Shown here: positions 1-64,000 of the stretch, one piece after another
Layout of the letters: the number at the start of each line of letters is the position of its first letter
Numbering within the stretch: position 1 is the first letter of the stretch
NCBI RefSeq assembly: GCF_057098645.1
Contig: NZ_CM169472.1
Reading direction: 5' to 3' (one strand)
Length of the DNA stretch: 64,000 nucleotides
Made by a program: the position numbers and the translations under genes
The notes under the pieces: generated by a model
What the model was told of the DNA's origin: nothing
Databases searched by the model: none
What the model saw: only the letters and a program-made list of their open reading frames with translations

Positions 1-417
1 TTAATCAATAAACAAGGCGGGAGAAATGCCGAATCGCGTTGCCAATTTTTTAGCGTGTTCCAGCGTTAATTTCCTCTTCCCGCTCAAAACGCGTGACACC
101 ATAGATTTACTGCCAATTTCCGGCAGATCGGAAAGGGTTAAACCATATTGATCCATAAGGGTACGAATCACGGCTATACCGCCAGGCATGGCTTGAGCCA
201 TGGCATTAAATTCCGCAAATTCGGGCGCTGATTCTTCCCACGCGGTTATTTTGGCACACACCAGATCCAGTAAGGGGTTTTCAGGATCGTTGAGCAGCAA
301 ATGATCTACCAGTTCCAGCGCCTGGGTGTATTGTTCCTCGTTCTGAATACCCGCCAGAAAAGGTGCCACAGCAGTTAGCTTTTCTCCTGCTTGCAAGATG
401 TCGGCAATCGCAATCAT
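1..417 (-). CDS. higA: HigA antitoxin (XRE-type HTH), intact
   Basis: Complete 138-aa ORF recognised as E. coli HigA; its start overlaps the stop of the higB 3' fragment. Confidence 0.9.
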   Translation of the reverse strand: MIAIADILQAGEKLTAVAPFLAGIQNEEQYTQALELVDHLLLNDPENPLLDLVCAKITAWEESAPEFAEFNAMAQAMPGGIAVIRTLMDQYGLTLSDLPEIGSKSMVSRVLSGKRKLTLEHAKKLATRFGISPALFID

Positions 418-653
418 TTTTTCCCCTTAGTACGATGAACAGCGGTAAAGAAATCGTATTCTTTATGCGTCATAACTTCACGTATGTAGCACTTTTGCGA
501 TTCAAAAAAGACCATTGCTACAACACGTAATTCATTGCCCCCAACATTGAAAACATAATGCTTATCCAGATATTTGAAGTTATCCAGAGATGGGAATACT
601 GCTTTTAATGACTCAGGTTTTTTGAAATATCCCTTAGCAATCGTGTTCCCTAG
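414..653 (-). pseudogene. higB: higB toxin, 3' fragment (about codons 27-104), separated from its 5' end by IS2
   Basis: ORF 414..680 translates to ...LGNTIAKGYFKKPESLKAVFPSLDNFKYLDKHYVFNVGGNELRVVAMVFFESQKCYIREVMTHKEYDFFTAVHRTKGKK, matching the HigB C-terminus; its first 10 codons come from the IS2 end. Confidence 0.85.
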
Positions 654-664
654 TGGATTTGCCC

Positions 665-1570
665 CTATATTTCCAGACATCTGTTATCACTTAACCCATT
701 ACAAGCCCGCTGCCGCAGATATTCCCGTGGCGAGCGATAACCCAGCGCACTATGCGGATGCCATTCGTTATAATGCTCGAACGCCTCTGCAAGGTTCTTT
801 GCTGCCGTTAACCCGTCTGGTTTGGGCATGATACTGATGTAGTCACGCTTTATCGTTTTCACGAAGCTCTCTGCTATTCCGTTACTCTCCGGACTCCGCA
901 CCGCCGTGTTCTTCGGTTCAAGTCCCAACATCCGGGCGAACTGGCGTGTTTCATTAGCCCGGTAGCATGAACCATTATCCGTCAGCCACTCCACTGGAGA
1001 CGACGGAAGATCGTTGCCGAAGCGGCGTTCCACCGCTCCCAGCATGACGTCCTGTACTGTTTCACTGTTGAAGCCGCCGGTAGTCACCGCCCAGTGCAGT
1101 GCCTCACGATCACAGCAGTCCAGCGCGAACGTGACACGCAGTCTCTCTCCGTTATCACAGCAGAACTCGAACCCGTCAGAGCACCATCGCTGATTGCTTT
1201 CTTTCACGGCCACTCTGCCTGTATGTGCCCGTTTCGATGGCGGTACAGCAGGTTTTCGCTCAAGCAACAGCGCATTCTGGCGCATGATCCGGTAAACACG
1301 TTTGGCATTGATCGCAGGCATACCATCAAGTTCTGCCTGTCTGCGAAGCAGCGCCCATACCCGACGATAACCATACGTGGGCAGCTCTCCGATAACATGG
1401 TGTATACGGAGAAGCACATCCGTATCATCAGTGTGACGACTGCGGCGGCCATCCATCCAGTCATCGGTTCGTCTGAGAATGACGTGCAACTGCGCACGCG
1501 ACACCCGGAGACAACGGCTGACTAAGCTTACTCCCCATCCCCGGGCAATAAGGGCGCGTGCGCTATCCAC
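665..1570 (-). CDS. insD: IS2 transposase InsD (OrfB, DDE integrase fold)
   Basis: 301-aa ORF matching IS2 InsD as recalled. Confidence 0.95.
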
Positions 1571-1893
1571 TTTTTTGCCCGTCCATATTCAACGGCTTCT
1601 TTGAGGAGTTCATTTTCCATCGTTTTCTTGCCGAGCAGGCGCTGGAGTTCTTTAATCTGCTTCATGGCGGCAGCAAGTTCAGAGGCAGGAACAACCTGTT
1701 CTCCGGCGGCCACAGCAGTAAGACTTCCTTCCTGGTATTGCTTACGCCAGAGAAATAACTGGCTGGCTGCTACACCATGTTGCCGGGCAACGAGGGAGAC
1801 CGTCATCCCCGGTTCAAAGCTCTGCTGAACAATTGCGATCTTTTCCTGTGTGGTACGCCGTCTGCGTTTCTCCGGCCCTAAGACATCAATCAT
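1528..1893 (-). CDS. insC: IS2 InsC (OrfA, HTH); overlaps insD as expected for -1 frameshift production of an InsCD fusion
   Basis: ORF 1528..1938 contains the 121-aa InsC sequence starting [13 protein letters not shown]; start trimmed to that Met. Confidence 0.9.
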
Positions 1894-1984
1894 CTGTTCT
1901 CCAATGACTAGTCTAAAAACTAGTATTAAGACTATCACTTATTTAAGTGATACTGGTTGTCTGGAGATTCAGGGGGCCAGTCTA

Positions 1985-1989
1985 CCTAG
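1985..1989. repeat. 5-bp target site duplication CCTAG (right copy; left copy at 649..653)
   Basis: Identical pentamer directly abuts both IS2 ends. Confidence 0.9.
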
Positions 1990-2064
1990 AGCCACCAACT
2001 CCGTTTTATGTTGCGGGTATTTTTCCGCAGCATCTTTCAATGCTTTTTGAGTTATCAGGTGCAT
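1985..2064 (-). pseudogene. higB: higB toxin, 5' fragment (codons 1-26)
   Basis: Reverse complement reads ATG CAC CTG ATA ACT CAA AAA GCA TTG AAA GAT GCT GCG GAA AAA TAC CCG CAA CAT AAA ACG GAG TTG GTG GCT CTA GG = MHLITQKALKDAAEKYPQHKTELVAL, the HigB N-terminus. Confidence 0.85.
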
Positions 2065-2130
2065 TCTTCATCACGTCCGTTGACAAATTGGCAATATGAT
2101 AACATCCGTTGACAGATTGGCAACGGATGA
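2065..2130 (-). promoter_or_regulatory. higBA promoter/operator region with two related palindromes (ccgttgacaaattggcaa; ccgttgacagattggcaacgg)
   Basis: Inverted repeats directly upstream of the higB start codon; now separated from higA by IS2. Confidence 0.5.
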
Positions 2131-2246
2131 ATTTATCTGTGTGACGGAAGAATAAACGTAGAAAAACGCTAAACAAGAGAATGTAGAGGATGGTGACAGG
2201 GATTTTTTGTTTTATGGAAGCGCGATTCCAGAACTGGGCAGACATT

Positions 2247-2334
2247 GCCGGATGCGACGCTTGACGCGTCTTATCCGGCCTGGGAGTAACGTGCTGAACG
2301 TAGGCCGGATAAGGCGTTCACGCCGCATCCGGCA
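2247..2334. repeat. REP/BIME palindromic unit pair
   Basis: gccggatgcgacgc..gcgtcttatccggcc and taggccggataaggcg..gccgcatccggca motifs. Confidence 0.7.
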
Positions 2335-2348
2335 GGTTGTTCTCAACC

Positions 2349-3485
2349 TTATCGACGACGCCCGAGCTTCACCGCTTTCAGCACCACAAATTTATTATTC
2401 GTCGCAATAGTGGTGCAGTTGCCGAAAATCTTCTTCAGTTTATGGAAGTAATTCAGGTGACGGTTGGCAACGATATACAGTTCGCCGTTGATTTTCAGGC
2501 AGCGGCGGGCGTGGTGGAACATCTCCCAGGCGACGTTATCGGTCAGCGCATGTTGCTGATGAAACGGCGGGTTGCAGAGCATAGCATTAAAGCGGAAAGG
2601 CTCCACGCCGGAGAGCGCGTTGTTGATCATAAATTCGCAGCGATCCAACGCCTCTGGCATGTTGGTTTCAACGTTCAAACGGCTGGAAGCAACCGCCATC
2701 GGCGATTCATCGACAAACACCACTTTCGCCTGCGGGTTTTTATCAAGCAGCGTCAGACCAATAACGCCATTACCGCAACCGAGATCGACAATCTCCCCTT
2801 CGAGATTCTCTGGCAGATGCTGTATAAAGAAGCGCGCGCCGATATCAAGCCCGGTGCGGGAGAAGACATTCGCATGGTTGTGGATAGTCCAGTCAGTACC
2901 TTCCAGCTTCCAGCTAACGGTCTGCGGCGCATCGGCCAGCGGCGGTTCATTGAAAGTGCAATTAATCAGGCGCGCTTTTTTCCATGCCAGCGTGGTGGTG
3001 GTCGTACCGAGTACTTTTTCGAACAGTTCCAGCGTGGAAGTGTGAATGTCACGGGCTTTGGCACCGGCAATAATACGTGTATCCGACGTGACCACTTTGC
3101 GCAGCGCACGCAGTTGCTGTTCCAGCAATGCCAGTGTTTTCGGCACTTTGATCAGCACAACACCCGGCTGTTGCGGGTAGTCGGCGGTGCTGTCGAGAAA
3201 CTTCACGCTCGACTCATCAATCCCGTTGAGGCGTAAATTCTCGCGCGTCGCCAGTTCACTGATGTATGAGTCGCCAATGCTGTACGGCTTATGTTCCGCC
3301 AGCGCGCAGCTTAACGCACCAAAGGCATCATTCAGGATCAACACCGGGCCGCGGATTTCTGTGTCGTCCAACTGTTGCAGCAAATATTCATCCGCCGCTT
3401 CCCACGCCTGTAGCGGGTTAACGTCATCCGTCGCCGGAAAACGTTGTAGTGTCAGTGAACGGAAACCGTTGTCTAAGTGGCTCAT
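2349..3485 (-). CDS. rlmG: 23S rRNA (guanine1835-N2)-methyltransferase RlmG
   Basis: ORF 2349..3515; start trimmed to [11 protein letters not shown].. (378 aa); tandem methyltransferase domains. Confidence 0.9.
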
Positions 3486-3569
3486 CGGCCCTCCTGAATG
3501 ATAAAATTTCGACATTGCCCCTGAAAAGGGTGCGTGAGTATACCCTTTTTCTCTTTTTCGTGGGCGGTT

Positions 3570-4073
3570 ATGAGCAATCTTACTTATCTTCAGGGTTATC
3601 CCGAGCAGCTACTTTCCCAGGTGCGAACACTGATTAACGAACAGCGTCTGGGCGATGTGCTGGCAAAACGCTATCCGGGAACACACGACTACGCCACCGA
3701 TAAAGCCCTCTGGCAATATACTCAGGATCTGAAAAATCAGTTTCTGCGTAATGCCCCGCCGATCAATAAAGTGATGTATGACAATAAGATCCATGTGCTA
3801 AAAAACGCGCTCGGGTTACATACCGCTGTTTCGCGTGTGCAGGGCGGCAAGCTGAAAGCAAAAGCAGAGATCCGCGTCGCTACCGTGTTTCGCAACGCGC
3901 CGGAACCGTTTTTGCGCATGATCGTGGTGCACGAGCTGGCGCACCTGAAGGAGAAAGAGCATAACAAAGCGTTTTACCAGTTGTGCTGTCATATGGAACC
4001 CCAGTACCACCAGCTTGAGTTCGACACCCGACTGTGGCTAACCCAGTTGTCGCTTGGGCAGGACAAAATCTGA
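3570..4073 (+). CDS. ygjP: YgjP, predicted metal-dependent hydrolase (HExxH motif seen: VVHELAHL)
   Basis: ORF 3534..4073 trimmed to [10 protein letters not shown].. (167 aa). Confidence 0.85.
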
Positions 4074-4149
4074 AAATGATGTCAGGCGTTATCTTTTCTT
4101 TCTTTAGCGCCTAAAATCGACCTCCCCCCTTTCGTTAAGGATAACGACC

Positions 4150-4842
4150 ATGCTGCGCGCATTTGCCCGCCTTCTTCTCCGTATTTGTTTTTCTCGCCGG
4201 ACTCTAAAGATTGCCTGCTTACTGTTACTTGTGGCAGGAGCGACCATTTTTATCGCCGATCGCGTAATGGTCAACGCCAGCAAACAGCTGACCTGGAGCG
4301 ACGTCAACGTCGTTCCGGCGCGTAACGTGGGCTTATTGCTGGGGGCCAGGCCGGGTAATCGCTACTTTACCCGACGTATTGATACCGCAGCAGAGTTGTA
4401 CCACGCCGGAAAAGTGAAATGGCTGTTAGTCAGTGGCGATAACGGACGTAAAAATTACGATGAAGCATCAGGTATGCAGCAGGCTTTGATCGCTAAAGGC
4501 GTACCGGCGAAAGTGATCTTCTGCGACTATGCCGGTTTCTCAACGCTTGATTCGGTAGTGCGTGCCAAAAAGGTGTTTGGGGAAAACCATATCACTATTA
4601 TTTCGCAAGAATTTCATAACCAACGCGCCATCTGGCTGGCAAAACAATACGGCATCGATGCTATCGGGTTTAACGCACCAGACCTGAATATGAAGCACGG
4701 TTTTTATACTCAGTTACGGGAGAAACTCGCCAGAATCAGCGCGGTGATTGACGCGAAAATCTTCCATCGTCAGCCAAAATATCTCGGGCCGTCGGTCATT
4801 ATTGGTCCGTTTAGTGAGCATGGTTTTCCAGCGCAGAAATAA
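4150..4842 (+). CDS. ygjQ: YgjQ, DUF218/ElyC-family membrane-anchored protein
   Basis: 230-aa ORF with N-terminal TM segment. Confidence 0.85.
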
Positions 4843-4920
4843 TGCGTATCCGCGCACGTCGAAGATGAAAAAGGCGTGCTACATTGACGGCAGAATCCCT
4901 TTATGGAGTATCCACGCGTT

Positions 4921-5907
4921 ATGATACGTTTCGCTGTGATTGGTACGAACTGGATCACTCGCCAGTTCGTCGAGGCCGCCCATGAGAGCGGTAAATACAA
5001 GTTAACCGCCGTTTATTCCCGCAGCCTTGAACAGGCCCAGCATTTCGCCAATGATTTTTCTGTCGAGCATCTGTTTACGTCGCTGGAAGCGATGGCGGAA
5101 AGCGATGCCATTGACGCGGTGTATATTGCCAGCCCGAATGCCCTGCACTTTTCCCAGACACAACTTTTCTTTAGCCACAAAATTCATGTGATTTGCGAGA
5201 AACCACTGGCGTCGAATCTGGCGGAAGTGGATGCCGCCATTGCCTGTGCGCGGGAAAATCAGGTGGTGCTGTTTGAGGCATTTAAAACCGCCAGCCTGCC
5301 GAACTTTCATTTGTTGCGCCAGGCGCTGCCGAAAGTCGGCAAACTGCGGAAAGTTTTTTTCAACTATTGCCAGTATTCCTCGCGGTATCAACGTTACCTG
5401 GACGGTGAGAATCCCAACACCTTTAATCCGGCATTCTCTAACGGTTCAATTATGGATATCGGCTTTTACTGCCTGGCGTCGGCGGTGGCGTTATTTGGTG
5501 AGCCGAAAAGCGTGCAGGCAACCGCCAGTTTGCTGGCAAGCGGCGTAGATGCCCACGGCGTGGTGGTAATGAATTACGGTGATTTCAGCGTTACGTTGCA
5601 GCACTCAAAAGTCAGTGATTCTGTCCTGGCAAGCGAAATTCAGGGCGAAGCGGGATCGCTGGTGATTGAAAAACTGTCTGAATGCCAGAAAGTATGCTTT
5701 GTGCCGCGTGGCAGCCAGATGCAGGATCTCACCCAGCCGCAGCATATTAATACCATGCTCTACGAAGCAGAGCTGTTCGCTACCCTGGTGGATGAGCATC
5801 TGGTGGATCATCCGGGACTGGCGGTCAGTCGCATCACCGCCAAATTGCTGACAGAGATCCGCCGCCAGACAGGGGTGATTTTTCCGGCAGATAGCGTAAA
5901 ACAATAA
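4921..5907 (+). CDS. ygjR: YgjR, Gfo/Idh/MocA-family NAD(P)-dependent oxidoreductase
   Basis: ORF 4903..5907 trimmed to MIRFAVIGTNWI.. (328 aa); Rossmann GxGxxG-like N-terminus. Confidence 0.85.
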   Translation: MIRFAVIGTNWITRQFVEAAHESGKYKLTAVYSRSLEQAQHFANDFSVEHLFTSLEAMAESDAIDAVYIASPNALHFSQTQLFFSHKIHVICEKPLASNLAEVDAAIACARENQVVLFEAFKTASLPNFHLLRQALPKVGKLRKVFFNYCQYSSRYQRYLDGENPNTFNPAFSNGSIMDIGFYCLASAVALFGEPKSVQATASLLASGVDAHGVVVMNYGDFSVTLQHSKVSDSVLASEIQGEAGSLVIEKLSECQKVCFVPRGSQMQDLTQPQHINTMLYEAELFATLVDEHLVDHPGLAVSRITAKLLTEIRRQTGVIFPADSVKQ

Positions 5908-5934
5908 TTGTTACCGTAAAGCAGTGTAAAAGGC

Positions 5935-6190
5935 ATGTAACAGACCATTGACTGGGTGAATGGTCTGTCATACTTTGTTACCTGCAAAGGGGAGTAACTT
6001 CATTGCCGGTCGATCGTCATTACGATGTGTGAAAAATCACATCCGGTCACCGGGCAACCCGAAAGGAATACGCAGACGTATTCCTTTTTTGTTGTAAGTG
6101 AGACCTTGCCGGAAGGCGAGGTCTATGCATAAAAAGCAGCGGCTGACGTCTTCCGACGTTGGCCGTTTTTTTTATGTGTAAGGAACTTCT
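5935..6190 (+). promoter_or_regulatory. alx 5' leader (pH/Mn-responsive element, yybP-ykoY-type riboswitch; the SraF sRNA region in K-12)
   Basis: About 280 bp non-coding leader upstream of alx, ending in a hairpin plus T8 run and RBS aaggaa; identity from recollection of the K-12 locus. Confidence 0.6.
6138..6173 (+). terminator. Leader intrinsic terminator/attenuator hairpin followed by T8
   Basis: gcagcggctgacgtcttccgacgttggccg followed by tttttttt, 18 bp before the alx ATG. Confidence 0.55.
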
Positions 6191-7156
6191 ATGAATACTG
6201 TCGGCACGCCGTTGCTATGGGGCGGATTCGCTGTTGTTGTCGCCATTATGCTGGCTATCGACCTGTTGTTGCAGGGGCGTCGTGGGGCACATGCCATGAC
6301 CATGAAACAGGCTGCGGCCTGGTCGCTGGTCTGGGTGACGCTGTCGTTACTGTTTAACGCCGCTTTCTGGTGGTATCTGGTGCAAACCGAAGGTCGCGCC
6401 GTTGCCGATCCACAGGCACTGGCCTTTCTCACGGGTTATCTGATTGAGAAATCGCTGGCGGTCGATAACGTCTTTGTCTGGCTGATGTTGTTCAGCTATT
6501 TCTCCGTTCCGGCGGCATTACAACGTCGCGTGCTGGTGTATGGCGTGCTCGGGGCGATTGTTCTGCGTACCATCATGATCTTCACAGGCAGCTGGCTGAT
6601 TTCGCAGTTCGACTGGATCCTGTATATCTTCGGTGCCTTCCTGCTGTTTACCGGCGTGAAGATGGCGCTGGCCCATGAAGATGAATCAGGCATTGGCGAC
6701 AAGCCGCTGGTGCGCTGGCTACGCGGTCATTTGCGCATGACCGACACCATCGACAACGAGCATTTCTTTGTGCGTAAGAATGGATTGCTGTACGCCACAC
6801 CGCTGATGCTGGTACTGATTCTGGTGGAATTGAGCGACGTGATTTTTGCCGTGGATAGCATTCCGGCTATCTTCGCCGTGACCACTGACCCGTTCATTGT
6901 GCTGACCTCAAACCTGTTTGCGATCCTCGGCCTGCGTGCGATGTATTTCCTGCTGGCGGGCGTAGCAGAGCGTTTCTCGATGCTCAAATATGGCCTGGCG
7001 GTGATTCTGGTATTTATCGGTATCAAGATGCTGATTGTCGACTTCTACCATATTCCGATCGCCGTCTCGCTGGGCGTGGTGTTTGGCATCCTGGTGATGA
7101 CGTTTATTATCAACGCCTGGGTGAATTATCGGCATGATAAGCAGCGGGGAGAATGA
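6191..7156 (+). CDS. alx: Alx, TerC-family inner membrane protein (putative Mn exporter)
   Basis: 321-aa multi-TM ORF matching Alx/YgjT. Confidence 0.9.
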
Positions 7157-7261
7157 TCCGCTGTATATTAAGCCATTACTAGAGATAACTCATTCCAGAC
7201 AAAGGTGAGCTATTAATTATGTAATCGGCTTATAGCTCTTTACAAAAAGACCGCACGGGTG

Positions 7262-7458
7262 TTGGTGGCGTCAAAATCGCCGAAGCGTTCCCTTGCGCCC
7301 GAACCGGTAGCCGCAAGGGATAAGCTGAGGGAACCGCGCAGCGGCGATTTTGTTCGCCAGAGCCTGGGGGTGCAGGGGGCGGCGGCGATTGGCCGTCCCC
7401 TGCGCGCTCCTTGCGCCAGTGACTTTATATGGCATAGCACATTAAAGGAGCGCAACCG
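7262..7458. repeat. GC-rich nested-palindrome element in the alx-sstT intergenic region (possibly a boxC-like repeat)
   Basis: Arms ggcgtcaaaatcgccg (7267..7282) and cggcgattttgttcgcc (7342..7358); inner cccttgcg (7290..7297) and cgcaaggg (7312..7319); embedded in AT-rich flanks. Confidence 0.4.
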
Positions 7459-7711
7459 TTCTCATATTCCAAATAGTTTTGCCCATATGTTATCTAATCA
7501 GCCTTAGTAGCCAGTCCTTCCCTCTGTTTATGTCAAATAAATGTAACCATTAAGTTGCAAAACATGAGCTCTCTTTAAAATCCAGCATTTTTCGCTTCCC
7601 GAAGCTGTAACTTTCCTTATACTCGACCTTGCAAACACTTTGTTACATCCTGAAAGATGCGTCGACAGAACGCACCAGGGATGTGCGACAACACAATGAA
7701 AGGATCGAAAA

Positions 7712-8956
7712 ATGACTACGCAACGTTCACCGGGGCTATTCCGGCGTCTGGCTCATGGCAGCCTGGTAAAACAAATCCTGGTCGGCCTTGTTCTGGGGAT
7801 TCTTCTGGCATGGATCTCAAAACCCGCGGCGGAAGCTGTTGGTCTGTTAGGTACTTTGTTCGTCGGCGCACTGAAAGCTGTTGCCCCCATCCTGGTGTTG
7901 ATGCTGGTAATGGCATCTATTGCTAACCACCAGCACGGGCAGAAAACCAATATCCGTCCTATTTTGTTCCTCTATCTGCTGGGCACCTTCTCTGCAGCTC
8001 TGGCCGCAGTAGTCTTCAGCTTTGCCTTCCCTTCTACCCTGCACCTGTCCAGTAGCGCGGGTGATATTTCGCCGCCGTCAGGCATTGTCGAAGTGATGCG
8101 TGGACTGGTAATGAGCATGGTTTCCAACCCCATTGACGCGCTGCTGAAAGGTAACTACATCGGGATCCTGGTGTGGGCAATTGGCCTCGGTTTCGCACTG
8201 CGTCACGGTAACGAAACCACCAAAAACCTGGTCAACGATATGTCGAATGCCGTCACCTTTATGGTGAAACTGGTCATTCGCTTCGCACCGATCGGTATTT
8301 TTGGGCTGGTTTCTTCTACCCTGGCAACCACCGGTTTCTCCACACTGTGGGGCTACGCGCAACTGCTGGTCGTGCTGGTGGGCTGTATGTTACTGGTGGC
8401 GCTGGTGGTTAACCCATTGCTGGTGTGGTGGAAAATTCGTCGTAACCCGTTCCCGTTGGTGCTGCTGTGCCTGCGCGAAAGCGGCGTGTATGCCTTCTTC
8501 ACCCGCAGCTCTGCAGCTAACATTCCGGTGAATATGGCGCTGTGTGAAAAGCTGAATCTGGATCGCGATACCTATTCCGTTTCTATTCCGCTGGGTGCCA
8601 CCATCAATATGGCGGGCGCAGCAATCACCATTACCGTGTTGACGCTGGCTGCGGTTAATACGCTGGGTATTCCGGTCGATCTGCCCACAGCGCTGCTGTT
8701 GAGCGTAGTGGCTTCTCTGTGTGCCTGTGGCGCATCCGGCGTGGCGGGGGGGTCTCTGCTGCTGATCCCACTGGCCTGTAATATGTTCGGTATTTCGAAC
8801 GATATCGCCATGCAGGTGGTTGCCGTCGGCTTTATCATCGGCGTATTGCAGGACTCTTGCGAAACCGCGCTGAACTCTTCAACTGACGTGCTATTCACTG
8901 CGGCAGCTTGCCAGGCAGAAGACGATCGTCTGGCAAATAGCGCCCTGCGTAATTAA
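7712..8956 (+). CDS. sstT: Serine/threonine:Na+ symporter SstT
   Basis: 414-aa ORF matching SstT. Confidence 0.95.
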
Positions 8957-8960
8957 TTGT

Positions 8961-9512
8961 TTAACCCCTTTCGTCTATGGCGGGAGGGGTTTTCTCTACT
9001 TTAAACGGATCAATTCCCCTTTTCTGCATCCGCCAGAAACGAATGATATTCAGGCCATTCATAAGCAGAAAACTACCCTCAATCATCGTGCCGCCTATCG
9101 ACCCCGCCCAGAAGTTGTGAATCACCCAGCAACACGTTGAAAACCACATCACGCAGCGCATGGTGAGCCCTTTACAGCGGAACAGCGCCCAGGTACTGAC
9201 AATCGTACCGATAACCGGCAATAGTTCGACAGGATGATGGAACTTCGCGAGGCCAATTCCGCCAGTCAGCACAATAAAAATCGCCATTACCCATAAGCTG
9301 CGCGTGCGTAAGGTAATCAATGTACGAATGGCATTAAGGATGGCACTGGCACCAGCGGGATAGGTGCCCAGAAGAAAAAAATGTACGCCAATAACGGCGC
9401 TATAGACCGAAAGCTGCTTTTTGAAGCGACGTTCGTCACGATTGAAAAATGTTGTGATACCAATCAGAAAGGCGATGACACCCACGCCCTGGGCCAGCCA
9501 ATACGCGGTCAT
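8961..9512 (-). CDS. ygjV: YgjV, inner membrane protein
   Basis: 183-aa ORF, multi-TM. Confidence 0.85.
   Translation of the reverse strand: MTAYWLAQGVGVIAFLIGITTFFNRDERRFKKQLSVYSAVIGVHFFLLGTYPAGASAILNAIRTLITLRTRSLWVMAIFIVLTGGIGLAKFHHPVELLPVIGTIVSTWALFRCKGLTMRCVMWFSTCCWVIHNFWAGSIGGTMIEGSFLLMNGLNIIRFWRMQKRGIDPFKVEKTPPAIDERG
8963..8996 (+). terminator. Hairpin aacccct..aggggtt plus T-rich tail after sstT (overlaps the ygjV 3' end)
   Basis: Inverted repeat followed by ttttctct. Confidence 0.4.
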
Positions 9513-9594
9513 GATAAATCCTTAGCAGGTATGGAAAAGCAAACGGCGCTTCACATTATGAAACGCCGTTTTTTATTAACAACTCATTTCGACT

Positions 9595-22030: not shown

Positions 22031-22732
22031 ATGATTACTACCCGAACTGCCAGGCAGTGTGGACAAGCAGACTACGGATGGTTGCAGGCCCGGTATACTT
22101 TTTCCTTTGGACACTACTTCGACCCGAAATTGTTAGGCTATGCCTCCCTGCGTGTGCTTAACCAGGAAGTGCTGGCCCCAGGTGCCGCCTTTCAGCCGCG
22201 AACCTATCCCAAAGTCGATATTTTAAATGTGATTCTGGATGGAGAAGCAGAGTATCGCGACAGCGAAGGCAATCATGTTCAGGCCAGCGCCGGTGAGGCG
22301 TTGCTGCTCTCTACCCAGCCGGGTGTCAGCTACAGCGAACACAATCTCAGCAAAGACAAACCGTTAACACGAATGCAGCTTTGGCTGGACGCCTGCCCGC
22401 AGCGAGAGAATCCGCTGATTCAAAAACTGGCGCTTAATATGGGCAAGCAGCAATTAATCGCCTCGCCAGAGGGTGCGATGGGAAGCCTGCAATTACGCCA
22501 GCAAGTGTGGCTGCACCATATCGTGCTCGACAAAGGCGAAAGTGCGAATTTCCAGTTGCATGGGCCACGCGCGTATTTGCAATCGATTCACGGGAAATTT
22601 CATGCGCTTACGCATCATGAAGAGAAAGCGGCGCTGACCTGCGGTGATGGGGCGTTTATTCGTGACGAGGCTAACATTACGCTGGTTGCCGATTCCCCAC
22701 TGCGCGCTTTGCTGATAGATTTGCCTGTCTAG
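22031..22732 (+). CDS. yhaK: YhaK, pirin-like bicupin protein
   Basis: 233-aa ORF divergent from yhaJ. Confidence 0.9.
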   Translation: MITTRTARQCGQADYGWLQARYTFSFGHYFDPKLLGYASLRVLNQEVLAPGAAFQPRTYPKVDILNVILDGEAEYRDSEGNHVQASAGEALLLSTQPGVSYSEHNLSKDKPLTRMQLWLDACPQRENPLIQKLALNMGKQQLIASPEGAMGSLQLRQQVWLHHIVLDKGESANFQLHGPRAYLQSIHGKFHALTHHEEKAALTCGDGAFIRDEANITLVADSPLRALLIDLPV

Positions 22733-22751
22733 TTGTTTTTACAGGGAGATG

Positions 22752-22919
22752 ATGATGAGTAAAAAATCGGCCAAAAAGCGCCAGCCAGTGAAGCCCGTGG
22801 TGGCGAAAGAACCTGCTCGCACCGCCAAAAATTTTGGCTATGAAGAGATGTTGAGCGAGCTGGAAGCCATCGTCGCGGATGCTGAAACGCGTTTAGCCGA
22901 GGATGAAGCTACCGCGTAA
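22752..22919 (+). CDS. yhaL: YhaL, small protein (not in the ORF track, below its length cutoff)
   Basis: Read directly from the sequence: atgatgagtaaaaaatcggccaaaaagcgc.. to taa at 22917..22919. Confidence 0.6.
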   Translation: MMSKKSAKKRQPVKPVVAKEPARTAKNFGYEEMLSELEAIVADAETRLAEDEATA

Positions 22920-22927
22920 AGACAGGT

Positions 22928-23031
22928 TGCCGGATGCGGCGAAAACGCCTTATCCGGCCTACAAAATCCAACAACATTAACGAATTAAACAACCCGTAGG
23001 CCGGATAAGATGCGCCAGCATCGCATCCGGC
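22928..23031. repeat. REP/BIME elements
   Basis: gccggatgcggcgaaaacgccttatccggcc and taggccggataagatgcgccagcatcgcatccggca. Confidence 0.6.
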
Positions 23032-23052
23032 ACGATACCCAAAACCTGGCGT

Positions 23053-24363
23053 TTATCTGGCCTTGCTCGCCATAATCTCGATAATCTGCCGATCCGTTTG
23101 CTGCATCGAATGGCTTGCTAACGCACACAGGTTGGCAATCGACTGCTCAACATCATGCGCCACGATCCCTTCATTGCCGGTCACGGCGGTATCATCCAGC
23201 GCCATTAACACCGCTTTCCACGCAGCCGAAGCACTGGTCGAAACCTTCATCGCGCAGCTGTTCGACGCACCATCGCAAATCATGCCGCTGACATCGCCGA
23301 TCATACTGCTGATCGCCATCGAGATGGTTTCATAACGCCCATCCACCAGCCATGCCATCCCGGCGGCGGCCCCCATTGCTGCGGTCGTTGCGGCACACAG
23401 CGCAGACAAACGCGGTAACTGGTTATGGATGTAAATTGCGCTCAAATGAGAAAGCATCAGCGCACGCGCCAGCCGTTCATCATCCGCTCCGAAGTGTTCT
23501 GCTACCACCACCACAGGCATTGTTGCGGTGATCCCCTGGTTACCCGAGCCGGAGTTACTCATAGCCGGAAGCGTAGCGCCGCCCATACGCGCATCGGATG
23601 CCGCGCTGGTACGAATCACAATGGATGAAGAGAGATCTTTCGCCAGCAAACCGCGCGCGCACTGTTTTTCCAGCGTCGCGCCAATATGCAGCCCCCACTT
23701 ACCGCTCAAACCTTCCTGCGATAACGCACAATTTAGCTTCGCAGAATCGAGAATAAAGCGGATCGCCGCAAACGGGACTTCATTGACGAACTTCAGGATC
23801 TCAGCCAGCGTCGTTCTGGAAAGCACCGTCAGCGGAGACTCTTGCTCGCCCTCTGCCACACACGCCTGCTGGGTAAACACCACACCATCGTGCGTCTCAA
23901 TATGCACAATGTTGGTATGCCCGCCGACGATAGTGACACACGCCCACTTCTCACCGTTCCAGACTTTGGCGCGTGAGAAGAGGATTTCATTGCAAGGTTC
24001 CTGGATCTTAACGGAGACTTTCCCCGCCGCCAGCAGTGCTTTGGCATCGGCAATTGCCTGCGCAGTTGCGTCTTTCAGCACTTCCAGCCCGGCGTTGGCA
24101 TTTCCACCTAACGCCCCCAGCGCCGCCGCAATCGGCAGCCCCACCATTCCCGTGCCGGGAACGGTGACGCCCAGACCGTTCTTCATCAGATTTGGCGAAA
24201 CCCAGGCTTCTACACGTTCAACCGGACCTTCCAGTTCTGCCGCAGCAACCGCCGCCGCCAGCGCCAGTGAAATCGGTTCAGTACATCCCAGCGCCGGTTT
24301 TACTTCCTCCTGAACGGCGAGGATGTAACGCTGCCATAACGGATTTAAAGTCGAATCAAACAT
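23053..24363 (-). CDS. cyuA: L-cysteine desulfidase CyuA (YhaM)
   Basis: 436-aa ORF matching YhaM. Confidence 0.85.
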
Positions 24364-24390
24364 ATTAAAAACCTTAAAATTTCAGGTAAA

Positions 24391-25722
24391 TCAAGAAAAT
24401 GCCAGGAACGGAGAAACACAAAGCAACAAACCAGTGACGATAATCAGGTACAGAGACATCCCTTTGTATTTGTGCAATGCCGGTACTTTGTAAACCAGCC
24501 ACGCCGGGATCAGGCACCCTACCATGCCGAAAATCGGGCTACAGATAGAGGTGAAGCTCAACACCGGTGCGTTCAGTACGATGGCGCTCCAGGCCAGCAA
24601 AATGGCGAAAATCATGATGCCGCGCTGAACAAGATTTTCGTTAATCTTCTCGGCAGGCATCTTGCGACGCAGGATGTTCATTACGATCCCTTGCGTTGCT
24701 TCGCGAAAGCCTAAATAGACGCCAAAGAATGCAGTCATGACAGCAAAGATATTGAGAATGACGCTGACCACTTTCACCCACGCTGCGCCGTCACCGCTAA
24801 TAAACTGTGCGGCAATCGCCAGCGCGGAAATATTCTGCTCGTAGGCTTTTACCGCTTCGTCATGTCCCATCGCCAGCGTGAACGACACGGCGTAGAAAAA
24901 GACGGTGACAAACAAAATGCCAAACGCGATATTCATTGCCCGCAATGCTTTATGCCGCGCCACTTCAATGGATTTTTCCCGCGAGCGATAAGAGATCACC
25001 ATCGGGCTTAACGTCTGGATAAACAGAATCGACGTCAGGGTAAACGGCAGCGTAATAATGGCGTTTTTCACCAGCAGCCCCAGCGGCGGTAGCGAACCGA
25101 CGTTATACAGATGCCACATTCCCACCATCGACACGCCCAGCGCCGCGACCACCAGCAGCTTGGTCAGCACCATGCCAGTCGAAATTTTGAATAACAATTT
25201 CTCGCCGCGTGAAGAGATCGCCACCAGAATGCAAATCAGTACCAGACCATAAAAGGGACTGTCTGACAGCAACCCTTCCGTCACGCCGAAGGTATGCAGG
25301 TAGGAAGCACTATCGTTGGTGATGGCGGTGGAATAGACGAACATCCAAATCACCAGCATTACGAAATAGAGTGCACCTAACAGGATGCCCCAGTTTTTAC
25401 CTAAATAACCGCTAATGACGCTCGGGTAATCTTTACATTCTGGTGATTCTGCCAGCGTATTAATAAACAATCGCTGAAACAGATACATTGCCGGGTAACC
25501 AATCACCGATGAGAACAAAAATACCCACAATCCCATCAAACCGACCTGCACCGGGAGAAAAACAATCCCCGCGCCAATCGCCATCCCGATACTCATAATC
25601 ACCCAGCCGGTGTCAGTACTGTCGAATTTGATCGCTTCTCGCCACTCGCTCTCACTCATTCCAGCACGACCCGCCGGGGTCGAAGCGTCTGCAATGACGC
25701 CTTTATTCGATGCAATTTCCAT
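24391..25722 (-). CDS. cyuP: Cysteine transporter CyuP (YhaO), HAAAP family
   Basis: 443-aa multi-TM ORF upstream of cyuA. Confidence 0.85.
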   Translation of the reverse strand: MEIASNKGVIADASTPAGRAGMSESEWREAIKFDSTDTGWVIMSIGMAIGAGIVFLPVQVGLMGLWVFLFSSVIGYPAMYLFQRLFINTLAESPECKDYPSVISGYLGKNWGILLGALYFVMLVIWMFVYSTAITNDSASYLHTFGVTEGLLSDSPFYGLVLICILVAISSRGEKLLFKISTGMVLTKLLVVAALGVSMVGMWHLYNVGSLPPLGLLVKNAIITLPFTLTSILFIQTLSPMVISYRSREKSIEVARHKALRAMNIAFGILFVTVFFYAVSFTLAMGHDEAVKAYEQNISALAIAAQFISGDGAAWVKVVSVILNIFAVMTAFFGVYLGFREATQGIVMNILRRKMPAEKINENLVQRGIMIFAILLAWSAIVLNAPVLSFTSICSPIFGMVGCLIPAWLVYKVPALHKYKGMSLYLIIVTGLLLCVSPFLAFS

Positions 25723-25946
25723 AATTTCTCGCTCAATATTTTGTAGGGCTTATTATTTTTTTCCGAGCCGCATCAAGGCGATATGCGGTCTACGTTTTTG
25801 CAGGCGAGTTATTAGAATAAAGAAATGATACGCGCGAGGTCAGAGAAAATCTTCACAATCAAGACTTTGAAATAACGGAGATGGATAAGAATTTTCTACT
25901 AAATTAATCGCAAGAGAATATTCATTCTCTATTTGCGGCAGATCAC

Positions 25947-25973
25947 AAAAAAAAAGGTGCACATTTGTGCACC
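25947..25973 (-). terminator. Rho-independent terminator after tdcG (minus strand)
   Basis: ggtgcaca tt tgtgcacc preceded on the plus strand by an A9 run. Confidence 0.6.
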
Positions 25974-25997
25974 CAAGGATGAAAGCTGACAGCAATG

Positions 25998-27362
25998 TCA
26001 GCCGCAGACCACTTTAATGGCCAGTCCTCCGCGTGATGTTTCGCGGTATTTATCGTTCATATCTTTGCCGGTTTCATACATCGTCTCGATCACTTTATCG
26101 AGTGAAACACGCGGTGCCGAGGTGCGGCGCATCGCCATCCGCGCGGCGTTTACTGCTTTCACGGCATTAATGGCATTACGTTCAATGCACGGGATTTGTA
26201 CCTGTCCGGCAACCGGATCGCAGGTCAGCCCAAGGTTATGCTCCATCGCGATTTCCGCCGCATTGCATACCTGCGCCGGACTGCCGCCCAGTAGTTCAGT
26301 TAACCCTGCCGCCGCCATTGAACAGGCCACGCCAATCTCCCCCTGACAGCCGACCTCCGCGCCAGAGATGGAGGCGTTCATTTTATACAGCGCGCCAATA
26401 GCCCCGGCTGCAAGAAAATAGCGGGCAATTGACCGCTCGTTTACCGGACGACGGAACTTATCGTAATAAGCCAGCACTGCCGGAATAATGCCGCACGCAC
26501 CGTTAGTCGGTGCCGTTACCACGCGCCCGCCAGCTGCGTTTTCTTCACTAACCGCCAGCGCGTACATGTTGATCCAGTCGATGACATTCATCGGATCGTT
26601 AGAGATGTTATCGCTGGAAACCAGCTGACGACGCAGCGCTACGGCACGGCGCGGCACATTGAGCGGACCAGGCAGCACGCCTTCAGTGTTCATCCCGCGT
26701 TCAATACCGTCATGCATCACTTGCCAGATACGGGCAAAACCGGCGTCAATTTCCGCTTTGCTGCGCAGCGCTAGCTCGTTGTGCATCATCAGGCCAGAAA
26801 TAGACAGGCCGTTGTAATCACACATTTTCAGCAGTTCACCTGCTGAGTGGAAATCGTAAGGTACGGACGTTTCGACATCGTGCGACAGGCCGAAGTGTTC
26901 TTCTTCGACAATAAACCCGCCGCCGACAGAGTAATAGGTTTTACTTAATAGCTCTTCCTGTGCCTTCCAGGCAGTGATCCGCATTCCGTTCTCATGGCGA
27001 GGCAACATTTCGGGATGGAAGATAATGTTCTTTGCTACAGGAAAATCAACAATATGCGCACCAGATGCCACTGGCAGCCGCCCGCTGCGCGTTACTAACT
27101 CTATAAATGCAGGGATCTCATCAATGACAACATCCTGCGGACTGTTTCCTGCCAGTCCCATGATGATGGCGACATCCGTGGCATGGCCTTTGCCCGTCAG
27201 TGACAACGACCCGTACAGATCGACCACAATATGGCTCGTCGCGGTTAATAAGCCGCTACTTTCCAGCCGATCAATAAAACTTTTTCCGGCATTCATTGGC
27301 CCCACGGTATGCGAACTGGAGGGACCAATCCCAATTTTGAAAATATCGAATGCACTAATCAT
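25998..27362 (-). CDS. tdcG: L-serine dehydratase TdcG
   Basis: ORF 25998..27368 trimmed to [19 protein letters not shown].. Confidence 0.9.
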
Positions 27363-27433
27363 ATCCACACCCTCGGATTGCCGTTCAGTGAAGTGGAGCG
27401 GAACGACCTTACGACCGTCCCGCTCACGAGGCT

Positions 27434-27823
27434 TTACGCACTACGTACTGCGATAGCTTCAATTTCCAGCTTCACATCTTTCGGCAAACGCGCGACCTGT
27501 ACACAGCTCCGGGTCGGGTAGGTCGCCTGATGCTCATCGAAGAACTGCTTATAGACTTCGTTGATGGTGGCAAAATCATTCAGATCGGTGATGAACACGG
27601 TCATCTTGATGATATCGCCCACGCTCAGCCCGGCAGCAACCACGATCGCTTTGACGTTTTCGAGGCTTAAACGCGCCTGATCTTGCACATCAGCCGGGAT
27701 CTCACCGGTCTGTGGGCAAACCGGAATTTGACCGGAGGTGAAGACCATGCTGCCTAAATCAACGCCCTGAACATAAGGGCCGATTGCGCCTGGGGCACGT
27801 TGCGTTTCGATAATCTTTTTCAT
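27434..27823 (-). CDS. tdcF: TdcF, RidA-family enamine/imine deaminase
   Basis: ORF 27434..27886 trimmed to MKKIIETQRAPGAIGPY.. (129 aa). Confidence 0.9.
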   Translation of the reverse strand: MKKIIETQRAPGAIGPYVQGVDLGSMVFTSGQIPVCPQTGEIPADVQDQARLSLENVKAIVVAAGLSVGDIIKMTVFITDLNDFATINEVYKQFFDEHQATYPTRSCVQVARLPKDVKLEIEAIAVRSA

Positions 27824-27836
27824 ACATCCTCCGGCG

Positions 27837-30131
27837 TCAGAGCGCCTGGGTAAAGGTACGTGAAATAACATCCTGCTGCTGTTCACGGGTCAGTGCGTTG
27901 AAGCGCACGGCGTAGCCAGAGACACGGATTGTCAGGTTAGGATATTTTTCCGGGTGCTCGATGGCATCCAGCAGCATTTCCCGATTCATTACGTTGACGT
28001 TGAGGTGTTGACCGCCTTCGACATCCGCTTCGTGGTGGAAATACCCATCCAGCAGGCCGACAAGGTTGGTTTTACGTACTGGATCTTCTTTGCCCAGCGC
28101 CGCAGGCACAATCGAGAAGGTGTACGAGATCCCGTCTTTAGCGTAGGTGAACGGCAGTTTCGCCACCGACGTCAATGAGGCCACGGCACCTTTGCGGTCA
28201 CGACCATGCATCGGGTTAGCGCCCGGCGCGAACGGTGTTCCGGCGCGACGACCGTCCGGCGTGTTACCGGTTTTCTGGCCGTACACCACGTTAGAAGTGA
28301 TAGTCAGAATCGACTGGGTAGGGACGGCGTTGCGATAGGTTGGCAGCGCTTTAATTTTCTTCATAAAACGTTCAACCAGGTCGCAGGCAATGCTGTCTAC
28401 GCGCTCGTCGTTGTTGCCGTACTGCGGATATTCACCGTCGATTTCAAAGTCCACCGCCAGGCCGTTTTCGTCACGGATTGGTTTCACGCGGGCATATTTG
28501 ATGGCAGACAGGGAGTCCGTTGCCACCGACAGGCCCGCGATGCCGCACGCCATGGTGCGATAGACATCACGATCGTGCAGCGCCATCAGCGAAGCTTCGT
28601 AGCTGTACTTGTCGTGCATGTAGTGAATGATATTCAGCGCGCTGATGTACTGCACCGCCAGCCAGTCCATGAAGTGATCGAGGCTGTCCATCACTTTGTC
28701 GTAATCCAGCACATCGTCCATCAACGGTGCTGTTTTCGGCCCGACCTGAATCTTCAGCTTCTCGTCCACCCCGCCGTTAATTGCGTAGAGCAGCGTTTTC
28801 GCCAGGTTAGCGCGTGCACCAAAGAACTGCATTTGCTTACCAATCACCATCGGGCTAACGCAGCAGGCAATCGCGTAATCGTCGCTGTTGAAGTCAGTAC
28901 GCATCAGATCGTCGTTTTCATACTGCAAGGAAGAGGTGACGATCGACACCTGCGCGGCATATTTTTTGAAGGCAATCGGTAATTCTTCCGACCAAAGAAT
29001 GGTCAGGTTAGGTTCCGGAGCCGGCCCCATAGTGTGCAGGGTGTGCAAATAGCGGAAGGAGTTTTTGGTCACCAACGTACGACCGTCCAGCCCCATCCCG
29101 CCGATCACTTCCGTCGCCCAGATTGGGTCGCCGGAGAACAGCGAATCAAATTCCGGTGTACGCAGGAAGCGTACCATACGGATCTTCATGATGAAGTGAT
29201 CGATCAGTTCCTGTGCCTGCTGCTCATTGAGGACGCCAGCTTTAAAGTCGCGCTCAATGTAGATATCGAGGAACGATGCCGTGCGCCCCAGCGACATCGC
29301 GCCGCCATTTTGCGATTTCACTGCCGCCAGATAAGCGAAGTAGAGCCACTGCACCGCTTCCTGTGCATTCTGCGCCGGGCGAGAGATATCAAAGCCATAT
29401 TTCGCCGCCATTTCCTGAATCTGCAACAGCGCATGACGATGCTCTGCCAGCTCCTCACGCAGACGGATGGTGGCTTCCAGATCCTCGCCTTTTTCCAGAC
29501 GAGACTGGAGATCGGCAAATTGCAGTTCGCGTTCACGCACCAGATAACTGATGCCATACAGCGCTACGCGGCGATAGTCACCGATAATGCGCCCACGACC
29601 ATAGCCATCTGGTAAACCGGTCAGCACGCCAGATTTACGGCAGCGCAGCATATCCGGTGAGTAAACATCAAATACGCCCTGGTTATGGGTTTTACGCAGA
29701 TCGGTAAACAGATATTCAAATTCACTGTCCATCTCACGACCATAGGCGTGGAATGAACTTTTAATCATATTAATGCCACCGAACGGGTGTAACGCACGTT
29801 TCAACGGCGCATCCGTTTGCAGGCCAACAATTTTTTCCAGCGGCTGGTTAATATATCCCGCATCATGAGCGGTAATTGTGGTGGCAATATTGGTATCGAA
29901 ATCAACCGGCGCGTGGGTTGCGTTTTCGATACGGATGCCTTCCATTACTTTTTCCCACAATTCCGTGGTGGCAGGCGTCGCTTCGGCGAGAAAAGATTCA
30001 TCGCCTTCATAAGGTGTATAGTTATGTTGAATAAAATCGCGGACATTAATTTCGCTTTTCCAGTCCGTACCTTTAAAGCCAAGCCATGCGTCGGCGTACA
30101 GCTTATCGCTGGTATCAATATCTACCTTCAT
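27837..30131 (-). CDS. tdcE: 2-ketobutyrate/pyruvate formate-lyase TdcE (glycyl radical enzyme)
   Basis: 764-aa ORF with C-terminal glycyl-radical motif RVSGYAV. Confidence 0.95.
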
Positions 30132-30164
30132 GAAAAATAATCTCTCTACAATACTTCAACTAAA

Positions 30165-31373
30165 TTATGCAAATTCTGCGGGCGCGTTAACTTTGCCTAA
30201 ATGAATGGCATCCAAAGCAATCATTTTTTCTTCGTTAGTCGGAATAACAGCGCAAATGACACGCGCATTTTCACTGGAAACAATTCGCTCACCACAGGAG
30301 TTAGAGCGATTATTCATTTCTGTATCAATCTCTACGCCTAATACAGCCAAATGTTCCATGACCAGACGACGAATTAAACTTGAATTCTCTCCTATTCCGC
30401 CGGTGAATATAATTCCATCCAGCCGACGTAATGAAGCTGCGTGTCCGGCAATATGACGGGCGATTCGGTGAACAAAGGTTTTAATTGCCAGTTGCGCGCG
30501 TTCGTGACCTTCATGCCAGGCTTTTTCCAGAACACGTAAATCCGAAGAAAGACCGGAAATACCTAATAATCCCGACTCTTTATTCACTACGCGTTCCAGG
30601 TCACCCAGGCTCTGGTTGGTTTGGCTGGCGACCCAGGATATCGCACCAAAGTCGACATCGCCACTGCGGGTACCCATCATCAAGCCTTCCAGCGGCGTCA
30701 TTCCCATTGAGGTGTCAACACTCTGACCGTTGCGAACTGCGCAGATTGACGCGCCATTGCCAAGATGCGCCACAACCAGGCCGGAGTCATCTTCCGCCAG
30801 ATTCAGCAGCGAATGTGCGCGCTGGGAAACATAGCGGTGCGACGTGCCGTGGAAACCATAACGGCGTACACCTAACTCTTCATAATATTTCCACGGCAGG
30901 CCGTATAAATAAGCTTCCGGAGCCATCGTCTGGTGGAAACTGGTATCAAATACAGCCACCTGAGTTACGCCCGGAAATAATTGCTGCGCCGATTCAATAC
31001 CACTTAAATTGGCGTAATTATGCAGGGGTGCCAGTGGAGAAACGCGACGGATATTATCAATGACTTCATCGGTAATAATGGCGGACTCGGTAAAAATACT
31101 GCCGCCGTGAGCGATGCGGTGGCCAATTAAGGCCACGCTGTCATTTAAATTCCGTTTTTCCAGTTCAAATGCAATTGCCTTCAATGCACCTTCGTAGCTG
31201 TGGTGAGCCAGCGGTGCTGGCTCTCCCCCATTTACGGATAAGAATGCATTTTCCGAGTTAATACCGTCGGCAATACCTGACATTAATACTTCACAGTCGC
31301 TGGCATCGAGTACGGAAAACTTAATCGAAGACGAACCACAGTTAATAACCAAAACAACCGGAAATTCATTCAT
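30165..31373 (-). CDS. tdcD: Propionate/acetate kinase TdcD
   Basis: ORF 30165..31385 trimmed to [19 protein letters not shown].. Confidence 0.9.
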
Positions 31374-31398
31374 CTCTTTTCTCATCCTGAGTTACGGA

Positions 31399-32733
<1,335 letters not shown>

Positions 32734-32751
32734 CTATCCTCAACGAATTAA

Positions 32752-33741
32752 TTAAGCGTCAACGAAACCGGTGATTTGAGAGACGCGAGAAAGATCGATA
32801 TTGCCGCCGGAAATAATACTGACGGTTTTTCTGTTTTGAATATATTGGTCTAATTTACCGCTTAATAATGCAGCACATGCCAGAGCGCCTGCGCCTTCGG
32901 TGACGACTTTATTGCGCTGAATTAAGGCAATCATACTGTTTCTGATTTCGTCTTCGCTGACCAGCACGATGTCATCGACTAATTCACGAACGATTTCGTA
33001 AGTTAAATTACCCGGGCGGGAGACATCACAACCATCCGCCAGGGTGCCGGTAGTTCGGTGCGTGGTTATTTCTCCGGAGTGGAAAGAAGCCGCCATGCCG
33101 TGAACGTTTTCTGACTGTACGCCAATAACACGAATGGTCGGGTTAATAGATTTAATTGCCACCGCAATACCAGCAATTAAACCGCCACCACCAATTGGCA
33201 CAATCACGTTATCGACATCATAGAGATCTTCCATAATTTCCAGACCAATCGTTCCCTGGCCAGCAATCACTTTCGGATCATCATAAGGTGGGATAAAAAT
33301 ACGGCCTTCCATTTCGACAATTTCGCTCACTTTAGCGATAGTGTCGTTGAAGTTATCACCATGCAGAACGACTTCTGCGGAGTAGTCGCACGTTGCCGCT
33401 ACTTTGGATTTTGGCGCACCTTTTGGCATCACCACTTTACCGTCGATACCCAGCATCGCGCAGGAGAGGGAAACCCCTTGCGCATGGTTGCCCGCAGAAC
33501 AGGCCACCACGCCTTTACGTTTTTCCGCATCGGTCAGTGAACTTAATTTATTAAATGCGCCACGAATTTTAAATGAACCCGTACGCTGCATATTTTCAAA
33601 CTTCAGGAATATTTCACCTTTGCAACGTTCACTAAAATAGTTGGAGCGAGGCATGCCTGTTTTATAAATTCGCCCAGCCAGTCGTTGTTTCGCTTCAATA
33701 ATGTCATCAATAGCAACCGGCAGATCGTATGTAATATGCAT
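32752..33741 (-). CDS. tdcB: Catabolic threonine dehydratase TdcB (PLP)
   Basis: 329-aa ORF; PLP-lysine motif SFKIRGA. Confidence 0.95.
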
Positions 33742-33839
33742 TATAAAACCTCTTCGCCTGAATTAAATATGTAGGTAACCGTAACCGACACCTGCAAGAC
33801 AGACAGGTGGATTATTTATGTTTAAATAAAAACAAATAA

Positions 33840-34778
33840 CTAACCAACTTCTATTAATTGCCTTCGTCTACACCCATTATAAGATGAATACTCTTTGGCT
33901 AATTCCACCAAAACCGATGCTGCTTTTTTAATACGATAATTTTTCGACCATACCGCGGCATATTGTGCCACAGGTAATGTTTCTTCAACCGGAATAGTAA
34001 TAAATTGATTAGAACCAAAAGGTGACGTCATATCACAAGGAATTACAGTTAAGAAATCAGCATTGAGAACAAGATTATAAATTGTCACGACTGAGTCGGT
34101 TTTAACGATGTTTTCAATACTGATGCCATTTCTTTGTAACGTAGTAAGCAGTTCGCTGTAGTACCCCATATTGGTTTGTGGCAACACCCACTGTTCGTTC
34201 TTCAACGACTCCAGCGTGGTGGTGCCGGTGCATGTTCGGGACTTACTGGCTACCAGCACAAACTCGGACTCGAACAGCGCCTCAACATGTAAATCCTGAA
34301 GCTTCATTTCTGTGCTTAACGTACCAATCGCAAAATCAAGTCGACCGTCGCGGATTGCCGGTAAGAACGAAGACAGTTGCGCTTCATACATAGAAACCTG
34401 CGCTTTTGGGAACACCTCTTTGAACTTATTGATCATCCCTGACATAAAAGTAAAACCAATCAATGAAGGAAAACCAAATGAGACTTCCACCACCGCCTCA
34501 GAAGACATACCGCTTATCTCATTAACCATATTTTTCATTTCACGGGTAATGGATTCGGAACGGGAGAGTAACAATTGACCGGCAGGTGTTAATGTTACAC
34601 CGGTATTTTTCCGCACCACTAATTCCACACCAAAATAATCTTCAATATCGTTAATGATTTTACTGACGGCTGGTTGAGTTAACCCTAATTCTTTTGCAGC
34701 CGAGCCGATAGAGCCACTTCTAATGACTTCCTGAAAGACTACCAGGTGCTGCGTTTTCGGAAGAAGAATAGTGCTCAT
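33840..34778 (-). CDS. tdcA: TdcA, LysR-type activator of the tdc operon
   Basis: 312-aa ORF with HTH. Confidence 0.9.
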   Translation of the reverse strand: MSTILLPKTQHLVVFQEVIRSGSIGSAAKELGLTQPAVSKIINDIEDYFGVELVVRKNTGVTLTPAGQLLLSRSESITREMKNMVNEISGMSSEAVVEVSFGFPSLIGFTFMSGMINKFKEVFPKAQVSMYEAQLSSFLPAIRDGRLDFAIGTLSTEMKLQDLHVEALFESEFVLVASKSRTCTGTTTLESLKNEQWVLPQTNMGYYSELLTTLQRNGISIENIVKTDSVVTIYNLVLNADFLTVIPCDMTSPFGSNQFITIPVEETLPVAQYAAVWSKNYRIKKAASVLVELAKEYSSYNGCRRRQLIEVG

Positions 34779-34841
34779 AACGACCTACGTTAATTACCTC
34801 ATTGACGGCATGAAGTGTATCAAAATGAAATGAACAGGATA

Positions 34842-34857
34842 TGTGCGACCACTCACA
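34842..34857. promoter_or_regulatory. CRP-like site TGTGC-N6-TCACA in the tdc promoter region
   Basis: tgtgcgaccactcaca about 65 bp upstream of the tdcA start; fits the consensus TGTGA-N6-TCACA. Confidence 0.5.
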
Positions 34858-34966
34858 AATTAACTTTCAATACTTTCCAGAGTATCGTCATGTCAATTAA
34901 ATGCCTTTAAATATCAACAAGTTAAAGTATAAAAATCAGCATAAACCCTGATTTTTGTCAAAAAAA

Positions 34967-35311
34967 ATGACGGGGATAACCATATTTTATGGCGATAACA
35001 TCATTCGTTATGTGGTTAATACAAAAAAGAGGCTGAGACCATATTTCAAGCAATTACCGGATAATTACCAGGCAAAATTTGAGTTAAATTTAATGAGCAA
35101 GTTCTCAAATTTTATTATAAATAAACCATTTTCAGCGATAAATAATGCGGCACGTCACATTTTTTCACGCTATTTGTTGGAGAACAAACAATTATTTTAT
35201 CAATATTTTAAAATTTCGAATACAGGTATTGATCATCTCGAACAATTGATTAACGTCAACTTTTTCTCTTCTGACAGGACGTCATTTTGTGAATGCAATC
35301 GTTTTCCATAA
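34967..35311 (+). CDS. tdcR: TdcR, small activator of tdc (start codon uncertain)
   Basis: AT-rich ORF 34955..35311 divergent from tdcA. Confidence 0.6.
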   Translation: MTGITIFYGDNIIRYVVNTKKRLRPYFKQLPDNYQAKFELNLMSKFSNFIINKPFSAINNAARHIFSRYLLENKQLFYQYFKISNTGIDHLEQLINVNFFSSDRTSFCECNRFP

Positions 35312-35566
35312 ATTCTTCTCCCCTCATAGGCGACGAATAGCATTTTGTGTTGAGGATCACAAAATGAATAATTGCTGGTCGCCGCGATAAGGTCAGACAA
35401 AGACAACAAGGGAAATTTTCACAGAGCTTTTGATCGGCGTAGGCCACAGAATGTTGCTTCGTTTACTGTAACGCCGGGTAAATGAGCGTTTTTTGATAGT
35501 GCGAAAGAACCCTGCGAGGAAAATAAGCATCTATTATTGTTTGTCATGATGACAAGGCAGGCATCA

Positions 35567-36106
35567 ATGAAAGGCTTCCCAATTGCACATATTTTTCACC
35601 CTTCAATCCCACCAATGCATGCAGTGGTTAACAATCACAATAGAAATATTGATTATTGGACGGTAAAAAGAAAGTTTGCAGAAATTGTCTCCACCAATGA
35701 CGTTAATAAAATATACAGTATAAGTAATGAACTGCGGAGAGTATTATCTGCAATTACTGCATTGAATTTCTATCAAGGCGATGTTCCTTCTGTCATGATC
35801 CGAATCCAACCGGAAAATATGAGTCCATTCATCATAGATATTTCTACAGGAGAACATGATGATTATATCATACAAACATTAGATGTAGGCACTTTTGCAC
35901 CTTTTGGCGAACAATGTACTTGCTCAGCCGTCAATAAAAAAGAGCTGGAATGTATTAAGGAGACGATTTCTAAGTATTGTGCAAAATTCACCCGAAAAGA
36001 AGCCATCTTAACACCCCTTGTGCACTTTAATAAAACCAGCATTACTTCAGATTGTTGGCAAATTCTCTTTTTTTCACCCGATCATTTTAATAATGATTTT
36101 TATTGA
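35567..36106 (+). CDS. yhaB: YhaB, uncharacterized protein in an AT-rich island
   Basis: ORF 35537..36106; start chosen at MKGFPIAHIF. Confidence 0.7.
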   Translation: MKGFPIAHIFHPSIPPMHAVVNNHNRNIDYWTVKRKFAEIVSTNDVNKIYSISNELRRVLSAITALNFYQGDVPSVMIRIQPENMSPFIIDISTGEHDDYIIQTLDVGTFAPFGEQCTCSAVNKKELECIKETISKYCAKFTRKEAILTPLVHFNKTSITSDCWQILFFSPDHFNNDFY

Positions 36107-36127
36107 TTATTTATAAAGGATAAAATA

Positions 36128-37315
36128 ATGTTCCCTGTTTCATCAATTGGTAATGAATTTAGTAGTGATTTAGTCCGTCGGAAAATGAATGATCTTCCTG
36201 AAAGCCCCATAGTTAATAACCTCGAAGCACTAGCACCAGGTATAGAAAAACTAAAACAGACCTCTATTGAAATGGTCACTTTACTTAACGCGTTACAACC
36301 AGGTGGGAAATGTGTTATCACTGGTGATTTTCAAAAAGAATTAGCGTACTTACAAAATGTAATTCTTTATAATGATTCGTCTCTTCGTATGGATTTTTTT
36401 GGTTATAACGCCCGAATTATTCAACGATCGGACAATACCTGCGAACTTACAATTAATGAACCGTTAAAAAACCAGGAAATATCCACAGGCAATATCAATG
36501 TTAATTGTCCATTGAAAGATATTTACAATGAAATCAGGAGGTTAAACGTAGTTTTTAGTTGTGGAACTGGAGGTATAGTTGATCTATCCTCTCTGGACTT
36601 ACGGAATGTCGATTTAGAACTTTATGAGTTTACAGATAAACATATGGCCAATGCAATTTTAAATCCTTTTAAATTGGATGACACAGATTTTACTAATGCC
36701 AACATGTTTCAGGTAAATTTCGTTAGTTCAAAACAAAACACCACAATCTCCTGGGATTATTTACTAAAAATAACGCCTGTTCTAACAAGCATTAGCGATA
36801 TGTATTCTGAAGAAAAAATTAAGCTTGTCGAAAGTTGTTTAAATGAGCTTGGAGATATTACCGAAGAACAATTAAAAATCATGAGATTTGCAATTATAGA
36901 ATCTATACCAAGAGCAACTCTAACAGATCAATTAGAAAATGAATTAACAAAAGAAATATATAAAAGCTCATCGAAAATCAACAATTACTTGAACAGAATT
37001 AAATTACCAGAGATGAAAGGATTCTCATCAGAAAAAATAGATTATTACATCGATATAATCATTAAAGATTATGAAAGCGTCAAAGAAAATACTTATCTTT
37101 TCGATCCAAAAATTAATTACAATACAGATTTAAATATAGAGGGTTCTAGCTCAGAGGAATTCCTTTCAGATAATACACTCGAGAAAGACGAAAATTCTCC
37201 TGACAATTGCTTTGAGGTTGTAAAATATAACACATATGAAGCATATAACTCAGAGAAGCAATATTTTACCAGAGAGGACTATACGTATGATTACGACCTT
37301 TTAAATGCAATATAG
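36128..37315 (+). CDS. yhaC: YhaC, uncharacterized protein, AT-rich, with a pentapeptide-repeat-like stretch
   Basis: 395-aa ORF; N/D/L-rich segment LRNVDLELYEFTDKHMANAILNPFKLDDTDFTNANMFQVNF. Confidence 0.75.
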   Translation: MFPVSSIGNEFSSDLVRRKMNDLPESPIVNNLEALAPGIEKLKQTSIEMVTLLNALQPGGKCVITGDFQKELAYLQNVILYNDSSLRMDFFGYNARIIQRSDNTCELTINEPLKNQEISTGNINVNCPLKDIYNEIRRLNVVFSCGTGGIVDLSSLDLRNVDLELYEFTDKHMANAILNPFKLDDTDFTNANMFQVNFVSSKQNTTISWDYLLKITPVLTSISDMYSEEKIKLVESCLNELGDITEEQLKIMRFAIIESIPRATLTDQLENELTKEIYKSSSKINNYLNRIKLPEMKGFSSEKIDYYIDIIIKDYESVKENTYLFDPKINYNTDLNIEGSSSEEFLSDNTLEKDENSPDNCFEVVKYNTYEAYNSEKQYFTREDYTYDYDLLNAI

Positions 37316-37430
37316 ACTTAATAACTTCTTACAAAGTCTATTATTAATACCGTAGATATTCATCTTACCCTGTGCACCAAAAGCAAAAACTTATCGACGC
37401 GGGTTTGAAACTGATGGCAACCGCAAAAAT

Positions 37431-37528
37431 GCCTGATGCGCTACGCTTATCAGGCCTACGCCATCTCTGCAATATATTGAATTTGCGTGCTTTTGTAGGC
37501 AGGATAAGGCGTTCACGCCGCATCCGGC
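37431..37528. repeat. REP/BIME elements
   Basis: gcctgatgcgctacgcttatcaggcctac and taggcaggataaggcgttcacgccgcatccggca. Confidence 0.6.
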
Positions 37529-37582
37529 ATGAATAAAGCGCACTCAACAGTCTGAAACCCGCCGGAACGGTTTATTACGTAC

Positions 37583-37808
37583 ATCAGGTGAAACTGACCG
37601 ATAAGCCGCTTTCTTTTGGGTCTAGCGTCGTGGACAGTCATTCATCTTTCTGCCCCTCTAAAAGCAAAAACCCGCCGAAGCGGGTTTTTACGTAAATCAG
37701 GTGAAACTGACCGATAAGCCGCTTTCTTTTGGGTATAGTGTCGTGGACAGTCATTCATCTTTCTGCCCCTCCAAAAGCAAAAACCCGCCGAAGCGGGTTT
37801 TTACGTAA
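37583..37808 (-). repeat. Two tandem 113-bp repeats downstream of rnpB, each copying the rnpB 3' end plus a terminator hairpin
   Basis: Units 37583..37695 and 37696..37808 are near-identical and each contain aaaacccgccgaagcgggttttt; the rnpB 3' end (from 37809) is a third, partial copy. Confidence 0.85.
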
Positions 37809-37811
37809 ATC

Positions 37812-38189
<378 letters not shown>

Positions 38190-38220
38190 GCGCGCAGTAT
38201 AGAGGGTTTGCGCGCCCTTG

Positions 38221-39366
38221 TCACCCCGCGTTGCGCATTCCAATCGCCAGTGTCGCGGCGATATTACGTGAAGCACGGTAGATATTGTCATAAGCCCCGC
38301 GGAATGCTTCGTCCAACGTACCAATGCTGGTCAGTACGCTGAAGACCGCATCAATACCATGCTGATGTACAACGCCAACATCATCGGTCAGGCTACCCGC
38401 AATGCCAATCACCGGTTTATGGTACTTCTTCGCCACGTTTGCGACGCCAATCGGTACCTTGCCGTGAATACTCTGGCTGTCAATACGCCCTTCACCGGTG
38501 ATCACCAGCGTACAATCGTGAATATGTTCCTCCAGATTCAGCGCCGTAGTGACGATTTCAATACCACTTTTCAGTTCCGCACCAAGAAACGCCATCAGCG
38601 CCGCTCCCATACCGCCAGCAGCACCTGCGCCGGGGACATCTTTCACATCAACATGCAGTGCTTTTTTAATGACCTCGGCATAGTGAGAGAGGTTATTGTC
38701 CAGCTCAACAATCATCGCTTCACTGGCTCCCTTTTGTGGGCCAAAGATGCGCGATGCGCCGTTATCGCCCACCAGCGGATTGGTGACATCACAAGCGACG
38801 CGAATGACGCAATCTTTTAAGCGCGGATCGAGGCCGGAAATATCAATATCATTCAGAGTATTAAGACTACCGCCGCCAAAACCAATTTCATTGCCGTTGG
38901 CGTCGCATAATTTCGCCCCCAGCGCCTGTACCATGCCTACGCCGCCATCATTTGTAGCGCTGCCGCCAATGCCGATAATAATGTTTGTCGCGCCGCTCTC
39001 CAGCGCCTGCAGGATTAACTCGCCTGTGCCGCGTGAAGTGGTCACGAGTGGATCGCGTTTTTCCGCAGGTACCAGCTCCAGCCCACTGGCCGCCGCCATT
39101 TCAATAAACGCGGTTTTGCCATCGCCGGAGATCCCCCAACTGGCATTCACTTTCTCGCCCAGCGGCCCTGTAACCCAGGCGTGACGTTCGGAACCCTGGG
39201 TGGCTGCAATCATCGCTTCCACCGTTCCTTCGCCACCGTCGGCAACAGGAACAGAAACGTACTGTGCATCAGGAAAAATTTCCCGAAATCCTTTTTCTAT
39301 CGCCTGCGCAACCTCGCTGGCAGATAAACTTTCTTTATAAGAGTCTGGGGCGATTACGATTTTCAT
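38221..39366 (-). CDS. garK: Glycerate 2-kinase GarK
   Basis: ORF 38221..39447 trimmed to MKIVIAPDSYKESL.. (381 aa). Confidence 0.9.
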   Translation of the reverse strand: MKIVIAPDSYKESLSASEVAQAIEKGFREIFPDAQYVSVPVADGGEGTVEAMIAATQGSERHAWVTGPLGEKVNASWGISGDGKTAFIEMAAASGLELVPAEKRDPLVTTSRGTGELILQALESGATNIIIGIGGSATNDGGVGMVQALGAKLCDANGNEIGFGGGSLNTLNDIDISGLDPRLKDCVIRVACDVTNPLVGDNGASRIFGPQKGASEAMIVELDNNLSHYAEVIKKALHVDVKDVPGAGAAGGMGAALMAFLGAELKSGIEIVTTALNLEEHIHDCTLVITGEGRIDSQSIHGKVPIGVANVAKKYHKPVIGIAGSLTDDVGVVHQHGIDAVFSVLTSIGTLDEAFRGAYDNIYRASRNIAATLAIGMRNAG

Positions 39367-39462
39367 ACCTATGCCTGTTACCACATGACGCCGGAGGGCG
39401 TTTCTCTTATTCGGCCTGGATTCCAGGCCCGGATTGCAATACGCCATCCGGGCACGACGTCA

Positions 39463-40347
39463 TTAACGAGTAACTTCGACTTTCGCCAGTTTTTCGTAGT
39501 AGCACGCCAGGGCGCTATGATCCGCCGTTCCTAAACCATCTGCACGCAGTGCCTGCATCATCTCCATAACCGCAGCTGTGAGCGGCAGTTGTGCGCCGAC
39601 GCCGTGAGAAGTATCCAGCGCATTCGCCAGATCCTTAATATGCAGATCAATGCGGAAGCCCGGCTTGAAGTTGCGGTCCATCACCATCGGCGCTTTGGCA
39701 TCCAGCACGGTACTGCCCGCCAGCCCACCGCGAATTGCCTGATAAACCAGGTCAGGGTTAACGCCCGCTTTAGTTGCCAGCGTTAACGCTTCTGACATCG
39801 CAGCAATATTCAGCGCCACAATGACCTGATTTGCCAGTTTGGTGACGTTACCTGCACCGATTTCCCCGGTATGCACCACGGAACCCGCCATCGCTTTCAT
39901 CAAATCATAGTATTTGTCGAAAATAGCCTTGTCGCCGCCTACCATCACTGACAGCGTACCGTCGATGGCTTTCGGTTCACCGCCGCTCACCGGAGCATCC
40001 AGCATATCAATGCCTTTCGCTTTCAGCGCTTCGCTGATTTCACGGCTTGCCAGCGGTGCGATAGAACTCATATCGATCAATACCGTACCTGGCTTCGCGC
40101 CTTCAATAATGCCATTCTCACCCAGCGCCACCTCTTTCACATGAGGGGAGTTTGGCAGCATGGTTATGATGACGTCGCACTGTTCAGCGATCGCTTTAGC
40201 CGTAGACGCTGTTTCTGCACCTGCAGCAATCACGTCAGCAATAGCTTCTGGGTTACGGTCAGCAACCACCAGCGAGTAACCTGCTTTCAGAAGGTTTTTA
40301 CTCATTGGTTTACCCATAATCCCCAGGCCAATAAAACCAACTTTCAT
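39463..40347 (-). CDS. garR: Tartronate semialdehyde reductase GarR
   Basis: ORF 39463..40362 trimmed to MKVGFIGLGIMG.. Confidence 0.9.
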   Translation of the reverse strand: MKVGFIGLGIMGKPMSKNLLKAGYSLVVADRNPEAIADVIAAGAETASTAKAIAEQCDVIITMLPNSPHVKEVALGENGIIEGAKPGTVLIDMSSIAPLASREISEALKAKGIDMLDAPVSGGEPKAIDGTLSVMVGGDKAIFDKYYDLMKAMAGSVVHTGEIGAGNVTKLANQVIVALNIAAMSEALTLATKAGVNPDLVYQAIRGGLAGSTVLDAKAPMVMDRNFKPGFRIDLHIKDLANALDTSHGVGAQLPLTAAVMEMMQALRADGLGTADHSALACYYEKLAKVEVTR

Positions 40348-40382
40348 AGTCATATCAATCATCTCTCTTGTTGCGGTGGTGG

Positions 40383-41153
40383 TTATTTTTTAAAGGCATC
40401 AGCCAGTTTCTGAGTGGCAGAGCGGAAGACGCCGAGATCGCTGCCGACAGCCACAAACGTCGCGCCCCATGCCAGATAACGACGCGCATCGGCTTCGACC
40501 GGCGCGAGGATACCGCTGGGTTTGCCGTGCGCGCTGGCACGGTTAAAAATGTGCTGAATTGCTTTTTGTACATCCGGGTGCGAGGCATTGCCGAGATGGC
40601 CTAATGCCGCAGCCAGATCGCTGGGGCCGACGAAGATGCCGTCTACGCCTTCGGTAGCGGCAATGGCATCGACGTTATCTACGCCCTGCTGACTTTCTAT
40701 CTGGACCAGAATAGTGATGTTCTTGTTCGACTGAGCGAAATAATCCGCCACGGTGCCAAACATATTGGCGCGGTGAGAAACGGAGACGCCGCGAATGCCT
40801 TCTGGCGGATAACGCGTCGATGCCACCGCCTGCTCTGCTTCCTCTTTTGTTTCTACAAAAGGAATCAGGAAGTTATAGAAACCGATATCCAGAAGACGCT
40901 TAATAATTACCGGCTCGTTGGTCGGCACTCGTACTACTGGCGCGCTGGCGCTGCCTTTCAGGGCCATTAACTGCGGAATAAACGTGGAGATATCGTTTGG
41001 CGCATGTTCGCCATCCAGCACCAGCCAGTCAAACCCAGCCAAACCAAGAACTTCAGTGCTAATCGGGTTAGAGAGTGCTGACCAGCAACCAATTTGTACC
41101 TGTTTCGCAGCCAGTGCGGCTTTGAATTTATTCGGGAAAACATCGTTATTCAT
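40383..41153 (-). CDS. garL: 5-keto-4-deoxy-D-glucarate aldolase GarL
   Basis: 256-aa ORF. Confidence 0.9.
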
Positions 41154-41168
41154 CGCTTATACCTTTGC

Positions 41169-42503
41169 TTATTTCTGCAATTCCATACGTTTAATGTCGC
41201 CAACTACGAAGAGGTAGCAGACCATCGCCATCAGCGCTGAACATCCCACGAAAACCAGTGCTGCATTGAAGGAGTGCAGTTCACTTACCAGGTAGCCAAT
41301 CACCAGTGGAGTGACAATGGAGGCAACATTACCAAAGACGTTAAAGACGCCGCCGCAGAGGCCAACAATCTCTTTCGGCGCGGTGTCAGAAATTACCGGC
41401 CAGCCCAGCGCACCAAATCCTTTGCCAAAGAAAGCCAGCGCCATCAGCATGACCACCAGCGTGGTGTTGTTGGTGTAGTTACATAAGATGATGGTGGAAG
41501 CCAGCAACATTCCCAGCACAATCGGTAGCTTACGTGCCAGGGTCAGGGATAAACCGCGTTTGATCAGATAATCCGAGAAGACACCTCCCAGCACGCCGCC
41601 CGCAAAACCACACAGTGCCGGAATCGAGGCGACCAGACCCACTTTCAGAATCGACATGCCTTTTTCCTGCACCAGATAAATCGGGAACCAGGTGAGGAAG
41701 AACCAGGTGATGGTGTTGATAAAATATTGTCCGAAAAATACGCCAAGCATCATGCGGTTAGAGAGCAATTGCTTGATGTAATGCAGTTTGGGTCCGCTTG
41801 CTGCCGCACTGCCCGGCTTTTTGTGGTCCATATCGACCACCGCGCCATTTTCAGAGATAAACTTCAGCTCTTCCGCAGACATACGTGGGTGATCTGTCGG
41901 GTTATGAATCAACTTTATCCACAGCGCCGTCAGCACAAAACCAATCCCCCCCATAACGGTAAAGACGTGCTCCCAGCCCCAGGCGAAAGTCAGCCAGCCA
42001 AGCAGAGGCGAAAAGAGCGCCAGCGAGAAATATTGCGCCGAGTTAAAGATGGCGGAGGCAGTACCACGTTCTTTCGTCGGGAACCAGGCGGCGACAATAC
42101 GGGCGTTCGCCGGGAATGATGGCGCTTCCGAAAACCCCAGCATAAAGCGCATAAAGAACATGGAGATCCCTGCCCAGGCCAGCGGGAACATATCAACAAA
42201 GCCTTGCAGGAAGGTGAATAGCGACCAGAAAAAGAGGCTATAGGTGTAAACTTTTTTCGAGCCAAACTTATCAAGCAGCCAGCCGCCGGGGATTTGCATC
42301 AGCAAGTAGGCCCAGCCAAAAGCAGAAAAGATGTAACCCATCGAAACCGCACTTAACTGCAACTCTTTTGCCACTTCGGTACCAGCAATAGACAGCGTTG
42401 CACGATCGGCGTAGTTAACGGCGGTAACAATAAAAATAATCAGTAATATTAAATAGCGGGTATGCACGCCTTTCTTTTTTTCGTCAACGGTGTCCAGAAT
42501 CAT
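41169..42503 (-). CDS. garP: Galactarate/glucarate transporter GarP (MFS)
   Basis: 444-aa ORF. Confidence 0.9.
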   Translation of the reverse strand: MILDTVDEKKKGVHTRYLILLIIFIVTAVNYADRATLSIAGTEVAKELQLSAVSMGYIFSAFGWAYLLMQIPGGWLLDKFGSKKVYTYSLFFWSLFTFLQGFVDMFPLAWAGISMFFMRFMLGFSEAPSFPANARIVAAWFPTKERGTASAIFNSAQYFSLALFSPLLGWLTFAWGWEHVFTVMGGIGFVLTALWIKLIHNPTDHPRMSAEELKFISENGAVVDMDHKKPGSAAASGPKLHYIKQLLSNRMMLGVFFGQYFINTITWFFLTWFPIYLVQEKGMSILKVGLVASIPALCGFAGGVLGGVFSDYLIKRGLSLTLARKLPIVLGMLLASTIILCNYTNNTTLVVMLMALAFFGKGFGALGWPVISDTAPKEIVGLCGGVFNVFGNVASIVTPLVIGYLVSELHSFNAALVFVGCSALMAMVCYLFVVGDIKRMELQK

Positions 42504-42877
42504 TTTATTTACCTCGGGTACTTATGCTGATTTTTATTATTATGGGGAAGGTGTTATTTATGAGTTTCATTTATGCCGTAACGACAATGAACTCGGGAAT
42601 TAGTATAAGCAGCGCGAGAATAATAATCATTGTGCAAATGCTAATTTAATTAATACTATTTAAATATTATTTTGAGCATATGCACATAAGGTTGCGCGCT
42701 AAAGCACAGATTTGCGCTTTACCTTGCCGGGCGGCACTGCAATCCCTGAAATGATTGACATTGATCACATTTCTGCGTTTAAACTCCTGACATTCTTATT
42801 TCACCCAATGAAGTCATTTATTTTTAAATGAGACCAGGTCCTCATTTTAATAACCCCTGGCTGGAGAATATTGCACA

Positions 42878-44449
42878 ATGGCCAACATCGAAATCAGACA
42901 AGAAACGCCAACTGCGTTTTATATAAAAGTTCACGACACAGATAATGTGGCAATTATTGTTAATGATAATGGCCTGAAAACAGGAACGCGTTTTCCGGAT
43001 GGGCTGGAATTAATTGAACATATTCCCCAGGGGCATAAAGTCGCATTGCTGGACATTCCGGCTAATGGTGAAATTATTCGTTATGGCGAAGTGATTGGTT
43101 ACGCCGTGCGTGCAATCCCACGCGGAAGCTGGATCGACGAATCAATGGTTGTACTACCGGAAGCGCCGCCGTTACACACGCTGCCACTGGCAACCAAAGT
43201 CCCGGAACCCTTACCGCCGCTGGAAGGATACACCTTTGAGGGCTATCGCAATGCCGATGGCAGCGTGGGCACCAAAAACCTGCTTGGCATCACCACCAGC
43301 GTCCACTGTGTGGCAGGCGTGGTGGACTACGTAGTAAAAATCATTGAACGCGATCTGCTACCGAAATACCCGAACGTCGATGGCGTGGTGGGGCTGAATC
43401 ATTTGTACGGTTGTGGCGTGGCGATTAACGCACCGGCGGCAGTTGTACCTATCCGTACCATTCACAATATTTCGCTGAATCCTAACTTTGGCGGCGAAGT
43501 AATGGTGATTGGCCTGGGTTGTGAAAAGTTGCAGCCTGAGCGCCTGCTGACTGGAACGGATGATGTGCAAGCTATTCCAGTAGAAAGCGCCAGCATTGTC
43601 AGTTTGCAGGATGAAAAGCATGTCGGTTTTCAGTCCATGGTCGAGGATATTTTGCAGGTCGCCGAACGCCATCTACAAAAACTGAATCAACGTCAGCGAG
43701 AAACCTGTCCGGCTTCAGAACTGGTTGTCGGCATGCAGTGCGGTGGCAGCGATGCCTTTTCTGGCGTAACGGCAAACCCGGCGGTTGGGTATGCGTCTGA
43801 TCTACTGGTGCGCTGCGGCGCAACGGTGATGTTTTCAGAAGTCACGGAAGTGCGTGACGCGATCCATCTGCTGACACCACGCGCAGTGAACGAAGAGGTC
43901 GGCAAACGGCTGCTGGAGGAGATGGAGTGGTACGATAACTATCTCAATATGGGAAAAACCGACCGCAGCGCCAACCCTTCGCCGGGCAACAAGAAAGGCG
44001 GTCTGGCAAACGTGGTAGAGAAAGCGCTCGGCTCCATTGCTAAATCGGGTAAAAGTGCAATTGTTGAAGTGCTGTCGCCCGGTCAACGCCCGACTAAACG
44101 CGGATTAATTTACGCCGCGACGCCAGCCAGCGATTTTGTCTGTGGCACGCAACAGGTGGCTTCGGGTATCACAGTGCAAGTGTTTACGACCGGCCGTGGT
44201 ACGCCGTACGGCCTGATGGCGGTACCCGTCATTAAAATGGCAACCCGCACCGAGCTGGCGAACCGCTGGTTTGATTTAATGGATATTAACGCGGGCACTA
44301 TCGCCACCGGCGAAGAAACCATTGAAGAGGTGGGCTGGAAGTTGTTCCACTTTATTCTCGACGTCGCCAGCGGGAAGAAGAAAACCTTCTCGGATCAATG
44401 GGGACTGCATAACCAGCTGGCGGTGTTTAACCCGGCACCGGTGACCTGA
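42878..44449 (+). CDS. garD: Galactarate dehydratase GarD
   Basis: 523-aa ORF divergent from garPLRK. Confidence 0.95.
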
Positions 44450-44471
44450 TTTCTTTTGGAACGTCCCTCGC

Positions 44472-44500
44472 AAAACATGGCCTTAGTGCCATGTTTTTAT
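44472..44500 (+). terminator. Rho-independent terminator after garD
   Basis: aaaacatggc cttagt gccatgtttt followed by tat. Confidence 0.6.
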
Positions 44501-44509
44501 TGTTTAAAG

Positions 44510-44596
44510 CCCCCACGTCCATTAATAATGCATTTGCATTACTTTGCTGAAGCTTATAATTTGAGCAGAAAACAGGCTGTAAAAGTACAGTGCCTA
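44510..44596 (+). promoter_or_regulatory. prlF-yhaV promoter/operator with palindrome aatgcatttgcatt
   Basis: Inverted repeat at 44527..44540 upstream of the prlF start. Confidence 0.4.
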
Positions 44597-44932
44597 ATGC
44601 CCGCTAATGCTCGCTCTCACGCTGTACTGACCACTGAATCAAAGGTCACGATACGCGGACAAACAACTATCCCCGCGCCAGTGCGTGAGGCCTTAAAACT
44701 GAAGCCAGGCCTGGACAACATTCATTACGAAATTCTGCCTGGTGGGCAAGTATTTATGTGCCGACTGGGAGATGAACAGGAGGATCATACTATGAATGCA
44801 TTTTTGCGTTTTCTGGATGCAGATATCCAGAACAACCCGCAAAAAACTCGTCCATTCGACATTCAACAAGGAAAGAAACTTGTCGCTGGCATGGACGTCA
44901 ACATTGATGATGAGATTGGCGACGACGAATAA
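44597..44932 (+). CDS. prlF: PrlF (SohA) antitoxin, AbrB/SpoVT-type
   Basis: ORF 44456..44932 trimmed to MPANARSHAVLTTESKVTIRGQTTIP.. (111 aa). Confidence 0.85.
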   Translation: MPANARSHAVLTTESKVTIRGQTTIPAPVREALKLKPGLDNIHYEILPGGQVFMCRLGDEQEDHTMNAFLRFLDADIQNNPQKTRPFDIQQGKKLVAGMDVNIDDEIGDDE

Positions 44933-45396
44933 TGGATTTTCCACAAAGGGTTAATAGTTGGGCGCTATATGCTCATCCCTGTTTTCAGGAAACCTACGAC
45001 GCTTTAGTTGCCGAAGTCGAGACATTAAAGGGAAAAGATCCTGAAAATTATTAGAGAAATGCCGCCACAAAGTTATTGGCAGCAGTTCACAAAGTGATTG
45101 AGGAGCATATCACGGTCAATCCATCATCGCCGGCATTCCGTCATGGCAAGTCGTTAGGCTCTGGGAAAAATAAAGACTGGTCACGGGTAAAATTTGGTGC
45201 TGGTCGTTATCGTCTCTTCTTTCGTTATAGTGAAAAAGAGAAAGTCATCATTCTGGGATGGATGAACGATGAAAACACTCTTCGCACCTACGGTAAAAAA
45301 ACAGATGCCTATACCGTATTCAGCAAAATGTTAAAAAGAGGACATCCTCCTGCCGACTGGGAAAGCCTCACCCAAGAGACAGAAGAAAACCATTGA
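44932..45396 (+). pseudogene. yhaV: yhaV toxin (ribosome-dependent RNase) with in-frame TAG at codon 41
   Basis: ATG at 44932 overlaps the prlF stop; MDFPQRVNSWALYAHPCFQETYDALVAEVETLKGKDPENY then TAG at 45052..45054; same frame continues as ..AAVHKVIEEHITVNPSSPAFRHGK.. to 45396. Confidence 0.8.
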
Positions 45397-45450
45397 TGGT
45401 GTTCACAATGCCCGCCGAACGCATTCGTGTTGACCAGCGGGCACCCTTTC

Positions 45451-46260
45451 TCACTCCCCGACCAGAATCACTTCAACCCCAGCCTTTCGCAGTCCTTCCA
45501 GGCTATCCGCAGGAATGCCTTCATCAACAATGATCATGTCGATACGTTGAGTATCAATGATCTTATGTAAACTGGAACGATTGAATTTACTGGAATCGGT
45601 GACCACGATGATCCGTTCCGCAACTTCGCACATCCGGCGGTTTAAACGGGCTTCATCTTCATTATGTGTGCTGACGCCGCGCTCCAGATCGATCGCATCT
45701 ACACCAAGAAACAGCATATCGAAGTGGTAATTTTGCAGCGATTGCTCAGCCTGATCGCCGTAAAAAGATTGCGACTGACGGCGCAAATGCCCGCCGGTCA
45801 TCAGCAGCTCAACGCCTTCCGCTTCCAGCAACGCATTAGCCACGTTCATACCGTTGGTCATCGCAATTACGTCAGTGTGCTTGCGCATCAGACGAGCAAT
45901 CTCAAAAGTGGTGGTCCCAGAATCGAGGATCACCCGATGACCTGGCTGAATCAACTCAACGGCAGCTTTCGCAACGCTGCGTTTCATTGCGGTGTTCAGC
46001 GCGCTTTTATCTTCCACTGATGGCTCGACTGACGGCGTTGTGCTATCGCAGATCAACGCGCCACCATAGGCACGCACAGCGATCCCCTGCTTTTCCAGAA
46101 ACGCCAGATCGTTGCGGATCGTCACAGTAGATACGCCATACAATGCCGACAGATCGTTAACCTGCACACTCCCTTGCTGTCGCAGACGCTGAATGATCTG
46201 TTCTCGTCGCTCGCTGGTGCCTGTCACTCGCTTCTCACCTGAAGCGTCGGTATTACTCAT
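45451..46260 (-). CDS. agaR: AgaR, DeoR-family repressor of the aga regulon
   Basis: 269-aa ORF. Confidence 0.9.
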
Positions 46261-46508
46261 AGTAAGTCCTTTCGTAAAACTTTCGTTTCATTTCGTTTTG
46301 CCTATTAACGCCTTTCTATTAAGCAAATGCAAGCCCACCTTGCCCATTGGCGCAAGCTACTCTCGTTTCAGTGACTTTCATTATGTTTCTTTTGTGAATC
46401 AGATCAGAAAACTATTATCTTTCGTTTTATTTTTATCTCACCATGACGCAGTATCAATTGAAACAAAACGAAAGATTAATATCGCAGTAATCTGAACTGG
46501 AGAGGAAA
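46261..46508. promoter_or_regulatory. agaR-kbaZ divergent control region with repeated CTTTCGTTT-type AgaR operator motifs
   Basis: cctttcgtaaaactttcgtttcatttcgtttt, tctttcgttttatt and aaacaaaacgaaagatt seen in the intergenic DNA. Confidence 0.55.
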
Positions 46509-47789
46509 GTGAAACATCTGACAGAAATGGTGAGACAGCACAAAGCGGGCAAAACAAATGGAATTTATGCCGTTTGTTCCGCACATCCGCTGGTGCTGGA
46601 GGCTGCAATCCGCTACGCCAGTGCAAACCAAACGCCGTTACTGATTGAAGCAACCTCCAATCAGGTAGACCAGTTCGGCGGTTATACCGGAATGACGCCC
46701 GCCGATTTTCGCGGCTTTGTTTGTCAGCTCGCCGACTCGTTGAATTTCCCGCAGGATGCGTTGATTCTGGGTGGTGACCATCTGGGGCCAAACCGCTGGC
46801 AAAACCTGCCGGCCGCTCAGGCAATGGCCAATGCCGATGATTTGATTAAAAGCTACGTTGCGGCAGGATTCAAAAAAATCCACCTTGATTGCAGCATGTC
46901 CTGTCAGGACGATCCGATTCCCTTAACTGATGACATCGTGGCTGAACGCGCCGCCCGTCTGGCGAAAGTGGCGGAAGAAACCTGTCTTGAACACTTTGCC
47001 GAAGCCGATCTGGAGTATGTCATTGGTACCGAAGTGCCGGTACCTGGCGGCGCGCATGAAACCTTAAGCGAGCTGGCGGTCACCACGCCGGATGCCGCCC
47101 GCGCCACGCTGGAAGCCCATCGTCACGCCTTTGAAAAGCAAGGTTTGAATGCCATCTGGCCACGCATCATTGCCCTGGTGGTTCAACCCGGCGTCGAATT
47201 CGATCACACCAACGTTATTGATTATCAGCCCGCCAAAGCGACCGCCTTAAGCCAGATGGTCGAAAACTACGAAACGCTGATTTTCGAAGCGCACTCTACC
47301 GATTATCAAACGCCGCAATCGCTGCGCCAGCTGGTGATTGACCACTTTGCCATTCTGAAAGTTGGCCCGGCGCTGACCTTCGCCCTGCGTGAAGCTCTGT
47401 TCTCTCTGGCAGCGATTGAAGAAGAACTGGTGCCAGCAAAAGCCTGTTCTGGTCTGCGTCAGGTGCTGGAAAACGTGATGCTCGACCGCCCGGAATACTG
47501 GCAAAGCCACTACCACGGTGACGGCAACGCGCGTCGTCTGGCGCGTGGTTATAGCTACTCGGATCGCGTGCGCTATTACTGGCCGGACAGCCAGATTGAT
47601 GACGCTTTCGCTCATCTGGTACGTAATCTGGCGGATTCACCAATTCCGCTGCCGCTGATCAGCCAGTATCTGCCGCTGCAGTACGTGAAAGTTCGCTCCG
47701 GCGAGCTGCAGCCAACGCCACGGGAACTCATTATCAACCATATTCAGGACATCCTGGCGCAGTACCACACAGCCTGTGAAGGCCAATAA
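46509..47789 (+). CDS. kbaZ: KbaZ, tagatose-1,6-bisphosphate aldolase non-catalytic subunit
   Basis: 426-aa ORF. Confidence 0.9.
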
Positions 47790-47811
47790 GCAAAACAAAG
47801 AGGAACACGCT

Positions 47812-64000: not shown

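Follow-up and report, generated by a model that had tools for sequence, protein, structure and literature searches.

HigB (ygjN) is a RelE-type, ribosome-dependent mRNA interferase. In the higBA operon of Escherichia coli K-12 (ygjNM; PDB 5IFG), the toxin gene comes first and overlaps the antitoxin gene higA by the 4 nt ATGA. Transcription is from a single mapped promoter, which is repressed by HigA and is Lon-dependent (PMC2814082). A "higA only" allele, in which a 325-bp deletion has removed the promoter and operators as well as functional HigB and has left HigA intact, is found in strains such as clone D i14 and the O103:H2 strain 129. The insertion sequence IS2 is bounded by imperfect ends, a 42-bp left repeat (IRL) that finishes in TA-3' and a 41-bp right repeat (IRR) that finishes in CA-3' (PMC3219604, PMC3299598), and an A6G motif is the -1 frameshift site of its orfA and orfB (PMC3219604). 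The IRR carries a -35 element that requires a -10 element at exactly 17 bp, and the PIRL promoter of IS2 is weak (PMC3219604, PMC3299598). Fusion promoters formed by IS2 are documented for ampC (Jaurin and Normark 1983) and acrEF (PMC3219604, PMC9330008).

Here we describe a higBA locus that has been divided by IS2. It lies in a stretch of 64,000 nucleotides of contig NZ_CM169472.1 (assembly GCF_057098645.1), which we refer to as the window. The locus resembles K-12 higBA in gene order, in the ATGA overlap, in its promoter and operator-like repeats, in a HigB that is 100% identical once rebuilt, and in a full-length match to HigA, and it differs in the division of the toxin gene at codon 26/27 and in the 1336 bp that separate higA from the promoter. 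The element resembles K-12 IS2A in its length of 1331 bp, its identical InsC and InsD, its A6G site, its 42- and 41-bp ends, and its 5-bp target duplication, and differs from it by 4 base changes and a new insertion site. As at ampC and acrEF, an IS2 right end with an outward -35 element abuts the downstream gene in the activating orientation; unlike those cases, there is no acceptable -10 element at 17 nt, and a fusion promoter is not predicted. The locus shares with the 325-bp-deletion allele an intact HigA and, in all likelihood, the lack of a functional HigB, but it retains the promoter and operators, displaced by a mobile element that is probably active. We conclude with high confidence that an intact IS2 was inserted by copy-out/paste-in transposition into chromosomal higB at codon 26/27, that this happened once, in the ancestor of a sub-clade of O145:H28-like strains, and that the insertion has been inherited since.

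The element and its target site

The IS2 copy is complete (1331 bp, positions 654..1984, minus strand), with the IRL at the high-coordinate end and the IRR at the low-coordinate end, and has the length and ends of IS2, overlapping orfA and orfB with the A6G motif, and a 5-bp target duplication. The IRL (1943..1984, 42 bp) ends in TA-3' and the IRR (654..694, 41 bp) in CA-3', both on the minus strand; the tips of the element read CCAGTCTA-3' and CAAATCCA-3'. A gapped alignment of the two repeats has 31 identities, and the single extra base is position 9 of the IRL. On the same strand, insC (orfA; 1528..1893, 121 amino acids) and insD (orfB; 665..1570, 301 codons from a GTG) encode proteins identical in amino acid sequence to K-12 InsC1 and InsD1, and a -1 frameshift at the slippery site AAAAAAG (1570..1576) would yield the OrfAB transposase. 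Only 4 nucleotides differ from K-12 IS2A (IS positions 32, 274, 606, and 900), all of them silent or noncoding. A 100% identical copy is present in FDAARGOS_943, and the many other copies listed are at one mismatch. Judged from its intact sequence, this copy is probably capable of transposition, with minicircle formation.

Identical copies of CCTAG flank the element at 649..653 and 1985..1989, and the sixth base does not match; the extent of IS2 and the direct repeats given in the initial annotation are exact to the base. That annotation also proposed a comparison with close relatives, and E. coli O145:H28 RM12761 provides the exact uninterrupted site, in which CCTAG is single copy. When IS2 and one CCTAG are removed in silico, a 104-amino-acid HigB open reading frame is recovered that is 100% identical to chain A of PDB 5IFG, and the rebuilt site has 0 mismatches to RM12761 across higBA and 1 in 4664 bp. 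Over ~62 kb the rest of the window aligns colinearly to RM12761 and departs from it at 11 single bases, in one deletion of 48 bp, and in a few indels of 1 to 2 bases. A second toxin gene in the window, yhaV, has a nonsense codon and lies beside an intact prlF.

The antitoxin gene had been described as intact, and higA (1..417, minus strand) is indeed a full open reading frame of 138 amino acids with an HTH_3 domain. Its ATG (417..415) overlaps the higB stop codon, and it is preceded by the Shine-Dalgarno sequence AAGGGG (428..423). The gene is identical at the DNA level to RM12761 higA (WP_000560266.1), and its product matches chain B of 5IFG (Antitoxin HigA) over its full length. The ancestral locus is a gene for a RelE-fold toxin followed by an overlapping HTH antitoxin gene, and the called genes match Pfam HigB_toxin and HTH_3. 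Upstream of higB, the higBA promoter (PhigBA; 2096..2123, minus strand) consists of TTGCCA, 16 nt, and TATCAT, with a TG before the -10 element; 10 of its 12 hexamer positions agree with the consensus. Putative HigA binding sites are two operator-like direct repeats of 25 nt each (2070-2094 and 2099-2123). One inverted repeat, I2, lies over the promoter-distal copy (arms 2103-2114 and 2118-2129, 92% complementary), and another, I1, pairs both copies (arms 2076-2094 and 2109-2127, 79% complementary).

Carriers of the insertion

The insertion is absent from all 5,426 complete RefSeq E. coli genomes. In contrast, the exact 88-amino-acid chimeric open reading frame that spans the right junction (see below) is present on at least 24 independent contigs, all of O145:H28-like background. 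These come from 3 NCBI drafts and many assemblies of SRA runs made with different assemblers, and the right junction, where IS2 meets higB, is identical in all of them. The 31-amino-acid open reading frame that spans the left junction has no record in other assemblies, and that junction is confirmed in the window only. The RlmG allele of the window occurs in 465 index blocks, and all of the 24 longest contigs with this allele that were read have an intact higB, which indicates that the insertion marks a minority sub-clade.

Among carriers, the derived fadH single-nucleotide polymorphisms are nested (none; 1547; 1547 and 1882; plus private ones), as expected for a single event followed by clonal diversification. 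We judge recurrent insertion within the O145-like background to be unlikely on the strength of this nesting. In unrelated lineages too, including GCA_025431055.1, contigs break off within 1 to 2 nt of the CTAG at higB codons 26-27, which might, with low probability, make this CTAG a recurrent insertion hot spot; beyond the break, to the left of window position 649, there may be another insertion sequence, a mixed sample, or nothing. We found no description of the allele in the literature on higB with IS2 or on O145/H28 with IS2, and no mention in the literature of six of the sequencing-run accessions.

Selection and the retention of higA

Many E. coli strains lack higB but retain higA. The 325-bp deletion, which takes out the first 79 or so codons of higB together with its promoter and operators and leaves higA at full length, is carried by ~28% of complete genomes (about 1,400 to 1,550 of 5,426), and the HigA of clone D i14 is the same protein as that of the window. 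The locus is absent from ~19% of complete genomes, while ~52% keep full-length higBA. Other disruptions of higB are a different IS3-family element, inserted at another position in the gene in SCU-105 alone among the complete genomes, and a different chimera of 97 amino acids, P0014. The IS2 allele would have reached by another route the "higA only" state that many E. coli genomes share. In all likelihood the allele has little or no effect on fitness, as there would be no toxin left to neutralize.

A different reading of the same pattern is that selection favors loss of the toxin: HigB would be costly and HigA useful alone, for instance in regulation or in defense against plasmids or phages that bring in higBA, and the IS2 allele would have risen through selection. 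The large number of deletion genomes with full-length higA, the disruptions represented by SCU-105 and P0014, and the nonsense codon in yhaV next to an intact prlF are what such selection would lead one to expect. However, full-length higBA persists in about half of the genomes, and a large insertion splits the locus in only 4 of 4376 records. Moreover, loss of the antitoxin first is lethal, so that neutral decay also proceeds toxin first and predicts the same pattern. We know of no function for an orphan HigA in E. coli. For these reasons we consider the adaptive explanation unlikely and favor neutral loss of higB.

Transcription into and out of IS2

The initial annotation pointed out that insC and insD are oriented in the same direction as higA, and both higB fragments are as well, all on the minus strand, so that PhigBA reads into IS2 in the sense direction. 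We scanned this strand for promoters under strict and relaxed settings; the position of the IRR -35 element was taken from the 17-bp rule (PMC3219604, PMC3299598). PhigBA is the only strong match, and neither scan detects an outward fusion promoter at the IS2 end, which would call for a -10-like hexamer in the flank, at a spacing of 16 to 18 nt for IS fusion promoters in general and of 17 nt for IS2. The IRR -35 element TGGAAA (675..670) is followed, after a 17-nt spacer, by TAGGGA (652..647), where the T conserved at position 6 of -10 elements is missing. Within IS2 there are only weak matches of 8 of 12 bases (e.g., 856..828), and between PhigBA and higA the minus strand contains neither an intrinsic terminator nor an outward promoter of consensus type.

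Since there is no usable outward promoter at the IS2 end, expression of higA would need read-through across the element. Situated 1.34 kb from the only mapped promoter, higA would receive only transcripts that start at PhigBA or at the weak PIRL and traverse the element, and expression of higA by read-out from IS2, which had been suggested at the outset, is only a possibility on the basis of these scans. Read-through would have to cross the largely untranslated insD region and is probably prone to polarity: ribosomes reach ~860 nt of insD only by way of a rare frameshift, and Rho-dependent polarity is to be expected there. A search of the literature on IS2 orientation and Rho polarity yielded nothing useful. 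Because HigA represses PhigBA, a shortfall of HigA would partly correct itself.

These observations bear on the proposal that the insertion has rewired regulation, such that either the IS2 right end or its read-out drives higA or PhigBA drives the transposase genes in the sense direction, in which case transposition would be coupled to Lon-mediated decay of HigA. The uniform orientation of all the genes, the intact promoter and operator repeats just upstream of the IRL, the failure to find an intrinsic terminator, and an outward -35 element of the type that acts at ampC and acrEF (PMC3219604, PMC9330008) are all consistent with rewiring. What makes it improbable, in our judgment, is that the hexamer at the mandatory 17 nt lacks the T at position 6, that no other good promoter emerges from either scan, and that the insD stretch should be prone to polarity. 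A more elaborate version, in which HigA represses the transcription that impinges on the IS2 transposase genes and is itself supplied by read-through, would form a stress feedback loop where Lon-dependent decay of the antitoxin under stress increases transposase expression; we regard this as more doubtful still. Our preferred explanation remains a simple loss of higB, with higA dependent on read-through.

The higB remnants

The promoter-proximal fragment of higB (1985..2064, minus strand; ATG at 2064..2062) was initially taken to be 26 codons long. This is right as far as complete codons are concerned, but the fragment has 2 additional nucleotides, and the first base of IS2 restores Gly27. The resulting 31-amino-acid open reading frame (1969..2064, minus strand) runs on into IS2 and encodes 27 native HigB residues followed by RLAP and a stop codon. 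The promoter-distal fragment (414..653, minus strand) extends from the duplicated Leu26/Gly27 to Lys104 and the stop codon; it is not fused to higA, as had been supposed, but retains the native 4-nt ATGA overlap. As initially reported, an ATG at 680..678 in the end of IS2 is in frame with this fragment and gives an 88-amino-acid chimera (414..680, minus strand) composed of 9 residues from the IS2 right end (MSGNIGANP) and HigB residues 26-104. No Shine-Dalgarno sequence precedes this ATG. As 1336 bp now interrupt higB after codon 26, the locus has no intact expressible toxin gene, and since the promoter-proximal piece yields only a 31-residue peptide and the chimera lacks a ribosome-binding site, the strain is probably null for HigB.

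The chimera still matches Pfam HigB_toxin, and NCBI nr holds the identical protein (e.g., MDT8478214.1) under the automatic name "HigB family toxin." According to an AlphaFold model built from a single sequence, with moderate confidence (pLDDT 77), the missing part of the protein comprises helix 1 and the initial nine residues of helix 2, and the four beta strands and the C-terminal helix are all kept. The literature on the 5IFG, 6KML, and 5YCL structures yielded nothing usable on the role of the N terminus. From this model and what is generally known of RelE-fold toxins, the chimera is predicted to be inactive. If it were instead a working or partly working toxin that requires control by HigA, the two genes would go on acting as a toxin-antitoxin module; the retained strands and C-terminal helix, the Pfam match, and the native overlap with higA would fit. 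Given that helix 1 and part of helix 2 are missing, that the start codon has no Shine-Dalgarno sequence, and that the open reading frame is located downstream of 1.3 kb of IS2, we find this very improbable.

Finally, although IS2 is multicopy in E. coli and a frequent source of misjoins, the chance that an assembly artefact has misplaced a copy in higB is negligible, because neither the 5-bp duplication nor the empty site shows any imperfection and at least 24 independent contigs from different assemblers share the same right junction, which strengthens the original view that this is a genuine transposition.

Implications

The locus is a case of routine gene decay, with neither the element nor the gene new, and it leaves the current understanding of IS2 and higBA unchallenged. 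In practice it is of modest use: a sub-lineage of O145:H28-like E. coli, which belong to the Shiga toxin group, can be recognized cleanly by PCR from the junction (GGGGCAAATCCACTAGGGAACACG), and the automatic name given to the chimera overstates the toxin-antitoxin content of the genomes that carry it. The insertion is a further independent instance of the loss of HigB and retention of HigA across E. coli, a pattern that might help specialists in toxin-antitoxin evolution to ask whether orphan HigA has any role by itself.

Structure of the insertion and the split higB gene

The IS2 element occupies positions 654..1984 (1,331 bp) and is abutted on both sides by CCTAG (649-653 and 1985-1989). 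Both points had been made in the initial annotation, and our reading of the sequence and a script agree with them; a script check also found that the duplication cannot be extended to six bases. Deletion of the element and one CCTAG in silico restores a 104-codon minus-strand ORF, the product of which is 100% identical (104/104 residues) to E. coli K-12 HigB (PDB 5IFG, chain A). The antitoxin gene higA was said to be intact, and indeed the 138-aa ORF at 1..417 (-) is a full-length match to HigA (5IFG, chain B). By its sequence, the locus appears to be a K-12-type higBA module; a working toxin, one feature of such a module, was looked for and not found.

A mechanical ORF list contains the predicted 88-aa chimera at 414..680 (-), which begins at an ATG within IS2, and a 31-aa ORF at 1969..2064 (-), which uses the native higB ATG as its start. 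The 5' piece of higB lies where it had been placed, but its length is 26 codons plus two bases rather than exactly 26 codons. The first IS2 base restores Gly27, which is followed by RLAP and a stop.

Compared with IS2A of K-12 MG1655, the element has 4 base differences (IS positions 32, 274, 606, and 900), none of which alters the amino acid sequence of InsC (121 aa) or InsD (301 codons). The A6G slippery site is present (1576..1570, -). Alignment of the ends gives a 42-bp left end (IRL) terminating in TA-3' and a 41-bp right end (IRR) terminating in CA-3', and IRL has an additional base at its position 9; the same end structure has been described previously (PMC3219604, PMC3299598). Every IS2-defining sequence feature was looked for and found. 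Among the matches listed, the closest copy is that of FDAARGOS_943 (100% identical), while the many others have one mismatch. No other IS2 copy is present in the 64-kb window. Because InsC and InsD, the frameshift site, and the ends match those of known IS2, we conclude that this is an ordinary IS2 and, judging from these sequences, presumably an active one.

Loss of higB across E. coli

The rebuilt 804-bp higBA-plus-promoter sequence, used as a query against 5,426 complete genomes, was matched in 4,376 of them, with ≥80% of the query in one place in 2,824. A large leftover class matches only bases 1-491. O103:H2 strain 129 and "clone D i14" exemplify it: a 325-bp deletion has eliminated the promoter together with its operator repeats, as well as higB codons 1 to ~79, and higA is full-length (deletion loci L014 2914..3188 and L015 2914..3188, which lack the equivalent of window 491..653 plus 1990..2151). 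The same HigA accession is found in clone D i14 and in the O145:H28 genome RM12761. We estimate from an evenly spaced listing that the deletion class comprises ~1,400 to 1,550 of the 5,426 genomes. In ~1,050 genomes higBA is absent, yet the adjoining rlmG-ygjR region is present in 5,415.

In the same complete-genome search, an insertion of more than ~900 bp divides higBA between two places in four records only. IS2 at this higB site occurs in 0 of 5,426 complete RefSeq genomes; in the search for the IS2 allele, the one genome with a large insertion across the query was SCU-105, where an IS3-family element other than IS2 interrupts higB elsewhere, after 216 nt (L001 3001..4787). Numerous further shortened HigB entries fall in the 90% cluster of the chimera, and one, P0014, is a 97-aa chimera on three contigs in which MMSLWDALRMNMMISYQELVRTFP is followed by HigB from Lys32.

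The window has a second type II pair (44597..45396), in which the prlF antitoxin gene (44597..44932, +) is intact and the adjoining yhaV toxin gene (44932..45396, +) is dead, with a stop at codon 41 (ENY*RNA). The same stop is annotated in RM12761, so it predates the IS2 event. Selection for loss of the toxin would fit both the repeated independent losses of higB and the yhaV nonsense mutation beside an intact prlF. However, since decay of the toxin first is also the neutral expectation, we regard selection as an unlikely explanation.

Expression of the interrupted module

A higBA promoter-like site (2123..2096, -; TTGCCA, 16 nt, TATCAT; TG-extended, 10/12) and two operator-like repeats of 25 nt, whose cores are palindromic, are kept upstream of IS2. 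A cluster of REP-type palindromes (2196..2377) lies between rlmG and this promoter, with naRNA4 Rfam matches on both strands that are below threshold (best 38 bits versus a gathering score of 59.5). In K-12, transcription of higBA is reported to start from one promoter only, which precedes higB; HigA represses this promoter, its induction depends on Lon, and HigB is a translation-dependent mRNA interferase (PMC2814082).

The insertion leaves higA its Shine-Dalgarno sequence AAGGGG (428..423, -) and pushes it 1,336 bp further from its sole mapped promoter. IS2 is known to form fusion promoters at ampC and acrEF (PMC9330008), and the outward -35 of IRR works at the minicircle junction only with a 17-bp spacer (PMC3219604, PMC3299598). 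By this rule the -35 would be TGGAAA (675..670), and the hexamer 17 nt downstream, TAGGGA (652..647), lacks the conserved final T. With no acceptable -10 at that distance and no promoter detected at the IS2 right end by a strict or a relaxed scan, a fusion promoter for higA is not predicted.

We found no intrinsic terminator on the minus strand from the native promoter (PhigBA) to higA, so read-through into higA from PhigBA or from PIRL, a weak promoter of IS2, is possible on sequence grounds. Some 860 nt of insD, translated only after a rare frameshift, should favor Rho-dependent polarity. Because HigA represses PhigBA, a drop in HigA would partly self-correct. The geometry would also permit a rewired regulation, with higA driven from IS2 or the IS2 transposase driven from PhigBA, but we think this improbable.

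With respect to the toxin, the promoter-proximal product would be a 31-residue peptide, and no Shine-Dalgarno sequence was seen on reading upstream of the chimera ATG. In a single-sequence AlphaFold model of HigB (mean pLDDT 77), helices 6-15, 17-32, and 38-44 are followed by four strands at 49-87 and a helix at 88-101; by this model the chimera lacks all of helix 1 and nine residues at the start of helix 2. Based on the short peptide, the missing Shine-Dalgarno sequence, and the missing helical residues, the locus is most likely null for the toxin, and it is very improbable that the chimera is still active.

Lineage and distribution of the insertion

The window flanks are nearly identical to complete O145:H28 genomes, e.g., RM12761 and RM13516. 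The RM12761 annotation has both higB and higA intact, and the rebuilt window has 0 mismatches to it across higBA and 1 in 4,664 bp. Over the whole 64 kb, the two differ by IS2, a 48-bp yhaH deletion, a few 1- to 2-base indels, and 11 substitutions, and by nothing else.

An exact-sequence look-up places the 88-aa chimera on at least 24 contigs, from three NCBI drafts and many public sequencing-run assemblies. In the contigs shown, the junction is identical in all, as are the 680 to 843 bases common with the window. The genuine transposition proposed in the initial annotation is thus borne out by the RM12761 empty site and these identical junctions; a misassembled IS2 is ruled out for practical purposes, since the empty site is perfect and the same junction recurs on at least 24 contigs, and we give it next to no credence.

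In fadH of the chimera contigs, derived substitutions form a ladder: none, 1547 alone, 1547 with 1882, and finally private changes. A single insertion with later clonal diversification would be expected to leave such a pattern. The window RlmG allele is found in 465 index blocks, and higB is uninterrupted in 24 of the 24 longest contigs read, so the carriers form a sub-clade that is in the minority within the O145:H28-like lineage.

All five substitutions in ~4.8 kb of the junction contigs (L003-L012) are in fadH, which lies beyond window position 1, outside the window, and all are protein-changing; a sixth change, P9L, is further into the gene. The changes named are M192I, I81L, P9L, K497N, and G383E, and in L012 fadH is broken. 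Since the empty-site O145:H28-like sequences RM12761 and L032 also have one private substitution each in this stretch, the rate of fadH evolution in this lineage may be unusually high.

Several other features of the window were recorded. The yhaH deletion (20259..20269) is in frame in a gene for a DUF805 membrane protein (20063..20380, +), falls between direct repeats of 11 nt (CGTGGTGGGCA, two copies), and removes 16 residues (VQFRRLHDTDRSAWWA). The garP (41169..42503, -) and kbaZ (46509..47789, +) ORFs are intact; the RM12761 annotation lists both as pseudogenes, garP for a 1-base frameshift and kbaZ for a G-to-T nonsense mutation. Either the strains truly differ here or the older assembly is in error. 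A 113-bp tandem unit (2.5 copies, 95% matches, 37555..37834), each copy of which opens with the hairpin-plus-T-run motif AAACCCGCCGAAGCGGGTTTTT, adjoins rnpB (RNase P RNA; 37812..38188, -). Upstream of alx (~6191..7156, +), positions 5700..6300 gave no Rfam match to the yybP-ykoY (manganese) riboswitch at E values up to 10; the K-12 alx leader is usually assigned to that family.

Contig ends at the CTAG in higB

A 77-aa partial HigB beginning at Asn28 occurs in 71 index blocks. In the O145-like assemblies whose accession prefixes are typical of NCBI pathogen-surveillance submissions, the contig begins at window 649, a point four bases into the duplication rather than at the edge of IS2. Contigs of plainly distinct E. 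coli lineages and of metagenomes (L020, L021, and L025-L027) end at 649 or 648, at most 1 to 2 nt from the same CTAG, and L021 is 100% identical to non-O145 complete genomes with intact higB (wastewater, human, bird, and salad isolates). These ends may reflect assembler behavior (trimming), mixed samples, or independent insertions there. For mixed samples, a common synonymous CTA/CTG polymorphism at Leu26 (window 651) could split the assembly graph, but its position is off by one base from that expected.

Standing of the allele

We found no description of this IS2-higB allele in the literature. It is in public assemblies, and the chimera has an NCBI nr entry that bears the automatic name "type II toxin-antitoxin system HigB family toxin." Since element and gene are both known, the sequence is public, and the outcome is common in the species, we count the allele as already known in kind. 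Genomes without HigB but with HigA intact are already common in E. coli, so IS2 simply adds one more route to this state.

Follow-up and report, generated by a model that had tools for sequence, protein, structure and literature searches.

The window analysed here is a stretch of 64,000 nucleotides from contig NZ_CM169472.1 (assembly GCF_057098645.1), a segment of an E. coli O145:H28-like chromosome. It carries two type II toxin-antitoxin modules, higBA and prlF-yhaV. Their genes and associated features are as follows, with positions counted from the first nucleotide of the window.

1-417, minus strand: higA, antitoxin gene; intact ORF of 138 aa, identical to K-12 HigA and to WP_000560266.1 annotated in RM12761
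414-653, minus strand: 3' fragment of higB, codons 26-104 and stop
649-653, no strand: first copy of the target-site duplication CCTAG, read off the sequence
654-1984, minus strand: IS2, 1331 bp with 4 mismatches to K-12 IS2A; insC and insD are oriented like higB and higA
1985-1989, no strand: second copy of the target-site duplication CCTAG, read off the sequence
1985-2064, minus strand: 5' fragment of higB, ATG at 2064-2062, codons 1-27
2096-2123, minus strand (read 2123-2096): native higBA promoter predicted by consensus scan (TTGCCA, 16-nt spacer, TATCAT), within the operator repeats
44597-44932, plus strand: prlF, antitoxin gene; intact ORF of 111 aa, with L39, N41, and D88 where K-12 has Q, S, and N
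44932-45396, plus strand: yhaV, toxin pseudogene with an internal stop
44956, plus strand: missense change G9S in the yhaV pseudogene, absent from RM13514, RM12761, REL606, the three other TAG carriers compared, and K-12
45052-45054, plus strand: premature TAG at codon 41 of 154 in yhaV; CAG (Q41) in K-12

The higBA (ygjNM) pair of K-12 has been validated by experiment (PMC2814082). In the window, higB is interrupted at codons 26-27 by an intact IS2 and thus would no longer encode a functional toxin. The inserted element has the length and sequence identity of IS2, two overlapping transposase frames, and a 5-bp target duplication. Both frames are intact, and InsC (121 aa) and InsD (301 aa) are the same as the proteins of the K-12 copies. 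When IS2 and one CCTAG are removed in silico, higB again encodes a protein of 104 aa that matches K-12 HigB exactly. The reconstructed higB overlaps higA by 4 nt, and the pair, toxin first and then the HTH antitoxin, is homologous to that of K-12. A sequencing artefact is ruled out for this lesion by the perfect target duplication. The 5' fragment of higB runs on into IS2 and terminates after four further codons (RLAP). At the other end of the element, 27 nt of IS2 and the 3' fragment form an 88-aa hybrid ORF (414-680, minus strand), whose translation starts with nine IS2-derived residues (MSGNIGANP) followed by HigB residues 26-104. A single, HigA-repressed promoter has been mapped upstream of higB (PMC2814082), and 1.3 kb of IS2 now lies between higA and this sole mapped promoter in the window's strain. 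The consensus scan found no promoter-like site from IS2 to higA.

In the second module, prlF is followed by the overlapping yhaV, and the pair is located between garD and agaR with the same synteny as in K-12. PrlF matches the K-12 protein at 108 of 111 residues. The gene is nucleotide-identical to the allele of RM13514 and REL606 (WP_001300560.1), which is annotated as intact in these genomes. With TAG at codon 41, yhaV is not expected to encode a functional toxin. The same yhaV allele is flagged by PGAP/RefSeq as having an internal stop in RM13514, RM12761, REL606, and others. The RefSeq annotation of the near-identical RM13514 has no further type II pair across the window, and the Rfam scan of the window found rnpB only. 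The preliminary description had stated that both type II toxin genes of the window are broken by different mechanisms while their antitoxin genes are whole, and this is what we found: IS2 splits higB, a CAG>TAG change stops yhaV, and higA and prlF are full-length, "intact" here referring to their open reading frames. At both loci, an orphan antitoxin (an intact antitoxin ORF beside an inactivated toxin gene) is thus left.

The two lesions differ in age. By its distribution, yhaV Q41* is an old, inherited allele, because it is found in at least 169 genomes, in backgrounds with diverged flanks, and together with secondary lesions. An exact match to the 71-mer around the TAG occurs in 169 of 5,426 complete E. 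coli genomes, and a stop common to so many genomes is not a sequencing artefact. Its carriers include both O145:H28 strains examined and E. coli B (REL606). Three others, 510016, NCCP12480, and wlxctx60, have the same yhaV stop and PrlF protein as the window despite a divergence of about 1-1.6% in the flanking garD and agaR. A 71-mer with a second stop, W10*, was matched in 97 genomes, including REL606 (sequence-checked) and BL21 strains (71-mer match). The three yhaV copies sequenced through (510016, NCCP12480, and REL606) all have W10*, Q41*, and R85W. The pseudogene of E. coli B (REL606 and BL21 strains; RefSeq) therefore resembles that of the window in having Q41* beside a nucleotide-identical prlF but differs from it in W10* and R85W, where the window copy has G9S and T145S instead. 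Four of the six changes that arose in yhaV after the stop are nonsynonymous or nonsense. Our literature search returned nothing specific on the yhaV pseudogene in BL21.

In contrast, the higB::IS2 junction was absent from all of the genomes searched (0 of 5,426 complete E. coli genomes). Across higA and the higB fragments flanking IS2, RM12761 does not differ from the window, and the next 18 kb shows just two differences. Judged from these comparisons, higB::IS2 is private to the window's strain and recent. It is one new allele documented at this locus.

With high probability, the window records two chromosomal type II toxin-antitoxin loci that decayed independently, through events unrelated to each other. 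The yhaV stop would have arisen once and would now be drifting as a pseudogene in O145:H28, the E. coli B lineage, and other strains, while higB would have been struck recently, in the window's strain alone, by an active IS2 transposing into codons 26-27. We infer from the sequences that HigB and YhaV have lost their toxin activity and that both events were neutral. The asymmetry of dead toxins and live antitoxins would follow from the logic of addiction: a mutation that kills the toxin can be tolerated, whereas one that kills the antitoxin would be counter-selected as long as the toxin is alive. Toxin-first decay is the only viable order of loss, and because loss of the antitoxin is counter-selected under a live toxin, any decaying module passes through an orphan antitoxin stage. 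Since there are only two modules, and since a live toxin forbids antitoxin loss, the asymmetry is not beyond expectation.

Decay of this kind has parallels in known systems. The chromosomal ccdO157 type II module decays within E. coli through deletions and nonsense mutations (Mine et al. 2009, as cited in PMC2654758 and PMC7167474). As presented in these citing papers, it is likewise a chromosomal type II module degenerating in the species, with inactive toxin mutants as the expected route, but CcdB is a gyrase poison while the toxins of the window are RelE-superfamily RNases. Copies of hok/sok in K-12 are inactivated by IS elements, point mutations, or rearrangements (cited in PMC2654758). 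From that citation, they are similar in that one genome has lost several toxin genes in different ways, IS insertion among them, but they are type I systems with RNA antitoxins. Orphan antitoxins are abundant in E. coli (PMC10790755). An orphan higA is found at fadH-rlmG in the phylogroup B2 strains CFT073 and NRG857c, the same locus as in the window and again with HigB lost and higA kept (PMC7232551). While it is described there merely as an orphan, the common orphan allele found here is a 325-bp deletion from which the promoter is gone. The window differs from this common allele in having a private IS2, while neither the promoter nor either half of higB has been lost.

It is possible, but doubtful, that selection keeps the antitoxins for some role that they play by themselves, such as transcription regulation, anti-addiction against plasmid or phage toxins (a model established for ccd, PMC2654758), or covering a HigB-family paralogue. 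The population-level counts for higA are in its favor. Full-length higA is found in 4371 of the 4376 genomes carrying higA, full-length higB in only 2822 of 4281, and about 35% of higA carriers, species-wide, are orphans without full higB, roughly 1,550 in number. Across the nine alleles compared, HigA hardly varies: K-12, O145, 2014C-3051, MSHS133, and M1/5 encode one and the same protein, WP_000560266.1, and elsewhere only two strain-specific single substitutions are seen. The higA haplotypes compared have 0 nonsynonymous against 7-9 synonymous differences (7 synonymous to 0 nonsynonymous between two carriers of the 325-bp deletion), but this synonymous divergence may predate the deletions. 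The near-unchanged HigA argues that higA is at least not simply awaiting decay, and together with the species-wide counts it gives limited support to selected retention of the antitoxin. Against this, the 325-bp deletion allele, present in roughly 1,450 genomes, also removes the promoter and operators. The promoter predicted in the window sits in the region missing from that allele, and in the window's strain higA is cut off from it by IS2. Moreover, the IS2 insertion is so recent that the retention of higA in this strain is uninformative on selection.

For prlF, there are 0 nucleotide changes between O145 and the E. coli B lineage compared with 6 in yhaV. However, the invariance is part of an identical tract of about 0.9 kb that extends beyond prlF into the 3' end of garD, the spacer, and 197 nt at the start of the yhaV pseudogene. 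It was thus rejected as clean evidence of purifying selection, and shared recent ancestry or recombination explains it better than constraint. An intact HigB-family paralogue pair exists in the sister strain RM13514, but its toxin, WP_000547563.1, is only 40% and its antitoxin only 46% identical. The suggestion of the preliminary description that the antitoxins are kept for their own sake finds some support for higA at the population level.

Independent decay is also to be preferred over adaptive toxin loss in the lineage, in which both knock-outs would have been positively selected, for example by a lower cost of growth arrest or abortive infection. This is improbable, even though higB has been lost independently by five different events. 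M1/5 has an independent 206-bp deletion in higB, and three independent IS insertions (in the window, SCU-105, and RM9154-C1) are found at three different sites. Selection against the toxin, instead of drift, could be behind this recurrent loss of higB in the species. As for yhaV, two distant backgrounds have the stop allele on a short tract of identical sequence, suggesting spread by recombination. Split higB is seen in only about 6 genomes compared with roughly 2,800 having full-length higB, which by our informal estimate is of the order of magnitude expected if IS elements hit a dispensable gene of 315 bp at random, and these numbers are too small to call higB an IS hot spot. Within O145:H28, higB stays intact in most strains. 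Private disruptive lesions are also found in non-toxin genes of the same 64 kb: in the window's strain, yqjG is frameshifted by +AA and yhaH has a deletion of 48 bp, while RM12761 has a frameshift in garP and a stop in kbaZ.

Selection against toxins, which the preliminary description had read from the genome pattern, falls to both of the refuting conditions set there. It fails on the timing of the lesions, as a long time separates the yhaV stop (at least 169 genomes) from the IS2 junction (none). Nor do other toxin-antitoxin loci bear it out. In RM13514, mazEF including mazF, the HigB-family paralogue pair, and a HicAB-family pair including the HicA-family toxin are all intact, and dinJ-yafQ and yafNO are missing as whole pairs. 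These loci are a sample taken in sister strains and not a census, none of chpSB, yefM-yoeB, and hipBA having been located. From RM13514 it appears that there is no genome-wide toxin purge. The position of mqsRA guessed from synteny in RM13514 is occupied by a tellurite-resistance/urease island.

Residual toxin activity, by which the hybrid HigB ORF or a YhaV restarted at TTG 45076 (106 aa) would be active and the antitoxins still needed, is very unlikely: the 88-aa hybrid does hold three quarters of HigB in frame after an ATG in the IS2 end, and a 106-aa ORF (45076-45396) does exist downstream of the yhaV stop, but the hybrid lacks residues 1-25 of HigB, a single-domain RNase of 104 residues whose K-12 structures span the whole chain, a truncated HigB would probably be unstable, neither start has an evident ribosome-binding site ahead of it, the stretch from IS2 to higA holds no promoter-like site, and the second stop and missense changes in yhaV of other carriers are as expected of a dead gene. 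A sequence search of structures found no solved structure of YhaV.

For the window's strain itself, independent decay at the two loci has little significance, being the ordinary and already documented decay of toxin-antitoxin pairs. As for the yhaV stop, the allele is widespread, public records already carry its annotation, and the E. coli B laboratory lineage (REL606 and BL21 strains) has it too. Pairs of dead toxin and live antitoxin should not be taken as a genome-level selective pattern until the ages of the lesions and other loci have been checked. The species-wide counts, in which higA is nearly always whole and higB is missing in about one third of carriers, merit a phylogeny-aware test of orphan HigA function. 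We suggest only tentatively that HigA is a stand-alone protein under purifying selection in the roughly one third of E. coli genomes that lack HigB and the higBA promoter and operators; the same may hold for PrlF in E. coli B and O145:H28. If true, a stand-alone HigA would imply a toxin-independent role, for instance in controlling other genes or in counteracting HigB-like toxins that arrive from outside.

The 64 kb of the window match the E. coli O145:H28 chromosome from higA, which adjoins fadH, to yraQ, with only a few substitutions per 10 kb relative to RM13514 and RM12761. No exact match to the window occurs in the collection, which comprises 5,426 complete E. coli genomes. According to the RefSeq annotation of RM13514, higBA and prlF-yhaV are the only type II toxin-antitoxin pairs over the matching stretch. 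As the preliminary description held, both toxin genes are broken in the window, by IS2 in higB and by a TAG codon in yhaV, and the antitoxin ORFs are kept at full length. The features are as follows.

1-417, minus strand: higA, encoding a 138-aa protein identical to K-12 HigA
414-680: hybrid ORF of 88 aa that begins with an ATG from the IS2 end and runs in frame to cover HigB residues 26-104
649-653 and 1985-1989: 5-bp direct duplication CCTAG flanking IS2
654-1984: IS2 in higB, 1331 bp, differing at 4 positions from K-12 IS2A
2123-2096: higBA promoter, present in the window
44597-44932: prlF, full ORF of 111 aa
44932-45396: yhaV, with TAG at 45052-45054 in place of CAG (Q41) in K-12

The inserted IS2 has intact InsC and InsD frames and lies at higB codons 26-27. 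When IS2 and one CCTAG copy are excised in silico, a 104-aa HigB identical to that of K-12 results. The higBA operon is reported to have a single promoter, which is repressed by HigA and located upstream of higB (PMC2814082). Since IS2 sits between this promoter and higA, and a search of the stretch from IS2 to higA found no promoter-like site, "intact" as applied to higA refers to its ORF. The higB::IS2 junction has no match among the 5,426 genomes. Across higA and the higB fragments on both sides of IS2, RM12761 does not differ from the window, and the next 18 kb differ at only two positions. Therefore, this insertion is private and recent.

The yhaV stop (Q41*) is old and inherited. An exact match to the 71 bases around it occurs in 169 of the 5,426 genomes, and public records already annotate the allele, which the NCBI pipeline flags as "internal stop" in RM13514, RM12761, REL606, and three other genomes. 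In three carriers outside O145:H28 (510016, NCCP12480, and wlxctx60), the garD and agaR flanks are about 1-1.6% diverged from the window; despite this divergence, they have the same stop and the same PrlF protein. A second stop, W10*, is also found in yhaV. The 71-mer containing it matches 97 genomes, REL606 and BL21 strains among them; in E. coli B it was identified by sequence in REL606 and by 71-mer match in BL21, C41/C43, and commercial derivatives (H256-H300). In each of the three carriers whose yhaV was compared over its full sequence, namely 510016, NCCP12480, and REL606 (where yhaV is at 707-1171 of the fetched stretch L020), W10*, Q41*, and R85W occur together. T145S belongs to the window's lineage and G9S to the window alone. 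With K-12 taken as the reference state, four of the six post-stop changes in yhaV are nonsynonymous or nonsense, a pattern that would be expected of a drifting dead gene. It is the sharing of the stop by 169 genomes and by divergent carriers, together with these extra changes, that indicates the age of the lesion.

REL606 prlF is identical to the window prlF at the nucleotide level. This gene lies in a tract of about 0.9 kb (window ~44240-45130) containing the garD 3' end, prlF, and yhaV nucleotides 1-197, in which the window has zero shared differences from 510016, NCCP12480, and wlxctx60, while the flanks differ by 1-1.5%. This suggests a recombination tract bearing the yhaV stop allele. Because the identical tract includes neutral sequence and part of a pseudogene, the invariance of prlF between O145 and E. 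coli B is better explained by recent common ancestry or by recombination than by constraint on the gene.

Private lesions, defined as differences from both RM13514 and RM12761 within the 64 kb, are also found outside the toxin genes.

~18792-19780, plus strand: yqjG (glutathionyl-hydroquinone reductase), with AA inserted at 19338-19339 relative to RM13514, RM12761, and K-12
20063-20380, plus strand: yhaH, lacking 48 bp in frame between direct repeats of 11 bp at ~20259-20269

The AA insertion shifts the yqjG frame past about codon 182; it either makes yqjG a pseudogene private to the strain or stems from a sequencing error. The yhaH deletion, private to the strain, removes 16 residues from YhaH. 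Several private nonsynonymous changes exist as well. All 11 coding substitutions between the window and RM13514 are nonsynonymous and none is synonymous, a ratio that is unusual when the changes are this few. Three of the eleven (ygjR L84F, yhaC D167E, and yhaV G9S) differ from RM12761 too, lpoA L181F and A356S fall outside the compared part of RM12761, and several others match RM12761. Substitution positions noted in the window are 5170, 36628, 44956, 60636, and 61161. RM12761 has private pseudogenes of its own, garP being frameshifted and kbaZ carrying an internal stop (39877-41210 and 45216-46496 of its fetched stretch L021); both genes are intact in the window. Thus, disruptive private mutations are common in these strains, mostly in non-toxin genes.

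After kbaY (window ~53000-58500), the gene order in this lineage is malX, a MalY/PatB-family gene, a PTS IIB gene fragment, a LysR regulator gene, an MBL-fold hydrolase gene, and rsmI. rnpB is the sole match in an Rfam scan of the window. Between yhaC and rnpB (37555-37834) are copies, ~95% identical, of a 167-bp unit whose copy number or arrangement varies among the window, RM13514, and RM12761; this is probably a REP-type repeat array.

The asymmetry in the window is best explained by ordinary toxin-first decay in two unrelated events. Loss of the antitoxin is harmful while the toxin works, so that a module can decay only toxin-first, via an orphan-antitoxin stage, and the asymmetry is expected. 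Documented cases are the decay of ccdO157 in E. coli and hok/sok copies that IS elements, point mutations, or rearrangements have disabled (PMC2654758, PMC7167474), orphan higA at the same locus in B2 strains (PMC7232551), and the abundant orphan antitoxins of E. coli (PMC10790755). The higB::IS2 allele adds a new, though unremarkable, case. The proposal that the two losses point to selection against toxins is not supported, the yhaV stop being old and inherited and higB::IS2 private and recent. Nor is there a general purge of toxins leaving antitoxins, as sampled in the sister strain RM13514, standing in for the window's strain: mazE-mazF, a HicA/HicB-family pair, and a second HigB-family toxin and HTH antitoxin pair between ascB and hycI (34645-35372 of its fetched stretch L015) are intact, and dinJ-yafQ and yafNO are each missing as a whole pair. 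The second HigB-family pair is absent from K-12, shares 40% identity with HigB and 46% with HigA, and is a possible cross-talk partner of the retained higA.

At the species level, 4371 of the 4376 genomes with higA carry the gene at full length, and the corresponding figure for higB is only 2822 of 4281; about 35% of higA carriers are orphans. For the other pair, full-length yhaV is found in 5120 of 5152 carriers and full-length prlF in 5154 of 5161. The common orphan higA allele is a 325-bp deletion in the rlmG-higA spacer (equivalent to window ~414-2150), in which higB nucleotides 1-237 are lost, as are the higBA promoter and operator repeats. Its end points are the same in 2014C-3051 (L011) and MSHS133 (L012), whose higA haplotypes differ. 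higB is reduced to its last 78 nt in ~1,450 of the 5,426 genomes. A separate deletion, of 206 bp within higB, is found in M1/5, and SCU-105 and RM9154-C1 have, at separate sites in higB, an IS2 variant and a different IS3-family element, respectively. K-12, O145, 2014C-3051, MSHS133, and M1/5 encode one and the same HigA (WP_000560266.1), and their higA haplotypes show 7-9 synonymous and no nonsynonymous differences. Over nine higA alleles, the only amino-acid changes are strain-specific single substitutions in RM13514 and SCU-105.

Retention of higA for its own sake, one suggestion of the preliminary description, is possible at the species level because the HigA protein is almost invariant. 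Three points limit this reading: the synonymous differences may be older than the deletions, a promoter is missing from the common orphan allele, and the insertion in this strain is too recent for retention to be informative. The one thread worth pursuing is selection on orphan HigA.

Follow-up and report, generated by a model that had tools for sequence, protein, structure and literature searches.

In the 64,000-nt stretch of DNA analysed here (the window), the region from 5935 to 6190 directly precedes an open reading frame at 6191–7156 that encodes a protein of 321 amino acids. This protein is Alx, a TerC-family Mn2+ exporter and the gene product whose regulation is at issue: it scores 401.9 bits on the profile TIGR03718 ('R_switched_Alx'), whose cutoff is 246, and the gene is annotated by RefSeq both in an identical O145 genome and in K-12. 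The genes ygjQ and ygjR lie upstream of alx and sstT lies downstream; all features of this locus described below are on the + strand. A search with a 286-nt query gave a 100% match in E. coli O145 str. RM9872 and located the leader in 5419 of the 5426 complete E. coli genomes, with identities of 95–100%. The alx leader is already known and is among the best-studied riboregulators of E. coli; the copy here is essentially the K-12 sequence. RefSeq carries no RNA feature at the alx leader in the O145, BL21-derived or K-12 records. For the upstream gene ygjR (4903–5907), the longest open reading frame encodes 334 amino acids from the ATG at 4903 and the RefSeq coding sequence of the identical O145 genome and of K-12 has 987 nt (328 amino acids); the two differ only in the choice of start codon.

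Published nucleotide positions in the alx leader are numbered from a mapped start site (PMC12153347, PMC3874183). Placing +1 at 5983 reproduces the nucleotide identity at all 16 published anchors (A11, A37, C127, A131, A132, G134, C135, A137, G138, A149–A153, C155 and A156), whereas any other offset fits at most seven. With this numbering, the two sites of termination known from published work, nt 110 and nt 190, map to about 6092 and 6172, in the two U-tracts of the leader. The original prediction had treated the whole of 5935–6190 as leader; this holds for 5983–6190, but the first 48 nt or so (5935–5982) lie 5′ of +1 and contain the promoter and an upstream hairpin.

The putative alx promoter (5948–5974) comprises a −35 element, TTGACT (5948–5953), and an extended −10 element, TGtCATACT (5966–5974), assigned from their conservation and their spacing to +1 at 5983. 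Conservation of TTGAC and TGnCATAnT extends over about 70 Enterobacterales leaders. A promoter scan of the region missed the alx promoter, owing to the 15-nt spacing and the extended −10 element. The −35 element is bracketed by a perfect 10-bp inverted repeat (ACAGACCATT / AATGGTCTGT; 5940–5968), which is not part of the leader. Across 76 species, 68.8% of the alignment cells in this repeat are paired, as compared with 33–43% for slid controls, and its covariation score is 0.354 as compared with 0.208 for shuffled alignments (0/500 shuffles). As RNA, the repeat folds with −19 kcal/mol (z = −2.6). Compensatory changes in the arms between genera suggest an RNA hairpin rather than a protein operator, and the repeat is probably a terminator-like hairpin at the end of the ygjR transcript that overlaps the alx promoter.

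The transcribed leader differs from that of K-12 MG1655 in only two places: position 6037, which is T (U in the RNA) here and A in K-12, and the T-run before the ribosome-binding site, which has eight T here and seven in K-12. The promoter spacer differs at a single base (5956, G here and C in K-12). The two loci share the gene order ygjR-alx-sstT, the promoter and the start site, and they are identical in the aptamer helices, L1, L3, P5, P6 and the ribosome-binding site. Position 6037, which is C in other Escherichia, falls in the 8-nt loop of P3.2 in the conserved register, and the change is therefore neutral; an alternative in which the T forms an extra P3.2 base pair was rejected on the same grounds. 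The leader had been predicted to be intact in this strain, and this is the case, one loop base and one extra T being all that separates it from the K-12 leader.

When folded in isolation, 5983–6110 forms a three-way junction. The Mn2+ aptamer of the alx type (5984–6109), delimited by this fold, by covariation and by a custom covariance model, consists of P1.1 (5984–5990/6104–6109), L1 (5991–5996, with 6100–6103; core GGGGAGUA), P1.2 (5997–6000/6096–6099), P3.1 (6006–6016/6044–6053), L3 (6017–6023), the P3.2 hairpin (6024–6043) and P4 (6054–6095). The L1 core GGGGAGTA, at 5989–5996, is the conserved L1 loop of the yybP-ykoY class, whose adenosine is extruded and which P1.1 and P1.2 flank, and is invariant in 70/70 aligned leaders; GGGGAGUA is also seen in the mntP alignment. 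L3 has the form expected of the class, a 7-nt one-sided loop between P3.1 and P3.2; its sequence, UCAUUAC, departs from the family consensus ACAUACU and matches the published alx-type L3 consensus. P2, and with it a four-way junction, is absent: in all 70 leaders, fold and alignment place just a 5-nt linker (6001–6005) between P1.2 and P3.1. Published work describes the alx-type aptamer in the same terms, as a three-way junction without P2, with a long P4 that holds an internal terminator and a divergent L3, UCAUUAC (PMC12153347). The interior of P4 is lineage-specific and hypervariable. Here it contains the first intrinsic terminator of the leader (hairpin B, or TB; 6061–6090), found by the terminator scan and absent from the original prediction: a 12-bp hairpin at 6061–6088 (ΔG −13.8 kcal/mol) followed by TTTTTTGTTG, with a U-tract that runs through 6085–6090.

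What the original prediction had described was the region next to alx, where it placed a GC hairpin at 6138–6166, a run of eight T and a ribosome-binding site just before the start codon. These elements are all present. The 11-bp stem, two of whose pairs are G-U, runs from C6140-G6165 to C6150-G6155 and is closed by the loop UUCC (6151–6154); the T-run is exactly eight T long (6166–6173). The hairpin is real, but position 6166, given as its end, belongs to the T-run as the first T. Two more pairs, A6138-U6167 and G6139-U6166, can lengthen the stem, and the consensus scan reports a 13-pair terminator-like site at 6138–6167. The isolated hairpin has a ΔG of −17.2 (core) to −19.9 kcal/mol. Further downstream lie the Shine-Dalgarno sequence AAGGAA (6180–6185), a 5-nt spacer and the alx start codon (6191–6193, as in the list of open reading frames); AAGGA is conserved across species in the alx leader alignment. 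The sequence from 6120 to 6193 reads ...AAAAAGCAGCGGCTGACGTCTTCCGACGTTGGCCGTTTTTTTTATGTGTAAGGAACTTCTATG. The hairpin and T8 together (6140–6173; stem 6140–6150/6155–6165) are the intrinsic terminator P6, also called hairpin D or TD, a stable G+C-rich hairpin directly followed by a U-tract, as indicated by the terminator scan, ΔG, covariation and published termination. Termination at nt 190 has been reported for the K-12 leader, and P6 has been named an intrinsic terminator (PMC12153347, PMC3874183). There are two terminator-like sites in 700 nt as compared with 0.8 ± 0.8 in shuffles, a difference that on counts alone is only suggestive.

Between the aptamer and P6, the minimum free energy (MFE) structure contains a further hairpin, P5 (hairpin C; 6101–6124), which belongs to the OFF state. 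In P5, 6101–6110 pairs with 6115–6124 around a GGAA loop, taking up the 3′ strand of P1.1, and hence P5 competes with the aptamer. The loop positions A131 and A132 agree with published probing (PMC3874183). A mutually exclusive helix of 9 bp pairs CGGAAGGCG (6110–6118) with 6147–6155, the latter being the 5′ arm and loop of P6. This ON-state helix is stem C/D of PMC3874183 and P5/P6 of PMC12153347. The leader thus has the full set of elements of an alx-type PRE leader, with a three-way-junction aptamer, P5, the P6 terminator and the mutually exclusive C/D helix, placed 5′ of the alx ribosome-binding site.

To assess these helices across species, we collected alx loci from 80 Enterobacterales species, in 71 of which the L1 core GGGGAGTA occurs 172–249 nt 5′ of the ATG, and scored covariation on explicit structures in a 70-sequence leader alignment. 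The first structure scored comprised P1.1, P1.2, P3.1, P3.2, the base of P4 and the helix 6110–6118/6147–6155. Of its cells, 98.5% are paired across the 70 species, as compared with 31–43% with slid partners, and 16 pairs show compensatory changes; none of 500 shuffles matched any measure. The compensatory pairs are distributed over P3.1 (5/10), P3.2 (5/6), the P4 base (3/5) and the ON-state helix (3/9), such that P3.1 and P3.2 together are backed by 10. The pairings of P1.1 and P1.2 are possible throughout yet invariant, and give no covariation evidence either way. The ON-state helix on its own is 99.4% paired, with three compensatory pairs. P5 is 91% paired with no compensatory changes, since its 5′ arm is at the same time the P1.1/L1 strand, which does not vary. 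In P6, 95.1% of the stem is paired and 3/11 pairs show compensatory changes, while its extension by the A-tract and U-tract is 73% paired.

The thermodynamic preference of the leader is for the OFF state. The 218-nt leader has an MFE of −97.6 kcal/mol (z = −9.5), and 0/200 shuffles were as good. The unconstrained MFE structure is the published inactive conformer, with P3, P4, P5 and P6 formed and the L1 strand paired to 6180–6190; specifically, 6180–6182 and 6185–6190 pair with the 5′ strand of L1/P1.2 (5990–6000). This L1-to-RBS pairing is 72–79% paired across the 70 species with no compensatory change, and as a model of which bases would mask the ribosome-binding site it is not independently confirmed. 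Enforcing P1.1/P1.2 together with the C/D helix dissolves P5 and P6 and gives −75.2 as compared with −97.6 kcal/mol, a cost of about 22 kcal/mol. Since the ON fold is this much less stable by nearest-neighbour energies, we reasoned that selection of the active state must happen during transcription, with ligand and tertiary contacts stabilising it.

We conclude that 5935–5982 contains the alx promoter and that 5983–6190 is the 208-nt alx 5′ leader (PRE/SraF), an alx-type yybP-ykoY Mn2+ riboswitch that alternates between OFF and ON structures; we put the probability of this reading at roughly 0.93. The original prediction of a pH- and Mn-responsive alx leader of the yybP-ykoY class is thereby supported, given the near-identity to the K-12 leader, the agreement at 16/16 anchors, and the presence of both the L1 core GGGGAGUA and L3 UCAUUAC. 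The hairpin that it singled out is hairpin D/P6, the second of two terminators, which is conditional and forms one arm of the switch. Established here are the sequence anatomy, the near-identity to K-12, the way in which the helices are conserved and covary, and the thermodynamic preference for OFF; the responsiveness to Mn2+ and pH, the sites of termination and the part played by pausing come from the literature on the K-12 allele. Specifically, PRE has been shown to hold two terminators, TB and TD (PMC10197570), and stem C/D, TB/TD and the pause sites have been described for the alx leader (PMC3874183). Pairing of the ribosome-binding site with the disrupted P1.1/L1, a terminator in P4 and the P6 terminator have likewise been described (PMC12153347). 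Translational fusions were induced 68-fold by alkaline conditions and about 10- to 21-fold by Mn, and induction was lost in ΔPRE (PMC10197570). Mn2+ binding and Mn2+-dependent activation have been reported for the K-12 allele (PMC12153347, PMC10197570), and the alkaline response requires that Mn2+ be bound (PMC12153347). A single loop base separates the K-12 aptamer from the one in this strain. Native RNA polymerase is required for the alx switch, and pausing matters (PMC3874183, PMC12153347). We infer that this strain's T8 allele functions as T7 does.

Taken together with the K-12 literature, these structures suggest how the leader may operate. At low Mn2+ and neutral pH (OFF state), P5 (6101–6124) would capture the 3′ strand of P1.1 and P6 with T8 (6140–6173) would form; RNA polymerase would then terminate at P6/T8, giving an RNA of roughly 190 nt, the size of SraF. 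In read-through transcripts, the ribosome-binding region would be occluded by the L1/P1.1 strand, now free, and by the extended stem of P6. In the ON state, with Mn2+ bound and favoured by alkalinisation of the cytosol, P1.1/L1 would remain docked and CGGAAGGCG (6110–6118) would pair with CGUCUUCCG (6147–6155), dismantling both P5 and the P6 terminator; the Shine-Dalgarno sequence would be freed and Alx, the Mn2+ exporter, would be translated. The choice between the two states would be made during transcription and hence be kinetic.

Could P6 and T8 instead be a plain intrinsic terminator, ending ygjR read-through or forming the 3′ end of a trans-acting sRNA SraF, with no role in alx switching? 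P6 has all the features of a canonical Rho-independent terminator: a G+C-rich stem of 11–13 bp, a tetraloop, a U-tract of eight and an upstream A-tract (6131–6135) that mirrors the U-tract. In addition, a terminated product of roughly 190 nt is made in vitro, according to published work. However, P6 differs from canonical terminators in lying inside a 5′ leader with a start codon 18 nt downstream, and in having a 5′ arm with a conserved alternative partner, from which we conclude that the terminator is conditional. Covariation of the P6 5′ arm and loop with the P5 loop, in a mutually exclusive helix, is not expected of a simple terminator. Moreover, P6 lies 3′ of a conserved promoter and is fixed directly 5′ of the alx ribosome-binding site in the 70 species, ygjR has its own candidate hairpin at 5940–5968, and deletion of PRE abolishes control by Mn and pH (PMC10197570). 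We consider a plain terminator very unlikely.

A yybP-ykoY riboswitch would be expected to match the corresponding Rfam covariance model, RF00080 (manganese / yybP-ykoY), and a search with it was the check put forward with the original prediction. With cmscan and Rfam 15, RF00080 had no match over the window at the gathering threshold, so that the alx leader does not reach the 45 bits set for this family. At E ≤ 10, RF00080 again had no match, either in 5850–6260 or in the 133-nt aptamer alone (5980–6112), and cmscan at these settings gave chance matches only, to terminator-like sRNA models. The sole Rfam match at gathering level within the window is RF00010, the RNase P RNA gene rnpB at 37812–38188 on the − strand (318.6 bits, full length). 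As a positive control, RF00080 found K-12 mntP with 41.6 bits (E 8e-9). It had no match in the K-12 alx leader itself, nor in the alx loci of 20 other genera. We conclude that the missing match refutes nothing and that the model, not the locus, is limiting; the identification stands, since the validated K-12 alx leader is missed equally. The published difference in architecture (no P2, long P4, divergent L3) accounts for the blindness of the model (PMC12153347). The canonical E. coli Mn riboswitch, mntP (locus L004, 962–1058), at 41.6 bits is itself below the 45-bit gathering threshold and, with alx unmatched, both E. coli Mn riboswitches are missed at default Rfam cut-offs.

We built a custom covariance model of the alx type from 67 alx-type aptamers (117 positions), with the window sequence included in the training alignment. 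This model gave 120 bits at 5983–6110, its sole match in the window at E ≤ 1, a score that includes the contribution of the window sequence to training. At the mntP locus, the best match fell on the true mntP aptamer but with 5.7 bits and an E of about 3, which is not significant. We therefore rejected the reciprocal search as evidence of homology: between the alx-type and mntP subclasses, covariance models show family membership in neither direction. These results have a methodological implication, in that Rfam 15 RF00080 and RefSeq annotation are both blind to the alx-type three-way-junction subclass, and a pipeline that reads 'no covariance-model hit' as refutation would wrongly drop an experimentally validated riboswitch. 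The leader had also been proposed as a positive control for annotation; it is intact, but it makes a poor control for annotation based on Rfam or PGAP, given that both RF00080 and RefSeq fail to see it.

The alx leader and the E. coli mntP riboswitch have in common the L1 core GGGGAGUA, a 7-nt one-sided L3 in the P3 hairpin and a P1.1 helix that acts as the switch, and both control translation of an Mn2+ exporter. They differ in that mntP has P2 (four-way junction) and an L3 of ACAUACU, and lacks internal terminators and a pH response; they also differ in their scores, mntP having 41.6 bits on RF00080, where alx has no match, and only 5.7 bits on the alx-type model. The Mn2+ aptamers of Lactococcus lactis yoaB and Xanthomonas oryzae, for which crystal structures are cited in PMC12153347, likewise have two coaxial legs, an A-minor contact by an L1 adenosine and an L3 metal site. 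These aptamers are four-way junctions, whereas the alx type is a three-way junction with a long, variable P4 that contains a terminator in Escherichia. A chimera with the alx L3 is reported to have been crystallised (PMC12153347).

A second alternative is the original model for PRE, in which the leader is a pH element that acts through RNA polymerase pausing only and does not sense Mn2+, its resemblance at L1 and L3 being vestigial. The failure of RF00080 to recognise the alx leader and the non-significant reciprocal search would both be in keeping with this model, as would the missing P2 and an L3 that departs from the family consensus, and pause-site mutants do alter expression (PMC3874183). 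Nevertheless, L1 GGGGAGUA and the 7-nt L3 show little or no variation in 70 species, which implies selection on the metal-binding core. The model is also contradicted by published Mn data on the alx leader and by a crystal structure, cited in PMC12153347, of a chimeric aptamer with the alx L3 (PDB 6CC1). We regard pausing without Mn2+ sensing as highly improbable, and retain the Mn2+ riboswitch as the preferred reading. A leader peptide from the ATG at 6125 (18 codons, TAA at 6179–6181), whose translation would be coupled to terminator formation, was rejected as next to inconceivable: the short open reading frame spans the terminator and ends beside the Shine-Dalgarno sequence, but its frame differs among E. 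coli strains through the T7/T8 polymorphism, an ATG occurs between P5 and P6 in just 32/75 leaders (it is missing in 43/75 species), with inconsistent lengths or no stop, and the sole upstream SD-like sequence, GAGG at 6117–6120, lies unusually close to the ATG, ending 4 nt in front of it.

The T8 form is a common allele within the species, though not the majority one. An exact match to 6125–6200, including T8, was found in 900 of 5228 matching E. coli genomes (about 17%), O145 and O157:H7 strains among them; the majority of genomes have the one-base-shorter form, T7, as in K-12. Other genera mostly have T5-G-T4-6 after P6. It is conceivable, though on balance doubtful, that the length of the U-tract tunes termination, and thus the basal level and the Mn/pH inducibility of Alx, between lineages.

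Across species, the alx leader is a hotspot of rearrangement. The leader of E. albertii has a REP/BIME-like insertion of ~180 nt inside P4, and ERIC-like insertions are found in P4 of Siccibacter and of 'Enterobacter' pulveris (two copies), between P6 and the ribosome-binding site in Phytobacter diazotrophicus, and in the P6 region of Erwinia persicina. In Atlantibacter sp. RC6 the P3/P4 core of the aptamer has been lost, and in Rouxiella aceris the P6-like terminator alone is retained. Downstream of alx, the alx-sstT spacer (region 7157–7530 of the window) is 555 nt long here as compared with 398 nt in K-12, and the first ~365 nt 3′ of alx have no homology to K-12. The core of this segment, at ~7287–7456, is an unannotated dispersed repeat, present in 5425 of 5426 E. 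coli genomes with 1–5 places in each (median 2) and 80–95% identity; about 1659 genomes carry the full spacer insertion at the alx-sstT locus.

Follow-up and report, generated by a model that had tools for sequence, protein, structure and literature searches.

A GC-rich palindromic block between alx and sstT matches TRIP1d, a known repeat of the RRS family, and carries an internal deletion

What is the GC-rich, palindromic block that lies between alx and sstT, and does it do anything there? We addressed this question in a 64-kb stretch of DNA (64,000 nucleotides; hereafter the window) that is identical to Escherichia coli O145:H28 genomes. The alx-sstT spacer spans 7157-7711; the alx stop codon ends at 7156 and the sstT ATG stands at 7712. 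Inside the spacer, a core at 7253-7456, on the + strand together with alx and sstT, has a G+C content of 63.2%, compared with 35.4% in the left flank (7157-7252) and 40.0% in the right flank (7457-7711). An earlier note's description of a GC-rich block of about 200 bp in an AT-rich spacer therefore holds.

Five TRIP1 repeats have been defined in E. coli, at five fixed loci (Li et al. 2024, Genes 15:236, PMC10888264), under a family name that dates from Rudd 1999. In K-12, TRIP1a is RRS-lysO and TRIP1c is RRS-dusC (PMC10888264, PMC10287960, PMC10592627). The RRS have been described by Pham et al. 2023 NAR (PMC10287960), by Pham et al. 2024 (PMC10592627) and in a 2026 preprint (PMC13308219). They occur as a pair that brackets the Ter macrodomain, with one member ~650 kb from dif on each side. 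When the G-quadruplex (G4) strand serves as lagging-strand template, as at both of these sites, its folded DNA blocks polymerase and leaves a post-replication gap, onto which SSB and RecA are loaded (RRS papers).

Results

Identity of the block

The published description puts TRIP1d between the two genes in forward orientation, with 96 bp separating it from the alx stop and 255 bp from the sstT start (PMC10888264). The core at 7253-7456 matches that position exactly, to the base. We tested a TRIP1 identity by alignment to K-12 TRIP1a and TRIP1c; the alignment held, and the whole core could be aligned to both. Identity to TRIP1a is 90.0% over 170 nt plus 90.9% over 44 nt, and identity to TRIP1c is 90.7% over 172 nt, with left-hand segments of 44-62 nt that are 87-91% identical to the two repeats. 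Published identities to TRIP1a are 84-94% across TRIP1 copies and 89% for TRIP1d, and published TRIP1 G+C is 62-65% (PMC10888264), a range that includes the core. The G4 motif of the RRS is GGGGGTGCAGGGGGCGGCGG, on a single strand (PMC10592627). A pattern count found one exact copy in the window on the + strand, at 7366-7385, and none on the - strand. Homology even extends past the published left boundary of TRIP1d, where AGCTCTTTACAAAAAGACC (7233-7252, + strand) is common to K-12 TRIP1c and to elements of Kluyvera and Pseudocitrobacter. Because a published repeat, TRIP1d, occupies the same locus with homologous sequence, the core is already known: judged by locus and alignment, the GC-rich palindromic block is a copy of TRIP1d, a member of the TRIP1/RRS repeat family, and not a new element.

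The spacer itself is allelic. A three-way alignment delimited an allele-specific segment at 7159-7527, in place of which K-12 has an unrelated sequence of ~213 bp with two BoxC/TMECO motifs. These form an inverted pair in the K-12 spacer (contig L002, 1200-1299), which is not an empty site. The K-12-type allele occurs in 2581 of 5426 complete E. coli genomes, and B2 strains (e.g. UTI89, ST131) carry a shortened version. Since K-12 and B2 carry a different repeat, filled and empty sites cannot be compared at alx-sstT. The spacer has at least five allelic forms, namely the BoxC pair, a BoxC remnant, TRIP1d and the two TRIP1d variants with deletions of 60 bp and ~123 bp, exchanged by replacement and not by insertion. 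TRIP1d probably reached the spacer inside an alternative intergenic allele. A separate Escherichia species (MOD1-EC7003, contig L047) has TRIP1d after alx, at 13941-14193. The same contig holds six REP/BIME units at 4755-5379, ~8.5 kb upstream of TRIP1d. In the window we also noted an imperfect 20-nt inverted repeat at 7541-7560/7629-7648 (70% complementary), in a region upstream of sstT that K-12 shares without change; the repeat may have a regulatory role.

Internal deletion and fold of the window copy

The core measures 204 bp, compared with 264 bp for canonical TRIP1d. Alignment to full-length TRIP1d (NZ_CP148331) showed that it lacks 60 bp between two 8-bp direct repeats, CGTTCCCT; the full-length element has two copies of this repeat 60 bp apart, and a single CGTTCCCT is left at the deletion junction (7286-7293, + strand). 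The deletion takes out two inner hairpins, that is, both arms of the first Y, and leaves the second Y intact, so that the window copy has neither the length nor the double-Y fold of TRIP1d. We searched complete E. coli genomes with a junction-spanning query, counting a genome if 80% or more of the query was covered, and found the junction allele, a lineage-specific form carried by O145:H28, in 56 of 5426. TRIP1d of any form is present in 1903 of them (~35%).

Deletions of this kind are not confined to the window copy. Six TRIP1-family copies carry six different internal deletions with 0-8 nt of junction homology, among them the deletion already known from K-12 TRIP1b and a loss of ~123 bp from a different alx-sstT allele. 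Judging from the alignments, internal deletion is recurrent in the TRIP1 family, and these are six independent events. The related loci were selected for carrying the 20-nt G4 core without a mismatch, and for that reason the core is invariant and kept in every deletion variant.

An inverted-repeat search recovered, at nearby positions, the outer hairpin, nested stem and second dyad that the earlier note had described, and it added a third dyad missing from the note's list. The long imperfect outer hairpin (GGCGTCAAAATCGCCG ... CGGCGATTTTGTTCGCC, 7266-7358, + strand) forms the base of the first Y; its inverted repeat arms at 7272-7287/7337-7352 are 16 nt long and 88% complementary, and the hairpin corresponds to helices 1-3 of the family consensus described below, compensatory pairs included. 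The nested stem, TCCCTTGCG/CGCAAGGGA (7289-7297/7312-7320, + strand; 9 bp, 100% complementary), is helix 4. In full-length copies only TCCCT/AGGGA pairs at this place, enclosing two further hairpins, and after the deletion the remaining TCCCT extends into the 9-bp stem. The second dyad is a 12-bp hairpin, GCAGGGGGCGGC/GCCGTCCCCTGC (7372-7383/7392-7403, + strand; 12 nt, 92% complementary), which overlaps the G4 motif and competes with the G4. It is helix 10, and at pair 192-209 the window has the sole G-U among 30 aligned copies. The third dyad, a 3' hairpin with a variable AT-rich loop (GCGCTCCTT ... AAGGAGCGC, 7404-7412/7445-7453, + strand; 9 bp, 100% complementary), is helix 11 (7404-7453), with compensatory changes at 2 pairs.

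We compared the predicted folding of 7253-7456 with 200 dinucleotide-preserving shuffles. As DNA the core reaches -60.2 kcal/mol, compared with -42.0 +/- 3.3 for the shuffles (z = -5.44), and as RNA -105.6 kcal/mol, compared with -84.1 +/- 4.8 (z = -4.47); in each case 0 of 200 shuffles folded as well. The full-length allele has an ensemble energy of -145.7 kcal/mol, and the published value for TRIP1d is -145.4 kcal/mol (PMC10888264).

Conserved pairing across the family

An exact search with the 20-nt core, taking one genome per species, returned matches in Escherichia, Kluyvera, Pseudocitrobacter and one further enterobacterium, with few chance matches elsewhere. Thirty copies were aligned and a consensus structure was computed, with 62 pairs and 99.2% of cells paired. 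Across this sample of related paralogues and orthologues, in which the retrieval core is invariant by construction, 11 pairs changed on both sides; column shuffles gave 5.1 +/- 1.0 such pairs, and slid controls gave 0. The two-sided changes are spread over 7 of 11 helices. These counts point to selection on the TRIP1 fold at the family level, and its compensatory changes across genera are a new point. In each of the 30 copies the G-rich strand is predicted to fold more stably than its complement, by ~15 kcal/mol, which is weak evidence for which strand matters; neither this advantage nor the covariation can tell folded ssDNA from RNA.

We also considered a strand asymmetry drawn from G-U pairs (101 G-T compared with 6 A-C cells) and rejected it, as the count is biased by structure prediction on the + strand. 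The refolded complement has a similar number of G-U pairs, leaving only the advantage of ~15 kcal/mol to the G-rich strand.

Rfam searches of 5800-8000 at E = 10 gave two chance-level matches only and nothing at gathering score. Upstream of alx (5908-6190) there was no match even at E = 10, in a leader that we would presumably expect to match the yybP-ykoY / PRE family. The sole Rfam family above gathering score in the window is rnpB (RNase P RNA), at 37812-38188 on the - strand, with 318.6 bits.

Origin of the repeat

In Kluyvera and Pseudocitrobacter, the flanks of the copies are also conserved, and the full unit is ~635 bp long with the TRIP1 core as its right half. These units have 18-bp terminal inverted repeats, TAATGCTGGTCAGTTAAG. 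One unit (contig L043, 5272-5906) has 0/0 mismatches in its terminal repeats and a perfect 13-bp target duplication; another (L035, 6194-6786) has 1/1 mismatches and an 11-bp duplication with 1 mismatch; a third (L009, about 1820-2462) has 2/1 mismatches and a duplication of ~11 bp with 2 mismatches. The TAATGCTGGTCAGTTAAG ends match the K-12 IS4 ends, TAATGCCAGTCAGTTAAG and TAATGCCGATCAGTTAAG, at 16 of 18 positions, and the K-12 IS4 target duplication is 12 bp. The left half of the unit gives a core match to TwoAYGGAY (RF01731) of 47-49 bits on the opposite strand, and the intact ~635-bp form holds two TwoAYGGAY-like hairpin modules in opposite orientations.

Searches for the left half in E. 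coli found it essentially absent, with a weak partial match in 6 of 5426 genomes. The only notable one, in E. coli CT29 (924899-925024; H131), covers 40% of the query at 77% identity and lies near the TRIP1a (lysO) locus; it may be a fuller relic. Beside the window copy, GTTATCTAATCAGCCTTA at 7489-7506 (+ strand) agrees with CTTAACTGACCAGCATTA at 13 of 18 positions and is a candidate, suggestive only, for the decayed right terminal inverted repeat of an IS4-type MITE; a match of this quality turns up in 2% of random 150-nt windows. Its distance from the core-end GCGCAAC is 32 nt, compared with 26-29 nt in intact units. Around the window copy and K-12 TRIP1a/b/c, searches for a left repeat or a target duplication returned background-level matches only, so that the window copy does not show the full set of two 18-bp ends and an 11-13-bp duplication. 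Transposon ancestry of the window copy is suggestive on these alignments, and an IS4-type miniature transposable element is the copy's probable ancestor.

For the family as a whole, we give equal weight for and against the view that an IS4-mobilised MITE gave rise to the TRIP1/RRS repeats by truncation and domestication and that its intact form is still multiplying in Kluyvera and Pseudocitrobacter, with the alx-sstT copy as a non-domesticated, decaying insertion relic. The TRIP1/RRS repeats have been presented as conserved structural sequences of the chromosome outside every transposon category. According to the introduction of PMC10592627, the repeat belongs to none of the usual categories, and in the RRS text searched, PMC10592627 included, the word stem 'transpos' is absent. 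A MITE origin, as a reading of the family and not of the window copy in particular, seems not to have been proposed in those papers.

Several observations on individual contigs accompany this survey. In Kluyvera, many copies stand at the extreme ends of contigs (L014-L020, L028, L032, L034, L037, L044, L045); the repeat evidently breaks short-read assemblies, and the true Kluyvera copy number is probably above 7-8 per genome. At 6649-6695 of L035, a run of G, N and C falls exactly at the expected G4 motif and hairpin. This looks like a sequencing or assembly failure and fits the reported difficulty of sequencing cloned RRS. A 583-bp contig labelled Bacillus sp. (L052) carries a full-length TRIP1 beside the 3' end of putP, and its PutP matches E. 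coli PutP 100% over 32 aa, so it is almost certainly Escherichia contamination. Taken as such, its sequence demonstrates a full-length form of the putP locus, whose TRIP1b carries a deletion in K-12. Finally, a metagenome-assembled contig (L008) holds two inverted TRIP1 copies, at 1-134 and 422-686, ~300 bp apart.

Orientation relative to replication

We determined which strand of the element serves as template for the leading strand. In the window, Chi sites number 14 on the - strand against 6 on the + strand, KOPS divide 3 to 1 in the same sense, and GC skew is -0.019; together these signals place leading-strand sequence on the - strand. Coordinates from the identical genome RM9872 put oriC, which lies between mnmG and mioC, at 4.544 Mb, whereas the element is found on the + strand at 3.8235 Mb. 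Forks therefore cross the element from high to low coordinates, which makes the + (G4) strand the leading-strand template at alx-sstT and not, as at the RRS, the lagging-strand template. The element lies 720 kb from oriC on a 5.39-Mb chromosome and does not flank the terminus. In K-12 coordinates the alx-sstT locus is at 3.24 Mb, compared with 0.915 and 2.229 Mb for the RRS, and it does not occupy a paired position flanking Ter. K-12 TRIP1c lies on the same replichore as the alx-sstT element, in the opposite orientation.

Discussion

We consider it very probable that the alx-sstT element is a decaying TRIP1d paralogue that is not a programmed gap trigger and that probably descends from an IS4-type MITE. 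The earlier note had held that identification as a known repeat family without further function would refute its reading of the block. The family is indeed known, but the second half of that statement fails, as the paralogues have a demonstrated DNA-level function.

Other readings of the block need to be weighed against this one. It could act as RNA, within the alx 3' UTR or the sstT 5' UTR or as a TwoAYGGAY-type sRNA that binds CsrA through GGA loops, and the earlier note had offered a structured RNA among its options. Full-length copies align to the whole TwoAYGGAY model (RF01731), a motif for which CsrA binding has been proposed (Weinberg et al. 2010, PMC2864571). Their hairpin loops read CAUGGAUG and ACAGGGAY, and alx reads into the G4 strand. 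The CsrA SELEX consensus is RUACARGGAUGU, and two loops, ACAUGGAUGU and ACAGGGAUGU, resemble it. The covarying pairing and the better fold of the G4 (sense) strand in all 30 copies are in keeping with such a role, but covariation serves folded ssDNA equally well. Full-length E. coli copies score 30.6-33.1 bits, under the gathering score of 43 that one Kluyvera copy exceeds (44.6 bits, with lax filters), and the window copy, from which the 60-bp deletion removed both GGA loops, has no match to the model even at E = 10. Orientation to the upstream gene is inconsistent across the family (TRIP1a and TRIP1b antisense, TRIP1c and TRIP1d sense), and we found no promoter-like or terminator-like site on the + strand of 7157-7711, either as an alx terminator or as an sstT promoter. 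The link to CsrA finds no support in CLIP-seq tables, whose gene entries for dusC and ybjE carry no peaks, and neither CsrA nor Rfam comes up in the papers on TRIP1 and RRS. Covarying pairing makes a structured RNA conceivable for the family, whereas the option is unsupported for the window copy, which has lost its two most RNA-motif-like hairpins; altogether, we hold an RNA role here to be quite unlikely. That the block encodes small proteins is scarcely credible. An 82-aa ORF (7259-7507, + strand) and a 71-aa ORF (7240-7455, - strand) overlap and span the element, and PGAP annotates a 'hypothetical protein' there in a few genomes. However, neither ORF has an NCBIfam match, related copies differ by 1-nt indels as well as internal deletions, and conservation tracks base pairing and not codons. 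The indels and the missing family match mark both ORFs as artefacts of the GC-rich repeat, as the earlier note had supposed. A BoxC (PIT/TMECO) or REP/BIME element would likewise be GC-rich, palindromic and intergenic, and the K-12 allele of this very spacer holds BoxC motifs. Yet the BoxC/TMECO consensus, CCCTCNCCC N3-6 GGGNGAGGG N3 GGGNGAGGG (PMC4666352), has 0 matches in the 64-kb window against 2 in the K-12 allele, our positive control. The Rfam model naRNA4 finds nothing in 5800-8000 at E = 10, whereas it detects the REP arrays of L047 at 69-75 bits. These consensus and model tests refute both classes, leaving them next to no probability; the note's boxC-type option was mistaken, and its exclusion of REP/BIME was sound.

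Two further alternatives grant the family assignment and give the copy an activity of its own. It might be a currently mobile MITE, in that the core lies inside a ~635-bp unit with 18-bp IS4-type ends and 11-13-bp duplications in Pseudocitrobacter and Kluyvera, with 7-8 matches per Kluyvera genome, often at contig ends. We judge this very unlikely for the window copy. E. coli copies sit at five fixed loci (PMC10888264), and the left half of the unit is missing from E. coli apart from the six weak partial matches. With no left end and a right end decayed to 13 of 18 positions, the copy cannot serve a transposase that needs two ends. Alternatively, it could be a working third RRS, programming gaps at alx-sstT and playing a part in chromosome topology in the strains that have it. 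Its G4 motif is exact, and the RRS authors report additional RRS in some species. Ectopic RRS work wherever they are inserted if the G4 is on the lagging-strand template, and inverted RRS in vivo give no RecA or SSB peak (PMC10592627); at alx-sstT, however, the G4 strand is the leading-strand template. A 2026 single-molecule study found that an inverted RRS still yields lagging-strand gaps through its C-rich strand, less often, and that the C strand triggers gaps in about 66% of encounters in vitro (PMC13308219), so some activity at alx-sstT is possible. Against a third RRS stand also the site, 720 kb from oriC and not flanking Ter, the presence of the element in only ~35% of E. coli genomes and the loss of 60 of 264 bp from the window copy. 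We regard this alternative as quite unlikely.

Orientation, position, patchy distribution and the deletion lead us instead to a decaying TRIP1d paralogue, and we infer that the alx-sstT copy is not a programmed gap trigger and is essentially passive. At most, its C-rich strand would be a weak obstacle on the lagging strand, and the copy may supply homology through which it rarely rearranges with other TRIP1 copies; between TRIP1a and TRIP1d, rare rearrangements are on record (PMC10888264). That ~35% of E. coli and a separate Escherichia species keep TRIP1d could mean that it is retained for a reason.

As a published element at a published locus, the alx-sstT finding itself matters little. Its value lies in a natural experiment: an additional RRS-like sequence, in a non-native orientation, is present in about a third of E. 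coli strains, among them O145:H28 and BL21, the latter with TRIP1d at full length, and some lineages carry it with defined internal deletions of 60 or ~123 bp. These alleles could be used to ask which parts of an RRS, and which orientation, gaps need in vivo. If the IS4-type ends are confirmed, the RRS family would have to be seen as a mobile element that has been domesticated, instead of a genome-structural sequence made for its purpose, and the ends would suggest that part of the Rfam family TwoAYGGAY in gamma-proteobacteria is MITE-borne.

The alx-sstT copy can be set beside several known systems. Like the intrastrand-triplex repeats BoxC/PIT/TMECO (PMC4666352), it is GC-rich, intergenic and prone to local deletions, and those repeats occupy the same spacer in K-12-type strains; the sequences are unrelated, and the triplex consensus is absent from the window. 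Full-length TRIP1 shares with TwoAYGGAY (RF01731, PMC2864571) a long outer stem, two adjacent hairpins and AYGGAY-like loops, whereas E. coli copies stay below the gathering score and the window copy is without both hairpins. With IS4 and IS4-derived MITEs, the Pseudocitrobacter and Kluyvera relatives have in common IS4-like ends and 11-13-bp duplications. They differ in having no transposase gene and an interior unrelated to IS4, and the window copy keeps only a putative, decayed right end. The resemblance to RRS-lysO and RRS-dusC comprises ~90% identity, an identical 20-nt G4 motif and the same hairpins downstream of the deletion. Unlike these functional RRS, where the G4 strand is the lagging-strand template, the copy presents it as the leading-strand template; it lies neither 650 kb from dif nor beside Ter, is 60 bp shorter and occurs in only about a third of strains. 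From the published TRIP1d (PMC10888264) it departs in length, 204 bp instead of 264 bp, and in its collapsed first Y, and with TRIP1d it shares locus, orientation, sequence and G+C.

Follow-up and report, generated by a model that had tools for sequence, protein, structure and literature searches.

Introduction

Proteins of the pentapeptide repeat families PF00805 and PF13599 have the Rfr fold described for NP275-NP276 (2j8k), and can be recognised by a run of at least eight tandem A(D/N)LXX-type pentads with leucine or phenylalanine at the centre. Qnr and MfpA are almost wholly made of pentads, several tens of them, and form a long dimeric rod; in the Salmonella SPI-2 effector PipB2 the repeats follow an N-terminal domain (2lez). 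At the level of whole loci, acquired AT-rich genes of Escherichia coli K-12 that are silenced by H-NS, the 'promoter islands', share low GC, a restricted distribution and published H-NS occupancy with the region between tdcA and rnpB that is analysed here. The first gene of that region, tdcR, is reported to code for an activator of the tdc operon (Schweizer & Datta 1989; Hagewood et al. 1994, both cited through PMC13168631 and PMC7064181).

The region is already known: its genes are named and annotated in K-12, and earlier publications cover its AT-richness, its predicted foreign origin, the binding of H-NS and the young phylogenetic age of the genes. The present analysis adds evidence that tdcR is older than yhaBC, that the insertion carrying yhaBC occurs in E. 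coli sensu stricto alone and was secondarily eroded in about one fifth of genomes, that purifying selection acts on YhaB and YhaC although they are silenced, and that YhaC contains a ten-unit pentapeptide segment lying below Pfam cut-offs.

Composition and gene content

Within the window, the 64-kb stretch of DNA that was analysed, the gene order is tdcA, then tdcR, yhaB and yhaC, then rnpB. Gene coordinates follow the RefSeq annotations of K-12 and of a strain with 99.9% identity, and the three open reading frames described in an earlier note on this DNA (34955-35311, 35537-36106 and 36128-37315) were all recovered.

34779-35092: tdcA-tdcR divergent intergenic region, AT-rich
34955-35311, plus strand: ORF 1, 118 aa from TTG
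35093-35311, plus strand: tdcR, 72 aa, GC 0.30 (RefSeq annotation, NCBIfam NF008507)
35537-36106, plus strand: ORF 2, same 3' end as yhaB
35567-36106, plus strand: yhaB, 179 aa, pI 6.4, orphan (RefSeq annotation)
36128-37315, plus strand: yhaC, 395 aa, pI 4.5, orphan (RefSeq annotation, NCBIfam NF007262)

The earlier note had described these frames as AT-rich and unlike their flanks, with Asn/Ile/Lys-rich products, and both observations were confirmed. With a GC content of 0.335, 34955-37315 lies at the minimum of the windowed profile and clearly below the mean of the window, 0.502 (sd 0.042 among windows of equal size), as in silenced acquired islands; only 0.4% of same-size windows are equally low, and all of these overlap 34955-37315. 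GC3 is 0.27-0.32 in tdcR, yhaB and yhaC against 0.42-0.62 in tdcA/B/C and garK/R/L, and Asn, Ile, Lys, Tyr and Phe together make up 35-46% of the residues in the three products. The start of the block was placed too late at 34955, since the low-GC zone already begins in the 3' end of tdcA and the tdcA-tdcR intergenic region.

tdcR and the tdcA-tdcR intergenic region

The 72-aa reading frame corresponds to the TdcR protein, scoring 170.7 bits against NCBIfam NF008507 (cut-off 100), and in view of its reported role the earlier assignment of all three frames to unknown function does not hold for tdcR. The 46-codon N-terminal extension that ORF 1 adds (34955-35092) is not conserved, because stop codons occur there in other Escherichia taxa. 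E. ruysiae and Escherichia sp. E4930 both have an uninterrupted tdcR frame. Between E. coli and the other Escherichia taxa tdcR has a dN/dS of ~0.9-1.0 and an unusually low dS, a pattern which suggests that the conservation of tdcR is at the nucleotide rather than the protein level.

At 34842-34857 the intergenic region has a CRP-type site that matches TGTG-N8-CACA perfectly. It has been published as an H-NS-bound 'promoter island' (PMC3661553), and was a recurrent target of IS5 insertion during evolution in the mouse gut (PMC7518454).

Extent, distribution and loss of the yhaB-yhaC insertion

The edges of the insertion were placed by BLASTN and MAFFT comparison with two E. ruysiae sequences and one of Escherichia sp. 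E4930. Homology to these sister taxa spans tdcR to about 35375-35430 and restarts in the rnpB 3' repeats; synteny is conserved, and no remnants or scars of yhaB or yhaC were found between tdcR and rnpB in either taxon.

35430-37358 (approximate): E. coli-specific insertion with yhaB-yhaC (BLASTN and MAFFT)
37359-37406: degenerate fragment of the rnpB 3' repeat unit, 82% identical to 37660-37687

The left edge is uncertain, lying between about 35376 and 35500, which gives a size of roughly 1.9-2.2 kb, and the degenerate repeat fragment marks the right edge. At the syntenic site of the sister taxa yhaBC is absent and tdcR is present. The three frames were therefore wrongly treated as one block in the earlier note; its proposal of old horizontally acquired DNA fits the AT-rich, taxonomically restricted yhaBC, but not tdcR, which the sister taxa have kept and which appears older.

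In searches of protein databases yhaB-yhaC was confined to E. coli and Shigella: neither a word-indexed search of 5.8 billion proteins nor phmmer, run exhaustively over 1.84 billion representatives, returned relatives of YhaB or YhaC from elsewhere. A genome contig scan placed YhaC in Collinsella and Bacteroides metagenome-assembled genomes, on two contigs that proved to be mis-binned E. coli; the E. coli species representative in that scan presumably carries a yhaC deletion.

We found no flanking direct or inverted repeats or transposon-like ends around the insertion, no integrase, tRNA site or identifiable donor, and no match of the three proteins to the phage-protein families of PHROGs. Horizontal acquisition of yhaB-yhaC is thus inferred from composition and distribution only, and a clean ancestral deletion of yhaBC in the sister taxa, instead of a gain in E. 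coli, could also explain the distribution. Compared with H-NS-silenced acquired islands, yhaBC is without mobility genes, a tRNA attachment site or terminal repeats, amounts to only about 2 kb within the rnpB 3' repeat region, and adjoins tdcR, which would belong to an older layer.

At least 80% of yhaC is present in 4314 of 5426 complete E. coli genomes, and less than 80% in about 1090 (~20%). Since every sampled genome of the latter kind, including ATCC 25922 and BEN2908, retains small fragments at the same site, the absence of yhaBC there is a secondary loss. The known B2 strains sampled have the locus eroded to scars, and such erosion has come about through several separate deletions. Truncated forms of YhaC and frameshifted forms of YhaB are also numerous in public assemblies, which fits decay in some lineages. 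The locus is dispensable.

Regulatory sites and H-NS

Published binding data point to two sites near the left edge of the insertion.

35246-35259: FNR-type site TTGATTAACGTCAA, within the tdcR reading frame
35343-35364: CRP site TTTTGTGTTGAGGATCACAAAA, 32 bp beyond the stop codon of tdcR; yhaB starts about 200 bp downstream

The first was named as the predicted site under a K-12 FNR ChIP-chip peak labelled yhaB (PMC1802558), and is conserved in E. ruysiae and E4930. The second is the site of the CRP footprint that Footprint-seq assigned to yhaB (PMC12871828); it is near-invariant across all five Escherichia haplotypes, two of which differ at a single loop base. Taxa that have no yhaBC also carry the CRP site, which predates the insertion, so that its target may be tdcR or the tdc operon instead of yhaBC.

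The two inserted genes show the signs of an operon, being on the same strand with 21 bp spacing and an AAGGA ribosome-binding site before yhaC, and yhaB-yhaC is listed as an operon (PMC12218254). SELEX peaks for sigma-38 and sigma-32 have been reported in yhaB (PMC5493296). Matches to consensus promoters and terminators were not above the counts in shuffled sequence.

H-NS silencing, which the earlier note had raised as a point to be checked, agrees with published ChIP-chip, in which H-NS is found at the tdcA/tdcR intergenic region and inside yhaC (PMC3661553). In the K-12 H-NS classes of that study tdcA/tdcR is rated 'K' and yhaC 'A' (all studies); the tdcA/tdcR region and yhaC both appear in its promoter-island list, and were called foreign by three earlier codon and composition methods (PMC3661553).

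YhaB, YhaC and the pentapeptide segment

Scans of TdcR, YhaB and YhaC against Pfam, NCBIfam, PADLOC and PHROGs returned only self-named equivalogs (for YhaC, NCBIfam NF007262 at 858.8 bits, cut-off 765) and sub-threshold pentapeptide matches. In precomputed tables YhaB is assigned to Pfam PF27690 / UCP004546.

36248-36562, plus strand: predicted N-terminal alpha/beta domain of YhaC, residues 41-145 (helix, five strands, helix)
36578-36727, plus strand: ten tandem pentapeptide repeats, YhaC residues 151-200 (period-5 pattern, profiles)
37280-37312, plus strand: C-terminal motif YTYDYDLLN(A/E)I, YhaC residues 385-395 (17-allele alignment)

A stretch of YhaC resembling pentapeptide repeats had been suspected by eye, and ten consecutive pentads were indeed found at residues 151-200: VDLSS, LDLRN, VDLEL, YEFTD, KHMAN, AILNP, FKLDD, TDFTN, ANMFQ and VNFVS. 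The centre residues read LLLFMLLFMF and the i-1 positions DDDEHIKDNN; the run therefore has the number and type of tandem pentads that define the family. Its longest period-5 run is 10, against 4-6 at other periods, and none of 20,000 shuffles reached it. The L/F/M centre residue is invariant across all alleles, and the positions expected to face outward (i+1 and i+2) are the most variable among them. As in pentapeptide repeat proteins generally, the centres are L, F or M and the i-1 residues mostly D or N. YhaC differs from them in that bulky residues (Y, K, F, L) occupy several i-2 positions and in that the repeats account for only 13% of the protein.

The HMMER matches to the Pfam models were present, as the earlier note would predict, but both fell below the gathering scores: PF13599 gave 14.1 bits against 38 (E 0.049) and PF00805 12.4 bits against 20.2 (E 0.12). 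The full-length YhaC profile gave only marginal matches to pentapeptide chains in the PDB (E 0.04-1), and its best match, a dehydrogenase, was judged spurious. Trimming to the repeat region was needed for significant PDB matches: the resulting 70-column profile matched 2j8k with E = 7.1e-6 and 4yfo with E = 1.3e-5, and ten pentapeptide-repeat chains fell below 0.002. An hhalign comparison of the repeat region with a true pentapeptide protein gave 91% probability (E = 1e-6), and phmmer against 1.84 billion proteins linked YhaC to pentapeptide proteins at E = 3.6e-5. Taken at the level of sequence, the pentapeptide segment of YhaC appears genuine but modest, and was missed by the Pfam cut-offs.

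Structure prediction, by which the earlier note had hoped to assess both proteins, gave unusable models. AlphaFold2 returned a mean pLDDT of 38.5 for YhaB (5 sequences) and 39.9 for YhaC (17 near-identical sequences), the alignments being too shallow because there are no relatives outside E. coli. Residues 41-145 are the sole part of the YhaC model with a pLDDT of about 50-76; over residues 150-200 it is 22-29, with no helix/strand pattern that fits a right-handed quadrilateral beta-helix, so that the fold of pentapeptide proteins was not recovered. A fold search with the YhaB model gave no match below E 0.5, and a RidA/YjgF fold, seen at E 1-3 only, was taken as noise. At the other end of YhaC, nine of the eleven positions of the C-terminal motif are invariant in 17 alleles, with 388 and 394 varying, and the acidic tail around it is variable.

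Selection and allelic divergence

Comparisons between haplotypes gave dN/dS values of 0.03-0.26 for yhaB and 0.27-0.38 overall for yhaC, with dS of up to 0.63, and a segment-wise search for a diversifying region found no segment of YhaC above 1. The neighbouring genes, at 0.01-0.08, are under stronger constraint than yhaBC. These ratios indicate that both yhaB and yhaC are under purifying selection.

An allele with 65% amino acid identity occupies the same chromosomal site. Within 35200-37800 the nucleotide divergence is 17-29%, compared with 2-3% on either side, and some yhaBC alleles are mosaics; the very divergent allele is rare, the 60-80% identity band holding 19 of 5426 genomes. The variation thus has the appearance of deeply diverged, recombining alleles that evolve fast. 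Instead of reflecting old alleles, the high dS could also arise because AT-rich DNA that is not expressed evolves neutrally at a faster rate.

Erosion of the locus raises the question of whether yhaB and yhaC are functionless, silenced foreign ORFs drifting to loss, with the pentads as the fossil of a longer repeat protein. The repeated deletions in ~20% of genomes, the frequency in databases of frameshifted YhaB and truncated YhaC, the binding of H-NS to the region in K-12 (PMC3661553) and the weaker constraint relative to neighbouring genes are all consistent with such drift, as is the location of yhaBC in a region that has been listed for DGF-298, a genome-reduced strain. We nevertheless consider this unlikely, since dN/dS stays at 0.24-0.38 across a dS of about 0.5-0.6, far from neutral, the ten pentad centres and the C-terminal motif are retained between alleles of 65% identity, and about 80% of complete genomes still have full-length ORFs.

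The same alleles could be those of a conflict locus, toxin/immunity-like or anti-phage, kept by diversifying or balancing selection. Divergence of 35% in amino acids at a fixed site, mosaics, presence/absence polymorphism and the variability of the outward repeat positions would all be expected there, and a study of 92 wastewater E. coli genomes placed yhaC among its highest-ranking positively selected genes (PMC9110714). That published signal may have been inflated by recombination between deep alleles, and all segments examined here have dN/dS below 1; the rarity of the very divergent allele, the lack of matches in the PADLOC and PHROG scans and the failure to detect a toxic or catalytic domain make a conflict locus quite improbable.

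Possible functions of YhaC

YhaC, as predicted, resembles PipB2 in plan, both having an N-terminal alpha/beta domain, pentapeptides from about residue 150 and a short C-terminal motif. YhaC might on this basis be a cryptic remote relative of PipB2-type type III effectors, with YhaB as partner or chaperone, but we regard this as a long shot. Residues 17-161 of the PipB2 query were 100% identical to PDB 2lez. Homology to PipB or PipB2 was rejected: BLASTP aligned the repeat region only (E 0.058), hhalign gave a probability of 0.5%, and the N-domain z-score was 0.3-0.5 in a shuffle test. PipB2 moreover has far more repeats, YhaC has no LFNEF motif, neither a secretion system nor a host target is known for it, and it enters the comparison through a low-confidence model. 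The PipB2-like architecture is thus a weak lead. Very doubtful is the broader proposal that yhaB-yhaC is the relic of an effector-like module of PipB2-like plan, with YhaC a cryptic protein of commensal E. coli that is secreted or takes part in interactions; there, the diverged recombining alleles would be kept by a variable partner, host or competitor, YTYDYDLLNxI would supply a YxxL-type core, and the protein would be hidden under H-NS in K-12. Were either an effector-like or a conflict role true, this K-12 'y-gene' pair would gain a part in host or competitor interaction, for which the present evidence is weak.

That YhaC is a Qnr/MfpA-like DNA mimic binding gyrase or another DNA-binding protein is highly improbable, although the earlier note had mentioned DNA mimics among users of the pentapeptide fold: it would suit the pentapeptide segment, the acidic pI of 4.5 and the Gene Ontology label 'response to DNA damage' quoted for yhaC in PMC9110714, but the ten pentads cover 50 of 395 residues, too few for the Qnr/MfpA type in a protein that is mostly non-repeat, and no Qnr, MfpA or McbG chain was among the profile matches at E <1.

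A probable two-layer history

The account that we favour, and consider probable, is that the block has two layers: an older tdcR, and a later, foreign, H-NS-silenced but selectively maintained yhaB-yhaC operon. The first layer would consist of tdcR and its AT-rich flanks, a small gene and regulatory region of the genus Escherichia that is divergent from tdcABCDEFG. The second would date from the ancestor of E. coli sensu stricto, in which ~1.9-2.2 kb of DNA of foreign composition became inserted among the repeats downstream of rnpB, bringing the two-gene operon with it. In K-12 the region is, according to the published ChIP, coated by H-NS and essentially silent. Expression of yhaBC would need relief of H-NS silencing, with input through the conserved CRP and FNR sites. 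These inputs would correspond to the anaerobic, carbon-limited gut signals that also drive the tdc operon.

In such a setting YhaB and YhaC would be real, selectively maintained orphans, as their substitution patterns suggest. YhaC is envisaged as a soluble acidic protein made up of the alpha/beta N-domain, the pentapeptide segment, a helical region and the acidic tail with its conserved motif; the ten pentads would give about 2.5 coils if they adopted the usual beta-helix fold. We infer that YhaC may be a non-enzymatic binding or adaptor protein, with YhaB as a plausible partner.

The right flank

Beyond the insertion lie rnpB and its 3' repeats.

37431-37529: pair of extragenic palindromes, between yhaC and the rnpB repeats
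37555-37834: 113-bp unit in 2.5 tandem copies (95% matches and a score of 504 in Tandem Repeats Finder)
37812-38188, minus strand: rnpB, RNase P RNA, class A (Rfam RF00010, 318.6 bits)

The 113-bp unit is a repeat of the rnpB 3' end and terminator. The palindromes are presumably of the REP type, and the 3.1-kb query found a median of 28 places per genome.

Composition of the tdcR-yhaB-yhaC region and origin of yhaBC

Windowed analysis gave a GC content of 0.335 for the stretch at 34955-37315, between tdcA and rnpB, compared with a window mean of 0.502, and this is the minimum among same-size stretches in the 64 kb. The GC3 of its three open reading frames is 0.27-0.32, against 0.42-0.62 for adjacent genes, and their products are enriched in Asn, Ile, Phe, Tyr and Lys. 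The AT-richness and the Asn/Ile/Lys-rich products described in an earlier note are therefore confirmed, with Phe and Tyr to be added. The features are:

35093-35311, plus strand, tdcR
35567-36106, plus strand, yhaB
36128-37315, plus strand, yhaC
37812-38188, minus strand, rnpB

Relatives of TdcR were found in E. coli, Shigella, E. ruysiae and Escherichia sp. E4930. In the last two the rnpB 3' repeats begin ~130 bp or less after tdcR, and BLASTN with 7-nt words detected no remnant of yhaB or yhaC. Because the tdcR-rnpB interval of these sister taxa holds no such remnant, we interpret yhaB-yhaC as an insertion of ~1.9-2.2 kb, from ~35430 to 37358, specific to E. coli sensu stricto. Its right end adjoins a degenerate piece of the 113-bp rnpB 3' repeat unit, and the search turned up neither terminal repeats nor an integrase or donor for it. 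The proposal that the three ORFs form a single block does not hold, since tdcR is present where yhaBC is absent. Nor does the earlier reading of tdcR with a 46-codon upstream extension, as stop codons in other taxa indicate that this is not a conserved coding region.

The tdcR frame itself, compared with E. ruysiae (locus L010, 6001-6219) and E4930 (locus L013, 6061-6279), has a dN/dS close to 0.9-1.0 (21 non-synonymous against 5 synonymous differences in one case), and its dS is only 0.14-0.16 compared with 0.32-0.59 for tdcA, tdcB and garK. The ORF is kept open, and an FNR-type site and the final 33 nt are among the perfectly conserved blocks. This pattern looks like constraint at the nucleotide level, and the 'TdcR' effect may in part be one of cis-acting DNA.

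Distribution and selection of yhaBC

At least 80% of yhaC was present in 4314 of 5426 complete E. coli genomes, in single copy and always chromosomal. About 1090 genomes had less than 80%, and all of those sampled, including ATCC 25922 and BEN2908 (both of which we take to be phylogroup B2), carried no more than small fragments; 25 had nothing of the gene. Strain D10 retains 103 bp from the yhaB start, along with a 63-bp fragment of yhaC and that gene's 3' end, and several deletions must therefore have followed acquisition. We also observed that YhaC fragments P0042, P0031, P0030 and P0064 represent thousands of public-assembly entries with shared end or start residues, 4019 database sequences stopping at residue 221, a pattern suggestive of a shared interruption within yhaC, or of an assembly break there, in some lineage. 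The O157:H7 yhaC that we examined is intact.

Among 5.8 billion proteins searched by word index, both YhaC and YhaB were confined to E. coli and Shigella. Exhaustive phmmer against 1.84 billion cluster representatives gave the same result for YhaC, with one foreign match excepted, and the minimum identity among its relatives was 64-65%. In a scan of species-representative genomes the only matches were E. coli contigs mis-binned into MAGs.

Pairwise dN and dS. Divergent, divergent E. coli haplotype; yhaB and yhaC compared at the same locus.
Gene; window haplotype compared with; dN/dS; dS
yhaB; divergent; 0.26; 0.47
yhaC; divergent; 0.38; 0.56
flanking genes; divergent; 0.00-0.05; 0.07-0.14
yhaB; K-12; 0.03; 0.08
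yhaC; K-12; 0.27; 0.21

The dN/dS was also below 1 in all five YhaC segments. The two genes share a strand with 21 bp between them, and an AAGGA ribosome-binding site precedes yhaC. The evolutionary test thus indicates that yhaB and yhaC are real genes, and plain decay is a weaker reading.

Nucleotide identity between the window and the divergent haplotype is 71-89% at 35200-37800 and 97-100% in the flanks. The high dS of yhaBC may reflect old alleles, or a raised neutral rate in unexpressed AT-rich DNA. Alignment of YhaC proteins resolves at least three allele classes together with mosaics such as P0027, which shows that the alleles recombine, and the very divergent class is rare (60-80% identity, 19 of 5426 genomes). 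In wastewater E. coli yhaC was among the top positive-selection signals (PMC9110714), whereas no pairwise dN/dS here exceeded 1; such tests could be inflated when deep alleles recombine. The locus is dispensable and evolves fast, and its interpretation as a conflict locus is again weaker.

A short pentapeptide repeat in YhaC

The pentapeptide-like stretch noted earlier in YhaC stands, albeit below Pfam cut-offs: matches are present, and all are sub-threshold (PF13599, 14.1 bits against 38; PF00805, 12.4 against 20.2). Residues 151-200 read as ten pentads in series (VDLSS LDLRN VDLEL YEFTD KHMAN AILNP FKLDD TDFTN ANMFQ VNFVS), each centred on L, F or M. None of 20,000 shuffles matched this run, and the longest run at any other period was at most 6. 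All ten centre columns are invariant among alleles only 65% identical overall, and the most variable columns are i+1 and i+2, the outward-facing positions of the known fold. A 70-column profile of the region matches solved pentapeptide-repeat proteins (2j8k, E = 7.1e-6; ten chains at E <0.002), and hhalign against a bona fide repeat protein gave 91% probability. The sole foreign match of YhaC is likewise a true pentapeptide-repeat protein, over residues 150-198 (E = 3.6e-5). AlphaFold2 left the segment unfolded, with a pLDDT of 22-29. Because of the pentad run, the invariant centres and the profile and hhalign matches, we judge from sequence that this is a genuine, short and divergent pentapeptide repeat. 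It is most likely a beta-helix, and would form about 2.5 coils if the usual fold is adopted. YhaC probably works as a binding protein, not an enzyme, with this segment as its core; a Qnr-like DNA mimic and an effector-like relic are weaker readings.

Separately, the C-terminal motif YTYDYDLLN(A/E)I (residues 385-395; 37280-37312) is invariant across alleles at 9 of 11 positions and holds a Tyr-x-x-Leu core with acidic residues ahead. The acidic 60-residue tail before it varies more than any other part of the protein (dN 0.37).

H-NS binding and regulatory sites

In published ChIP-chip studies H-NS occupies 'promoter islands' that include 706 bp of yhaC and the region between tdcA and tdcR, both called foreign by Nakamura's and Lawrence's methods and GIST (PMC3661553). 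In our reading the locus is a two-gene insertion, specific to E. coli and bound by H-NS, that encodes selectively maintained orphan proteins. The main points on yhaBC were already known, and the new details are incremental; yhaBC is already listed as an operon that is young, homogeneous and of unknown function (PMC12218254).

The predicted site of an FNR ChIP peak labelled yhaB (PMC1802558) lies at 35246-35259, within tdcR. A CRP footprint assigned to yhaB (PMC12871828) matches 35343-35364, the palindrome TTTTGTGTTGAGGATCACAAAA, which is kept in all Escherichia haplotypes examined, two differing at one loop base. It is present even where only rnpB repeats lie downstream, and this near-invariance in taxa without yhaBC makes it older than the insertion. 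A gallium-evolved K-12 mutation at 3,267,652, tabulated with a crp mutation (PMC13160365), falls in the 21-nt CRP site given by Footprint-seq at 3,267,646. Sigma-38 and sigma-32 SELEX peaks lie within yhaB (PMC5493296), and the tdcA/tdcR spacer is a recurrent IS5 target during K-12 evolution in the mouse gut (PMC7518454).

Neighbouring sequence

At 37555-37834 a 113-bp unit in 2.5 tandem copies (95% matches) duplicates the rnpB 3' end and terminator; copy number is higher in K-12, lower in O157:H7 and about two in E. ruysiae. This repeat was reportedly described in the 1980s. Between it and yhaC, 37431-37529 holds two palindromes, presumably of REP type, owing to which a 3.1-kb query matched each genome at a median of 28 places; the O157:H7 spacer lacks them.

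Further along, at 44932-45396, the toxin gene yhaV of the prlF-yhaV toxin-antitoxin pair is in this strain interrupted at codon 41 by an in-frame stop, and the upstream prlF is intact by annotation in a 99.9%-identical strain. Downstream of kbaY, ~54000-58000 (L014 39037-43020) carries malX-like, MalY/PatB-like, LysR-family and MBL-fold genes and a truncated PTS IIB gene, at the position where K-12 presumably has agaBCDI; 53701-54400 is an AT-rich junction.

Follow-up and report, generated by a model that had tools for sequence, protein, structure and literature searches.

A derived amber codon in the toxin gene yhaV on a prlF-yhaV haplotype shared by several Escherichia coli lineages

The 64,000-nucleotide stretch of Escherichia coli DNA analyzed here (the window; contig NZ_CM169472.1) contains a toxin gene, yhaV, that is interrupted by an in-frame amber codon and lies next to an intact antitoxin gene, prlF. 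This arrangement raises the question of whether the stop is genuine, whether active toxin can still be made, and what has become of the antitoxin. According to the accounts given in PMC7781912 and PMC12107188, PrlF-YhaV of E. coli K-12 is a type II toxin-antitoxin system (Schmidt et al., 2007). YhaV, a member of the RelE/ParE superfamily, is an endonuclease that cleaves mRNA in a ribosome-dependent manner; with PrlF it forms a complex that binds a palindromic site in the promoter of prlF and acts as a repressor of the operon (PMC7781912; PMC11980606; PMC12107188).

Read directly from the window, yhaV occupies a single plus-strand frame from its ATG to a TGA at 45394-45396 (44932-45396), interrupted at codon 41 by a TAG (45052-45054, plus strand) that is the sole stop in this copy; downstream of it the frame is open to the normal TGA. 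The antitoxin gene lies directly 5′ of the toxin gene, and its TAA (44930-44932) overlaps the yhaV ATG (44932-44934) in the sequence TAATG (44930-44934). The first-pass annotation, made from the letters alone, had described this interrupted frame and had recognized YhaV on both sides of the stop, and both descriptions hold: the read-through translation is identical to K-12 YhaV at 147 of 154 positions (the differences being G9S, Q41*, K43N, V51A, T145S, R148Q, and T153N), with no second stop. The 5′ fragment (44932-45054, plus strand) consists of 40 sense codons plus the TAG and keeps about 29 of the 138 positions of the Pfam model Toxin_YhaV (PF11663). That domain spans residues 12-150 of intact YhaV and is interrupted by the stop, and the window gene lacks an uninterrupted toxin reading frame with the whole domain. 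The untranslated remnant (45055-45396, plus strand) comprises codons 42-154 and the TGA and carries K43N and T145S, the only clearly lineage-specific changes downstream of the TAG in this O145-type copy; K43N occurs in all TAG carriers, and T145S in the O145 and O169 sub-lineages. Upstream of the stop, a G>A at 44956 (plus strand; Gly9Ser), adjoining W10, is private to the window: it had no match in 5,426 complete genomes, and the 40-residue peptide with Ser9 was absent from a collection of ~15 billion proteins.

Searches beyond Pfam contributed little on the protein itself. No NCBIfam model matched YhaV, either intact or as fragments, and a sequence search among PDB chains found no true relative; its sole hit, a match to ThreeFoil (E = 0.002), was judged spurious. 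A single-sequence AlphaFold model of YhaV was set aside (mean pLDDT 47).

Codon 41 is CAG in K-12 (MC4100) and in O157:H7. A scan of species-representative genomes supplied outgroup loci, of which five were aligned (Cedecea was also returned and was left out of the alignment): the codon is CAG in E. albertii, E. coli E69, Escherichia sp. E1V33, and Escherichia sp. MOD1-EC7003, and CAA in Pseudocitrobacter. Because K-12, O157, and all five outgroup loci encode glutamine here, the stop is a derived C>T transition from CAG, as the first-pass annotation had supposed. Codon 41 of yhaV is accordingly a premature stop at an ancestral sense codon, as is characteristic of a nonsense pseudogene.

That annotation had also named a sequencing error at 45052 as one circumstance under which the stop would be illusory; an assembly error would have the same effect. 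The window does carry a few A insertions relative to its closest relative (19338-19339, 20496, and 25947), of a type that assemblers can introduce, and nothing about them is specific to 45052. The change at 45052 is instead a substitution, not a homopolymer indel, and the identical substitution is found on the same linked haplotype in ~175 complete genomes, which many laboratories produced on a variety of platforms. Since some 175-179 independently assembled complete genomes share this base, we regard an error as almost inconceivable. The stop, its polarity, and its distribution are direct observations.

With respect to the insertions themselves, the AA at 19338-19339 splits yqjG (~18792-19780), the gene for a glutathionyl-hydroquinone reductase, into ORFs of 231 and 135 amino acids relative to O145 RM9872; the frameshift may be genuine or may stem from an error in assembly. 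The single A insertions at 20496 and 25947 fall in the yhaH-yhaI and cyuP-tdcG intergenic regions, respectively, and could be assembly noise. In yhaH (~20269/20270), 48 bp present in RM9872 are missing; the site is flanked by 11-bp direct repeats, and the loss is in frame, removing 16 codons of a DUF805 membrane protein.

Distribution of the TAG allele was assessed with a 65-base query in which, across an initial alignment of six sequences, nothing varies but the T at 45052. Exact matches to the TAG-bearing 65-mer occurred in at most 179 of the 5,136 complete E. coli genomes with the locus, a raw frequency of ~3% (3.5%); the natural frequency must be lower, since many carriers are laboratory derivatives of E. 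coli B (BL21, BLR, C41, C43, C2566). Carriers include E. coli B/BL21, E. coli C, O169:H41, and every O145:H28 genome among the matches listed. The window itself is nearly identical to genomes of O145:H28 STEC over 20 kb, and differs from its closest relative, O145 RM9872, by 16 SNPs and a few indels over ~62.7 kb. In all 13 carriers examined (O145:H28, KL53, Z1323HEC0422, the E. coli B strain Rosetta2(DE3), E. coli C, ECCWS199, HKUOPY1, 510016, O18ac:H14 873.10, PapM-32-1, O169:H41 F6326-C1, 88-3493, and O15_8X), codon 41 is TAG and RefSeq annotates yhaV as a pseudogene with an "internal stop." The 40-residue fragment has already been deposited as a protein on at least 1000 contigs (e.g., "Uncharacterized protein yhaV [O145:H28 RM13514]"), as has a 106-residue fragment ("hypothetical protein ECB_02995 [E. 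coli B REL606]"). The yhaV amber allele is lineage-wide and already annotated in databases, and is in that sense ordinary; a search of the available literature library found no paper that describes this natural allele. An apparent occurrence of YhaV elsewhere, on a 210-bp scaffold of Limosilactobacillus vaginalis DSM 5837 (NZ_GG693514.1) that encodes residues 113-143 with 100% identity to E. coli, almost certainly reflects contaminating E. coli DNA in that assembly.

Linkage is complete between the TAG and a series of fixed differences at 44543-45389 (~0.85 kb), a block that takes in the promoter, prlF, and yhaV. A synthetic query in which the haplotype was given CAG at codon 41 (a "revertant") matched none of 5,426 complete genomes exactly and 175 of them with exactly one mismatch; among these genomes the haplotype did not occur in an intact form. 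In the spacer between -35 and -10, the haplotype has a derived C>T at 44543 and a derived 1-bp deletion; its other derived changes are G>T at 44586 and A>C at 44593 and 44594; PrlF S41N; and, in yhaV, Q41*, K43N, and one synonymous change at 45282. At PrlF L39 and D88 and at YhaV Q148 and N153, it is K-12 that has the changed state, because the haplotype matches E. albertii at these positions (and, at PrlF L39 and D88, other Escherichia outgroups as well).

Relationships within the block differ from those beside it. Within it, K-12 and O157 stand apart from a group made up of O145, B, C, and KL53; agaR, a short way downstream, places O145 with O157 and unites B, C, and KL53. O157:H7 is a close relative of O145:H28, and phylogroup A includes K-12, B, and C. 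This disagreement between block and flanks indicates either recombinational spread or an old, sorted polymorphism, and we favor the former: the ~0.85-kb haplotype probably reached O145:H28, B/BL21, C, O169:H41, and other lineages by homologous recombination among unrelated E. coli. Two genomes, O169:H41 F6326-C1 and 88-3493, carry a mosaic yhaV with a 5′ part of the TAG haplotype, a cluster of O157-like variants at the equivalent of 45207-45282, and R92H (CGT>CAC); the pattern suggests recombination within the pseudogene.

If the C>T that turned Gln41 into an amber codon silenced the gene, yhaV would be expected to have evolved without constraint since, and its variation on the TAG background points that way. 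Among 14 TAG carriers, a set of related sequences on which the contrast rests, promoter plus prlF (482 bp) has a single variable site, versus 13 variable sites and six alleles in yhaV (465 bp). The changes in yhaV include W10* (TGG>TGA; 6 of 14), R85W (9 of 14), R92H (2 of 14), and T145S (5 of 14), along with the singletons T21N and G9S, the latter being that of the window. W10* and R85W occur together in Rosetta2/BL21, E. coli C, and four further carriers, and R85W also in the KL53 allele. All of the residues hit by these changes, and by K43N, are invariant in intact YhaV of K-12, O157, E69, and E. albertii, and yhaV on the TAG haplotype in this respect shows the relaxed constraint of a nonsense pseudogene. 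A raw Fisher test (p = 7e-4) overstates the independence of the sites, given that part of the variation, the O169:H41 cluster at 45206-45324, was apparently imported from an O157-like allele; the direction of the contrast is nevertheless clear, with constraint on prlF and none on yhaV. Given that the prlF ORF and promoter region are almost invariant, PrlF has probably persisted as an orphan antitoxin and regulator.

We turn to whether any active toxin could still come from such a gene. Translation would be expected to yield a 40-residue peptide without almost all of the RelE/ParE-type nuclease domain of YhaV, and in all likelihood no toxin is made. Two ways around the stop have to be weighed, the first being a restart downstream of it. 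Initiation at a TTG (45076) or a GTG (45094) would give a C-terminal fragment of 100-106 residues, conceivably with residual activity; ORFs of 106 and 100 amino acids exist and have been deposited as proteins (e.g., "addiction module toxin RelE" and ECB_02995). The predicted anti-Shine-Dalgarno pairing is only -0.4 kcal/mol at the TTG and -1.8 kcal/mol at the GTG, against a median of -2.2 for random 20-mers; the fragment would lack the first ~37-43 of the 138 Pfam model positions; and R85W is present in this ORF in the alleles of B, C, and KL53. A Shine-Dalgarno sequence precedes just one in-frame start, an ATG at 45262, which would give a 44-residue tail. A restart product with activity is, on these grounds, highly improbable. 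Because no restart codon that would yield most of the protein has a Shine-Dalgarno sequence, full-length YhaV would require suppression or read-through of the amber codon, in agreement with the first-pass annotation, which had made the toxin conditional on an amber-suppressor background.

The second way is a leaky amber codon, at which a near-cognate tRNA-Gln or a suppressor would supply a low, physiologically relevant level of active YhaV from the O145-type allele. The frame downstream of the TAG is open in the window, insertion of glutamine would restore the ancestral residue, and the stop is followed by an A, a context expected to be comparatively leaky. Against this, sister alleles carry W10*, R85W, and R92H, which shows that a full-length product is not maintained by selection; a maintained read-through product is likewise argued against by the decay of yhaV next to a conserved prlF. 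Moreover, with the weak Shine-Dalgarno sequence of prlF described below, any active toxin would be poorly neutralized. No suppressor was found where we looked: the 64-kb window contains no tRNA genes, and in the closest relative, O145 RM9872, a check for supE-type alleles returned both tRNA-Gln(CUG) genes, glnV and glnX, as wild type with CUG anticodons. A supE44-type glnV (anticodon CUA) occurs in 155 complete genomes, and among the matches listed all 60 of 60 were K-12 laboratory strains, which have CAG in yhaV. We consider a leaky source of toxin quite unlikely. Programmed stop-codon read-through was rejected as well, the TAG being conserved by descent within one haplotype only, with R85W and R92H downstream of it and W10* upstream in 6 of 14 carriers.

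A search for Rfam families found none overlapping the prlF-yhaV locus; the only family in the window was rnpB (37812-38188, minus strand). Adjoining that gene, 37555-37834 contains a 167-bp self-match at 95% identity with an offset of 113 bp, which indicates tandem repeats of ~113 bp immediately beside the gene for RNase P RNA.

Taken with the haplotype and its decay, these results make it very probable that yhaV is an old, inherited nonsense pseudogene on the ~0.85-kb haplotype, that no toxin is made from it, and that prlF has been retained with altered expression signals. PrlF would then have been kept as a toxin-less antitoxin and regulator, its continued function being probable.

The evidence on the antitoxin side is as follows. 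prlF (44597-44932, plus strand) is an intact ORF of 111 codons whose product matches the NCBIfam PrlF equivalog NF007429 over its full length (168 bits, cut-off 125; AbrB/SpoVT-type family), and the protein (WP_001300560.1) is identical in the window and in all 13 other TAG-haplotype carriers examined. The upstream boundary of the prlF-yhaV unit is marked by a terminator-like hairpin after garD (44472-44497, plus strand), a 10-bp stem followed by a T run. A perfect palindrome, TAATGCA-TT-TGCATTA (44526-44541), overlaps the predicted -35; its sequence does not differ between the two E. coli haplotypes and is the same even in Pseudocitrobacter. From the description of a palindrome in the prlF promoter (PMC7781912), we take it as the candidate PrlF/YhaV operator. 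Gene and palindrome are thus as intact as the first-pass annotation had stated. With its own frame intact and conserved and its cognate toxin gene disrupted, prlF is here an orphan antitoxin gene.

The signals that drive prlF have changed on the same haplotype. A sigma-70 promoter is predicted at 44533-44560 (plus strand), based on consensus match only, with TTTGCA and TATAAT separated by a 16-nt spacer, compared with 17 nt in K-12, O157, and all outgroups (the 1-bp deletion); two further spacer substitutions, at 44547 and 44549, may be either ancestral or derived. In the 5′ leader (44577-44596, plus strand), the G>T at 44586 converts the Shine-Dalgarno sequence AAGGA of K-12, O157, and E. albertii into AAGTA. 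Predicted anti-Shine-Dalgarno pairing drops from -5.3 to -0.4 kcal/mol, weaker than the -2.2 kcal/mol median of random 20-mers from the window; the same G>T also creates a perfect palindrome, CTGTA-AAAG-TACAG. These differences, like the additional yhaV lesions and the conservation of PrlF, are plainly visible in the aligned genomes, and they suggest that prlF expression is lower on the TAG haplotype.

Loss of the Shine-Dalgarno sequence fits poorly with a strongly selected PrlF function, and it opens another reading, in which the whole module is on its way out and prlF, itself silent or nearly so, is conserved only through lack of time. The loss of pairing (-0.4 vs. -5.3 kcal/mol) and the shortened spacer (16 vs. 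17 nt) speak for it, as does the count of clearly derived changes, with five in the 54 bp that precede prlF (the 1-bp deletion and four substitutions) vs. one in its 336 bp. Equal lack of constraint on the two genes is not what would be expected given the 1 variable site in the 482 bp of promoter and prlF vs. 13 in the 465 bp of yhaV, with PrlF identical among 14 carriers from distant lineages. On balance we think decay of the entire module unlikely. A different possibility, which we put forward tentatively and with about the same low expectation, is that the haplotype is a co-adapted allele in which the toxin is off, prlF output has been reduced by selection, PrlF acts as a stand-alone regulator, and spread was helped by a benefit of toxin loss during slow growth with limiting nutrients, as in evolving chemostat populations. 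Given that loss of YhaV removes the co-repressor, the spacer deletion and the G>T in the Shine-Dalgarno sequence could be a compensatory down-tuning of prlF, and PrlF could have been kept, for instance, for the Lon-linked proteostasis phenotype described for prlF mutants. Conservation of prlF could be taken to favor such down-tuning, and loss of its Shine-Dalgarno sequence to favor decay of the module.

The window holds a second case of a toxin gene switched off with its antitoxin kept. An IS2-type element of 1331 bp (654-1984, within a region of 414-2064) interrupts the higB toxin gene ~25 codons in; its ends read TGGATTTGCCCC... and ...GGGGGCCAGTCTA, it is flanked by a 5-bp CCTAG target duplication, and it encodes transposase ORFs of 136 and 301 amino acids. 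The antitoxin gene higA (1-417, minus strand) is intact. None of the 5,426 complete E. coli genomes contains the higB::IS2 junction.

The TAG allele of yhaV offers a clean natural example of the loss of a chromosomal type II toxin with the antitoxin gene kept. Functional YhaV is, on this reading, missing from O145:H28 STEC, from E. coli C, and from widely used B strains such as BL21, which is relevant to work on persistence, stress responses, and amber suppression in these strains. In O145-type alleles, yhaV could be re-opened by engineering an amber suppressor into the host; in E. coli B or C, suppression of the amber codon alone would not be enough because the opal stop W10* is also present. 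The linked changes in the prlF signals provide a testable hypothesis on how autoregulated toxin-antitoxin operons readjust after toxin loss. The stop itself was already known, and what is modestly new is its linkage to a changed prlF promoter and leader, the difference in conservation between prlF and yhaV, and the discordance between block and flanks.

Compared with PrlF-YhaV of K-12, the window locus has the same position between garD and agaR, the same TAATG overlap, and the same palindrome at the -35; PrlF differs at 3 of 111 residues, and the yhaV frame is the 147/154 match given above. Unlike K-12, it has a toxin ORF interrupted at codon 41, a promoter spacer 1 nt shorter, and a prlF Shine-Dalgarno sequence that has been lost, and it would for this reason no longer work as a toxin-antitoxin pair. 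The nearest counterparts are the yhaV pseudogenes of E. coli B (REL606, BL21(DE3)), E. coli C, and O145:H28, which share the TAG, the haplotype, and PrlF with the window. The O145:H28 genomes differ from it by one base in yhaV (the private Gly9Ser at 44956), whereas E. coli B and C have the second stop, W10*, and R85W, both of which the window lacks. Loss of yhaV function has also been obtained in the laboratory: it was repeatedly selected in nitrogen- and magnesium-limited chemostats, and yhaV knock-outs are viable and can be favored when growth is slow and nutrients are limiting (PMC5960147). The chemostat alleles comprised IS insertions and small deletions, including a truncation to 38 residues, and alone carried a cost of ~8%; a W10G change arose there as well (PMC5960147). 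The laboratory-evolved alleles and that of the window have in common an early truncation of YhaV (38 vs. 40 residues) with prlF left in place. Whereas the former appeared within a few hundred generations in K-12 (PMC5960147), the window allele is a natural point mutation that has persisted, gained further changes, and reached several lineages.
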